A stretch of 64,000 nucleotides of DNA. It comes from Ophelia neglecta (lineage: Eukaryota). The stretch is taken from assembly GCA_965285935.1 (NCBI GenBank), contig OZ260664.1, positions 45,694,001 to 45,758,000 of the forward strand, read 5' to 3'. Shown here piece after piece: positions 1 to 64,000 of this stretch; position 1 is the first letter of the stretch, and each line of letters starts with the position of its first letter. The notes beneath the pieces were generated by a model that made no database searches, was not told where the DNA came from, and worked only from the letters and a program-made list of their open reading frames with translations. Both the position numbers and the translations under genes were made by a program.

Positions 1-120
1 TAAGATGAAACATTTTCCACAATGTTGTCTATTTCTGAAGATACATATAAAGAGACAGGTTGGAGCTGGCATTCTTGTACACACAAACCTGGTGCTCATT
101 ACCATATTTTGCTATACACA

Positions 121-222
121 TCCAACGCCCCCTCCTCTCTATATTTGGGTACATGTATACATGTATATGGAAAACTGGATAGGCATCATGCATGCACTAT
201 GTATAGAGGAGGGGGCGTAGGA
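121..222. repeat. Short inverted-repeat (foldback) element, possibly a small MITE
   Basis: Left arm TCCAACGCCCCCTCCTCTCTATA (121-143) and right arm TATAGAGGAGGGGGCGTAGGA (202-222) share a perfect 14-bp core ACGCCCCCTCCTCT/AGAGGAGGGGGCGT. The 16-bp palindrome TACATGTATACATGTA (150-165) lies between them. Confidence 0.6.
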
Positions 223-3200
223 ATCCATAGATAAACAGTGTGGCAAACAGACCACCGTGTGTTTTTTTCCATTCATAATGATGGGTATCTGTATCCAGCA
301 CTGTTTGTACTGTGGCATTTTTTCAACGCTGTGGGGCTGTGGGCGTGCACTGGAGTGGGGGTGACATGGGATAGAGTAGGGTTTTCTAATGTTCGCCCAG
401 AGTGCAGTGCTAACAACACAGCGCTGAGACCAGGGAGTCCATTATGGCTTCCTGGAATAGGTTAAAACTTGTATGTGAGTGAGGGGGCTGGGGCACCATG
501 CTTGGTTTGGCTATTTGAAGGAATTATGTATACTCTATTGACAGAATTATGTATGCTTTATTGACAGGTATGCAACATGAACACATAAATAAATGTACTT
601 CCAATACATGCATGAAGCTGTTTTCTGCCTGTAATATGACATTGTTATGGGGGGTGCTTGGGGTGACATTATTACACCTGACAAAGAACTAAAGAATGCT
701 TGGAGGGATTGAGGGCACTGAAGCGAGAGATGTACTGACAAAACACACCTTTCACTTAATAATTGATCTCATTTCTATGGTAGAACACTGAAAGTGCTAG
801 TGCAGCTCCACGACATTGATCCACTCAGTTCTATAAATATATGAGAGAAAAAAAGCAAGTGTAAGATTTGGAGATGAATAAGTTTAGTATTGAAACCAGA
901 AGCTGTAATTCAAGCAGCCTGATTATTCTGTATTGATGCTGCTTTGGTATTAGTCAAATCTCACTTAGGCTTATCAACATGATCAATAGCTTATTTAAAG
1001 TATTGTGCTAGCTGTAGTTCACATCATAATCACCATAGACCATCAAGTAGGATCCATATAACCTCTGTGTTTGCCTGCTCTCCCCGGCAAGGCAAATAGT
1101 TCGTACTTTACACATGATTTATATTATAAGATCTAAATAGGGATCAGTTTAGGTCAAACTTAGAGGAAATATACATTAAGGTTAAGAGTCATATTCTGCA
1201 ATGTAATTACTGTTTATGAGTGACTGGTACTTCACTTTTCTTCATTCACTGGCAGCCGTGAACAATAAAATGAGCCATTGAACATAATAGAGGCACTTCC
1301 TTCTACAAACTCATGGAGCAAGGAGACTTGTAAAATCTCCAGGTGAGGTGAAGAAAAGATGTCAGGTGTGGCGATGTAGTCATGACAATCATGTGGTGAC
1401 CGGTAATTTAAGTCGGCTGGCAATGATACCACTAAGCACCCCAAGCTAGACACTAATTTTCATGTCTTTTTAACATGACTGATGCTGGTTTCACCTTCTC
1501 ATATTAGATCAAGGTATCTGTTAATGGTCTTGTTATGGGCAGTTTTATGAAAATGAAAGCCCACCGGGCTTCTATACGCTGGGTTTGGGGATCTCATGAA
1601 ATCTGTTTGATGCTGACTTGTCTCAAAGCCAACACTAAAGATGTTTTGCTGAAGCAGTATGTAATTATAGCCATCATGCTACTTGCATGCTGCAGGCGCT
1701 GAAGTCTTCAGGCTTGTTTCGTTATTGTATTGCAGCGTACAGCAGCATTTCACAAGGCATCAAATATTATCTCTGAAAAAAACACATTTCAATGCATGTA
1801 CATGTACTTGGTTATATTCCCTTGCTTAAATACAATATTAGGCTGTGCTATATATTAGGGTAATATTTTCATCTCCATGTCAGTATTACTAAAATCAAAT
1901 CTTGTCATATATTATAGGTAAATTATGGTGATAAGTGAAGAATGTATAGCCCAAATTAAACATGCACTACACATATGTTGTATATCATGAATGAATTTAC
2001 TTATAATGTCTTCTCCATGTCAGTTTTGTTGAGCTCAGTTCTTATTGTCTCATGTGGGCTCATTTACTGGTAGATGTACTCATGTATAAAACTGTGATGT
2101 GACAGTCAGTCAGGATGACAACAGATAATCATAACAGTACTGCTGATCAAATGTTCAGATTATAATTTCTAAATGTTCAAAGCTCCATTTTTCTACAAAA
2201 AATTGTTTTTCGTTGTTAAAGTAGATCATTTGAAGGTCAGGTTTGTGTGATAATTAATCAGTGGGTATGGCCTGATGCTAGGTTCCGTTCCGGAAATATC
2301 AGCTATGGTGCCCTTCCTTAGCCTGACGCTAGTTGACAACCACCAGTCAGCATGCTAGGAAATTCTGAGGTTCTGGGAAATGTCTTTAATTTATCCAATC
2401 CTCAAAGTCATAGTTCTTCTATAATTGAAGGAAGTACCTACCTCGTGATATGTTCATTAAAATTTTGGCATCTGTAATATTCTGACCCACTATGCGATGC
2501 ATTTCATTGGTAGCCAGGATTACATGTGTGCTGCGATCCCTCCTCGGTTGTTTAAATAATGCCTACAACAGTTAATTGGGATGACAATACAAGTTTGGTG
2601 AGACAAAGGATGAGGAAGGGGCTGGCTGGAGAGCTGTTTGGGAGTCGGTCACACTGTTAATGTCTGTGCCATGTCCCATTCTCACCCCGTCAAAGCCAGC
2701 TACTAAGGCTTAAAGGGCCAACATGTGCCATAAAGCACCGTGCTGAAGGGTATTCAGTACTTTGTTTCCAATATCCCTGGGGAGGAAATGACTAGAGCTG
2801 GACATTTCTATTTATTCTGTTTAAATGATGCTTGCAGCATGTGGCATTGCTGTAACTACATTTTTCAATGCTTGTTGGCTGGGTAACTGTACCCTCAGGG
2901 AAAGCAGGTCACTTCTGTCATTGTCACCTGAATCTCTTCCGAAACTCTCTCTAAATGGAGTTAATAACTATGGCAATTATTTTAAACTCCCTAGTACCAA
3001 AGAAAATAAATAATAAAACATACTGTGAGAGCAACATGCATTTATTGTTTCAATAAATTTGTTGTATGTGAAAATGGATTCTGTAAGAATCGCAAAGAAT
3101 CTCACTCTCCTTTGATCATTCCTGCTAATGTGAATTTTTTGCATACATTGCTATATGTTATATTTTACATATCTAAATACATGTTGGGGGGTGGGAGGAT

Positions 3201-6200
3201 TAATTTTGATTAAAGTGCTTTCCTTGCCAAGTAAGTAAACCAATTCTGTACAATTGAAGAAAATCTAGGCAGATTTGTAATTGATGGTTCCCTTGTTTAC
3301 TAAAATTAGTTAGTGATAATTATTAACAGCATGCAATATTAAAGACCTAAATCAGCCAACTCTGGGTATGGAAGTTCAGCGGGAAAAAGGCAGCATGTAG
3401 AACTGTGAAGGTTCCCAAATATTCCTTTCTTTTTTAATTCAGAAAGAGAAAATATATTAAAATATAAGTATAAAGACAGATCCCGCAAGGAATAAAATTA
3501 ATGATGTTGGCTTGAACAATTTTATTTTGACACCTAAGCTTACAGCTACCTTACAGATTACATACTGTACATAAATATGATACTGCACACCTGTCACTAT
3601 GTCAGTGACAGGTTGTTCATTTATATGCAACAGCGAGTTGTGCACTATCTGTCAGATCTAGCAGAAAACTGAAAGGACATACAGTAGTTATGTTTTAAAT
3701 GCCTGCAATATGCTGGTGACATTTGTAGAGATGCAAGAGTTACAGTTGATTTTTCATTTGTTGGCATATATGTCAGGGCCTGCAGGGTGGAATTCTAATA
3801 GGCCTGCAGCTATAGTGATAGAACCCCGGCCTACTGGTACATGCTGATTTCTTTCCCTGTATGTACAAGTGCAAATATATTCATGTGTAAGGACAACTTT
3901 TGCCCTCATCTCTGTTACAGCAGTCTCCTACCTAAAAGAGAAAACTGGAATGTATCTACTCAGCACTGTAATAATGGTCTGGTGCTGGCCCATAACAAGA
4001 TAACTAGATTTGTGGGACATCTCCATTCAAGCACATCCCTCCAACGGATCTATCATTTTCACATTGCCAGAAATTCAATCGCATAATTGCAGCATCATCT
4101 TGTTCTACTGCTAGCTTGTAGTTTTGCAGTTTCCTCACAGAGTGACTGGTATCAAATGAAACCAGGAATTTTATTTTCTTCTAGGATAGGTTGTTACATG
4201 GGATACCACACAAGACCTTCTGTCCAGTCCTCTATGAATATTGGGGAAAGTGGTCTGTGAAAGCATCATTCTGGTTATTCAGATACATTTTTCTTTAACC
4301 CACTTGTTTCTATGCATCCAGCCACCTGTTCTAAAGTCTAATCAGCACACCGAGACTGACCTTACAGGTAATCCAAACCAATATCCTAATCCAGGCAGTG
4401 TATTAGTAGGTAATGTATACTTGGCAGGGAGATATTTAGTACTTTGACCTTTGCACAATGACCTTCAGAAATTTCCACTTGTCTACACAAATAACTCAAT
4501 GCCTTCTGGTGCCAAACCTGGCAAAAGCAGCTTTACAAGTACAAGTATATTGATAACTAATAGTGAGTGATAGGTCAGGAATCTAAAAGAGTTTTATGTG
4601 CCATTAGCTGGAATATTGTATTGGAAACAAAAGTAGGTTCTGGATACGTAGGTTTGGTAAGAACTGTAACATCACAGACTCTTGACTAAAGACAAGCCAT
4701 GAATTTCAATCTCTGGCGAACAATTGAGAAAACAAGGTTGACTGCATAGATTGTTCCCTACCAGTACTTCCCGAATGGAACCAAATCAAAATCTCATCTC
4801 GGATGTTCTAGGGTTTATCACCAAAAAGTGACAAACATGAATGTAATCACTTTGTACTGATCACTTGTTGTCAGCTTTATCTATAGCTAGGGCAGCACAA
4901 ATTTTACTTTTTATCTCATTGCAAGAAATGCTCAGCTACAATGTAAAATTGCTGAGTTAAAACTTGTCTTTCTTGACTTCAAAAGCATTTTCTCATTCAA
5001 ATAAAAGAAACTCAATATCAGTATGTAGTTGACTAATTTTACTGGCCAATACATGTAGATGGAAACTGCATGCTTATTGTAATTTTGTTTGTCACATGAA
5101 AGACCGCAAAACCCGTGAATACATATTTAATTGGCATGATGAACATGTACATGTAAGTACATTTGCCTGTAATTGTGGATGACCACATGTAGAGCATTAG
5201 AGTGAGTAGAGTGGCCTTAAATCAGGTGGAATTTTTATATTATTCAAAATGAATATTTCTTTTATATATATAATACATTTTTATTGATAACAATTGCCCA
5301 TAATGGTTTGAAATGATGTAAAATAATATACTATTTCCTTTTATAGTCTAGTCTAGTGTGTTCAGTGTGCTTTGTGCATTAATTTCCTGTCTGGGCTGGT
5401 TTAAAGGTGGAACTGATATTGTAAACTACCTCTGCCTGCTCAAGGTATAAAGAAGGGGGTTTTACTTTTTAAGAGAGCGTTAAATGGAGTGCACAGTTCT
5501 TGTACTAGGGCTCTCTTGCCTGAAAAGGGGATGCATGACATGGACATTTTTTATTATAAAATCCATGTGCAATAGAACAGTCCCCAAGATCATGATAAGG
5601 ATCTGAAACTAAGAGTAGTACTAATGGAAATGAGAGCCATATTTATGTACTACTGCCCTGCCACTGGGCGCTATGACAAACTGATCAATAGTGAGTTAGA
5701 AGAAGCTGATGAAACGAACTAGAAATCTTGGCACAAAAACATGATGATATGTACATATGAGATTTAGCCACAAGTCATACGGGGTGGTATATGCTAAGAC
5801 ATTCTGTTCCGGTACATGTTTTTTGATAAATGGTTTTAAGCTTGCTTTTTTACTGCCCAGATGCACAGGGGTTCCTTGTGCAAAATGTTTCCGTAAAGAG
5901 GCTTTCACTTATTTCCTTCAGCTGCATTTTGCAGACACTATGTGGATTGATGGAGTAGAAATGGCAGGTCCAGCTCGTGAGCTGTGGGAAAGGTCATAAC
6001 TCTGATCAATACACCTCCTCTGGCAGATAGCATGGATTGTCTGCAGTGCTGGCTCGGGAAGCAAGATGTGCAGGGCAAACTCCCCTCTTGATGGCAGGCC
6101 AGTCTGAAAGTGTCCATTATGACCTGGCACACAAAAAAATCACTACAAGGAACAATATAGGGGGCACTACATTCAAGTATACTGGCAGACAAAAGATATA

Positions 6201-8000
6201 AACCAGTGGAGGCAAGAGCTGGTACCACAAGATGATTTTTATGCTAGGGAATTGGGAACCATCTTTAACAAAAAAAATAGAAGAGGAAATAGAATAGATT
6301 GTGAGGACAATGTACCTGTTCATTTGTCAACATATAATACCTCAGTTGCAGTTGGTGGTGTCTAAATAAGGCAGTGACCCATGTTTATTAACTGTAGCTG
6401 CAATTGGCAAAATTTTGTTAGGCTAGCCTAATAAGTACCCTAATAGTATTCAATCTCCTTTCAATAAGGCCCATCAGAAATCTGATAATTTTGTGGAAGT
6501 AACTTAAACACAGCATTGATGGCCACCAAATTGAGAATGTAAGTATAATGTAAGCATAATGACTGAAGTACATGTAAGTTACCCAGATTATCTTGGCAGT
6601 GTAACAACTCTGAGATTAACTATTGAATTCGAGTGTTTACCTTTTTTTCATTGCTTAAAATTTACTATTTAACTAGTTGTACATGTATTATTCAGTTATT
6701 TTCCCAGGGAAGGGTTCGTGTACATGTAGATATATCCACGCATAGTACTGGTTAAAACATACAGCTTTTTAGGATGGATTTAGGAGAGAAGAGGGTGGTG
6801 GCTTATGAAGGATCCAAGGGTGTCATTAGAGTAAGACATATACCAATCCCAATGATCTCTTCCTTTTGTGGTTGCCAGGCATGGTGCATATATAGCTCCC
6901 TAAAGCCATTGGGATATTAAACATATTTGGAAAACGTTATTAAAAGTTGATGGATGCATAGCAGGAGAGAGCTAACACTGACAAAGATAGATGGCTACTA
7001 AAGGAAACTGTAAGAGGAAAGACGGAGCCTCTCGGCAAATATGGATCTGGGATTGCCTGGCAGAGGACGTGGACGCTGTCAAAGGCCACATGAACATGAG
7101 GTCATCAGTCACATTGAAAACCATCACATGTTAACCAGCAAAGTGGAGATGTCACTGTCAATGATAGCATAGATCATCAGATGTTCAGTCTCTCCTAAGA
7201 CAGGCTAGTGGATCTTACAGGAGGGTGTACAAGCACATACAAGAGGCATATTTTAAGTCTCATTCTACATAACTGTGTCATTTCAACTCTTGTGCTCTGC
7301 GCTTGAGATATCACAATGAAAGTTCTTTATTTTTATTTCTATCTCTCAGTTCTCAAATGTGTGTACAATTATAATGTCAACGAATTAAAAGGATCATCCA
7401 AATAGCTAGAAGTACAAAACATGGATGCTTTTTTTGATAATAAGTACCAGGTATACATCTTCTTATTTTCCTTGTACTGCATGAGTGGAAAACACATTAT
7501 GAATATGATGAAAGGCATTAGCCGTCAATCTGGTTTAACTTGTAAACTCAACCTCTGTGGCTGTCAGAGGAAGATAAATGGAATTGAATATATCCATTTA
7601 TAAAATCACAATGGCATCTGCATGTATAATGCAATATAATATGATAGAGTGCTGTTATTTTGATATCATGTCAGACTTTTCAGTGAATGCCTGATTAAGT
7701 TTTGGTGCACAATAAACCATGTTTGAGATTGTTTCTCTAGTATATTGATCAGGTTCTGTGAAAGAAAATTGAAAAATAAAAAAAGGTGTATTGATATTTT
7801 CCTATTAACATAAAATGTAATGATTTGGGTCTGATCTTGATACTGATATGCTAACAGGCATATCATTCCATGCGGCAGCTGCAGACTGGGGCAAAAAAAG
7901 GAAACTTGTGTTCTTATAAACATCAATGTTGTTAAGTTGAACATTACAATATAGTTTAAAAAAATATTTTTCTTTGGGCCAGTAATGCTGTATACAAATA

Positions 8001-8144
8001 CAGTGAGACCTGGCATAGAAACCACTAATATAAAGACCAATATGTACGCTTCCCATGTGAAATAACCTGTATAAACAGACCACCAGTGTAATAAGACCAG
8101 TATTACCCAGTACCTTGGATGGTCTGAATGCCCAGGTTTCAATG
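8001..8144 (+). mobile_element. Tc1/mariner-superfamily (pogo/Tigger-like) MITE, copy 1
   Basis: TA|CAGTGAGACCTGG ... CCAGGTTTCAATG|TA: terminal inverted repeats match 11/13, flanked by a TA duplication. Internal AGACCA(CC) subrepeats. Aligns with the reverse complement of 36959-37136. Confidence 0.8.
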
Positions 8145-9240
8145 TAAATTTCATTTCTTTGCTGGAAAGGTTGCTGAAATCTGATCTGTATATCTATAAT
8201 TTCTTTTATTTCCATATCTTAGTGACAGACATTTCCCAACTTAAACAGTTTCAAAAAAAATATGCTTGTAGAATAATTTCTATGTCTGTTAAACAGCTGG
8301 TTACAATTTAATTGACGGTCAGATTGTGTCCCCCACCAATGTTTTGGAGACAGGTGTCCAGGTACATGTGTACATGTACGACTTAGGTCATCAGCAGGAA
8401 CTGTGTCCGTCTAAGGACATTTCTGCTAAGTGGTCCGGCAAAGCACTCATGCTTTCTGTGCCAGATGTAATTAATTACTAAATATACTTGGGATCAATCG
8501 ATTTTGTTGTCCATTCAAGACATAGAATTGCCATTGATGGTGGCAAATCAAGCATCATGCGTCCACAGGAAGTTGGCTATTGGACTCTGGTGGTCCATGG
8601 CTGATAGGACCACTTCTATAAGTGCACCATAGAACCCATCTACCATGTGGACTGTTAGATTTTATGAAAGTTTTATGAATCTGTGTGGAAGCAAACTATA
8701 ATTACTAAAAGTCTTCTGGAAAGCCATTTCCTAGATACATGTAGGTTTATTACAGGGTGTGCTTCACAGATGTGCCGCTAATGCTTGTGCAATGAAATCT
8801 GACTTCATGCTTGCGCTAAAAAGTTTATTTCTGTTAAATAGTTGCTCACTGAAATACATTTATATACATGTACCTCATTCTTTATGATAAGCCCCCATGC
8901 CTTAATAGGTGCCCATCCTCCTTTTCTCCTGACAAAATATTTCCATTTTAGCCTTTTTCACTAGATTTTCAAGCATAAAAAGGAAGTGGGCATTTTTTTT
9001 CATTTTTCTTGAGTCACATTTACAGAAAATAAGGTGCCTTTAGGATTATTCAACATTTAAACATGTATAAAGGTTACAGGTTTACGTCGCCGGTCATAGG
9101 AAAAACCAGTTCCTTAGTAAGGGGAGTAAAACAGATTTTAACCAAAAAGAAAGCCTGTGTAGTACTTGCTGACACAACGCTATTTTGTCTAGATAATCAA
9201 TATACATGTACTTGTGAAGCATATGTATTAGAATGAGCTA

Positions 9241-9260
9241 GGGGGGGGGGGGGGGGGGGG
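9241..9260 (+). repeat. Poly-G tract (G20), potential G-quadruplex
   Basis: 20 consecutive G. Confidence 0.9.
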
Positions 9261-11241
9261 CTGAGAGGAGTGGCCAGGTGATCAAAACACCAGGCCTATA
9301 ATTGTGGACCATTAGTTCATAGGACTGTTTCTTTTAAAAAGCATATTAAGCTCTAACAGTTCCTTGGGGACATATATGGACCATATCGATCCTTCTATAA
9401 AAACATTGTAAATATATATCCAACTCTTTTGACAAAATACTTTAACACATCCACCAATCCTTTTTTTATAATAAAACAGTTCTTCTCAAGCCAGCCTTCA
9501 ATTTTACGCTGTGTGAATAAAATATGAAAATTCGTGAAATCAATACTTTCTCAAACAAGTCCATTGAAGTGGAGGTTTTCCAGCATCCTTACAGCTGGGA
9601 CTATAAAAGATATGAAATGAGCTGAAGCTTATTATTATCACAGCATCACAGGCCTACTCGGTTATCTGTGATATGTCATCTGGGGATACGCAACAATGTG
9701 AAAAATTACCTGATCTTTGTCAAAACCCAAACAGCTCGTTAGCATGAAGGATGAGGTCTCCCACGTTTATATATTGTGACTGTTATTACCAGTTTGGTGT
9801 CAGTACTGTCACCCTCAAGGTTTTTCATTTGCAGCATGATTAGTGAGATCTTCTTGTATATTTTTTCTGATTACAGTTCTTTTAACTTCATAACCTTGAC
9901 ATGTTATATACATCATACATGTATCATCTGGCTGCCTCTGCTTCTGATAAATCCTTTTCCACCAGAATCAATAGGTTTTTAGAGAACATTTGCTTCCCCT
10001 GCATCCTTTTAATGTATAGTATCTCCCCACTCCGGTGCCAGCTTTCACCCTCCAGCGATAGCCAATCAATCCATGATATTTTGACTACTAAATATGAGTA
10101 TCGGTTACAATAAACATATCCCAGGCTAGTTGAGTGACAGGGTCACACTCCCTGATGATAATCCCTGTGCTATATGCAATGCTGGAAGATGCCAACCCAG
10201 CTTTTACCTTTTAAGATAAATCTTCCCGACACCCCTGTCAGCACGGCTTCCTCCTAGGCCTCATCTCAAGGGAGCTCACTCTAATCATCTGTTTACCTTT
10301 AAACACAACCTTCTTATACAGTTGCCCCATTTTCAATTGCAGCACACTTCTGAAGCTTCGCAGGGAACGTGCGATCTTTAAGGCTGCTGAGGAAGAAGTG
10401 TGATCAGTGGGATTTGCTGCTCTGTGCTCACTGTAGCCATTTATACTGTGATAGATTAGGCCAAGGAGGCTGTGCATTAATAGACAGAAGGCTCAGCTAG
10501 ACCCAGCTAGTTGCAGCGTCACACTAGGATAATCCAACTTAAATAGGCTTTTTAATCCACCATCTGCTGATGGAGAGGCACTGCACACAGGAGAAGAGGC
10601 TCGCTTGGCAGGTCTTGTCTGCATGGAGAGGCAGTTGGCTTTGCTTCTTCTGATAGCCACAGCATGTGGTTGAGGTTCCCTTCCAGAAAAACACACTAGG
10701 TCATCAGCCACATGACTCAAACTCAACCATGGTTGGGGCTACTGCAGTAGGGAGGTTTGGCAGAAGCCACAATTAGACATACTTGCATATTGTAGATATC
10801 AAGGCATTATATAACATCTTCAGACAGATGGCCAGGGTTTTAAACATAAGACATTTATAGTATGTTTGTAGATTGATTAGACACAAACAGTCTGCTGAAG
10901 AGGGATATTCAGACTTGGTGGTGCAATAGCCGGCCACACTCCACTAATGAGATACGTGCCATATCAGCTGTATTTAATGAGGCAGAAATAAACAGTTGGT
11001 GTAATATATCCCAACTCATTTATCTAGAAAGCAGCACCATTTCCTTTAATCAAGGATTGAGGCAGCAGATGATGAGTTACCCAGAAGACAAGGACCAAGC
11101 TCTGCGGCAAGACATCTGTATACCTTGAAATGTAGATATAAAGGAGCCAAGGGTCAGACTGTGTGCTGCAGGGCTGCTGTGGTCTTGACAGGTCTGAACA
11201 ACTCCTGCAGATGACAGGACTGAACCACTCCAGATGATTCT

Positions 11242-13652
11242 GCCTTAGACAGCTACAACCTGGATACAATATATCCAGTCTGTCATAAGCTATGGTCAGC
11301 CTGCCATCTCCAGGATAAAGTGTATACAGTCTGACACCAGCCCCTGGTCAGCCTGCCATCTCCAGGATATGGTGTATACAGTCTGACACCAGCCCCTGGT
11401 CAGCCTGCCATCTCCAGGATATGGTGTATACAGTCTGACACCAGCCCTTGGTCAGCCTGCCATCTCCAGGATATGGTGTATACAGTCTGACACCAGCCCT
11501 TGGTCAGCCTGCCATCTCCAGGATATGGTGTATACAGTCTGACACCAGCCCTTGGTCAGCCTGCCATCTCCAGGATATGGTGTATACAGTCAGTTACCAG
11601 CCCCTGGTCAGCATGCCATCTCCAGGATATGGTGTATACAGTCTGACACCAGCCCTTGGTCAGCCTGCCATCTCCAGAATATGGTGTATACAGTCTGACA
11701 CCAGCCCTTGGTCAGCATGCCATCTCCAGAATATGGTGTATACAGTCTGTCACCAGCCCCTGGTCAGCCAGCCATCCCCGGGATATGGTGTATACAGTCT
11801 GACACCAGCCCTTGGTCAGCCTGCCATCTCCAGGATATGGTGTATACAGTCTGACACCAGCCCTTGGTCAGCCTGCCATCTCCTCGATATGGTGTATACA
11901 GTCTGACACCAGCCCTTGGTCAGCCTGCCATCTCCAGGATATGGTGTATACAGTCTGACACCAGCCCTTGGTCAGCCTGCCATCTCCAGGATATGGTGTA
12001 TACAGTCTGACACCAGCCCTTGGTCAGCCTGCCATCTCCAGGATATGGTGTATACAGTCTGACACCAGCCCTTGGTCAGCCTGCCATCTCCTCGATATGG
12101 TGTATACAGTCTGACACCAGCCCCTGGTCAGCCTGCCATCTCCAGGATATGGTGTATACAGTCTGACACCAGCCCTTGGTCAGCCTGCCATCTCCAGGAT
12201 ATGGTGTATACAGTCTGACACCAGCCCCTGGTCAGCCAGCCATCTCCAGGATATGGTGTATACAGTCTGACACCAGCCCTTGGTCAGCCTGCCATCTCCA
12301 GGATATGGTGTATACAGTCTGACACCAGCCCTTGGTCAGCCTGCCATCTCCAGGATATGGTGTATACAGTCTGACACCAGCCCTTGGTCAGCCTGCCATC
12401 TCCAGAATATGGTGTATACAGTCTGACACCAGCCCTTGGTCAGCCTGCCATCTCCTCGATATGGTGTATACAGTCTGACACCAGCCCTTGGTCAGCCTGC
12501 CATCTCCAGGATATGGTGTATACAGTCTGTCACCAGCCCCTGGTCAGCCTGCCATCTCCAGGATATGGTGTATACAGTCTGACACCAGCCCCTGGTCAGC
12601 ATGCCATCTCCAGGATATGGTGTATACAGTCTGACACCAGCCCTTGGTCAGCCTGCCATCTCCTCGATATGGTGTATACAGTCTGACACCAGCCCTTGGT
12701 CAGCCTGCCATCTCCAGGATATGGTGTATACAGTCTGTCACCAGCCCCTGGTCAGCCTGCCATCTCCAGGATATGGTGTATACAGTCTGTCATCAGCCCT
12801 TGGTCAGCATGCCATCTCCAGGATATGGTGTATACAGTCTGACACCAGCCCCTGGTCAGCCTGCCATCTCCAGGATATGGTGTATACAGTCTGTCACCAG
12901 CCCTTGGTCAGCCTGCCATCTCCAGGATATGGTGTATACAGTCTGACACCAGCCCTTGGTCAGCCTGCCATCTCCAGGATATGGTGTATACAGTCTGACA
13001 CCAGCCCTTGGTCAGCCTGCCATCTCCAGGATATGGTGTATACAGTCTGTCATCAGCCCTTGGTCAGCCTGCCATCTCCAGGATATGGTGTATACAGTCT
13101 GACACCAGCCCCTGGTCAGCCTGCCATCTCCAGGATATGGTGTATACAGTCTGTCACCAGCCCTTGGTCAGCCTGCCATCTCCAGGATATGGTGTATACA
13201 GTCTGACACCAGCCCTTGGTCAGCCTGCCATCTCCAGGATATGGTGTATACAGTCTGACACCAGCCCTTGGTCAGCCTGCCATCTCCTGGATATGGTGTA
13301 TACAGTCTGACACCAGCCCTTGGTCAGCCTGCCATGTCCAGGATATGGTGTTTACAGTCTGACACCAGCCCTTGGTCAGCCTGCCATCTCCAGGATATGG
13401 TGTATACAGTCTGTCATCAGCCCTTGGTCAGCCTGCCATCTCCAGGATATGGTGTATACAGTCTGACAACAGCCCTTGGTCAGCCTGCCATCTCCAGGAT
13501 ATGGTGTATACAGTCTGACACCAGCCCTTGGTCAGCCTGCCATCTCCAGGATATGGTGTATACAGTCTGACACCAGCCCCTGGTCAGCCTGCCATCTCCA
13601 GCATATGGTGTATACAGTCTGTCATCAGCCCCTGGTCAGCCTGCCATCTCCT
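11242..13652. repeat. 52-bp minisatellite, 45 full units plus a partial and a degenerate 5' copy
   Basis: Unit GGTCAGCCTGCCATCTCCAGGATATGGTGTATACAGTCTGACACCAGCCCTT. Unit starts at 11294 and 13634 are exactly 45x52 apart. The overlapping repetitive ORFs here are artefacts of the repeat. Confidence 0.98.
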
Positions 13653-14919
13653 GCATTACTCATGTCCTACCAATAAGAGCTTTACTACAATTTTTTTATA
13701 AAAAGTTATCATCTCATATTCACCTATACCGACAGAAGTTCGATTATCGATAAACCTGAAGAGTCCTTTACATTACAAAGCTGTTTTGTCAGTCTAGTTT
13801 ACTTTGAGCATAAATGTAGCATTTTATTGTTTGTAAAACTTGTAAGTGGATGTGTATGTTTTGTCACACAATGTAAATATCTACAAATCCTCACTGCACT
13901 CATCATATGGGCTTTTAAGCACCAAGAAAACTCCTAACTGACAAATCAATTCACCATTGCAATATCAAAATTCGGAAAAATATCCTCATGTCCAAACCCT
14001 AGCATTTCACCAATTTTTATGAAGGAGAAGTGGCTCTTTTCCCATCAGTGATACCAGGCCTTTAGATGGTGTTCTTGCTGGTGTCACTTATCACACATTT
14101 CACAGTCACTTCATAGTAAGGCTTTGAATGTCAATTACTTGGTTATTGGCATGTTATGGCCCAGAATGTGAAATTTAACTTGTGTTTCATTGTCAGGATC
14201 TTATCACAGCCCTCAAACTGCCATAAAAATTTCTGGAGGGTCTCCATATGGGCGTCTAGGCACAATGCTGGCTTAGCAATACAATCAAGGCCCAATTTAC
14301 TTACTACAAATGAAAGTATTGAATTCATATTTCATGAGACTAAAACCTGGTATCTGATGTGATCCTTCCAGGACTAGAGATGTAGACGTTTTGTTTGGCA
14401 GGAATATGTTGTCAGCTAGGATCTTATGAATTAATCATTTTGTGTTTGTGAAACTCCTCAACCACTCTTATGGCACATTACTTGTGGTGCTGAAATTTGT
14501 GATAATTTCTTCAAGGAAGCCATAGATCAATAAGAAATGATTGCAAAGGCCATAGCAGTGTTCAATTTGTCCTTATTCAGGGCTAAAATGTCCTATCTGT
14601 CCTCAACTTGTCTTGTACTAAATTTAAAGAAAACATTGAAATGTGTGTAGCTTCTGCACAATAATTTATTCTTAGCTAAACTCAATTAAAACTTATTTTC
14701 TTCATTTTATTCCAGGCTTGTAGGAATATTTTTTACCACAAGACATGGGGGGGATGTCAAAAGGGGCTCCTCATATGAATAACAAATCATTTGAAGTGAT
14801 AAAAAAAGACTTGCCCTCCAGTATGGTTATTTTTCTGAATATGGCACTGCCTTTGCCAATAATGACACTAAATAAGATGATAAGTTCAATAAAAATGATT
14901 TTTCTGCCTGGATTCTACC

Positions 14920-15150
14920 ATCCAGTTGTCATGACTTTGACTTTTGATCAGTCCAGATCGGGTTTATCTGTGAAATTTCACCTGAGATATTACTGTAAAA
15001 TCCATCTTACAAGAGCCAAATTAAGATGTATGGCAAAACCGTGTCAAACCAAGATGGCCGTGTTGACTATTCTCAGAACTGCCTTCTTCAGTGAGAAACT
15101 CTTGAATGGTTCTGTTTTACATATATAGGTAATAATCCAGCTTCTTATAA
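14920..15150. repeat. Degenerate interspersed-repeat fragment (TGACTTTGAC / CAAGATGGCCG motif type)
   Basis: Motifs CATGACTTTGACTTTTGA and CAAACCAAGATGGCCG resemble non-autonomous repeats common in mollusc-like genomes. Boundaries are uncertain. Confidence 0.35.
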
Positions 15151-15596
15151 GGCCCTGAATTTTTTTGTTTTCATTATCTAATTATTTGAAACTGTAATTC
15201 TCTTTGCATGTGTATTTTATAAAGGAGGTTGAAATTATCTAACGATAAAAGATTTTATAAAAAAGAATTTTCCAGGATGTACCATATGTACTGGGAATGG
15301 GCCAAGAGCAAATGCTGTGATATTAATAGAAGTGTACAAAGAGGATACATAAACAAAAATATGTAATAAGTATTCAAATTAGGTAACATGAAAGAGATTC
15401 ACATCCCCTTGGTCCTGATTTTACTGGGTTCTGGGCCGAGAGCATATGAGGGGAAATCATCCACATACATGTATAGTGTCCAAAACAATAAGGCCAATTA
15501 TACAGGAACAAACCAAAAGTGTCATGTCTGAAACCCAGAGCTGTATGTTTGAAAAGAAAATCAGGATCAGCACAAGCCTTAGGCTTATAATCAAGC

Positions 15597-15660
15597 AGAA
15601 GATGATGATGATGAAGAGGATAATGGTTATAATGAAGATGATGAATGTGAATGTGAATGA
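15597..15660 (+). repeat. GAT/GAA low-complexity tract (reads as an acidic peptide in one frame)
   Basis: GAA GAT GAT GAT GAT GAA GAG GAT AAT GGT TAT AAT GAA GAT GAT GAA TGT GAA TGT GAA TGA. Confidence 0.55.
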
Positions 15661-18600
15661 CCAACAATTTTAAGAGTGTGGTGATGACATTCAGTGTGCT
15701 GTGGACTAGCTACAGGTGTACTTGATTTACAAATGACCACTTGTTGTTTAAGCTGCCATCGTCACGCGTGGAGGGTACATACCAGTACTGCATGAAACAA
15801 AGACAACATTACTCTAATCATTGTGTTCATCAGCTTTTTGTGACTTTCTCTAGCTCAGACTGATCCTACTGTCACTTAACACTTTAAATTTATGTAATGA
15901 GCACCATTTTAAATTGTCAAAATGGCTACCAATCGGTGAACACGAACTACCCGGTAGTGGCAGAGGTTGGAGAATAAATGTAGGAGGATGGTTATCATAA
16001 TGGTAGTAAGGTTTGATTCATGTCACCAGGGTCAGGCCTGGCTATACCTGTGATGAAGAATTAGGACCAGGGTTAGGAATGTTTCAGAGTAGTATTCTCA
16101 AAATATACCTCCACCAAACCACTTATTGGTAAAAGCCATGAACATCTATGGTGTCCATGGACAGGTCTCTATTTGCCGTTTTTAGTTTTTGAAGTTAGGT
16201 AATTCTGGCTTGTGATTAGTCACTAGCCGCCCAGTATGCTCTAATCTATTGCACCTTTTCTTGATGAGGTACAATTAAGATACATGCTCTTTCAGCTCCC
16301 ACACAGTTTGCAGTGATCTAACAGCTGGCACATCTCAGTGTTCTGTGATAGATCTTTGTCCATTAATCACCCATAATGATTCAGTGAATTATATCAATAG
16401 ATCAGAGAGTGGACAGCCAGCTCCCACTCAGACACCTAGTCCACAGAGAGCAAACCTACTTCATCACTGGCTACATCTTTGATCATGAAGAAAGGTATCT
16501 TTTACTCATTTAGAGCATTTTGTTTGTTTACCCAGTTTCAAATATTTATATGTTCAGAGCAATGGTATTGTTTAGAAAGTTTTTATTTCTCTGAATATTA
16601 AACATAATATTATATGACTGAGCTCATGTATTTAAAATGAGAAAACATATTGCTTTACTGTGAAACTGAAACAGTATTGAAATGACATTGAAAGACATGC
16701 CCTTTCTGGCAGATCTAACTAAATTGTGAACTGATGTTTCAGTGATCATAATGATCTCTACTATGTTGTGCTAAGTGTCTTCGTGAATGGGGGCATTGGG
16801 GCATCTTCATATTTGAAACTTAAGCATAACTCCACTTTCAGTGTGCTCATGCAGTGAAACGTGCAATTAATAAGCCCTATAAACATGTCTGGATGCCTAG
16901 TAATATAAGAAATATCCTTGAGAATTTGCCAGTTGGTTGAGAAAGACATTATAGAAGCACCTCGTTGTGTCAGAGAATGATTGAAAGAATAAACCTACTG
17001 ATGAATAGAACTACCAGTGGGACTATCACGCAGAAACCGTCAATTCCTGCTATACAGTCAGCTTCAGCAGGCAGTGGTCATAAACCAGTGTAAAGTAAAT
17101 GACTCATCTCTCACCTTACAGTCACCCACACAATATTTATGGCCAATGAGTGAAACTTCAAGTCAACAGTCTGCTGGTTTTATATACATAGAATGACATT
17201 TAGTTGTAAAAGTGAATGTTTATAAGATTTATAAATGTATTTTATAATAACTTGTTGGCATTTAATGTACTCTCCCAAGGTGAGTAGCTGATCAGTTCAT
17301 ACAGAGCAATTATTTTTAAAAATTGAACTTGTGGAAAATTCTCCAATAAGATGAATTCATTTTATATAATATATAAATGTGCTTGATTCGGAAGGATAGG
17401 GCATATGGCTATAATAAATTGCACTAAATACTGGGTCTAGGAATGAGAATTGGTCATATATATATTTTTACATACAGGTGAGGTTTTTGTACAATTTACC
17501 CCCAAAATGTTATATTTTTACATTTTTTGCATTTTGCATTTTTCTGAAAACAAGCTAAAGAGAGTATAGTATGGTATGGGCCATCCAGTGACACGTCATT
17601 TGATACCATTAGCTTCATAAGCTCAATACCCACCTAAATAATTACTTAAATGAGGCCAGATCATGTCTACTCGTACATTCATCCCATACCTGGAGAATTT
17701 GATTTACGGTGGGACATTTATGGCGACAGTTTTTGATCTTGTTGTGATCAGTGGACAAGTCACTGTATTATTGCCCATGGTCACAATTTTGGTTAACCAC
17801 TAGAAAACCTGAGAAATTAAGTATCTTTCCATCATCCTCACTTCAAATATATTTACTAGTATTAGCCTTAAAAATATATGGATTATACAAGAGGGAATAC
17901 AGTACTTCCTGGATGCAAGCCTTTTCTTTCAAGAATGGAATATAACTATTCAATTTGATGAATGTTTTTCTTTGTTTGCTGGGTATCCATTCCCTTGTTG
18001 TCTGTTTACTTGGCAAGATTAATGAAATGAATAGTTGCATAGCCAATTGATTTAATCCTTGCCGATCTATCCATGAGTTTAATATATAAATGATCATCTA
18101 AAGAGACTATTGGAGCCATCCGCGTAGACTGGATACATTTTCTTTAAATGTAGGTCCCTTTCGCTATTAAAATAATTTGCTCAATTTAGCCCTAAGCATC
18201 CAAATGAACCTTTCAAAGATATTTCTGCAAGTGCTAGGGTCCAAAGATGGCACATTTGGCTTATTGGCAAGCCTGACCAACTACCAGGCAAATCACCATC
18301 AATCTCAGCCAGTGGCTGGATAAGGCATCGTAAATCTAAACCCCAGCTGATATGACTGTAGAGCAGGGCAAGGCATTTTTCCAGCTTCAAGTATTGTTCC
18401 ATTCATGTTTGGTAATTGATATGACCCTATTCATTTGTAGAAGTTGCACTTTGGTTGAAAGATCAAGCTATCTTGTCCATTAGGCCTCTAGCTCTGTGAT
18501 GTATCTTATTGATTCTACAGCAGACCTACCCAGGGAAAACACTGAACATTGTCAATGGTAGGTGGTAATTAATAGACCAAGTAGCCAACAAGTCCCGCTG

Positions 18601-21151
18601 GATTTATCTACTAAATGGTGCTTGAAATTGCCTGTAATTCTATTCAAATTTGTTTCAGCGTAGTTATTATTGATAATTATATTGAAGCCGAAGGGAAGTT
18701 GTTTTGTCATGTAACCTCAGCTGTGTTCTAGGAAAGCCACCTAAGGAAGCGCTGATTAAAGAAAGTTAATATCTAACAATATGAACGGTGTGCAGCGTAA
18801 GGACTGATGTGAATCCCATTTTTGTATGGTATTGAATTTTTTATGTGCAATGTACAGTTTTATTATATCTGGTATTCCCATTTTCTGTCCCTACATTCTA
18901 TTATTTTCCTGGCACGGATCTTAAGTGTTCAAGTTACGTGGAGGCGTTTGGAAGGAAATCATTGCCTGTGATGCAATAAGTACTTCTGTATTCAAATTTC
19001 AATTGAAACATTCAAATCAAATAGAGGCTGCAGTCTAAGAGAAGAGTGTTACCTATAATGTGATCCAAACCAAAAATTATATTTCATTTTTCCCTCTTTT
19101 TTATGCACACAAACAGCAAAGCTATTGAAATTGAACATCAATTATGAGTTCCTTTGCATGACTGGAACCTGGGTGTGACCTATTCAGGAGAAGAGAAATA
19201 CTCATGAATTCCATACATGACATTTCCATCTGAGAAATCAGATTATGTCTTGCCAGTCCTGTTATCTCAGCTTCCCAACTGAGGTTCTGTTCTGTGCCTG
19301 ATTTGTTTTATACTGTGGAAAACATTAACATGTCCGCTGCCAACTGGCTGCCTGCGGATGGGCTGGCTGACTATCTTAAACCCCTACTCTGCCACCATTA
19401 GCCTGTCTGCTGCTAATCTAGCTCTCTATCTTTTTGGTCTAAATCTTTCTAATATCTCAAGATTTGGTTCTCTTTGCCCATTGTACTTAACATATATGCG
19501 CCTTGTGGATCAGACAAGTGCAGTCCATTGACATTGACAGAATGTCTTTAGTGGAACATTCATCTCTGTATTTACTAACCATGGACATATTCAAGTGTAT
19601 GCTAGCTTCAGTCTGTTTGCTTTTGACCTTTTCCTGACATTGCTAGGTGCCTCAAGTTGAACTGATACAAGACATGTTCTGTCAACTGTGATTTATTACA
19701 GGAAAAATATCACCTATCGTTCATCAGCTAAGAGCTTATAATAGCTATATGACTGAAGCTGCTCATTTAGTTTAAAGGAAACAAAGAGCAGCTATAAATA
19801 TTTTCTCTTACATTAAAATGCAATTTCATCATTGATATTATCAATCAATGCACTTTGCTTTTCCTTAACATCTATCATGCTGCAAACGAAGTTAGACAGC
19901 TTCTATTACTTTGCACTACCAATAAATAAATACACAAGTACATTATGTCCATTTATGTACATGTATATATCTCATGGACATACACTGTATCAGTCATGAT
20001 AAAAGACGGAACGGGGAAAGGGAAACGGTTGAGAGAATGACGAATGATACAAGACAGAAAAACCCAATTTTAGCACTTAATTTCGTAATACTGGTGGAAG
20101 TGCCTGCTACCTCCTGCTATGAAAACATACAACTGCCTTATAACATTTTAACACATATGCTCCTATATGCTTCTTGTTAACCAGACAAGTACATTGCATT
20201 GACCATAACAAAATATCTGTAGAGGAAAAGTGTCACCTTTTGTTTTTCTAAACATGCATCCTTTGTAACTGTCACTAATAATGTATTCCATTCAGTATTC
20301 TGCTTTACTCTTTTACCAAAAGGGTATACCTATAGGGTATTCCTGTCTCTGATTGGCTAGCTAACAGAGCATACTGGCCTGAATGCCATGGAATCCATAT
20401 GATGTGATTCAGAATGAGGCTGCAATAGGTAGCCAGGAGAATGCTACCTACATGTACATTTATTATGGTATATAGATATATGCCTTCTTAGCCTATGAAG
20501 TACGTTTTTTCTAATTATAGTCTATTTTTTTTCCACAAGAAAGTATTTAAATGTGTTTAGAAATCCATATATTATATATTATATGTATGTCTCCTATTTG
20601 CTTAATTCACAATTCACTGTTATTTCCATTTAACACATAAAAACAATTGATTGTATACCAGGTATTCAGGACTTGAGACAAGTACACAACATTGAATAAT
20701 TTGTCGTTGCACATAATAATATATATGGAGTGGAATTTATAAACACATGCAGTACATGTAAATATATGACAAGAATCTAGAGTGTGTTCATGTGCGTGGA
20801 GCAGTGAATTAACTATGCAAATTGAGCAACTGGGCTGCCACCTTTTCTGTACTGTGACGCTTCCCTATCAAAGGCATCATTAAATATCTGAAGCCCCAGA
20901 CTAAAGAGCTAAGAGACCACAATGCAAAGCAATATGTTAGACCCAGCTGCTCCAAAAAAAATATTGACAAGAGTTTGATTGAGCCGCTCCAGAATGAACG
21001 CCGCCGACAATAACAAGCACCTTTTTGGGGCTCTTTTTATAGACAAGAAATATAAATGTGTGGAGTATTATTATTTGATCAGCAGGAGAAGAGTATAATT
21101 TTGGTATACATTTCTTTACTGCAGGACCAACCAGATTTTGGGAACTCCTGG

Positions 21152-21388
21152 CTAATATTGGACTTACCAATGAGAAAAAAAAAATCTATAGTAGCAGTAG
21201 CAGGCTATAAACAAGCCTTTATTTGTGAATTTGTGTGTCACTTTAAGGTTAATGTGAACAATAATTTTGTCTGATATGCTAACATGTCACCATACTATTC
21301 AAGAAACTAAATCTTTACCTCTGTCTGCAATGAGAATTGAATATATTTAATTTTGAATGGTACAGGATATATTCCTGCTTGAATTAAA
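21152..21388 (+). repeat. Left arm of a diverged ~235-bp inverted repeat pair
   Basis: Aligns with the reverse complement of 22690-22918. Shared blocks include CTAATATTGG..CAATGAGAAAA, ATTTGTGAA(T/C)TTGTGTGTCACT, TTAATGTGAACAATA..TTTGTCTGATA and TGGTACAGGA..CTTGAATTAAA. Confidence 0.85.
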
Positions 21389-22689
21389 TGAATTAATTTT
21401 AAGAAATAAATTCAGGCAAAAGATGAAAAAGAAAAAAGTTCATCTTTTATTTTATTTCATGCTCAGAACACACATTTACTTTCAAGTTGCTGTGGCATAT
21501 TTTAGAGGATAAAAGCATCTCTATCATTTAAAATATTACAAACTAAATCGCAGGGATTTACAAGAACATATATACATGTACTACATGTAATTGTAATGTG
21601 GTTATTTACTAAGTGATATCTTTAGCCATAACCATAGTAAGTTGAGAGTATTGCTCTTGCTGTCTGTGCTATCCTGAGTTATCCTTACTGGGCTGAATGG
21701 TAGTCTGTAATCAGAAGAGCCTAGAATAATCCTTCATAGTAGTTTTTTTGTTGTTGCCAAATTCCCGACCATTATTTTCCTCTTTATACTGGCAATAAAG
21801 CCTTGGAGCCTTAGGGCAGGCACTGATAGTTGAATGGTATACTCCAAATGTATTCTCTATAATTAAGGTCCTGATCCCATTGGAAGAATTCTAATACAAG
21901 GAATTATCAGCAGTCACCATGTCAGCGCTGACAAACCAAGCTTTCTGGGAGTGTTCAATATAAATTGATGATTCGGTTTTGTATTGATGCAGAACAGAGG
22001 GAGTACAGCTAGAAAGAAATCTAATGGTAAAAAGAAGTCAATTTCTTGCTGCAATCATTCTTTCTGTGAGATCAAAGCTGTGTGAAAATGGCATCCCTGT
22101 TTTCATTCAAGCATTATTCAGACTGAATCTTCCCAATACAGCTTGTGCACATTAAAAGAACTTTTCCTTGTCCATGTTTAGTTGAAAGAATAGATTGATA
22201 GTTGATCATGGGAGGAGTGATGAATGTACTGGCTCACTGGAAGGAATAAAGTCTAACAAGTGTTTCCAATTAACCCATCATGGTTAAATATTTGAGCACA
22301 TTTACAAGATATTGTATATGAAAATGCAGGCTACTTTGATGAGTTGAGGTATATTTCAGGAGTCCGGCCTCCTGTTTTAACCTTCTTTAAAGCATTTTTT
22401 AAAAGGAAAGGCTGCATAGAAGAACTATATAGTTACGAGCAATGCTTGCGCAAGTGTTTAATATGGAAGCTGGCAACTATGGCTTGATAGCCTATTTTAT
22501 ACTGTCAGTGCCATGAATGGTATGACAAGATGAAGGAAATAATCAGTGAAAGCTTCAACTTCACTTGTTTATTTAGGAGCAAATGTTCCATTAGCTGTTT
22601 GATTACCCTTGATTACTACCAAGTGTCATCATGTTTGTCCAACACTCCAGAACATGTGTACTTTATGATTAAGGTACATTATAATGATT

Positions 22690-22918
22690 TTTAATTCAAG
22701 AGGATTATTTCCTGTACCACCAATTACCATATTTTTAATCCTCATTTTAGAGGTGCAGATCATGTTTTGTTGAAAAGTGAGTAAACATATTTATCAGACA
22801 AAAGTATTGTTCACATTAATTTTGCAGTGACACACAAGTTCACAAATGAAGACATGTATATAGCTCGCTATATCTGCTATTGATTTTTGGTATTTTCTCA
22901 TTGCTAGGCCAATATTAG
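22690..22918 (-). repeat. Right arm of the diverged inverted repeat pair
   Basis: Reverse complement matches 21152-21388. The ORF track shows the same in its translations: FICEFVCHFKVNVNNNFV vs FICELVCHCKINVNNTFV. Confidence 0.85.
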
Positions 22919-25900
22919 AAAGGTATGAGACAGATAGATGGATGAATATTGCCAGCATAGCTGGAGGATGTTCATTACAACACTGGAACTGACAAATTGA
23001 TGGAGGACTCCATTTCCTGGCCATGTACCCCAGTCAAATTGTACAACTCTCCAGCCACTCACCCCATTGACATCTGAATTTTTAATGGTAAAGTGTTTGG
23101 TTAGCACTTTATAGTCATTTTCCTGTGCTTTGGGGGTTAGACCCTCTGTCAGAACTCATGCACCTGCCATATTGACTTCTAAAGGGCCTTATATTGTGTT
23201 TTATTACTGAACTTTGTTCAAGGGTAATTGTAACAAGAAATATGACATCACCTGGAAGGAGTGGCAACAATATATCTTAAATCTGCCGTCATGGGTTACC
23301 AGCATGATTGGGACATCAGACAGGCCATGACTCAAGTGGGTCAAGTCATGTCAAGTGTCTAGGGGCTTTTACTGGCACACCTCCGCCATATTCACCATGC
23401 AACCAGCCCAGAATTTCTATAGAATTTATTTACCTTTTTCTGATATGTGAACTTCATATCTCAAACAGATTTGGTGGTTATTATTTAAAAGTGTTGACCT
23501 AGCCATAGGGAAGGCACTAATGTACACGAGGGAAGCTTAATGCCCCCTTTCTTTGCCGTTCTCCTGTGTTGTCCTTGTAGCAGCTGCTGTTCAATGCTTA
23601 GAGGAACATAGTGAATAGCAATGGAATGTAGTCAGGCAATCCGAGCATCTATTTTCTTGCTGAATGCTTTGATGCACAGGCAACTACCACAGTTTCTAGT
23701 TGTGATAATTCCCATCATCTCGACAGGAAATGGTAATACAACTTGATGTTCGCCATTGATCTGGGAGCAAAGAGCTCATTGAGGGCTAAGCATTGAGCTA
23801 ATTACAAAACTCAACATGCAACCAACCTCTCCAAAGTCATGCCTTTCACTCTCATATATAAAGTCCCTCTCAATATTTCTCTTCTGTCCTTGGTATGATA
23901 GTAAATGAATCAAACTAGCTTCTCACAATACAAGTAGAAGAAAAAGACATGCAAAAACATAATCAGTTTAGTAGTTTGTTGCTGTTATTCTAAGTTCCTG
24001 ATCATGCAATTTCAGGCCGACAATGAGATTGCTTTAATGCCATGGTGTAGTGAACCTCTTCAGTCTCCACAGGTTAGACATCCAACAGCCAATCTGTTAC
24101 AAGAATCTGCTGCTTGTTTTCACATGCTTCGGTAGGTCGGTTTCGCTCTGCCTAAAAACAACTACTATACTGATGAGGCACGTGCCAAAAAGAAACAGCT
24201 CCGCTCTGCTGCTGATCACACGCTTTTGGTGGTGCCGCAAACTGGATTAAGGACATTTGGGAACTGAACTTGGCCTGTAAATACCCAGTGTTTGTGAAAT
24301 GCACCACCCTTTAAAATATCAGGCAATGGAACAGTTAGCCTTAACTAGGACAACTTATTTATTCAAAGCTGTTTCTAACAATTATTCATTTGAAAAAAGT
24401 GGAGTGATATGTGTTGAGGTTTTTATCGGTGGTTGGCATGGCCAACTGCGGTAGCTAGAGATACTACAAGATTGCCATTGCATACCTGTACACTGGACAC
24501 CATTTTAGTCATTGCTAAGAACCTCAACACTGCGAAACAGACTTATTATAAAGTATGCAATAAACATCTCCAAACTGGTTTCCTATCATCCATTTCCTTT
24601 GACTGTGGAGGCATATTGTCGATGCTATGGGGTGGACTTCAAGTTCCTAATAACTCCTCTGGGCATGAGTTCCTTATTTACTATCAGATCTATGTACATT
24701 TCTGTAATAACTTCATGGCAGGTGCATTTAAAAGAAAAATTTACAGTATTGGAGCTACGTGCTAAGAAAGAAACTGTGAAAAGCATCATTAAGAACAAAC
24801 TCGCACATTTTTCTTATTTCCTAGAGTTTTTACTGCCCGTCCCTATGGAGGTTACCTGTTATCAACAAAGTGGCATTGTAGCGATGCACACACAAGCCAC
24901 AATTCCTCAATTTTGGAATAATTCCCTGATAAGCTTCATAAATGGTGTTCTGCTGTCTATTATACTGTATACAGAATGGTTTTTTCACCAGAGCTGGGAA
25001 AAAACTATGAAATTTAGGACAAAGTACTACAAGGCTATTTAGTTTTCTAAGCTTTGGCAGCTTTGGTTGTTTTTTAATTTTTAACAGAAATCATCCTCCG
25101 GAACCTTTGGAATTTTGTTTGCAGAGCCAGATATAATAATGATTTGGTAGCCATGAACAGTTAACTTAATGTTATTGCTTGCTACATGACTCATGTCAAA
25201 ATAGCAATATTACTGTATTTTCATGCCTCATTACAAATGGCAGAAGGTTTTGCTTATCATATGAAGTCACATTTCAAAGTGCACAAGCTTTCTTCAGAGC
25301 ATCAAGTGATACAAATTTCAATATTTGAGGGAACGGTGCTCCCGCTGGTCAGTTCTTGGTTTTTAAATTGGTGTATTAATCCTCCTTCAACACCAAAACC
25401 CAGGGCACAACTGGAATAGAATGATTAGCCATAGGGGACTTGACTCCCAGCTGTCGCCATTGTGGTGTTGGTGAAATTAAAGAACACAGTCTTGGCCAAT
25501 CAAAGACCAGCATTTGAAGACGGGGCCCCTGTCAGCCAATGAAAGTTCTGTATTTGAAAAGTGATTTCATGCCAGTGGTAAAAGCCACTCTCAATGAGTT
25601 ATGAATCCACAGTAAACAAAAAAATGTACCATGCACATGAGATGCCATTAACTACTAATTTTTATCATTTAAGCTTCAAATTGCATTTTATGCATTCTGT
25701 TTTTTTCTTTTAAAATGCCAATGCAGCATTAATATGTCAAGATAAGTTTTTTTCTCTCTCATGAGCACATCCACATGCCAGTTAATCAGGCATCTAAGTG
25801 TGTCTCACCTGGTTTCTGCCAATACTTCAAGAAATGCTGATGCGATTTCAATAACAAAAATGTTGGTGGTATTTTTTTGCCTATCCAGGATTGTCAAATC

Positions 25901-26318
25901 TGTTTACCTTGCGAAGGTCATGGGCCTTGGATCTTCAAGGTTACTAACAGACTTCCATCAAACGTTCTTTATCAGACAACTTTCGTGAAAAGATACCAAC
26001 ATTTTTCATCTGAATCATTGGAAACTGCTGCTATGAACCTTTTCCAAAACTGATTAAATATAAGAGATTCAGATCTACTGTCAAATGTGAAGTAAAAAGG
26101 TATAATATAAAAAATGTGTTCCAGTCAACTATGACCTTCTTTTTAAGGTCCTACAGGGAGTTTTTGCTCTCTTGTTAAAACAGACTGAGGATAGAAATAT
26201 CAGTCATAGGCCATCTAATAACATCTACTGACATTATCATCTCTGGTTATTTATCATTTTTATGATAATTGATGTTTTTTTCCATGTTACAACTTATTGA
26301 TATATGCCAGATGTTCAT

Positions 26319-26393
26319 GTGACCGTTATCTTTTTTTTTGCAGGTAAGAAATTGTTACAAGTGAATCACCCACCCATATCATAGTGTGTAAGT
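26319..26393 (+). other. Candidate recursive splice site (ratchet point) with 44-nt cryptic RS-exon
   Basis: GTGAC branch-like motif (26319-23), then TTATCTTTTTTTTTGCAG|GTAAGA (junction 26343/26344) and a second donor GTAAGT at 26388. The 44-nt segment has stops in all three frames. Confidence 0.7.
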
Positions 26394-29300
26394 ATGTTGA
26401 AAGTCATGGTGAATTAAAAGAAATATCCAATCTTTTAACTTTAAGCTTAATATATTGCAAAACCCCATTATCATCTCATTGACTACTGTACATCCACCTA
26501 ATAAACTAGTATGTGTTCATGGAAGAGCTTTTGGCATTGAATCTTCACAGTGGTTTGAATATAACTTTAAAGTTACAATATTTTTGGAACTGGATAATTA
26601 ATCTTTAGAGCATAACATGTTAGTTCCATCTATTCCATACCATCTCCACATATTATATAATCAAACAAGAGTGTGCACAATTAAGAAATAAAAAAATATT
26701 AGAGTAAAATCTGATTGCATTTGTCTGTAATCATCCGTGGAAAAAATGTTATGTCCCTCCTTATGATTGATTATAAAGATGTCTGATTTGGTAGTTATAC
26801 AGCCTATATAGACATGAAGGAGACCTGGTAGTTTTAAAACACTCTCACAGTGTGTCATTCTTTTACATTTTAATTTAATTTCTATTGTGAAATTTTTTAA
26901 TATCCATTTTGTTACATAAACAAGTGCCAACATGACCATATTTTGACCATGTTGAAATCCTTGTCCCTGTTGGATTTTCTCTTTTTCTATACAAGAAGAG
27001 AAAAACTTTCAGTCCGTAAAGAATAGCGGAACAACTGGATTGTAAAAAGTACAAATGAAACAACTTACAGTATACTGCCCAATTGCAGTCATCAGGTCTA
27101 CTTCTCACTGTGTGCATGGATCCATCAAAATAAATCTCCCTTTACCTTTGGATAAAAGAAGGCAATGGAGTGCACTGTTGGAGAATCTAGCTCCCAGCAG
27201 ATTAGGGGATTGGGAGATATTATGCCTCGCAAGATGTTTAGCCGCAGATATCAAAGGATTTGGATTATTCTCTTTTGGTTTCCTTGGCTGGCTTGGTGTA
27301 TGGATAACCACGAGTGACTTAGTGTGTAATGTCAGGAAAAAGGATGAAGCACACTGTAGTAGTCTGAAACATTAATGCATATTACCTTGTTCTTTGAAAG
27401 TATAATACTCAATTAGGCATACCAGTTGCAGCACTAATGAAAGATGGAAATTTGTTTGGAAAAATAATTGTAGCTATGCTATATTAATTATATCCCCCTA
27501 GTAACCAGAAACCAGTTAAAAGAAAGTATAAGCTGATTTCCTACCATCTACTACATGTATATGTATATGAACGAGGCTCCTTTAGTTACAGAAGGACTGG
27601 TCTTCTTGTGTTTACGTAGGTCACCTTCAATAACATAATGTTATGTCAGGGTAAACTTAGCGGCTGAGGTGCTTTCTGTTGCACTCAGCCCAGTAGTCTT
27701 AGACAACAAGCTGTCTGGTTTACCTTCCACAGCAATGGCTACAGTAATGTCATGACCCCTAGGGGTCAGTGCTGAGCTTTCTATAATGGTGTCTAAGGGT
27801 AGATTACAGCCAGTGTGATCTTCAGTATGGTCCTTGGCTCTCCAGATGGTCATTGACCATTGATCTGGGCAAGCTTTATTAACCCAGACGTAAGTCTGCA
27901 TTGACTGTCATGGCTGCCTATTAAGATAACATTCATAGTTGTGCTATCATCCCTGATGCTAAATCTCCTTGTGTGTCATCTACATCTAAATGAGCAGGCA
28001 CACCTCAAAGAAACTCAAGCTGTCCTTTAACTTCGCACAGGAAATATGAGCCATTAATATTGTGTATTGTGCTGTCCCTTTAATATTAGTACGCCGTGAT
28101 GTCTACTCCTGTTTTCAATATGTTTGGCATTTGCCAAGTACATTTTACATGGACTTCCTATCACTAAATCAGCAGTTAGCCTTTGTGGACAAGCAATGAA
28201 ACTCAATTAAAGGCATCCTCCCATTAGGAACTAAATCAGTAGATGTAAATGTACACAGGCTATCACTCAATTCATTCAAAACAAAGGATCTCTTTTAGTT
28301 TTTTATTCTTCAGGAAACCATGAAAATAGCTTCAATGTGCATTGTCTGAATTCTGGATAACAATTTCTATATATTTCTGCATGCATTAGGCTGAACTTGT
28401 TGGCGAACAGTTTTAGTTATATCTTGACATTTGATCAACAACTCTCAATTTGCTGATGACCCAAGATCCAAATGGCAATGTGCTCTACTTGGCAAAAATC
28501 AGCAGAGAGTAAAACAATCAATCACTGCTGTAGCTCCATGCATAGGAATACATTTAGGGTTATGAATGACTCTAAGATGATTGCATCAGACAACATAAAT
28601 CAACATTGCGGCTCAGTTTGCCCAGCTTAGAATGTCCTGGGGATCTCCATCACCCGGATGCTGACTGAGATGGAAATGAGTACCACTGGGGGACGTAGTG
28701 AGCCCAGATCTCTGTGTCTGTTGACAGGTATCAGTATGCCACGGCCGTCTGCCTGTGAGTCCCCACTGACACGGGTCCTCTGACACGACAATCTGGAAAG
28801 ACCATGTACGCTGGATGAGAAAACTGTCAAATAGATTCTTACCAGTAGAATCTCTGGCTGCTAAAGCCCTATGTATCTGGTTGAGGGGTCCAAGTCGCTG
28901 TAATTGGGTATTATTGCCACTTGGACCATACTCTGGGGCCAGCCCCTTAGTAGAAGCGTGTTTGGCTGTCTTTAGTGCTCTCATTTTTGGTTACTAGATG
29001 CAATTAATGTAGCCAGAGCTAAGGTTTGGTGATGGACTGGCCTTGTAGAAGCCCTGCTTGGTGATTTGGAGAAGATTGTTCCATTTAGCAGTGAGTTGGG
29101 GCCAGCAATGGCATGTTGTCAGCGTGTTCATCAAGGGTTTTATTGTTTTCACACCACTTACATCACCTATATTGCTCTCTAAATCCACCATTTTTTTGCT
29201 CGGACTACCAATTTGGATGAATATGTGTTCCATTACATGTATTTGCGACCCCCCTTTCCAGTCCAGTCCAGTCTTTAGGGTATTAATCATGCACCTGTCC

Positions 29301-30389
29301 ATCTAGCATGGTAATCAATAAGGATAAATATGTTCAGGCTTGGCAGCAAATAAAATTAGATGACTAAGTCAGTAAAATTGGGAAATATAGTAGTGAACAA
29401 TATGTTGCTGAAAATATGTCTACACACGTAGACAAAATGCTTAAAAGTAATCAGAATTCTCTGGAAGACTTGGTATTAATTTTCATTTGCTGATATTTTA
29501 TGGAGATTATTGACGAGATCACACTGCTTAAGCACCATATAATCTTTAGTTTAATAACCGTGTCCACATCATTCTGAGCATAACATGACAATCTATTCGA
29601 TGGTTTTGTGAGGTTTATGAAGTAATTAATGAATGGCTTACAAATTTGGCCAGCTTAAACAAAGCAAATACAAATTTGCTTTTACTGGAAGATTTGCATT
29701 TATCAATCCCCACTACTTCAAAATTGCAAAACCTGAGTGTTCTTTTCATATTAGGACATGCCTGATTGGAAACATCTACTAGGATGAGCAATAACACTGC
29801 TCCTGTGGAGAGGGCATTTTTAGCCATCAAATAGTATGGTGAATATATGAGCTGAAAAAAAACAAAACCTGTCAGGAACATGTTTTACAATGGCAGAGTG
29901 TCTTATTCTGTGTCATCCAGATGGAGTTATTCTCTGCCCTGGTGGCCCTCATCCTTCCCATCGGAATGTCCACAAAGGTCCTCCAGGAGTCATTCTTCAG
30001 CTCCTTGATTTTTGCTCCATGTCTCTTGTTTCAGATGGTGTGGCTGTTTGGAAAGCAAGAAGAGCATGTGGCAATAACCACTTCACTACTCACAACCATA
30101 TATTCTTGAAATGGTCCCTGCATGAGAATAATCCTCATGGCACTGTTGTTCTGGTGTTCTTTGAGTGATTTGCACAACATCTACCTCTTATTAAGTTTAA
30201 AAATATTCCAACATTTTCTTGCAGACATTCTTCAATCAGAGTTGCATTTTTTTTCCTGAACAAATTATTTCAAGCAAAATGAAAATGCTACTATTACCTC
30301 CTTTGAATAATGAATTTACTTCGTTGTTTAGCTCATGCTTTGATTAGGTGTATGTAGCTTAACAAAAACACCTTAAAAGATTATTATGG

Positions 30390-30461
30390 TGACACATTAA
30401 CACATTCATTAATGTGTCAGAACCTATTAGTGGACGACAGAGTGATGGTCTGTCCGTCCAC
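30390..30461. other. Two adjacent stem-loops
   Basis: TGACACATTAA-8nt-TTAATGTGTCA is a perfect 11-bp stem (30390-30419). GTGGACGACAGA-7nt-TCTGTCCGTCCAC is a 12-bp stem with one bulge (30430-30461). Confidence 0.6.
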
Positions 30462-33110
30462 ATTGCCGAGTGTCATCCATTTTCTCTACACAGCCTTGGT
30501 ATAAGGCATTATGGCTGGCGGTGATATGAACGCCGAGATCCATGTTGCATGTATCACAAATTATGAGTTATTTACCTCTGGGAGCTGTCTTATGTTATTT
30601 GATTAACAAGCTGTCATTTTCGGTCCACATGACGTAGGGGGACGGAAATGAGGCATGGCACATGTAGGTCTGTTCTGGCTAGGGCACAGTTTGGCAGGCT
30701 CATGAATACAGCTGGATTACCGCTGGTCCCTCTGGTATATCATTTACAGGTACTTCTTGACTTGTTGTTTATAGCCACCTCAAGCAAGTGAACTTTTAGG
30801 TGTATTTGACATATAAGTCACACTCAAATCTTATTTTTGAAACACTGGTGAAAATATTAGACTGAAGAGAGTTAAGTAGCTCAACGCTATTAAACGGATG
30901 TATGTTTGGTCTGTCACAAATAGATTTATCACTCCCCTGGTGTTTCCGGCTATTTCCCATCCAATATTGTCTTTTGCGTATTGTTGCTCCCAGTTTGGAG
31001 TAAAGGATCTTAATGATGATTGGCCCTTATGGAATGAGCCATTTCTGCATGAAAATTGACCAGGATGGATATGTGTTTCCTTTGGAAACAAACATGTCTG
31101 ACATTTACCGGGTGTAAAAAATACCACTGGGTCGCACAACAGTACTAAATTTCTCAAACTTTGCATTATCAATTCCATGCAAGAAAAAAGATTGTCCAAT
31201 ACATGTACAATGTCAAGTGTATATATCTCTGGGGTGACAGTGTGTGTTCAAGCCTAACATTTGATGACCAGTCCGTCACAGTAACTACACCCAGCGTATG
31301 CCAGTTGAGACATTGTCAGTTGGGTTCTTGGTCAAGGGAATCACCTCTTTGCTACACAGTCGTGGTTCCTGCTCCCAAGGGCACCATGGTTTGCTAAGCC
31401 ATCAAATCCACCCTCTGACCGGTTTTCCTGATGAATGCTGAGTTTATTATAATAGCCCAATAAAACTGCTGCATCTAGTGTTACTGTTGCCTGTTAGAAC
31501 AAAGAACTATTTGCCATGGGGTGACATTTTTCTTTTGTTAGTATGACTAGTGCAATGGGAACCTCATCTAGAAGTCCAGAATACTAAAGTAGTGATGTTT
31601 ATTGAACAAACATTTGCATGTATTGATATGCACTGCAAGAAACTAACCACCTTTAGTCCTTTATAGTGCAAGTTTAAATATTGCTGCCTGAAATGTTTCT
31701 AGTTATCAGGTTGAGCTGTTGCTGTGACTACAGTTGACCTTGGAGCAGACAGACAGGTCGTGATAGCCCGACATGAATCTCAGCTAATGATTCATAGATT
31801 CTCTGCAATGGTTTACACCATCATGCACGAGACTGTCATCATTGATCATTTCTGTTACTTTCTGAGAATCCTGTTTAGTCGGCTAGCTGGCTGCATAGCC
31901 CAATGTGTAGCAGCCAAGACCCTAAGACCTGATTCCACATTAGAGTGGGTAGTGATGCTCATATAGTTAGTTTGGTGGCTGGGGTGAAAAAACTCCCTCA
32001 ACCTTCCATTATTGCTGGACAGAAGCTGCAGGGAGGCAAGCCTTCAGGAGGTGATAAGATAATACCAAACAAGATTGGCCAGCTGATACCCTCCATGACT
32101 TCAATCTGAATAAAATCCTCCTGGATACATAGAATAACCATCATGAGACACCCCTTGTGCCCGCCATTTCTCTTAAGTAACTGGGCAAGGCCACAATGAA
32201 GGATGTTCATAAGCTGAATACCATTTAAAATGCAACAAAAAGTCAGATAATTTTTTGTATTTGGAATTTTGTTATGTTAAGTAGTTTTTATTTGATCAGA
32301 ATTTTCAAACTTCTAAGATGTTGTGTGCAAATTAATATTCATCTCTTGGTGAGAAAAGATGGTGTATTCTTTGTCACTGGTTGATTGGCATTGCAAATGA
32401 AGCAAAAGACCCACATGGCTGTAGGAGGATTGGAGCATGTGGGACAAAGTAAGAACCGGAATCCACTTGTTTGAGGACAAATGTGTTTCAACCAACAGAG
32501 TAACTGAAGCTTAATACATGTACCATCATGATCGGAAGCTATCTCCCTAGACTTGGAACCAAAAATGTTGCTGTATAGCTCACTAAGATGTGTCGCGGTG
32601 CTGGCACAAACTTGTTGGTCTTGGTGATTTTCACTGCTAAATATGCCTGATGAATAATCACAAAACTTTCCATTTCATCAGGCATTTGACGTGGAACAAG
32701 AAAGGATTCTGAAGGTGATGACATGCTTAAAGGGTCATGATGTCTCAGCTGATATCATAATTTTGAATGCAAGTTTTTTCCGTTATCCAAATTCTGTGCT
32801 CATCATCAGTCGTAAAATCCATTTTTGGTCAGGGAGCCTTCTTAATTTTCAGTTGATGACCTTGCATGTATAATTGTTTTGTTAGGAGTAAGAGGGCATT
32901 TAAATTTTGCAATTTGCATCCAATTTGCCACATTGTAAAAAAGTCTTGATGAAATGGCTAAAAATCATATTATAACAACATTTGCCTCCATTGGCCACTT
33001 GTCTAGATCTATAGATGTAGGTTTACACTGTGGTTTATTATATTTTCCGGTGTTATTTGGTGCTAGCCTTGTGTCACCCATTATGTGTCATATGATGTCA
33101 CAGTTTAGCC

Positions 33111-33232
33111 AGGTAGGTCGCGACCTACCTTGGGCCTAGGATTGCTGTGGTTGAATCGCAGGTCTTGACCATGTCATGTTCCGGTGGTGTCAGTTCATCA
33201 TGGTCGAGACCGGCATAGCACCCGCATGCGCC
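33111..33232. promoter_or_regulatory. CpG-rich palindrome/hairpin island (putative cis-regulatory or structured RNA element)
   Basis: Perfect 20-bp palindrome AGGTAGGTCGCGACCTACCT (33111-33130). A 13-bp stem GGTCTTGACCATG/CATGGTCGAGACC with one G-U pair (33161-33211). CCGCATGCGC motif. CpG is locally dense. Confidence 0.35.
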
Positions 33233-33959
33233 GCTAGTGGAGCAGGTGTCGTCTGTTAGGCTGGTTGGATATGTACAGAGCTAGTGGGGAGAGCCTCCCT
33301 GCATGATTGATTCCTGGACTGGCCTCACATTGACTGACTTCCATCATGGACACCTACTTCAGCCTGCACAAATATTAACTCTACATGGGAGCATGGCCTT
33401 TATTAATATTTCCCCTAAATGGAGAGATTTGTTCTAGAATGGGCCAGAACCCAGTTTGACATTTGATATCTTCACTTGACCAGTGCCATATTTAGTACAG
33501 CTTTGCCGCCAACCTCAGACATAGGTGTACTAATTTATTTTTTGCCCTGGAATGAAAACATGTCTGAAAAAAGTGCAAAACCACAAATTTTTAATAAAAA
33601 GGACCAAATCAATGTAATTGTGATGTGAAACAGTATATTAAGTACATGTGTACTTGGTTATTTGATTTATGGGCCACTAAGACTTGGGTGCTCTCCTGCC
33701 AAACATTCTGTGGACGTCCTCCGGGATCAGCCATGACATACCAAGTAGGGAACTGAGGGGGATCACTGCCAGGAGGATGATAGCAGACGTCAACAACAGC
33801 CATTATGTCAGCTTTGTAGCTAACTTGCCATTAGCTATAAAAAGTGAGCAGTTGTAACCCTGTCATGTGTGCTATGATTGATAAGTTGCCGCTTCCTATG
33901 GGGGTATTTCTACTACTCGCCCAATTGTTCGGAATCTACTTGTTTTTTTCTGTGACCAG

Positions 33960-34070
33960 CTATCTTGGCATTTACCCAGTTTCTACACAAAGAGCTATAA
34001 AATACTTTATTATGTCAAGTTATTCCAAACTGGACTGATTTTAGTCATTAGCACGATCTCTAGCAGTCAG
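33960..34070 (+). other. Possible 111-nt cassette exon (weak)
   Basis: Acceptor TTGTTTTTTTCTGTGACCAG| and consensus donor CAG|GTAAGT. Length is a multiple of 3 with one open frame (LSWHLPSFYTKSYKILYYVKLFQTGLILVISTISSSQ). No recognisable homology. Confidence 0.2.
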
Positions 34071-36958
34071 GTAAGTTTTAGCTAAATGATTGAAGTGTCC
34101 CCGATGTTGGGAGGTTGTGTAGCATGCATACTCAGGAATCTCCCATCGGCTCAATACATTGTCTGTATTCTAATTCCATGCTGCCTTCAATGTCTCCAAA
34201 CTTCACCTTCAGCTTTACACCTTTTTTTCTCAAATAGATGAGTTTCCAATGTTGAAGGGAATACATAGGCAGTGTGCTTGTTATTCTTTTCCATACTATA
34301 AAAGGTTCAATGTAAGATTTACAGTACTAGTAGATAACTAATTCACAACATAAGTATTATATAAAGTGTAATGTTAGGTAAGCCAGTAGCCTGCTTCATG
34401 ACACAGAACAGCTTCTGTAATAAATACTCATGTAAGATATAATTACCACAGTATCAAGATGATGTACATGTGTACCTGAAGACAAATTTACCTATTTCTT
34501 GCAACAATGAACGTGAATAATAAAGGAAAAAAAAATGTTAGGCTGGCATTAATCAAGATCAAGAGAATGAAGCGAAATAATTGCTGCAAAATTTATGATA
34601 GTATTGAAATGCATATTTAATGTTTGACTGAGTTTCTCTTAATTGGAGCTTTTCAATCAGTACTGTTGAGTGGGGAAGTATTATAGGGGAACAAATGACT
34701 TTCTTGCAGACTACTTGGCAGTGAAGGCAAGATTAGTGAGAGATATGCTAACCTGTCGACCACTAGTTTTTCCTGAGTGGAGCCTGCTGAAAAGAGAGGT
34801 GAATGAGCTGAGATGGTTGCAATTTGTCAGTGGTGGACATTTATGGAGGCCCTGGCAATGAAGTCCATGGCCTGCCTGCGACCCACATGTGGCTCCTTGT
34901 GCCACAGCCTTCAGCCAACGCCACCCACAGCCATCCTCGGCAACCTTTCTCCGACCCAGATAATACTAATCAGCATCACAGATTAGCCTCTTAATGGGCT
35001 TAACCTATTGTTGTTGACAGGAGCATGTCCAAGTACCTATGCTTAGAGCCATGGAGTGCAGGCGTCTACAATCCTTGTAGTGGCTGGTAATGAAATAAGG
35101 CTTGCCACAATCCACCAACTCATAAAGCCAGACACTTTATTGGCCTTGCAGTTGCTTTTATTTTTTCCTCATTTTTGAAACTAATGCAAAGAAAATGTCC
35201 TCTACCTTGTGGGATGCACAGTTTGTTAACAAGCTTCACAGTTATACTCATTGCTATAGGCTGTCCTTGACTATTTCTGTCTGTTATGTGCTAGCAGCTG
35301 CCATTGCTTCATTGTTATGCTCGAAAGCTTTGGCAGATTTCTCCGAGGAGTCCAGATCAACTTCAGTCTGCGGAGGATCCACTGTAAATTACAAGTAATA
35401 TTGGCAGACCCATTTTGCTTTTCTCTTTGCGCAATGATGATTTCCAAGGATATGCTGTACCCGTGAAGGCTGTCAGAGGTGTAGACATTGTGTGTAGATG
35501 TCCTTATTGGTAATGCAGCCAGGACAGGCCTCAGGGGTGTCACATGACGTGACACAACATGCATCCAGACATACAGGTGGATAGTTCTCACAGGCCCTCT
35601 AGACTAATAGACAGACAGAATAGTTGACAAGTATTCTTCATAGGTTCCAAAATACATGATAGATCTTTATTTTATGGCACACTCTCCACTCTGGAAGTGA
35701 AGATATATTTGAAAATGATGTTATGTATCCCAGGTGGAATTACTACAGATTCCAAAACTGTCTGAGGATATTTATGTACATCTACTATAGATGAGCATTG
35801 ATTTGGTGTAATCGATGCTTGTTTAAATCAGGAGAGTATATGAGCAGATGGATGAGTAGCTATGTGTTAAGCTGCAGGACCCTGATATTGTAAACCATAA
35901 AGTGGTGAGGGCCAGGCCAGCCATTTGGCCTGATGCAAAGCAGACAATCCCATTTAATGGCTTCCTGGTGTTTAATGGTGGCACTGTGATTTCCCTAAAA
36001 TTGGACAAATTGAAGTCTGTTTGTAGCCCAATGTAACCACACAATAGAAATGATTGATCCAGAAATTAAGTTTCTTAGAGTAGAAAACCTGTGCTATTAA
36101 ACAAGTGAAGCAAGGCCACGATTCCCCCTTCCCCGCCTTGACAAATGAATGTCTTGGCAGGCCCAGAATAGAAATAAGCTTCCCTTCTACATACAGGTAA
36201 TGCTGATGTGAAATCTGCCATGGAATAATCTATGGAGATCCCTGCACAAAACTCCCATTTCTCTCATACATCTTCATAACAAGTGATGCTGGGTTGAGGA
36301 GATAAGGTTACAATGGCTTTATTCTGATACCAAATAATGACAAATCTGAACTCATCTTCTGAAACTGGAAAACCACCCTTGTGGTGCATGCTCTCCTCAA
36401 TATAGCTCTGTGGCAGGCACACTGAATTATGTCATGTGCATTGAGAAGTTCATGGAGAGATGTAATGGCATTGCTCTTTTATGGTTAGAATGTTCATGTA
36501 CGCTGTTTGTATTCTGATGATGCATTCTGTCCAAAATTACCAGAAAATGTTATAAACTACATAAATAAAACAGGAATGTCTATTTTTTAAAGATTTTTAT
36601 GGGCAGTTAGGAGGAACATGCACTAACTAGGTCAATAATGAAACAAATTTTTATTGTCATAGACTGGACTTAGCTGTATTCCCCTGAGTCTTAATTAACT
36701 CTACTTTACAGGTTAGTAATGAAAATTTGTGAGGTAAATGTAGTCCTATCCTTTGTCCTTCCTCTGCTGTATTCATTAGAGAGTGGATTTGACATTAATC
36801 AGGTGGGGAGAAGTGTGATAAGTGACACATCACGCCCAATTATTGAGCACTCTGGCCATCATTAACCCAGCTAGTGTAGACTTCATCAGACCCTAACTAG
36901 AATGTTAATGTACTACATAGTAGTACTTGTTCCCTTTCACTACTCTCCTCACACTGTA

Positions 36959-37136
36959 TAATGAAACCTGCAAATTAAGACCACCAAAGGGACTGGAGAA
37001 TACTGATCTGATTTTGGAGGTTGTCCGTTTAGACAGGTTATTTTACATTGAAAGTATACAGCAGCGTCCTCATATTGGTGGTCTGAATTAACAGGTAGTC
37101 TGATTATAGAAATTGCCTTTAAGGCTGGTTTCACTG
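36959..37136 (-). mobile_element. Tc1/mariner-superfamily MITE, copy 2 (opposite orientation to 8001-8144)
   Basis: TA|TAATGAAACCTG ... CTGGTTTCACTG|TA. Its reverse complement shares AATAACCTGT.TAAAC.GAC.ACC, CAGTATT..CCAGT.CC and CAGGTTTCA with copy 1. Confidence 0.8.
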
Positions 37137-40100
37137 TATAGATAGATATTCATTTATTTAACCAAATTGGATGTGCACAAGTACAACCATGAATGATGAA
37201 TACAAATACTTTTGTTAAAGTACAAGAAATGATAATAATATTCTATGCAAAAATGTACTTTAATAAGAATTTAACTGATTGCCGCTAAACATCAACACAT
37301 TTGAAATGAATAAAGTTTATAGCTACATGTACCTAATACCTATGGAATATAAGCTAACATAGTCATTAGCCATTCTCAAACTAGAATCAAAATACAGTCA
37401 CTGAAATATACCAGTGTACTCACAGGAACCTGAATTGGTTCCTTGCACAATCAATCATCGATTACATAATGACAAAATTGTTGAATAACATACAAGTAAG
37501 TGTAATAATCCTTGCAATGTGTTTGAAATGAAGCTACTGGAAAATGTTTTGGCTGGCAAACACTGTGTGGTTCATGGTTTTGTCCCCTCAGATTGTTTTT
37601 CCCTGATCTGTTTTGTCTTACAACATCCTCCCCGAGGCTCTAACTCGGGTTTTACAAGCCTTTTATATGCTGTTTGGGCTTCCTTTATACCACGGGGACC
37701 TATAGCCATGTATGGTTGTCACATTGCACTGGAGCACTGCAGGTCTCCATTAGAGAACCAGCAGGAAAGAGGAGGTGAAGAGAAATAAAACAGGAGGCCA
37801 GCGCACAGCTGGAGAACTCTGGAGGATGTGAGCAGACAAAGTCGTTAGCTGGAAATCTCTCCAGACTACTATTGTCACACACCTATTTTAGAGGAAAATT
37901 ACTTTATTGCTGTTTTTTGTGCGACTTATGTATGTTTATACTGTGCTGTATAGTCCATACATGTCCCTCAGCGCACACCCGTGATTATAAGTACAGCTTC
38001 CTTTCTTGATAACAAAGAGTTGGTGTCGAAAATGTAAACTTTCTTGGGGAACTTGGACGGACTGGATATACATTCATATTTGTACAGTATACACACATGC
38101 ATTTACATACATACGTGCACAGGTACAAACTATTGTGCAGTTACACCATGCTTGAACCCGGCCCACATGTAGATCCTGGCATACAGTGTGGTACACTGGT
38201 CAAGCAAGCTGATGCCCTGAGGTCGACAGGTTTATGATTTTATCAGATATTTACACAACAGGCTGCCCATACAAAAAAGGTCACATGACATATGGATCCT
38301 ATATACGCGTACAGGCTGAGACACACACATAGCCAGCCAATCAGTGACATGAAAATTCTATAGGTATATGATAAATGTACATTTTACGGTGAAAGGTTTG
38401 ACATAAAATTCTTCGGAGAAGAGGAAAGAAAACTTATTATGAAAATAGAAGAAAACCACTGGCCTTTGAGCTTTGGTTATATTTTTTCAAACTTCATACA
38501 CCTCTGTGAGGTTAAAGTGATACACAATTGTCCTTGTCTTAGTAAATAATTCTTACTTTGAATTGAAACTTACATGTTTATTTCAGATAGTTAATTAAAG
38601 AGTAGGTGTTAAATTTAAGGCCTAGGTTTAACGTACACCTGGGATGAGTTTCCTTAGCAGGCAGTCACATATATCAATATAATATTGTGATAAGTTGTGG
38701 CCTGGTTCCTGGCCCTGTATTTGCTGGGCAGGTGCTAAAGTCTTAAAGGAACTGAAGAGTTTAGAAACAAAATGGTATACATCAAAGATTCCTCTGCATT
38801 GGGATTTGTGGTAAAGTAATTTGGTCTTAGGGATGTTTTTCTTCAGGAATGGCAGGTACATGAAAAGGGCTGGCCTATCTTGCAGTGCCGAGTATAGTAA
38901 TTTACAGTCCGGTGAGGAGCCCACATATTTACAGCTATGAGCAATTTAGGGCAAGGGATGGTGGAAGAAAGTACCATTCAAAATGAACTAAGAGCTCACT
39001 GGAATGAATGTTTTGCTAACTCTGGGGCTGATTTAAACTCAGATCCATGTATGTGTGTAATGTATTTGTAGTCTTCTATGCTTAGAACCAACTTTTGTAT
39101 AAATGTGTTTCTCTGCAAATGGATATTTTTTACTCCACAGTAGCTGATGAAGGATAAACACATTCTGAGCAAAGTTATTAAATGAAATTTACAGCACTAT
39201 CTTTCCAGCTGATTAGATTAACCATTAGTCTTATGGCGTGCATAGCAATTTGTAGATTGGGATAAAACCTGTAATAATCTTAGAGATTCCTCTGTGATCC
39301 AATCATTGGGACTCATATTTCACTTTAGCGTTTCTCCTGCCTTTCCTACATTAGATTTAATGCACTCACCTCTATCTACAGACATCTGTAATAATAACCT
39401 ACAGCCACTTTGTCTGCTGCTTCATAAATAATACCAACTGAACTGTGACAGAAATCCTTTTTTGCCAGAGATGCATGATAGCATCCGTTGCTCTGGTGTG
39501 GTTCAATTTTTCTCCTGCTATATTTCAGAGCTTGGAGTTTTGTGGCCAAAATGAGCAAATACACCCAGCGTCGGGTTGTATGATAACATGACTAGCCATT
39601 CTGGGTGTCACACAAGTCGTGTAGCTGTTCATAAATCGGGCGCATTTTGGCAACCTTAATTATTAGACTTTGGTATTGGAAGAGATTTGCGGTGCCTAGT
39701 CAGGGTCAGAAGACTTAGATTTAAATGTCCTCTCCTAGTCAAAGCCTGGTAACAAAGAACCAACAGGAAGGCATTCTGTTACCTACAGATAGACCTAAAT
39801 AGATCAGTTTTATCCAATTACATGTGTGAACAAGAGTTAAAATCCACTCCTAGGAGGCTGTGATGTGGCCTCTTTTTGCCTTACTGATAGTTTTAAGTTG
39901 ATTTTGAGAATTATTAGTAGGCTCTAAAGCTCTGTCTGGTGAGGTCAGTAGAGGGGCTAGTAAGATAAATGACTCCTGCAGATACATGACCTCCCAATAC
40001 TCCTCAGGTGTTCAGTTTTAGACACCCATTGATCATTCTATTTAGTTCAGAGCATAAGCACAAGACCATGTATGCTAATGAATGTCAGTATAAAGGTATG

Positions 40101-41044
40101 GGTATATTCTTTGGCAAGTCTTGAAAATTCAATAATTCTGGTTTATAAAAACTGTTTATATTGTTTAGGGTGAGTGTTGTGCCATGGGCCCAGCCAGGCA
40201 TGATGCCAGCCCGCTCCATGGTACCTAAGGTCATGTACCCCGCTCAGCCAGACAATAGCCTCAGCAGGCCAAGTGTCTCCTTTACTCAAACTTATGGCCG
40301 GGGAACGTGCCTATGGTCAATCTGTCAATGTGTTTCATCTACCCAGAGTGTGAATTAGCATCCGAATTCATTCCACTTCATGATCCATGCGCTGTAAAAG
40401 AAAATACTTAACTGGCTGTGTTGATCTAACTGTTTATGAGGTACAGGTACATGTGAGTGAGATGGCTGGTCTTTGGTGATCACTGCAGGCCTTATGCATT
40501 AACTCATCATATCGGCAAATTAGTCCTTCTGATAGTAGTTTTAAAAATGTCATTTATCCCATTATTGCAGTATTTCATCCATTAATTTCATCGTAATGGA
40601 TTAATGGTGAAAAGAGATACTAAGACCGCTAAATGGCTATCATACCTGGCTGGCAAGAGTCAGTGGTAGTAAACTAGTGCAAATTTGATTGATCTGTATT
40701 TGGTATGACGAGGATTTATGTTGCCTCTTGGCCTACAATCTGGAGAGACTACCATTTGCTGGCATACATATAAATGTTATAGCCTCCCACAATTGGCTGC
40801 CAACTCCTCAATCCAGTTCCATCCAGCTGATGAGATGCAAAATACATTATGGTCAGCACTCCCTGGGTGAGCATTACTGCCTTTCATCAGCATGGCAGTT
40901 TTGTGGTCGGTCTCGGTGGTGCTGCTGGGCCATCTGCTGACTTAATTGAGAGCTTTGGAGTTAAAATCTACAGTAAACCCTTGATGTAGGGTCGTTCTTT
41001 AAGTTTTACATTATTGTGCAGACTATCATATTTAAAGTTGGAGT

Positions 41045-41555
41045 TACCAGAACATTACCACAAGAACAATGCCATTAATACCATAATAATACCACCCAGA
41101 CCAGAACAATACCACCAGGACAGTACCACCCATACCAGAACAATACCACCTGAACCAGAACATTACCACCAGAACAGTACCACCCATACCAGAACAATAC
41201 CACCTGAACCAGAACATTACCACCAGAACAATACCACCAGGACAGTACCACCCATACCAGAACAATACCACCTGAACCAGAACATTACCACCAGAATATT
41301 ACTACAATAACAACACTGCCCATACCAGAACAATACCACCTGAACCAGAACATTACCACCAGAACAATACCACCAGAACAGTACCACACAAACCTGAACA
41401 ATACCACCCAGATCAGAACATTATCGCCAGAACAGTACCACCCCTACTAGGACAAAGCTACCAAAACATAAGTTTCTGAAAATTACAACCAGAACAAGAC
41501 CACCAGAATAATACCACAGAACAATGCTACCCAAACCAGAACAATACCACCTGAA
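41045..41555. repeat. Composite minisatellite built from 14- and 20-bp CCAGAACA(A/T/G)TACCA modules (54/68-bp higher-order period)
   Basis: TGAACCAGAACATTACC recurs at 41151, 41205, 41273 and 41341. The array decays at both ends. Confidence 0.92.
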
Positions 41556-42314
41556 CAATATTGTACACCTTCCAAAAACCATGCCCTTGCTTCAAATGCA
41601 CTTAAGAAATACTGATGTATTTTTGAAAAGCAGCCATTTCACAATTAATTTCCATACATGTTTTGTGCTAGTTATCAGCCCAATAAGGTATCTTTGCTAG
41701 TGCTTTAGGGCATCCTTCGTCTGTAATCAGTGTTATTATTCCAGTAAGAACAGACAATTCTGGCAAACAAACCTGTGTGCATGTATACATGTACATGAAT
41801 GTCCTTGAAGGCTCATATATTCATGGATGTGTCAGTATTATCTTTTTTTTTTCTTTTTTTTTTATTGGAAAAGCTCTACTCTGTTTAATTGCTCCCCATC
41901 CAGTAACAATTTAAAATTGTTTTTATTCCATATTTCTATAGAAGCTAATTCCTTGATGGGAAACTTCATGCCAACCAGTGTTGTGTTCTCTCCCTGTCTG
42001 TGCAACTATGAATGTTGCTTTTGCTGAGTAATGGGCAAAATGTAAAACTTGGTTTTTTGCTTTTCTCTTTTTCCATTGTGAGACATATCATGCTGTCTTT
42101 CTCTCTTTAAAAATATCTAGTAAGATATAGCTGTCTGCACAGAAATATGCTCTATGAAGCACCTTGAGTTCTTGAGTCATTAGAGTGTACTAGTCTAAGA
42201 GCAGGAGACACCTGTTATGGTTTGAGTGGAATTAAAACTGCTCTAAAACAATTATGTCTGTCTTCTGGAGGGTATTGAGAATAAGTCAGATACTTAAAGA
42301 GACTATTCCACTTC

Positions 42315-42488
42315 ATGTACATGAACATGTAATGACTATACCATTCTTGTTCATGTAATGACTATACCATTACATGTACTTGTAATGATTTACCGTTACA
42401 TGTACATGTAATGACTATACCATTACATGTACTTGTAATGACTTTACCGTTACATGTACATGTAATGACTATACCAGTACATGTACAT
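42315..42488. repeat. ~27-bp tandem repeat with alternating A/B units, built on TACATGTA
   Basis: TACATGTACTTGTAATGA(C)TTTACCGT alternates with TACATGTACATGTAATGACTATACCA(T/G). Contains TTACATGTACATGTAA palindromes. Confidence 0.9.
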
Positions 42489-45400
42489 ATCCCCTCATAG
42501 CCCTATACTTACCATAGGAAATCACTCTCAGGCAATATACATGACAAAACTCTGTTAAAAAATAAATGTTAAATAGGGGTTACAAATGTAAACCTGAAGG
42601 CAAACATTTGTAAGATTACATTATTTACATGTACTGAATAGCACATATATTTTGTATGCTATTAATTTTCAAAAGTTTGCTGCATTAAACAAGTCAATAA
42701 CAAGGTGATACTTGATCAACCATAATGTTCCAAAAGTCAGCTAAATAGAAACTTCAAAAAATAAATGAATTGGACAAGTTTTAAAATGACAAAAAATCCA
42801 AACATTTTTTATGCAACAAATATTTTTGGTTCACATCCCAGTATTTTGTAGCTAGCTCTTCATTTGGGTACATTTCATAGGCTGGTTTATATTGTATGTG
42901 AGTGAATGAGAGAGTGACAACTGGCTCTAAATACATGTAGTGACCTTATCAAAGAAGTTTCCTTTCGGTTTTTCATCTGTATTTATAGATCAAGTTTGGG
43001 ACAATGCGTCAATAAGATGTATTACGTGTATTGCCTGTGTAATATATTGTTGTCTGGTCTAAGGTATATTTAACTAGTTGCAGCCTCCCCCCATACAGTC
43101 TGTCCTTGAGAGGAGAAGCTCAAATAAAGCCACAATCAGCAGAATGTCTGCCTCAAAAGGACACTAGGATCTAGTGTTAGTTGGAAATGATGTGAGGGGA
43201 GAAACTCTCAATAGGTAGGGATCCAAGACAAAAAAACACAGCCAGAATCCTTCTATATCCAGAATTGTGTTAGGCTTCTAATAACAAGAGCTCAAGGCTA
43301 GGCTAAAAACTCAATATGCTCTTATTGCAGGAACAGGCAAAGCACAGGACATGACTCTGTGGATATCTGTGGTAAAATATTTTGGAGTTATTTGGCAGTA
43401 TGAAACGAAGGCACTTGAAAGAGTTTCATTAGATTGGAGGTCATGTTTCAAGCAAACACCTTTTTTGAGCGGTTGTAAAGACAAAACCAAGCAAATTTTA
43501 GTTACATGTGGGCCTAGATCATGATTGTAGATCATGATAGGTTTGAGTAGATTATATATCAAGGTATATTGGGTCTGCTATAATAATGATTAGCTCTTAT
43601 GGACTGGTTGATGGACGGAGAAAATATTTTATACAGTGAAACGTCTTTCTAGCATATCCTGAGGCTACATGTAAGGAGCATTATACTGACAACTGGGGTA
43701 ATTTTGATTGGCCATTTCCACACATAATAACCGTCCATAAATCGTGTGTAACTGATATTTACGTCATCCATGGCCAGACCGCCGGAGCTACCTCGTCTTG
43801 TGATTATTTGGCTCATATCACCATTGTCATTGGAAGATTTCGGTGGGCGATCTTGACTTATTGTGGGCATAAAGCTGTGTGACGTTCTGGTGTATATCGA
43901 TTGTGAAGGTAGGGCACATTAGACGGCGGCCTTTGACTCTCTCGTCACCCTCAGATCAGGTATGTAATGACAGGCCAGTGTCTGAACCAGACAGATACCA
44001 TTTCAATGCAGTAAATTCAACAAAAATCTTCTTTTTATTGCCGTTTCCACAGAAATGATTTATCCTCTTGTCATTTTAATGTCTTTGTGATTGATAGATA
44101 TAACAATAAAACAACAAGAGAATGGAAGGTTAGTTGACTATTTTGATTCAGGGGCTCAACAACAACTAGAGACTGTACAAAAGCCATTGAATATTTTTGA
44201 AATGGGTATGACATTTGCCATTAGATATTTTGAATAAAATTATGAAAAGAATTATAGTGTACTCAATCGTACTAAGATGAGTGCTACTCAAGTGTAAGTT
44301 TATGAACAAAGTATAATCCTTTATTTCAAGATATTCAAATTAATTTCCATAATGATTATAAAATCACATTAAAATTTTCTTCATATTACAAATTTACTAA
44401 AATAATTTATTTTACACTAAAGCTTAAATGTTAGTATTGTCTACTAAAATGCCTTTTACATTAAATTGCTTGTTAGTATGTGTTCATAAATAGCAATAGA
44501 TTTTGTCCAAGGCCCAAAGTGGACATTGAGTGGACAATCAATATTCACAAACCTGGCAAAGCAGGACAAAGTGTTCAACCACCACCTGCTGTGCGATATT
44601 GATTGTGAAACCTCAACATCGCCTGATTCCAAAAAACTGCAGCTAATGATTGGCTGTAGGTTCCACAATTCACTAAAAGTCAGCTGAGTAAGGATTAAGT
44701 CATTGGCATGATTTAATGTACGCATGTACATTGTTGTGTTGTGTCTAAAGTTATTGAGTTCCTGCTTCATAATTTTAAATGACTGTAGTTAGTAGGGTCT
44801 GAGCTCAGGTACACCGTAGACATCGCTGGTACTACTGCGGGAGTTGGCTTGTCAGATAGTGGGCAGCTGGCCAGCTTGACCTACATGTACTAATTGAGCT
44901 GCTTGGCTGGCCTTTTCCGGGCTTGGCTGAGGAAACTTCAAGTAAGGCTATCGAGGTTACCATTGAAACGGACAATTAGCCATGGCCAAGTGTGTGCCTG
45001 GCCTTGACCACAGCTGTGCTCTGCCCTGTGCCAGTCACGGCCAGAGGAGTCTTAACAGCCAGGGCCAAAGCCGCAGGACTCAGAATGCCATTGTCAGAAA
45101 ATATATATGACATAGTTGATAACTATCATTTTTGAATGGCTTAAAACCTTAAGTACTTTGTCTTTTATGACTTTTGATAGTACCTATGGACTTCCTTCCT
45201 CGGAATATTTTCCCATATTTACATCCCTTTCGACACTGTAGGCTCATATTTTACCCAATGCAGTTCATACATTTCATTAACTGACTCTGGCTACAGACAG
45301 ACTTAAGGCCAGAATCCAATTAGGGCTGCCTCCCTATTCAGAACCCCCAGCCAGCCCATTCTCTACTTCTGATTTATTTTTCACTAGGTTGAAGGTGACA

Positions 45401-48400
45401 GGAGAATTAATGCTGTCCTTCATTGTACTCCTTTGTGCAGGAAGGCAGGAAAAACTATGGTCAGAAAAAAAGAAAAAACCATGCCATGCTCTGTTATGGA
45501 ATGACGTGGGGATTGCCCGAAAAGGTTAAAATACCTTACCAGAGTAAAACATGGCGGGTTAAGTGGGGTTCTTCTCATGTTGTTTTAATGTCTGTGAAGT
45601 TAATTTTGTCTGACAATCAAACAGGAGCAAGCCACTTCCAATGTTCCTCTAATATCCTGATAAATCCAGCCATATGCCCCGTTTCTCACACCAGATATGA
45701 TTTCCCTGGGGTTCTTTAATATCACTCCTGTCCTGTCAATGAAAAAATATGCCATCCCTCTGGGTCAGCCCCAGACTAAGTCAGCTAATAAAAGATCTAG
45801 TCTTTGAAGTAAAATTCTAACCAAAAACTCACTCTGCCTGTCCTCGGGGCTTATGCACATGTCGGCAGTGTTGGATCTGCCCAGGTTCATGATGTTTAGA
45901 GGCTTGGTTTGCCCATAGGGTATGTGTGGCCTGGTCATAAATTGACTCCTAGTTTATAGCAATTTTCACTGTAATAATTGTAGGATGAGAAATGCTAGTT
46001 GGCTGAATTCCTCTGTGGCCAAGCTGGGTTAGATATATCTTGATGCCTGCCAGATGAGTTGTACAAAATGGATAAAATTTTAATACTGACAGGGTGAAGC
46101 TTGGATTGTCACTCAAGCTTTCCTCTCATTCCAAGGCCAAGCAGCAAATAGTAATTTGGCAAGTTGAAGGAGCTAAATGCAGGGTGTTACCAGGATTGAT
46201 ACCGTCTCTACGATGGGCTGCCCTGTTAGAGATGCTAACCCTATTTTCCTTCAATTCGTCAGGTGAAGTCAATGCCCTTACCGGGTTCATACTTGTAGCC
46301 ACTTCAAGGCCATATTAACTTGGTTTGAGAATGGAAATGAACAGAAATGTTAAAGAGGTCCTGCAGCACTTTATGTCTAGGTTATTACAGGTATTTTGCT
46401 ATATTTGGCACCGGCTTAATGTCATTTTCTTCTATATTATTAAAAATAATGACAATGTCTGACAAAGAAAGCATCAAAATAATGTATCAGCCATGTCATT
46501 ACTCACCTAAAGCTTTTAAGCTTTTAGCTATCCATAAATGGCAAATAGGCTTAGAATCCTACCTGGGTTTCCATTTACAAATCATAAACAATGTAGGCAT
46601 GGGTTTTTTGTTATTTTTAGTATTAATATACTTGTATTCTGGAACATTTGAAATCAATGATGGAATAATGAAAAAGATGAATTCCAATCCAGGGATATAA
46701 AAGTTTGATGTGGACGCTGAGGGATTTCACAAATCATTAAATAATGCTTCGGCTGGCCAGCTGAGCAGTTGACTGCTTGGTCTCTGTGTAAGTATGTGTC
46801 GCTGAGAGGCCTCCTTACTACTACCACATCTATATATACGGGTTGTATTCCAGTTAGCCTGTGTAATTACATGTTTTACACTCCTCTAGTGAAGGTTCTG
46901 ATAGTTTTCTTGCTGTGAGCACATGTTTGGAATCAGGGTTTCATTTGTTCATATTTTTCTTATGTTATTCAGTTTTAAGGTAAATGTTACCGATACTTAA
47001 GACAAAGGAGTTCACAAATAAAATTTACAAAATTATCGTAAAATAATGTTGAATTAATTTGTGATGTTTATATTTATATTCTCCCAAATGTATGTGAATA
47101 CTATAAATAAAAATAAATTGCACCACTTATGCTGACAAACAAAAAACAGGTGAGATGGAATATCCTGACAATAAGTGATATTAAATTGCTTATAGCATGT
47201 CTTGGGTATTAAGTTACAACTCCCCTGAAAGAAATGGCCTCATTTTATGTCATTTAATCTCGTTGTTTAATGTATATTCTTGTACATGATCCACATGTTA
47301 GTTCTCATGGTGGCTTTGACATTTACATGTAAAACCCAAGAAAGAGAATATTCAATTGGCCCTGCTGTACGTTTCACTAGCTTAGAAAGCTACCTTAAGG
47401 TGAAAATATGAGGAAGGATTTGGCACATTAAAAAAAATCTCTGAATCTTAATAGGAAAGGCTTTTACTGCCATTTTAATGCAATAAAGAGTAAGTTCAGC
47501 TTACTTTTAAGGGTTCCCGAGTTACTTGGTAGTTTAGCCAGGCTACAATGAAATTGTCAGAAATACTCAAGGCATCAAAACACTAAGGAGTTGAATTAGG
47601 GGACTCTTTTCCTCTGTGAAATACAATGTCAGGTGACATGTACAGACTTGGCCTGCTTCTTCTAATGTCTGTATAGGGCCTTCCTGCTTAATACTTGGAG
47701 GAACACCAACAGCTAGTAACTAACAAGGAATTTGATTTTTCTTCTTTCTATGTAATGATTCATGTAAATATTTTTCTTTAAGACTGTAAAAGCAATATAC
47801 ATCTTTGGTTTTTAGAAACTGTATGTTAGTATAAATAAAATATAATCCATCTTGTTTGGCCACTTAGAATAATTAAAGTTTCCCAAAATTAAATTATATG
47901 CTCTCTTTTATTTTAGTCACTATCAGTTGCAGCTCTCATGTTTTCCCCACATCTTATGTGCTGTACTGCCATCTTATGTTGTGGCTTATTGTCTCCTAGC
48001 AAACATTTTAGAATAAAGGGCAGCCACAATTTTAAGTCTTTATAGTTGTAGCAAGATGCAACAAAAAATGTTGAGCATTTAAAAAATGCACTCACGGTTG
48101 CCAATTTATTGGCAATTATCTTTTCAGCTGAGTTGGCAGCTTATAGGCTCATTTGAATAATAATCACAAATGTCGTGCCTAAAATACAAGCAACAGTCGG
48201 TTATGAATGCTGTAGTGCTGAGGTTGATAACATGAGGCTCCATGTGAAATGCTGCTTAGAGCAACAGTCTCTCTGTCTTCCTCTGTCTCAATCTCTCTGT
48301 TTTTTCTGCCTTTTTGTTTTCCACCAGATAATGGTAAAAAAACAGTGATTTGCAATGGATCAATAAGGGTCCATGGCTCAGGTGTCCTCTCTTTGTCTGG

Positions 48401-49327
48401 CTAGGAAGAAAAAGAACATGATTGAACCTGTAGATGGCTGCTACCTGTCACAAATAAAAGGCATACTGACACACTATATCGTCTGGCATGTGCATGTGCA
48501 CATTTACGTAGATGTACACATGTGTGTATGTGTGTACACACTCATGTCGTGTCTTTGTACATGTACATGTAGTGTAACCATCATATTGTTTTTTCAGTTC
48601 AGTTTGTGCCTTATTCTAGAAGGCACTATTTGTAAACTTATCCCCTGCTGGTTGTTATTTTGTAGATGATATAATGTTAGTTGTTTATTAGAATAAGTGT
48701 GATATGAATATGCTTTGTGTATTAATTTGATGGGAAAATATCACCTTCTGTGTATTGTGTCTATAAATATCTGAGCTAGGGGTTATTGCCTCCAGAATAA
48801 GACAAGGTATTAATGATTTATATGGCATGAAAAAGATCTTGACAAAATGTCACACATGTAATGCGGAGTAGAGCAAAATTTGTTCTTGCTAGCCTCAGAT
48901 TCATGTAGGATATATAGCTACATGTACATGTACATAATCGGTTGATGCAATTTATTCCTGTGGCTATGGGTTTGGAGATTAGCTGTGTAATGGTTTACTA
49001 GTCCTAAGCGCACTTAGTAAAACAGTTACTCTGGAGACTTTCAGGTACAAATAATTCAAATCGATCCAGCTTGAGGCGAAGTCAACAGCAAATGCAGGCT
49101 GAAACAATGTAAACAATCTGGGCATGTAGAACGTAGCACAAATCAGTTCCAGCCAACAGCCAGGCTTATGGCATGTTGCATGAATCATTGAACACTAAAC
49201 TAGGCAACGTTGAGAGGCCTGTGTGACAGGTTTGAGCTAAATCTGATAAAGATTCACAACCCCACCTGCTGCTTGGCTTTTCTAGTAAAACATTTAGGTG
49301 ACTGTCGGTTTTAATGGGCTTTATGGT

Positions 49328-49356
49328 GGGGGGAGGGGGGTTTGGGGGGGAGGGGG
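49328..49356 (+). other. Canonical G-quadruplex motif
   Basis: G6-A-G6-TTT-G7-A-G5. Confidence 0.8.
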
Positions 49357-49364
49357 CATCTCAA

Positions 49365-51370
49365 ACTCTGTATGACCCAGGGACATGACCCAGCAAATGT
49401 GGGCCTCAGAGACTGTCCAAGGGGACATCTGTCTGACTGGGGGAAATGACCCAGTCAGTGAGAACCATATACATGAGCCTCAATGTCTTTCACAGGGGAC
49501 AGGCCCAGTCAGTGTGAACCTCAACATCTGTCTGACTGTTGAACATGACCCAGTCAGTGTGAGCTTCTAACCTCTGGCTGACCGGAAGACATGTCCCAGT
49601 GAGTGTGAAGCCCAAACCTCTGTCTGACCGGAAGACATGTCCCAGTGAGTGTGAAGCCCAAACCTCTGTCTGACCAGAAGACATGTCCCAGTGAGTGTGA
49701 AGCTCAAACCTCTGTCTGACCAGAAGGCATGTCCCAGTGAGTGTGAAGCTCAAACCTCTGTCTGACCAGAAGACATGTCCCAGTGAGTGTGAAGCTCAGA
49801 CCTCAGTCTGACCGGAAGGCATGTCCCAGTGAGTTTGAAGCTCAAACCTCTGTCTGACCGGAAGGCATGTCCTAGTGAGTGTGAAGCTCAAACCTCTGTC
49901 TGACCGGAAGGCATGTCCCAGTGAGTGTGAAGCTCAAACCTCTGTCTGACCGGAAGGCATGTCCCAGTGAGTGTGAAGCTCAAACCTCTGTCTGACCAGA
50001 AGACATGTCCCAGTGAGTGTGAAGTTCAATCCTCTGTCTGACCAGAAGGCATGTCCCAGTGAGTGTGAAGCTCAGACCTCAGTCTGACCGGAAGGCATGT
50101 CCCAGTGAGTTTGAAGCTCAAACCTCTGTCTGACCGGAAGGCATGTCCCAGTGAGTGTGAAGCTCAAACCTCTGTCTGACCAGAAGACATGTCCCAGTGA
50201 GTGTGAAGTTCAAAACTCTGTCTGACCAGAAGGCATGTCCCAGTGAGTGTGAAGCTCAGACCTCAGTCTGACCGGAAGGCATGTCCCAGTGAGTTTGAAG
50301 CTCAAACCTCTGTCTGCCCGGAAGGCATGTCCTAGTGAGTGTGAAGCTCAAACCTCTGTCTGACCGGAAGGCATGTCCCAGTGAGTATGAAGCTCAAACC
50401 TCTGTCTGACCGGAAGACATGTCCCAGTGAAGGTGAAGCTCAAACCTCTGTCTGACCGGAAGGCATGTCCCAGTGAGTGAGAAGCTCAAACCTCTTGTCT
50501 GACCGGAAGGCATGCCCCAGTGAGTTAGAAGCTGAAACCTCTGTCTGACTGGAAGGCATGTCCCAGTGAGTGTGAAGCTCAAACCTCTGTCTGACCGGAA
50601 GGCATGTCCCAGTGAGTATGAAGCTCAAACCTCTGTCTGACCGGAAGGCATGTCCCAGTGAGTTTGAAGCTCAAACCTCTGTCTGACTGGAAGGCATGTC
50701 CCAGTGAGTGAGAAGCTCAAACCTCGTGTCTGACCGGAAGGCATGTCCCAGTGAGTGTGAAGCTCAAACCTCTGTCTGACAGGAAGGCATGTCCCAGTGA
50801 GTGTGAAACTCAAACCTCTGTCTGACCAGAAGACATGTCCCAGTGAGTGAGAAGCCCAAACCTCTTGTCTGACCGGAAGGCATGTCCCAGTGAGTGTGAA
50901 GCTCAAACCTCTGTCTGACAGGAAGGCATGTCCCAGTGAGTGTGAAACTCAAACCTCTGTCTGACCAGAAGACATGTCCCAGTGAGTGTGAAGCTCAAAC
51001 CTCTGTCTGACCGGAAGACATGTCCCTGTGAGTGTGAAGCTCAAACCTCTGTCTAACCGGAAGGCATGTCCCAGTGAGTGTGAAGCTCCAACCTCTGTCT
51101 GACAGAGGGTCATAACTCAGCCAGTGATAGCCTTAACCTATGTCTTACCGGGGGACATAACCTACCTAGTCTGAGCCTCAACATATGTCCTGTTGGAAAC
51201 GTCCCCAGGAAATGAAAGCCTCAAAGTCGGTCCCCGTGACATGACCCAGCCAATGTGAGCCTTAGACCTGTTTGACTGGGGGACATGACCCATTTGATAT
51301 GAGCGTCAGCATCTGTACCGGGGGACATGACACTATCAATATAAGCTTAAAACCTTTGTGTCGGGCATGC
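49365..51370. repeat. 46-bp minisatellite: ~33 homogeneous core units (about 49560-51105) flanked by degenerate units
   Basis: Unit GTCCCAGTGAGTGTGAAGCTCAAACCTCTGTCTGACCGGAAGGCAT. 49591 to 51066 = 32x46+3, matching three 47-bp variants. Diverged GACATGACCCAG..GTGAGCCT copies lie on both sides. Confidence 0.97.
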
Positions 51371-51981
51371 ATCCTGGAAAAGTTGCCTTTTAAGTATATT
51401 AGTTAAGTGGTGTTTTACTCCAGCTAAAACTATTCAGTCCAGTTTTAGTTCACCTCTTGTAATTCCATAACTGCATAACATTGAGATTAAAAAAGTCATG
51501 GATATTAGAGTTCTGTGTACTAGGCAGACAAAGCTAAGTGGGGTCACCATGCTGTGTCTGTGTTGTAAGTTATGATAACAAATGTATTAGCCTTAGCTGC
51601 ATTAAGCTATTGAAATATTAATGTTATTCACATTTGACAAATTGGCTGACTAAGTAATGAGTATATTATTGTTCTGATGGTGATTCTGAACTTACTATTT
51701 GAATAAGGTACCTGCCTCTTGTTGTAGGTGATTTGTTAGGATATCATTGTGAAATGGCCAAACAAACAGAATGACATTAACAGACCATTTATCAACTTGA
51801 AATATACAACCTATACAATATCTGGGCAAATATTAGACAATCAATCTCTATTTTGATGGATGAATTTATTTTTAAACTGTCATATTTGGTGTTTCATTCA
51901 TTATTTTCAACAACCCATTGCTGCAGTTATCAAATAAAAGAAGAAAGCTTGGATGGAAAAGCCTAGAAACTTTTTTTTGTG

Positions 51982-52195
51982 TATAGTATTACCCTAAATA
52001 ATCTAATAGAAAACACTTATCTAATAGAGGATGCACTCTTAGAATTAGAGTAAAGTTGGACATTGCTTATGCATTTTTATAATTAAGTCTAACAGGGGTG
52101 ACTTTATTATTTCAATATAAGATTCGCACAAAAGTTTTTTTTTTCTGGGACTGACAAATGAAAAAAGCAAGTCTTCTATTAGATCAAATACAGTA
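51982..52195. mobile_element. Degenerate pogo-like MITE (tentative)
   Basis: Left ATCTAATAGAAAAC (52001-52014) is inverted relative to right GTCTTCTATTAGATCAAATACAG|TA (52171-52195). The left end has the form TATAGTATT. Confidence 0.4.
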
Positions 52196-55100
52196 ATTCC
52201 CTATTGTCCTGAGGCACATATTGCATGACTCTATGTATTCAAACATGGACATCAGAGTCAATGCAATTTACTGTTGGCATAAAAGCCAAAGTCATCATTG
52301 GTGCACAGATTGCTTTTCCAGTAGATTCATACAAGAACCAGTACGACTAAGCCTTTGTTGTACAAAAATGGCTGCTGCCTTTATATGATATGCACCTATA
52401 TATTGATGGAGTCTTAGTCTGTCAGAGGAATCTGTGTTAAGTCTGGGCCACTTTAAAAACATTTTGCTGTCAGTAGCTAGGATTAAGATATACTATTAGG
52501 CCTTTGGTGGTGGTCTTGTAGTTGGCCTGACACTGAAGGTAATTGAGTCATTTCCCCATGTGGAAGTAGGTTGCTCACATGCCACCGAGCCATGTTTTCT
52601 TGGCTGTAGCCACACTGTGTTGGCTCATAGTGTTCTCAGCTGGCTAACACAGGACAACACATCAATACCTCAGTGATGATATCTCCTCTAAACACACATA
52701 TGTGATGCCAGAGAATCTCTAATTTACACAGCACCGCCTTCTTTATATTCTCTAACAAAATGGTACAGTATTTACTGTAGATCTAAGGTAATCACCATAC
52801 TCACATTAATTGCCTTACAAGTTGGTGGCCAATTACTTGTACAAGGAAGGGTAGCGTCAGCAGACACAGCCTGGCTCGAGTTCCCTCCCACCTTGTCCTT
52901 GGTAATCCTATGGCTGAGTGTGGAAGACAACACTGTAACTGGGTTGCCTTGATTAAGTGTGTTGATTAAGTGCCTTGATAAACACATATATGGTATGATA
53001 TGTATTTGGCTGTTAACTTGCCAATTTGAAGGTAGATGTAGATGTTGTCGACTGGCAAAGCGGTGGTGCCAAGATCTACGGTCAGTAGCAATACAGCTTA
53101 CATCTTATGCTACGTCTAGGCAGTGCGATGTATCCGTGTATTCACCTATTGATTGTGCTGTGTTGCCCGCGCAAGGCAGGCACGGGCGTGCCATCTGCCA
53201 ATATCTCACTAGAAGGGCTGCTTGGCCGTGACCATCCTCGCCAGACCTCTAATGGACTTGTACATGCTTTCTGCTGCTCTCTGTGGCCAAATTGGCTAAA
53301 GACGCATCAGAACCAACACAAAGCCAATAATAATGATGACAGGGACCTATGAATGTGACACCAAATAATATCACTCATGCAAGCTTGTTAACTTTGATTC
53401 TTTCAGAAATAGTTGAGTGCAATTCTTATGGTAAATTCATTGAAACAAGTTCTTTGAAGAATTGCTCAACTGTAGTTTGTATATTTTTTGCTCATTGCTG
53501 GTGATGAATACATGCATTTCTGAGTGGTTGATCCATTTGTTAACACTAATCTCATTTAATTGGCTTTTAAAAGGTAGTGATTTGGTTGTCAGTTTTTAAG
53601 TAAAAACCAGTGGAATTCCTCGATGTTATAAAGCCAGGTGCTTAGAATAGTGTTTTCCCCTGAGTAGCCATATTCCAGGTGCTTCTCAGAGAATTTCAAA
53701 TCCTTGATGCCTCCATTGTGTACATTAAGGACTGCAGTTGGCTCCCTAAGTTAAGTTTTGCCATGGTATGTGAGAGTTCTCCACACGTGAGCCTGTGTGA
53801 CTTGACAGGGCAATCGGGCTGGGAGGAGAGAGAGCTGAGGTAGGGCGGCAGCGGTGGCCGGTCATGTGTGAGTGGCACTCTGGGCCGGAGAAAGCCAAGT
53901 CTCCCTGACCAACAGCAGACTAATGGGGCACATGGCGCACAGTGCAGGACCAGCCGCCTGGAAATCATTGCCTGACAGGGTGGGGTCACAGCAATCACTA
54001 CCAAATAATACTACTTCTAATTGCACCCAAGGCTGTACAATAGAAATCCACCATCAGACAATAGTAATGCGGTGGATGTAATCTGGGCATTTATCACCAA
54101 TCATAATTCACTGGGTAATCAATTGGAAAATTGAGGCAGAACACTGCCCAGGTTACGGCAGCCATGATGAAGGAAAGGATTTTTATTTGATAATGAAGAT
54201 AGGCGAATACTGAAAACGAGATTACACAATGATATGACATGCCTTATGAAATATTAAAACTGCACAAGAAGGCTTCAATCAATATCTTTTACACGGCAAA
54301 ATGCTCCACTGATTGTTGACTTCTTATGTACTTGTGAGCTATGATTGATAACTGTTGGCCATTTCCCCACGGACTAGCTTGTTATTATAGGAAGACTATT
54401 ATGTACTTGTCACCAAAGTTGATTGCTAGTGTAATCTATTAATTCATTAATGCAGGGCATGAAATCCGATACTAATTTATTAGATTGACCTCCATTACTG
54501 ATACCTTTGATGATTGCCTAGAACTGAGGCCTTTCATGAGCGGAGGTGCCCTGTGATTATCCCACTAAGACAGGTGGTTATCTTATTTGTTTGACCCTGC
54601 CCTCATTACATTGATTTCAATTGATTTCTTGATGAGCTGATCAGCCCTCAAATGATCTTCATATACTCCCCCTAGGAGGCAGACGCTGGTCCCGGAGGTT
54701 AAAGGTCACATACATGATGCATGTATTATATAGAGCTGTGCTGTATCTATGGGTTAATAATCTACCCTAAATGGTTATGTTCTGTTTTAATCAGTTGTCA
54801 TTCAGTGTTAGTTTATTTGACACTTCTTTTGACTCTAAACTGAACAGAGTTGATGGTTGAGCATCCCGTTGAAGGAGTATACGCCCTATGTCTTTATCCT
54901 GGGATAGGAGGGTGGGGCCCAGGTAGTAAACAAACTTCTCTCTGACTGAAAGTCTTCATAAAAGCAGACTAATATGATAAAAGGGGCTGAAGAAAATGGG
55001 ATGGTCTCTGGTAGATAATTTTGGGAAAATGGGACCCATAAAGGAGCTTTTATTAAAAAGAATAAGGCAAAAGAAGTAATACAGTGTGAAAAGTATGGGC

Positions 55101-55330
55101 ATTGCCAACAATATTCTCTATTGAACATTTGGGTAGGCCTTTAGCCTTTTAAATTATTTTGCTCAGATAATAAAAAAATACAATTCTGCTCTATTAATAT
55201 ATGTGGTAGTTTATATAATAGAGACTGTTAAAATAAGGCCTTATCTCATAGAAATAAACAGAGTGGCCCTATGTGCTATGTGATAATTTGGGCATGAACT
55301 GCAAACATGTTAGAGAGAAAAATTTCCCAT

Positions 55331-55469
55331 ACAGATATTGGTTAAATAATTTAATTTCTCAGGACTGTGACACTCATGAAACATTACCATGACAAATACA
55401 CTCAAAATATTAATACAGATAATATCCAAACTGATTATTTAATTTCTCCAGACTGTGGGACTCATGAAA
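55331..55469. repeat. Local direct duplication, 88-bp offset
   Basis: TTAATTTCTCAGGACTGTGACACTCATGAAA (55351) vs TTAATTTCTCCAGACTGTGGGACTCATGAAA (55439), 27/31 identical. Confidence 0.75.
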
Positions 55470-56097
55470 ACTTGATGTCACAAAAGCCAAAAATTGATTA
55501 TTAGCCATGCAACCATTGATTGATCTAAATGTTCCACCTACCTGACCCCATCAGTTTACCGGCGAGGATCAGGTGGATAAAACTAATCATATGACTATAG
55601 AATCTCTCTATCGACTGCTGTTTAGGGACCATGCGTTTTGGAATTGACAAGAATTAATTTCTTTAGTGTCTCAGGTGGGGTACCCCACAAACCATACATC
55701 AAACCCTCGGTGTATTAGGGTATAATCTAGGTTATGTCCAGAGGAACTCAGTAATCGCACCCTAGGGAGTGGCGCACCATGTGTGAGCAGGGACACTTAC
55801 AATAAAAGAAAGATCAAAACACTGAATAAACAAATCATTACATACTAGCAAATAATATCAGTACACATATTGTACTGTTGAAGCATATCATTTCTGTAAA
55901 GAATTTCTGTTTTGATGAGACTATATTATAGTATTATCAATATGTAGAATACATAAATCTGTAATTGTATATCATGGGCATACTCTAATTATATATAAAT
56001 GTGTTTAAAACATTTTAAGGTGCTGCTACTACTTACAATGTGTTTTCAGTGTGCTTCTCATTATCATATTTGTTACACAGTTGAATATTGTTGATGA

Positions 56098-56187
56098 TTT
56101 TAAGTTCTTTTTTTTCTTTTCCAGGTAAGCTTCTTGTAGAGATGACTGTTGCCACACAATTTCAATGTAATTCATCCAGTAGTAAGT
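56098..56187 (+). other. Candidate recursive splice site (ratchet point) with 57-nt RS-exon
   Basis: TTCTTTTTTTTCTTTTCCAG|GTAAGC (junction 56124/56125) and a second donor GTAAGT at 56182. The 57-nt segment has stops in two frames and is open in one (KLLVEMTVATQFQCNSSS). Confidence 0.7.
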
Positions 56188-56989
56188 TCCATTGAAATAT
56201 CTTTTCAATTAAGTTGGAGGCCTTTGACAGGAAGTATCCCTTGAAATTTTGGCCCTAGTAGTATAGGACATGAATTAACTGAATGACTATGTGTTTTCAC
56301 TTGATTAGTGTGTTGACACATTTTAGACTTTTTTTGATGGGTATGGCACATGTCAGGGACATTTGTTTGGGATTCTTTTTACCATCCTAGTACTTATGCT
56401 ACTCAATTTTTTTGCAACTTTAACGGTGGTGCCTGTTGGTGCAGTACAGTAAAAGGTATACAGATACAGACCCCAGTGGATAAAACATGTCATTTATTAG
56501 CCAATAAGTCACATGATCCTTTGATATGTAAATTTATAAGGGCCAGCGCTCAGGTCAGGGGAGTCATAGGACGCGAATATTAAAGTAGTGACCATCATAA
56601 GCAGTGACTGCATAGGGTATTGTTTGTGGTTTATAATCATTTAATTTCAAAATGGTTAACCTTAACAAAAGTTGTTCTAATCTGTATTTCCATACTACTA
56701 CTGCTACCATGTTGGCAGGTGTAATGTTAACCTCCTCAACGGAGGTTACTGGCCTCTAGGCCAAGCAGCAAAAAACCTAAATGGAAATGGCATATTTCAA
56801 GAAGGTATATTTCACTACTTCGCAGTTAAATACTCTGATACTGATGAACAAACTATTACATGTCGGCCTAATTTTCCAATGAAATTATTTAATTTTTTGT
56901 GACCCGAAACCTTAGCTGCAAATGGGAAATTGCCCTAACATACAGGGATGCAGTGCACAACCATGTATTGGTAGCTATGGTAGTCATGT

Positions 56990-57340
56990 GAGCTTGGATT
57001 CTAGAGATGGCCTTCATTTTGACCTTGACCTATTTCTCAAGGTCAAATTTTACAAAACCTGATTTTTCAACAGAACATATCTGATTTACATTGCTAGATA
57101 AACATATTACATATCTTGACCACTTAATTAGGAAGTCACATGCAGGAAATTTACAGTCGACCTTCAATTTGACCTTGACTACAAATTTGCTTAATTATGC
57201 TAGACAGACATGAAGTCATATTTAAGGAATCTATTGATGATTATATGTTTGGCCTTGGCATATTTCCTAGGTCAAATTGAGAAGAGAAAAAACTGATTTT
57301 TCACAATTTCGACCTTGACCTTTTCTCAAGTTGATAAATA
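56990..57340. repeat. Interspersed repeat with TGACCTTG/CAAGGTCA hairpin subunits
   Basis: TTTGACCTTGA-8nt-TCAAGGTCAAA is a perfect 11-bp stem (57018-57047). Further GACCTT.. / GGTCAAATT subunits occur near 57160-57180, 57270 and 57311-57335, roughly 145 bp apart. Confidence 0.6.
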
Positions 57341-60300
57341 GGCATTTTCAACATGTCTTGGTAGCTAGATACTGCAAGAATGTCATTGCAGTAAACTGAC
57401 CACCATTTTGGTATTTAATGTAATTCCATTGCTTTGAAACTTAACACTGCAAGACAGTATACTTGATTTATCGAATTAATCCTCCCAAACTGTTTCTTTA
57501 TCGCTTGCATTTTACTGGTGGGTCATATTATCAACCCTATGGTGACAGCCTCTTTGATGTTTTATAGATATTTTCATGTTTATAAATCTAAATTATGATA
57601 GAGCCCAGTTTAATATTAATATAAAAGGTCGTTATATTAATATCATTGATGTAAGATAAGAATAATAATTTTGAATATAATTCCATTTCTACTAACAGTC
57701 CATTACATTTTAGGACATCTTTAAATTTGATGAATTTATTTTGTATAGAAATATGATTATAAATAAACACATACATATTTAAGAAGAGCTTTTCAAAGGC
57801 ACGTATTTTATTGCAAGACAACTTTTGCCTCTTTTCTGCTCAGAACAACTAGATCATGTTGCACTTTTATGATAGATTGGTTTGCAGACCTTCTACATGC
57901 CCATGTATAGACCAGTCGTTGTAGTAAATCATACCATAATTTATAACTACTCAACCATCTGGTCTGGAAGCCAACAAGGAAAGGGAATGATCTGCCCGGA
58001 ATGACCATAAACCTGGGGAGATTTTATAAGTGTATGCTCCATTGCTGAAGGGTACATCCCCCATGGGCGCGGTGATTGTGCCGGGAGATGGCTTCTTCCA
58101 GGGGTGCAGCAGGACAGGCCACTCCTATGACCAGCTCTTGTTGGCTGATTGAAGCTAGGTCTACAATAAGGATACAATATTTCAATGTAAACAAAAATGT
58201 GAAAAGGACCGAAATATTAAGAAGCTTTTCCAGATATAAATAATTTTGAATTGTATTTGTCAGGCTGATGTTGTCCTATCTGTTTTTCAGCAGCCATTGC
58301 ACGTTCAGTGAGTGGTGTAAAAGAAAAGTTGACCTACTTGTGCATTCTAAGCTTTTTTGGTAGGGGTACTCCTCTGTCCTTGACAGACTTGTTGAGAATT
58401 GCTGATGAGGAAGGAGCTTAATCTTCTTATTTTGGTGACTAGCTCTACTGTGGAAATGGTGTTTACTCATTCACTCTTGTATACTTTGTACATAGAGAGG
58501 TTCTTTTGTCAATGAATTGTCTCTACCAATTTAATTATCATTTGTTGTCACTTTTACACAGAGAGTTGTCTAATAGACAAAATCATAATTGAGTGCCAAA
58601 GTATAAAAAAACTTGTAAATTATCTTCATCCCAAGTGTACCCAATTGGACAATTGTTTAGAAAGAAGGAAATGTACAAAATGAATAAAAAGAGAGGAACT
58701 ATGCATCTTTTCATTTTTATTTACATTGTACATTCATGTTTGTTGGTCCAGAACATACATGTACATGTATAACGGTGACCATGTCATTACAGAGGACAGG
58801 TATCAAAGCAATATCTCCATAAATCACTATTTTATTACACCCACTAGCATTGTGTTAGTATCTACTTCAGCAGAGACAATTGACATTTAATGGTCTTTTG
58901 TAAGTCAACATCACACACAAGCCAATGAGCTTAGTCCACACATTAGGATGGCTGTGCATTGGCCAAGTAACCTAAATACAGTGTTAGCTTCGACATTGGC
59001 CTATTTATTCTCAACCAGTGCCTGTGACTTTATTTCTACTCAATTAATCTATCACTTGTGCGGATATTTAATATGCAGCAATGAACTTATGCATGTTCTC
59101 GTTCATGTTGTACAATGTTTAACATGCTTCGGTATTAAGAAGATATTAAGGATTGTAGTCATGTGGTTGAGGGTCTGTCCTGTCCTTTGCTCCCTTTGGC
59201 TAGCTATTAACAGTCTGCTTGAAGAGCCCCCTGTGCTTGAATCTACAAAGATGGCATATAAATTGCTTGGATGGATCTATTATTGACAAAAATCATCTGG
59301 TATTGAAATCAATGCCTTCGGGTTGATGTCTGGGCCACACCAGAGCAAGATGGGTGGCTTCATGTTTCCGATGTTCGATTTCTGCGGCACACTTCCTGCT
59401 TGACCTCAATGTACATGTGGCAGAACTACACTTAAAGGAATTAATGCCAGGCTTCTGTGATGTTATACATGTAACATATTCAGGGACTTGTATAACAGAT
59501 TGACCTGTTTCTGCTCCCACATTCCTCTTTCAATAACACAGCCCTCGGTACATCAGAATAAAACAAATGTCATTGAGTGACAAATTGACAGTTCAGGGCT
59601 TCTTAGTCTGAAACAGTCATCTGCTGGTTATCAGTATATCTTCTTTGAATTAAATTTACTTTATAGTTCCTTTCAATTTTTTGCAAATAAAATTAGGTAA
59701 ATTGTTTTAAGGAAAAGTTCTCTCTTAGAAAATAATTTGTTGTTAAGCATTTAGTGGGAATGTGCCAGGTCTTGTGTGGAAATGAGCTGTGAGCATGTGC
59801 TGTCTCTTGTTTTCCCTGGCTAGGCCTCAGTATGTGACATGTTTTAATGTTCTCCAGTGAGAACAGTTTGATTGAAGTCCTTTAGCTGTAACACAACGTG
59901 CCACAAATTTACATCTCCATAAGGTCTCCTCCGAGATTCTGGTAGTTGACCTGAATGGACATTTAGGGTATAATATGTTACTTTGTGTGACTGTGGAGAA
60001 TAATTTACCAGCAGGAGCAAGAATAAAGACCTGGCTTTATGTGGTGTCTGCTTGATCTTGACCTATTTAGGTAATCATGCAATCTGCCTATCAAGCTTGT
60101 AATGTTATCATTTGCAAATTGTAGGTACTTGATGCATTACATTTCACCTTGTATTTGTGTCTGTACATTCATGTCAATGCATTGTGGTAAAATTCTTAGA
60201 TGCCATATTAAACTGAATAAAGGCATGTATTGTGTAAGGCTTTATATCTTGTAAGTCGCCAGGCATGGGCCTGCCCTTTCTTATGCTTTTAATTTTTGGA

Positions 60301-63300
60301 CTGATTTGGAGATCAGTTTATGGTATCGGTATTGAAGCTACATGTAAATGTATTTTCAGTTAGTTGCATATAGAAAATAGAGTTGCCAATTTGAAAAAAA
60401 ATCTGGTGGCCACTGTAACTACAAAAGCAATTGACTGATTTTGCCGAAATTGATATGACATTAAATTTTGTTCTCTGCCTTTTGGTATGTGTTAAAAATT
60501 TGGGCAAAATCTGATAATATTTGGTAGGCATAACATTATATCATTAATAAAAAAATGCTATGAAACTTTGTATATGGAGACAGAGCTTTTTTAAGCATTG
60601 TGAGTATGATATTATATGAAATATTGTGATATTGTGTATTGCATTAAAGAATATTATAAAATGTAAGCTAACTACTACATTGTTGTCAAGTTAGATCAAC
60701 TATGAAAGTAGTCATGAACTATACTTTGTACCGGTAGATATTTAAATATTCTTTTTAGTAAGCTAATATAGAAACCTATAATTTTGTATCTAAGGCTGAC
60801 CTAATTATGATGGTCAACCAGTTCTTCAAGGGCAAATCTCAAAATATTGAGGTTAGGTTTAATTAACAAACAACTGTATACCAAGGCATCTACTGACAGC
60901 CAATAAAAGTGTGATAGATCATCTATCTGCACGAAAAAAAGACACAGGTTCTTCTATCAAGCTTTATTTATCACTCACCCTATGGGTAAACAAACTTTAA
61001 AAGGTCTGCACCGAGAAAATTATGAGGAATTTCCCTCTGGCAGTTAGCCTGATTCAGGCACCATGCCCAAGAAGACTTTGGTAAGTTTGCTTTGAATTGA
61101 TCATGAAGATAGTGGCTGAAAGGAATGAAAAATTTACCTCTCTCATGCTCCACATTGCCTTTGCCAAGTAGTGGTCCAACAATCATAGGGCTGGAACTGA
61201 GTATGTAAGCTTCATGGATTATTTGGACCAATGGATGAACAAGTGGAGCTAAGTAGACATGTGTGTGTGTTTTTTTACAAATAACTTTTCCCAAATTGCT
61301 GAAAGTTGCCCCCCTAGGTTTTTTCAAGGTCAAGCCATGATTTTTGTGTCTATTTTCTAAGTAATTTGGTTGTCAAGTTGTTGTATGAACATACAAACTG
61401 TACTTGTGTCCATGTGGCGGTAGGCAGGTTATACATTTCTAAATGTCATCTTGTCTCCAGTAGTTTGGTCCTTCAGGTTATCTTTCTCAAAAGCACATGA
61501 GAAAATTGATACAAATCCAATCAGCCAAGGCTTGCCGGGACAGCTTAATGTAGGAGTGGTGATTATCCACCATATATAATCTTAGGCTGGCCAATGACTG
61601 TAGGAGAAAGTCATAACCAATAATGAATAATCAGAGGCTTAAAATACCAAACCTGGTAATGAAGACTGACTTTTTATAACCCATTTAGTATTATATAGAC
61701 TTATACACGTGGGAACAGCTAGAGCGAGGCAAATGCAAAGCCAATGGCTGGGAATTCTAATGAGAGCCAGGGTTGAGCAAGAGTAAAAGGTGAGCAGGTC
61801 GACAGAGGCAAGAGGAAGCCATCTCCCTGTAGACCACAGCCACGGTAGACAGTCCTCCATACCCCTGTCACTGTCTACAGGCTGGCTAAGTCCTCTCAGC
61901 TTACATGGCCTCTGCATCCTTGGCAAGGCTTGGCCACTTTTGTTTCAGCAAATTGATTTAGGGGATGGTGGTACATTGTAAGCAGTGATTTATTTTCTTG
62001 ACACCCGGGGCCTGCCAACATTCTCAAGGGCAGCTCAGTAAAAAGTTCCTAGGCACATGGAGTTAGGCCATGTAATAGTCATGCTCCCAGGGTTTCTGTG
62101 CTGTTGCAGCTCACCAAAGGCTCATCATGCATCATATTTACACTATAACTCCTCTTTATTAGTGCTCACTCTTATTATGTCAAGAGGCAACTGGTCCTGG
62201 GAGCCAGCTGCTGGACAGAGCTATGTCCAAGAAGTAAAGGCCTTTCTGGTCATTTGGAGTAAAAAACCATAGCTGTGTTTCAATTTTACTTCCTTCATAC
62301 CACAAGAGTGTGTAACTTGAATTGTCCCTGACGGAGGTATCGAGCACTTTAGACCCTGATAAGAAGCATGACCTGGAAAAAACATCCCACAAGAAAGCAT
62401 AAACATCAAAAAGCCTCTATGGGTAAGACCAAACATTTTCATAACATTAATTTAACATGTCATGTGTGATTAAAAAAAATGCTGAAAAGTAAAAATGGTT
62501 CTCAAATTAGCAATGGTACATACTGGATAAGTATGCTGTTTATGACCATGAAAGCAATTGTATGTAAAAAAATTGAGCGTGCTGGTATCTCCGTCTCCAA
62601 TAGCCAGTCATATATTTACTTCATTTTTTCAGAATTATAATAAAAAAGGCCAGCCAAGATGAATGAAGAATGAAGGGTCCTTTGATACATGTTTTGTTCA
62701 TTTTTACACATCTGGGAATGAAGACTGACACTTTTTAATGTCCATTTGATCAACCACTTTTACCAACTGGTTTGGGAGTTATAAACATGTTGTATATTTC
62801 TCCTCTATTGATTTATTTATTTATTTTATTTTTTTCTTGGGGGGGGGGCTGCATTTCATTTTACTGGGTGCTTTCTGTCATGCAGCCAAACACTTCCAAA
62901 ACTGCAGTAGGTATATGTTGAAGCAATGCCAGAGAATAATATTTTTAGGGCTAAAGTAATAGAAATAGTTTATAGACATATCATGGATGTGTTTGTAAAC
63001 AGGTCATAATGACACTTATATCGGCTTATAGTGAATATTTAATAATTCTGGTACACTGATTTCTGTCTGTCAATACGCAGGACAGTATTTAGCTAACTGT
63101 ATCTACACCCTAAAAGTAAATCAGTCAGACAATAACTATGGAGAGCCAGCTAGCCACTGAATGTACCAGATAGATAGTTAATCTGATAGTGAATCTGAAT
63201 GATTTAGCCAGTGTTTGAAGTCAGTATTGTTATTTTACATCCCCTAGATATTAGCCATGATGGATATCATGATCAGTGGTAGCGGTGACTGCCTTTTTCT

Positions 63301-63786
63301 TCTTTGCAATTCATGGTCTGTAAGACATGCAACATGGAACAAATTCCTATCTAACAGTGAAGTACACACTGGTACATTTTTACTATGATTAAGGAGTTGT
63401 TTATTGACACAGGAGAGGGCATCTTTTCTCACAGATTCATTGCCTTTTCCTCCATCCTTTTTTTCACGTGTACATGTATATGTACACAGCTAGGTGTCTG
63501 TTGCTGTAACCAATGCTTCTAAAGAATTAATCTTCATGAAAAATAACAAATAAATGCCCACATTGATGATTATAGCAGACAAAAATAATCTTTAGCAGAA
63601 AGTACTGATGAGCTTTAGGAGAAAGTGCCTCCTAGATTTATGATAGCTATAGTCTGAAAAGGCTTCAACCCGTCCGAGTGGGTAACATGTATTCCCTTTT
63701 CTAATCCCACATCCCTGGATTATTACTCCCACTTGCCTCATCCTGCCTCCCTGGGGTTCTCTTCCTTCTCTTCTCAACTCACCTCT

Positions 63787-64000
63787 CCTCACTGTGTTAG
63801 TCCCTCTGCTCACCCAAACTCACTGTGTTGGTTCTTCAGCTCGTCCCAACTCACTGTGTTAGTCCTTCTGCTCACCCCAACTCACTGTGTTAGTCCCTCT
63901 ACTCACCCCAACTCACTGTGTTAGTCCCTCTGCTCATCCCAACTCACTGTGTTAGTCCCTCTACTCACCCCAACTCACTGTGTTAGTCCCTCTACTCACC
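63787..64000. repeat. 31-bp minisatellite, truncated by the window end
   Basis: Unit AACTCACTGTGTTAGTCCCTCTACTCACCCC, about 7 copies visible. Confidence 0.95.

Follow-up and report, generated by a model that had tools for sequence, protein, structure and literature searches.

At positions 26319..26393 of the stretch of DNA analyzed here (64,000 nucleotides, called the window, which provides the positions below unless a contig is named), a strong splice acceptor runs directly into a strong splice donor, and another donor follows after 44 nt. This arrangement raises a question: Is it a ratchet point of recursive splicing, as a sequence-only reading of the window had proposed, or an exon of some other kind, or an accident of composition? 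All the coordinates given in that reading were correct when the sequence was rechecked, and the elements that they delimit are listed below (a slash marks the splice junction).

26319..26323, plus strand: branch-point-like GTGAC, whose A (26322) precedes the G at 26343 by 21 nt
26331..26343, plus strand: acceptor of the first putative ratchet point (RS1), T9-G-CAG, with T9 at 26331-26339 and AG at 26342-26343
26344..26349, plus strand: donor half of RS1, GTAAGA, predicted to form AAG/GTAAGA after joining to exon 3 of YIPF5
26344..26387, plus strand: candidate cryptic exon of 44 nt (RS-exon 1), reading VRNCYK and then a stop in the host frame
26388..26393, plus strand: downstream donor of RS-exon 1, TGT/GTAAGT, with GT at 26388

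The site therefore has strong 3' and 5' splice sites in juxtaposition (a pyrimidine tract and YAG/GTRAG), as well as a short candidate cryptic exon ending at a donor whose 8 intronic positions all agree with the consensus. The nearest AG upstream of the acceptor is that at 26309-26310. The locus is single-copy in the genome of 762 Mb and lies in none of the 23 tandem-repeat rows of the window, for the whole length of which no Rfam match was found. The 44 nt contain stops in all three frames as originally described, one per frame (TGA, TAA and TAG), and the TAA is part of the exon's own GTAAG. Three-frame stops are also present in 26% of 20,000 random 44-mers starting with GTAAG, and hence they constitute no evidence for function; 8 of 30 comparable sites elsewhere in the genome show them too.

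To which gene does the site belong? Mapping by tblastn with five named YIPF5 proteins over 264 kb around the window places the whole of it inside one intron of a YIPF5 gene, which has a second gene nested on its opposite strand.

1..64000, plus strand: interior of the YIPF5 intron between coding exons 3 and 4, which is 103,776 nt long and of phase 0
C7:45681310/11, plus strand: donor of this intron, AAG/GTAAGG, 12.7 kb before the window
C7:45785086, plus strand: acceptor of this intron, 27.1 kb past the window
C7:45678951, 45679625, 45681276, 45785087, 45786710 and 45790848, plus strand: YIPF5 coding exons found by tblastn, collinear with named YIPF5 proteins
C7:45688179-45690950, minus strand: single coding exon of an LRR-Ig protein gene nested antisense in the intron, an open frame of 924 codons

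The YIPF5 exons splice into an ORF of 254 amino acids, the named matches of which are called 'YIPF5-like', and the other coding introns of the gene measure 0.55-4 kb. A YIPF5 tree of 24 rows did not place the protein at the level of phylum; its best pairwise scores were with molluscs and a nemertean, and the named GRHPR matches came from mixed groups. The nested frame sits near the 5' end of the intron and encodes LRR and Ig domains, with an annelid protein as best named match; we take its product to be kekkon-like. The best named matches as a whole indicate a lophotrochozoan. Its start codon directly follows an acceptor-like AG, and therefore an untranslated first exon probably lies deeper in the YIPF5 intron, which probably has its great length because it houses this antisense gene together with the upstream region. 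ORF and exon scans, which short exons can escape, found no plus-strand coding gene between exons 3 and 4 of YIPF5. The intron also contains minisatellites at 11293-13651 (period of 52 nt), 49504-51103 (46 nt), 41045-41560 (54/68 nt) and 63788-64000 (31 nt). Beyond it, YIPF5 stands tail to tail with a second gene of the Yip1 family, which is on the minus strand (C7:45785087-45794812) and is presumably YIPF6-like.

The layout of RS1 recurs once more in the same intron, on the same strand and again within the window.

56106..56124, plus strand: acceptor of the second putative ratchet point (RS2), a long pyrimidine tract ending in CCAG
56125..56181, plus strand: donor half GTAAGC of RS2 and the candidate cryptic RS-exon 2 of 57 nt, reading VSFL and then a stop in the host frame
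56182..56187, plus strand: downstream donor of RS-exon 2, GTA/GTAAGT

RS1 and RS2 split the YIPF5 intron into segments of 39,033, 29,781 and 34,962 nt, which fall within the range of some kilobases to tens of kilobases that is characteristic of ratchet points. Moreover, RS1 is in sense orientation within its long host intron and stands far from the annotated ends, 39.0 kb from the donor. Since the two sites divide the intron into three nearly equal parts, its removal in three steps appears likely, as in long introns of the fruit fly.

How far does this exceed chance? We defined a composite motif, Y8-N-YAG/GTAAG..GTRAGT, comprising the acceptor, the fused donor and the donor downstream. The 103,776-nt intron has two matches to it in sense orientation and none in antisense; the motif was absent from 300 order-5 Markov simulations, and controls from the genome lead to an expectation of 0.0003-0.0006 per intron strand. 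Across the genome the composite pattern has 31 matches, versus 9 when read backwards and 5 when GAATG replaces GTAAG. A loose version of the pattern, with a tract of TTT only, shows no excess (32 matches vs. 37 backwards), which indicates that the signal depends upon a long pyrimidine tract. The acceptor and fused donor taken without the downstream donor give a mixed picture. T9-N-CAG/GTAAG is found 4 times in the 762 Mb, and its backwards control never; Y12-N-CAG/GTAAG has 47 matches, not clearly more than the 41 of a control combining the acceptor with GAATG, many of which are C-runs. From the 47 we removed three duplicates and RS2 itself, leaving 43 strong sites among which a few related pairs remain. 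GTRAGT lies 25-80 nt downstream of 20 of these 43 sites, compared with 27 of 1763 flank windows (1.5%; P = 3e-25), and is absent at that distance from the other 23; a T directly after GTAAG, at position +6, is present in 27 of the 43 vs. 39 of 170 in the flanks.

The matches tend to stand in series along one strand. Of the neighbor pairs that 28 non-redundant composite matches form at distances of up to 200 kb, 11 share a strand and 0 do not, whereas random placement produced at most 3 in 100,000 trials. In five fetched regions, totaling 1.18 Mb, every strong YAG/GTAAG site (19 of 19) has a downstream donor and each region uses a single strand; four of these regions, all but that of YIPF5, had been chosen for having at least two matches, and 6 of the 19 sites were unknown at the time of choice, all 6 of which fit. 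Cryptic exons at 30 non-redundant sites outside the window range from 28 to 80 nt, with a median of 38.5 nt.

The longest series is found on contig C8 (C8:81690107-81898472), where eight ratchet-like sites on the minus strand are spaced 16-48 kb apart, all with AG/GTAAGA and RS-exons of 29-39 nt, and on the same strand as downstream exons for Ig domains; the plus strand of the region has no such site. On C5, the strand of exons for ANF-receptor domains carries three ratchet-like sites at intervals of about 39 kb. This plus-strand region (C5:13983061-14137937) contains several similar exons for receptor extracellular domains, two of them with Pfam ANF_receptor matches, and the three sites lie between them. 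The idea that members of a series are duplicates of one another was rejected, for blastn of their flanks matched the motif region only, bar one match of 22 nt on C8. The region of C9 at 6.94-7.45 Mb contains recent inverted and tandem duplications, each with ratchet-like sites, but its copies were rejected as a test of conservation, being so recent that their flanks are about as alike as the motif.

Other observations concern the details of these series. Four series have a single base at +6 throughout. All 8 sites of the C8 series have A there (P = 1.5e-6 in a post-hoc test, with 9 A in the total of 30), and the series on C12, C2 and C5 each have T at 3 of 3 sites. In YIPF5, where the upstream exon ends in AAG, RS1, RS2 and the intron's native donor all carry a base other than T at this position. 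It is possible that the +6 base is tuned to the upstream exon. Within the C8 series there are two similar candidate first exons of signal-peptide-like sequence on the minus strand (C8:81755475 and 81740123), both ending CAG/GTAAGC, which possibly represent alternative promoters; a further candidate first exon, at C8:81959609, ends GAG/GTAAGA. Three strong AG/GTAAG sites of C5 (at 9.88, 10.02 and 11.18 Mb) share the sequence AGATAAGT about 47-70 nt downstream, in the place of the GTRAGT donor.

The contigs of one sample (X1-X3) permitted a comparison of alleles, the second allele being seen in X2 and X3. From this allele 22 nt of the interval 26305-26330 are missing, GTGAC among them. The branch-like GTGAC of the sequence-only reading is therefore present at 26319 as described but specific to one allele; in the other, a TTGAT (A at 26300) is moved to the same distance from the AG of RS1, as determined by hand from the gap table. 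At 26341 the second allele has T for C, turning CAG into TAG, which is still YAG, and AG/GTAAGA is retained along with the 44 nt and the 26388 donor. The X2 contig has 5 substitutions over 25914-26800 and none within 26342-26410. Considering that only 40 substitutions were found overall in about 2,700 letters, the constancy of the RS1 core of about 50 nt is a weak indication and not significant. No allele differences are listed for RS2 between 56021 and 56292.

The best explanation of these features is that RS1 is a recursive-splicing ratchet point of the Drosophila type with a normally skipped cryptic RS-exon, the first of two in the YIPF5 intron, and we consider this likely from the sequence evidence. 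The original proposal of a ratchet point with an RS-exon thus gains support from the host intron, the strand, the spacing and the genome-wide class of sites with the same layout. Recognition of the 26343 acceptor together with the 26388 donor would define an exon of 44 nt, and exon 3 of YIPF5, ending in AAG, would be spliced onto 26344. This joining would restore AAG/GTAAGA, a predicted donor closely resembling the native AAG/GTAAGG, which would outcompete TGT/GTAAGT, so that the 44 nt would depart with the next segment. A second round at 56124 would follow, and splicing to exon 4 would then complete the removal, with nothing of either site left in the mRNA. Leaky retention of the 44 nt, on the other hand, would halt translation after residue 109, out of 254, and lead to nonsense-mediated decay; inclusion of RS-exon 2 would place the stop after residue 107. 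The statement that the 44 nt cannot be a coding exon holds accordingly in the frame of the host. Duplex energies with U1, a crude proxy calculated with the motif that we take to be its 5' end, favor the rebuilt donor over the RS-exon donor at RS1 (-9.5 vs. -7.3 kcal/mol), but with match counts tied at 8:8; for RS2 the same crude proxy gives -9.5 vs. -5.6 kcal/mol.

Could the same elements mean something else? If the 44 nt were a regulated poison cassette exon, their controlled inclusion would lower YIPF5 via nonsense-mediated decay and they would otherwise be skipped in a single step. The strong acceptor, the full consensus of the downstream donor and the in-frame stop with later junctions downstream of it would all be accounted for in this way. 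However, a plain poison exon does not require GTAAG at its start, and the same layout is found twice in the YIPF5 intron, as many as eight times in a single series and in 31 places across the genome, with unrelated exon bodies and a nearly even spacing that suits segmenting rather than tuning. Also pointing away from it is the absence of AG at -2/-1 from all of the 30 RS-exon donors examined, a figure that comes from sites chosen for their GTRAGT donor. Such a regulated exon is consequently unlikely. The term 'poison-type' in the sequence-only reading describes well the consequence of inclusion, but such exons are as a rule skipped in the fly model, and regulated inclusion finds no support here.

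The site might instead be a pseudo-exon ignored by the spliceosome, either fortuitous or vestigial. The T-run of RS1 adjoins a stretch polymorphic for indels, and repeats or duplicates account for part of the Y12 matches elsewhere, which would fit an origin of this kind; nevertheless, two composite matches on the sense strand greatly exceed the expectation for one intron strand, and strand-coherent series run across the genome, rendering the pseudo-exon quite improbable. Least plausible of all would be a non-coding exon, be it of 5'-UTR or lncRNA nature, of another plus-strand transcript initiated within the intron. The 44 nt indeed contain no open reading frame, and an internal promoter is conceivable; the C8 series contains candidate alternative first exons. 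Yet the scans mentioned above, which may miss short exons, detected no candidate plus-strand coding gene between exons 3 and 4, the nested LRR-Ig gene is on the minus strand, and the GTAAG start would be left unexplained. The 5'-UTR option raised in the sequence-only reading fails altogether for YIPF5 itself, because RS1 sits between coding exons 3 and 4 and hence downstream of the start codon.

The ratchet interpretation can be compared with systems in which the mechanism is already known. According to the accessible text of the relevant papers, the fly model has the short exon defined, the upstream exon spliced to the acceptor of that short exon, and the donor so rebuilt prevailing over the one that the short exon already has (PMC8605326; bioRxiv 10.1101/006163; PMC6224609). 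Fly RS-exons are of about 50 nt (PMC8605326), close to the median found here for the genome set, and recursive segments of the fly average 18 kb with a range of 2.6-63.6 kb (bioRxiv 10.1101/006163), so that the YIPF5 segments of 30-39 kb are longer than the fly mean while remaining within the range. Examples from the same available texts include RP1 and RP2 of kuz (two in about 50 kb), Ubx-RP, Bx and luna, with five in 108 kb (PMC8605326; bioRxiv 10.1101/006163). The resemblance as far as these sources describe it is extensive: Drosophila ratchet points are, like RS1, fusions of a strong acceptor with a strong donor inside a long intron; their RS-exons, like RS-exon 1, are short, end at a downstream donor, which in the fly is the weaker one, and break the frame if included; and there are several per intron, evenly spaced as in YIPF5. 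In contrast with Drosophila, the YIPF5 sites are predicted from sequence in a probable lophotrochozoan, and they lie in a housekeeping gene of membrane traffic that has an antisense gene nested within it.

Vertebrate cryptic RS-exons, such as that of CADM2, also correspond to what we propose for RS1, since the exon is defined first and the rebuilt donor, made in part of the three terminal bases of the upstream exon, then competes with the exon's own (PMC6224609 and PMC8605326, citing Sibley 2015, in their accessible portions). Mammals, however, are credited with only nine fully suppressed sites in long introns (as cited in the accessible part of PMC8605326). The ratchet-like set of the present genome, with at least 31 strict matches and series of up to eight, is more fly-like than vertebrate-like. 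A sense-strand excess of fused acceptor/donor motifs, as in the YIPF5 case, was reported for introns over 50 kb of insects and sea urchin, with ratios of 4-22 in invertebrates (Shepard 2009; PMC2773006); as presented in the accessible text, that study differs from ours in covering 13 species without a lophotrochozoan and in an analysis from which the downstream RS-exon donor is absent (PMC2773006). The available text of a lungfish preprint names flies, mice and humans as the organisms studied for recursive splicing (10.1101/2024.12.11.627982). Our full-text literature searches, whose coverage left out subscription papers, returned no relevant report on recursive splicing in molluscs, annelids, lophotrochozoans or octopus.

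In evolutionary terms, documented cases of recursive splicing come from flies and vertebrates, and predictions extend to other insects and sea urchin. The mechanism is thus not new in itself, and RS1 appears to be well supported as an instance of it by its sequence features. A broader reading, which we advance tentatively as a possibility, would combine a fly-like ratchet system of lophotrochozoans, with stereotyped cryptic exons of about 30-60 nt, with co-tuning in each intron to the end of the upstream exon and with ratchets arising de novo where a nested gene inflates the intron of a housekeeping gene. A clean and strand-coherent ratchet series in this genome would carry the fly architecture, including its cryptic exon, to a third branch of bilaterians. 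If this is true, exon-defined recursive splicing would be common to all three bilaterian superclades, and the YIPF5 intron, belonging to a housekeeping gene and enclosing a nested antisense gene, would constitute a natural test of how ratchets originate during intron growth.

What the first reader, a model, noticed from the sequence alone, without database searches (positions are those of the whole stretch)
26319..56187. Paired recursive-splicing modules subdividing a giant intron in a probable non-model invertebrate
Seen: two + strand sites 29.8 kb apart share the same three-part architecture: a long T-rich tract with CAG, an immediately regenerated donor GTAAG, and a second GTAAGT 44 or 57 nt later. 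I found no coding exon around them. Established: this is the ratchet point plus short cryptic RS-exon arrangement known from Drosophila long introns (e.g. Ubx) and long vertebrate neuronal genes, where the downstream donor allows exon definition. Inference: a very long intron here is removed stepwise. By rough composition estimate CAGGTAAG alone is expected about once per strand in 64 kb, but two copies each with a strong pyrimidine tract and a donor about 50 nt away is very unlikely by chance. I am not aware of recursive splicing being described in mollusc-like lineages.
Basis: partly seen in the sequence, partly recalled or inferred. Interest (0 to 1): 0.85.

Follow-up and report, generated by a model that had tools for sequence, protein, structure and literature searches.

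The report
Candidate recursive splice sites, YIPF5-like intron
Two "acceptor fused to donor" splice signals, each followed by a tiny stop-containing pseudo-exon, sit in the right orientation at about one third and two thirds of a 104-kb intron of a Yip1-family (YIPF5-like) gene, so this invertebrate (probably annelid) intron is very likely cut out in three steps as in flies, although no RNA data exist to prove it.

Summary

The whole window lies inside one 103,776-nt, phase-0 intron of a + strand Yip1-family (YIPF5-like) gene. Its flanking exons lie 12.7 kb upstream and 27 kb downstream of the window. The two sites are the two best acceptors among 6,429 sense-strand AGs in that intron. They cut it into pieces of 39.0, 29.8 and 35.0 kb. 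Both short exons carry in-frame stops. Both loci are single copy and unrelated to each other.

Genome-wide, the strict motif is 4.3 times commoner than its reversed control. 17 of 38 such sites have GTRAGT 28-57 nt downstream (background 1.7%). Neighbouring sites within 100 kb are always on the same strand (11 pairs against 0).

So these sites belong to a real, selected class built like Drosophila ratchet points with cryptic RS-exons. Their use could not be tested, because the only public runs are DNA. The scan had already noted the same kind of site on other DNA of this genome (THOC2, RYK and others). Verdict: a credible, RNA-untested new member of a known kind, of moderate interest.

The parts
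1..64000 (+). Interior of the host intron. The full intron runs from 12,689 nt before the window to 27,086 nt after it (103,776 nt, phase 0) in a + strand Yip1-family (YIPF5-like) gene.
   Evidence: Exon B (..ELGINFDHIKQK, donor AAG|GTAAGG) is at window coordinates -12724..-12690. Exon C (TVVVLNPF..DTDLAGPLVFCLAFGGSLLL) is at 91087..91197. The two exons are contiguous in homologues (alignment A2). tblastn maps exons B, C, D and E, all on the + strand.
26329..26343 (+). Site 1 acceptor: 11-nt pyrimidine run, G, then CAG.
   Evidence: Acceptor score 10.66, rank 2 of 6,429 sense-strand AGs in the intron.
26344..26349 (+). Site 1 regenerated donor GTAAGA. It becomes AAG|GTAAGA once exon B is joined to it.
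   Evidence: The regenerated donor scores 6.3, against 0.7 for the RS-exon donor.
26344..26387 (+). Cryptic RS-exon 1, 44 nt. It shifts the frame and has TGA as codon 7 in the phase set by exon B.
   Evidence: read directly from the sequence.
26388..26393 (+). RS-exon 1 donor GTAAGT (context TGT|GTAAGT).
   Evidence: The 44-nt distance lies inside the genome-wide 28-60 nt range.
56105..56124 (+). Site 2 acceptor: 18-nt pyrimidine run ending in CCAG.
   Evidence: Acceptor score 14.22, rank 1 in the intron and in the 264 kb. It is one of 47 genome-wide hits of the strict pattern.
56125..56130 (+). Site 2 regenerated donor GTAAGC. It becomes AAG|GTAAGC after joining to exon B.
   Evidence: It scores 7.0, against 1.6 for the RS-exon donor.
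56125..56181 (+). Cryptic RS-exon 2, 57 nt, with TAG as codon 5 in the phase set by exon B.
   Evidence: read directly from the sequence.
56182..56187 (+). RS-exon 2 donor GTAAGT (context GTA|GTAAGT).

Best explanation
Both sites are intronic recursive splice sites (ratchet points) with short cryptic RS-exons. They lie in the 103.8-kb intron between the exon ending ..INFDHIKQK and the exon starting TVVVLNPF.. of a + strand YIPF5-like (Yip1 family) gene.

Inferred mechanism, by analogy with Drosophila and vertebrates:
1. As transcription proceeds, the very strong pyrimidine tract and AG of site 1, together with the GTAAGT 44 nt downstream, are recognised as a tiny exon.
2. The upstream exon is spliced to 26344, removing 39.0 kb.
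3. The junction AAG|GTAAGA is now a strong donor that out-competes the weaker RS-exon donor (TGT|GTAAGT). The next splice therefore removes the 44-nt exon together with the next 29.8 kb and lands on 56125.
4. The same happens at AAG|GTAAGC, and the last 35.0 kb is removed by splicing to the true acceptor.
5. The mature mRNA carries no trace of these steps. If either RS-exon were retained, its in-frame stop would make the mRNA a nonsense-decay target.

Shown here: the motifs, host gene, orientation, intron size, rank of the sites, stop codons, single-copy status and the genome-wide signature of the class. Inferred: that splicing actually uses these junctions.
For: 1. Host intron and sense orientation: exons mapped; B|C contiguity in homologues; Yip1 identity.
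2. The sites are the rank 1 and rank 2 acceptors of 6,429 sense AGs in the intron (14.22 and 10.66). The gene's real acceptors score 4.1-7.5 and the antisense maximum is 8.8. The coincidence with strong donors has P about 8e-6.
3. They cut the intron into 39,033, 29,781 and 34,962 nt. Two random cuts are this even with P = 0.016.
4. Both RS-exons have in-frame stops, and 44 nt also shifts the frame.
5. Regenerated donors score 6.3 and 7.0, against 0.7 and 1.6 for the RS-exon donors. This matches the donor-competition rule in PMC8605326.
6. Both loci are single copy and not homologous to each other.
7. Genome-wide, Y12-N-CAGGTAAG has 47 hits against 11 for the reversed control.
8. GTRAGT lies at +25..64 in 17 of 38 non-redundant strict sites against a 1.7% background (P about 1e-20), and in 6 of 35 sites with 10-11 pyrimidines (P about 4e-6). 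Distances are 28-60 nt.
9. Position +6, which was not part of the search pattern, is T in 68% of strict sites.
10. There are 11 adjacent same-strand pairs within 100 kb against 0 opposite-strand pairs, where random placement gives 0.76 pairs.
11. The other haplotype at site 1 keeps YAG (CAG to TAG), the T-run and both donors.
Against: - There is no RNA evidence of any kind. No RNA run exists, and X1-X3 are DNA contigs with flat depth and no joints.
- Both regenerated donors lack the +6 T that 68% of the strict class have (A and C instead).
- Site 1 has only 11 pyrimidines. The class with 10-11 pyrimidines is not enriched over the reversed control (37 against 54), so taken alone its motif is weaker evidence.
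- In the other haplotype, 22 of the 27 nt just upstream of site 1's T-run are deleted. A branch point would be expected there. Variant density in the module is no lower than in the flanks, so no constraint is visible.
- The splice-site scores come from a generic matrix typed from general knowledge, not trained on this species.
- Conservation in related species could not be examined.
Confidence: 0.62

Rival explanations
1. The two segments are ordinary alternative (poison or regulatory) cassette exons of the YIPF5-like gene, or exons of an unannotated + strand non-coding transcript. They are spliced only at their acceptor and at the downstream GTAAGT. The GT at their first base is never used as a donor.
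For: Both segments are bounded by a strong acceptor and a GTAAGT. Both contain in-frame stops, as poison exons do. A third exon-like + strand segment lies between them at 33960-34070, with a CAG|GTAAGT donor and an open frame. The sense strand of the intron carries several other strong acceptor-like sites.
Against: This does not explain why both exons begin with GTAAG directly after the AG (P about 8e-6). It also does not explain why the strict class shows T at +6 in 68% of sites, a donor feature outside the search pattern, or why the distance to the next donor is so narrow at 28-60 nt, far shorter than ordinary exons. The RS-exon donors have poor exonic positions (TGT| and GTA|) compared with the regenerated donors.
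Confidence: 0.15
2. One or both sites are chance matches with no function. The most likely case is that site 2 is real and site 1 is a chance motif next to a poly-T run.
For: Sites with only 10-11 pyrimidines are no commoner genome-wide than the reversed control (37 against 54). Site 1 shows no reduced polymorphism and has a 22-nt deletion just upstream in the other haplotype. Poly-T runs are common in this AT-rich DNA.
Against: Site 1 also has GTAAGT at +44. Only 1-2% of 40-nt windows hold a GTRAGT, against 17% of the 10-11 pyrimidine sites and 45% of the strict sites. It lies on the sense strand of the same intron, 29.8 kb from site 2. It is the second-best acceptor of the intron. Together with site 2 it makes near-equal thirds (P = 0.016). 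Same-strand pairing within 100 kb is a hallmark of the class (11 against 0).
Confidence: 0.1
3. The modules are recognised by the spliceosome but act as decoy or anchor elements. They would hold U2AF/U2 and U1 on the nascent intron to suppress cryptic splicing, regulate intron retention or protect against premature cleavage. They would not serve as actual recursive intermediates.
For: This uses the same sequence features as above. Decoy exons and U1-dependent protection of long introns are known in other animals (for example PMC7373989, seen in the listing but not read).
Against: A decoy needs no exact juxtaposition of AG and GT. The fused SA|SD with a strong donor consensus is the specific signature of re-splicing (PMC8605326; PMC2773006).
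Confidence: 0.06

Closest known systems
Drosophila intronic ratchet points with cryptic RS-exons (Ubx, kuz, Bx; Burnette 2005, Duff 2015, Joseph 2018; Joseph & Lai 2021, PMC8605326)
   Same: Fused acceptor|donor of the form (Y)n-NCAG|GTAAG. Location deep in a long intron on the sense strand. More than one site per intron. A short cryptic exon of about 50 nt closed by a second donor. Exon content out of frame or stop-containing. Regenerated donor stronger than the RS-exon donor. Density of about 2 sites per 100 kb of intron, like the fly value of 2.2 in PMC2773006.
   Different: Different phylum (spiralian, probably annelid). The host is a housekeeping-type Yip1-family trafficking gene rather than a long neuronal or developmental gene. 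The donors here end in A or C rather than T at +6. There is no RNA, lariat or genetic evidence, and no conservation data.
Vertebrate recursive splicing through RS-exons in long genes (Sibley 2015; Blazquez 2018, PMC6224609)
   Same: An RS-exon defined first by exon definition, then a choice between the regenerated donor and the RS-exon donor. The outcome is poisonous if the exon is retained.
   Different: In vertebrates fully cryptic intronic sites are few and RP motifs are not enriched in long introns (PMC2773006). Here the motif class is enriched and clustered as in invertebrates.
Computational RP-site enrichment in large introns of insects and sea urchin (Shepard et al. 2009, PMC2773006)
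   Same: The same kind of purely sequence-based evidence: excess of AG|GT ratchet motifs on the sense strand against a control.
   Different: That study covered fly, mosquito, bee, beetle and sea urchin, with no spiralian. It did not look at RS-exon donors or same-strand clustering.
Poison or decoy cassette exons
   Same: A short, stop-containing exon bounded by good splice signals inside an intron of a coding gene.
   Different: Such exons have no reason to start with a donor consensus. Here both do, as does a genome-wide class.

Membership tests
Intronic ratchet point with cryptic RS-exon (Drosophila-type recursive splicing) | Juxtaposed splice acceptor and donor: pyrimidine tract-NCAG|GTRAG | tested here: met
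   Acceptor scores are 10.66 and 14.22, and donor scores at the same junction are 7.15 and 7.85.
Intronic ratchet point with cryptic RS-exon (Drosophila-type recursive splicing) | Lies within a long intron, on the sense strand of the host gene | tested here: met
   103,776-nt intron of a + strand Yip1-family gene. The sites are 39.0 kb and 68.8 kb from the donor.
Intronic ratchet point with cryptic RS-exon (Drosophila-type recursive splicing) | Short cryptic exon (about 50 nt) closed by a downstream donor | tested here: met
   GTAAGT at +44 and +57. The same feature is seen in 17 of 38 strict sites genome-wide at 28-57 nt.
Intronic ratchet point with cryptic RS-exon (Drosophila-type recursive splicing) | RS-exon content non-coding: out of frame or carrying premature stops | tested here: met
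   In the phase set by exon B, TGA is codon 7 of RS-exon 1 (44 nt, which also shifts the frame) and TAG is codon 5 of RS-exon 2 (read from the sequence).
Intronic ratchet point with cryptic RS-exon (Drosophila-type recursive splicing) | Regenerated donor stronger than the RS-exon donor, so the exon is skipped | tested here: inconclusive
   6.3 and 7.0 against 0.7 and 1.6 with a generic matrix. The direction fits, but the matrix is not species-trained and strength alone does not always predict the outcome (PMC8605326).
Intronic ratchet point with cryptic RS-exon (Drosophila-type recursive splicing) | Splicing intermediates: upstream exon-RP junction reads, lariats ending at the RP, sawtooth intron coverage | not testable with these tools
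   No RNA run for this organism. The three runs that hold the locus are DNA, with flat depth and no joints.
Intronic ratchet point with cryptic RS-exon (Drosophila-type recursive splicing) | Strong evolutionary conservation of the SA|SD motif with poorly conserved exon content | not testable with these tools
   No related animal genome is within reach. The only comparison is the second haplotype at site 1: AG|GTAAGA, the T-run and GTAAGT are kept, -3 changes C to T (still YAG), and 22 nt upstream are deleted.
Ordinary cassette or poison exon | Exon is spliced in at its acceptor and its 3' donor only and appears in some mRNAs | not testable with these tools
   No RNA data.
Transposon- or repeat-borne splice motif | Multiple similar copies in the genome, or homology between the two sites | tested here: not met
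   Each 401-nt locus matches only itself in the 762-Mb assembly. The two sites align only at the splice motifs.

The most novel reading that the evidence does not exclude
Recursive splicing through exon-defined cryptic RS-exons operates genome-wide in a spiralian (annelid). At least 25-40 ratchet points carry 28-60-nt RS-exons, often several per intron. This would make the ratchet point plus RS-exon mechanism ancestral to bilaterians rather than a fly or vertebrate peculiarity. It would also show the mechanism serving a housekeeping trafficking gene with a 104-kb intron.
Probability: 0.55. Interest if true: 0.55.

Novelty: new member of a known kind. Interest (0 to 1): 0.42.

Why it matters
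Recursive splicing has been demonstrated only in flies and vertebrates. Elsewhere there is only a motif count in three further insects and a sea urchin.

If these sites are used, they extend the mechanism, including its exon-definition step through tiny cryptic exons, to the third great bilaterian branch (Spiralia). That would argue the mechanism is ancestral.

In practice, such sites should be known to annotators. The 44-nt and 57-nt segments look like exons to gene finders and would poison the YIPF5-like reading frame if annotated as such.

The genome-wide signature found here gives a cheap, RNA-free way to list candidates in any new genome. It has three parts: a strict motif, a second donor at 28-60 nt, and same-strand clusters.

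The result is not surprising to a splicing specialist, and it remains unproven without RNA.

Tried and rejected
- **RNA evidence.** The look-up of sequencing runs listed no RNA run. Read laying on 24000-29000 showed X1-X3 to be genomic contigs of one sample, with flat depth and no joints. Expression, junctions and lariats are therefore untested.
- **Repeat or transposon origin.** Rejected: both loci are single copy and are not homologous to each other.
- **Hidden coding exon or ncRNA at the sites.** Rejected. ORFs of 80 aa or more in the window are satellites or junk. The ten ORFs nearest the sites have no convincing Pfam match; the only hit is Lactate_perm at E 0.002, below cut-off. Rfam gives nothing.
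- **Six-frame genome search with Pfam Yip1 (PF04893).** It found nothing because the exons are too short. The gene was instead identified from exon ORFs, a phmmer search of exon D and alignment to full-length homologues.
- **Base-composition skew as a transcription-direction test.** Only a weak T>A trend on the + strand from about -12 kb to +108 kb. Not relied on.
- **Relaxing the motif to 10 pyrimidines.** This almost abolishes the enrichment over the reversed control (84 against 65). Only long tracts, or tracts plus a second donor, mark the class.
- **Literature.** No paper in the library connects recursive splicing with molluscs or annelids in substance.
- **Joined exons.** The joined coding sequence was never built or searched.
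- **Complex prediction and structure tools.** Not relevant, not used.
- **Organism.** Not determined here.
Full report
**Observation**

Searches show the two modules exactly as described.
- Site 1 has an 11-nt pyrimidine run (26329-26339), then gCAG, then GTAAGA at 26344. A GTAAGT follows at 26388, 44 nt later.
- Site 2 has an 18-nt pyrimidine run (56105-56122), AG at 56123-56124 and GTAAGC at 56125. A GTAAGT follows at 56182, 57 nt later.

CAGGTAAG occurs three times on the + strand and never on the - strand of the window. The third copy, at 34068, is an ordinary-looking CAG|GTAAGT donor without a pyrimidine tract.

**Is it more than chance?**

I fetched 100 kb on each side of the window (the window is G000:C7:45694001-45758000).
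- Of 55 AGGTRAG sites on both strands of these 264 kb, only the two reported sites combine a pyrimidine-rich upstream 19 nt with a GTRAG 15-150 nt downstream.
- I scored sites with a simple generic position-weight matrix. Its frequencies come from general knowledge of metazoan splice sites and were not trained on this species.
- On that score, the two sites are 2 of the 3 + strand AGs (of 15,306) that reach 10 or more as acceptors. At the same junction each scores 7 or more as a donor, which only 18 of 15,117 GTs do.
- About 0.004 such coincidences are expected in the region, so P for two or more is about 8e-6.
- Each 401-nt locus matches only itself in the 762-Mb assembly. The two align to each other only at the splice motifs. 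So they are neither repeat copies nor duplicates of one another.

**Host gene**

Stop-to-stop ORFs of the 264 kb revealed exons of a Yip1-family gene on the + strand, given here in window coordinates.

| Exon | Coordinates | Content |
|---|---|---|
| A | -14404..-14200 | MTIDYS..EPPLME, phase 1 donor |
| B | -12724..-12690 | (E)LGINFDHIKQK, donor AAG\|GTAAGG at -12689 |
| C | 91087..91197 | TVVVLNPF..DTDLAGPLVFCLAFGGSLLL |
| D | 92710..92891 | SGKVHFGYIYG..LGYCLLPM.. |
| last exon | about 96846..97001 | mapped by tblastn |

- Each motif occurs only once in the region.
- Exon D alone gives a weak Pfam Yip1 match, E 0.006, below cut-off as expected for a fragment.
- The ESM Atlas features of exon D point to Yip1 clusters, with a best score of 0.94.
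- A phmmer search of exon D against 1.84 billion representatives gives 144 hits at E of 1e-10 or better. The full-length hit P0007 (252 aa, 75% identical over the exon) carries the Pfam Yip1 domain above cut-off.
- In alignment A2, homologue P0014 reads ..GINFKHIWQK directly followed by TLTVLNP... Exons B and C are therefore adjacent in the protein and no coding exon is missing between them.

The interval -12689..91086 is therefore a single phase-0 intron of 103,776 nt, and it contains the whole window. From memory, the protein resembles human YIPF5; I treat that name as a lead and 'Yip1 family' as the tested statement.

**Fit of the sites to the intron**

- Both sites are in sense orientation.
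- They are the best and second-best acceptors among the 6,429 AGs of the intron's sense strand (14.22 and 10.66).
- They are clearly stronger than the gene's real acceptors (4.1-7.5) and than anything on the antisense strand (maximum 8.8).
- They divide the intron into 39,033, 29,781 and 34,962 nt. Two random cuts give a largest piece this small with P = 0.016.
- In the phase set by exon B, RS-exon 1 reads GTA AGA AAT TGT TAC AAG TGA, and its 44 nt also shift the frame. RS-exon 2 reads GTA AGC TTC TTG TAG. Retaining either would truncate the protein.
- After joining to exon B the regenerated donors are AAG|GTAAGA and AAG|GTAAGC (6.3 and 7.0). The RS-exon donors are TGT|GTAAGT and GTA|GTAAGT (0.7 and 1.6).
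- This is the arrangement that Joseph & Lai describe for Drosophila. They report a cryptic RS-exon of about 50 nt that is generally out of frame and is skipped because the ratchet-point donor wins the competition (PMC8605326).

**Genome-wide class**

- The strict pattern Y12-N-CAGGTAAG has 47 hits in the assembly, against 11 for the same pattern read backwards. Site 2 is one of them.
- I fetched all hits and removed poly-C runs and repeat copies, leaving 38 sites.
- 17 of the 38 have a GTRAGT 25-64 nt downstream of the junction, at distances of 28-57 nt. The background is 1.7% of equal-sized windows elsewhere in the same loci (P about 1e-20). Neither the upstream side nor the antisense strand shows such a peak.
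- Position +6 of the junction donor was not part of the search pattern, yet it is T in 68% of the sites. This shows selection on the GT as a donor.
- Relaxing the tract to 10 pyrimidines adds site 1 but nearly removes the overall enrichment (84 against 65). Sites with only 10-11 pyrimidines are therefore mostly noise.
- Even so, 6 of those 35, including site 1, have the second donor at 31-60 nt (P about 4e-6).
- From these numbers I estimate that a site with 10-11 pyrimidines and such a donor belongs to the real class with probability of about 0.9, before counting its position.
- Among 73 non-redundant sites there are 11 adjacent pairs within 100 kb. All 11 are on the same strand. Random placement gives 0.76 pairs, with a maximum of 5 in 5,000 simulations.
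- Pairs of same-strand sites tens of kilobases apart, like the one in this window, are thus typical of the class and point to shared long introns.

**What could not be shown**

- No RNA run is on record for this organism. The three runs that hold the locus come from one sample and study. When laid on 24000-29000 they behave as genomic DNA, with flat depth and no joints.
- They do reveal a second haplotype. At site 1 it keeps the T-run, AG|GTAAGA and the GTAAGT, and changes -3 from C to T (CAG to TAG, still a valid acceptor).
- That haplotype also lacks 22 of the 27 nt just upstream of the T-run, where a branch point would be expected. Variant density in the module is not visibly below that of the flanks, so there is no sign of constraint at this scale.
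- No related animal genome can be reached with these tools, so conservation is untested.

**Comparison with what is known**

- The modules match the defining sequence features of Drosophila intronic ratchet points with cryptic RS-exons, and of vertebrate RS-exons.
- The defining functional features (intermediates, lariats, sawtooth coverage) and evolutionary conservation are untested.
- Shepard et al. 2009 (PMC2773006) already found RP-site enrichment on the sense strand of large introns in fly, mosquito, bee, beetle and sea urchin. The density here (2 per 104 kb sense, 0 antisense) is like their fly value of 2.2 per 100 kb.
- No paper in the library treats recursive splicing in molluscs or annelids.
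- Other notes of this scan report the same kind of site elsewhere in this genome (THOC2, RYK, ephrin, Eph and others) and take the genome for an annelid. I did not test either point.

**Verdict**

It is a new member of a known kind, possibly the first lineage outside insects, sea urchin and vertebrates with this signature. Interest is moderate.

Noticed in passing
window 33960-34070 (+): A third exon-like sense-strand segment lies between the two sites. It has a pyrimidine tract-CCAG acceptor (score 5.8), 111 nt open in the phase set by exon B (37 codons, no stop), and then a consensus CAG|GTAAGT donor (score 8.7). It could be an in-frame alternative cassette exon of the YIPF5-like gene or a pseudo-exon. 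It has no recognisable homology.
   Followed up: partly
L011:4179-6950 (-), i.e. 3.0-5.8 kb upstream of the window: A single-exon 924-codon ORF on the opposite strand lies nested in the first segment of the same 104-kb intron. Pfam finds LRR_8 (E 2e-42) plus an I-set Ig domain, with weak sub-threshold matches to transmembrane-segment families at residues ~390-420. It looks like a LINGO/AMIGO/Kekkon-like LRR-Ig membrane protein gene.
   Followed up: partly
window 11293-13651 and 49504-51103: Two GC-rich satellites sit inside the intron: a 52-bp unit with 45 copies (96% matches) and a 46-bp unit with 35 copies (92% matches). They create long spurious ORFs. Smaller arrays lie at 41045-41455, 42318-42488 and 63788-64000.
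   Followed up: partly
window 26305-26341: The second haplotype in runs X2 and X3 has deletions totalling 22 nt at 26305-26330 and a C>T change at 26341 (CAG to TAG), right at the upstream edge of site 1. Overall haplotype divergence in 24000-29000 is about 1.3% SNVs plus many indels.
   Followed up: partly
L015:5440-5733 (-), about 35.4 kb downstream of the window: A second Yip1-like ORF (..CVLGYCVLPLALALV..) lies on the opposite strand 2.4 kb beyond the last YIPF5-like exon. Two Yip1-family genes appear to lie tail to tail.
   Followed up: no
L055 and L056 (G000:C9:7408290 and 7450261, - strand): Two strict ratchet-type sites lie 42 kb apart with nearly the same module (..ctttcttcttttgCAG|GTAAGT, second donor ACA|GTAAGT at +39 and +40). 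The module may have been duplicated within one intron. L034, L036 and L066 share identical flanks and look like a dispersed repeat that carries the motif.
   Followed up: no
L017 (window coordinate about 115957, - strand): Another pyrimidine tract-CCAG|GTAAGT junction lies on the - strand, inside what looks like a - strand amino-acid-transporter-like gene (ORFs at 122.9-124.7 kb). No second donor lies within 150 nt.
   Followed up: no
flanks L002-L021: Gene neighbourhood read from ORFs only: an SLC22-like transporter (-, -72 to -66 kb), an ISWI/SNF2 ATPase (+, -50 to -43 kb), a TBCE-like LRR/ubiquitin-like gene (+, -28 to -23 kb), ribosomal protein L9 (-, -21.6 to -19.7 kb), glyoxylate/hydroxypyruvate reductase-like (+, 126-128 kb) and alkaline phosphatase (-, 147-159 kb).
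   Followed up: no
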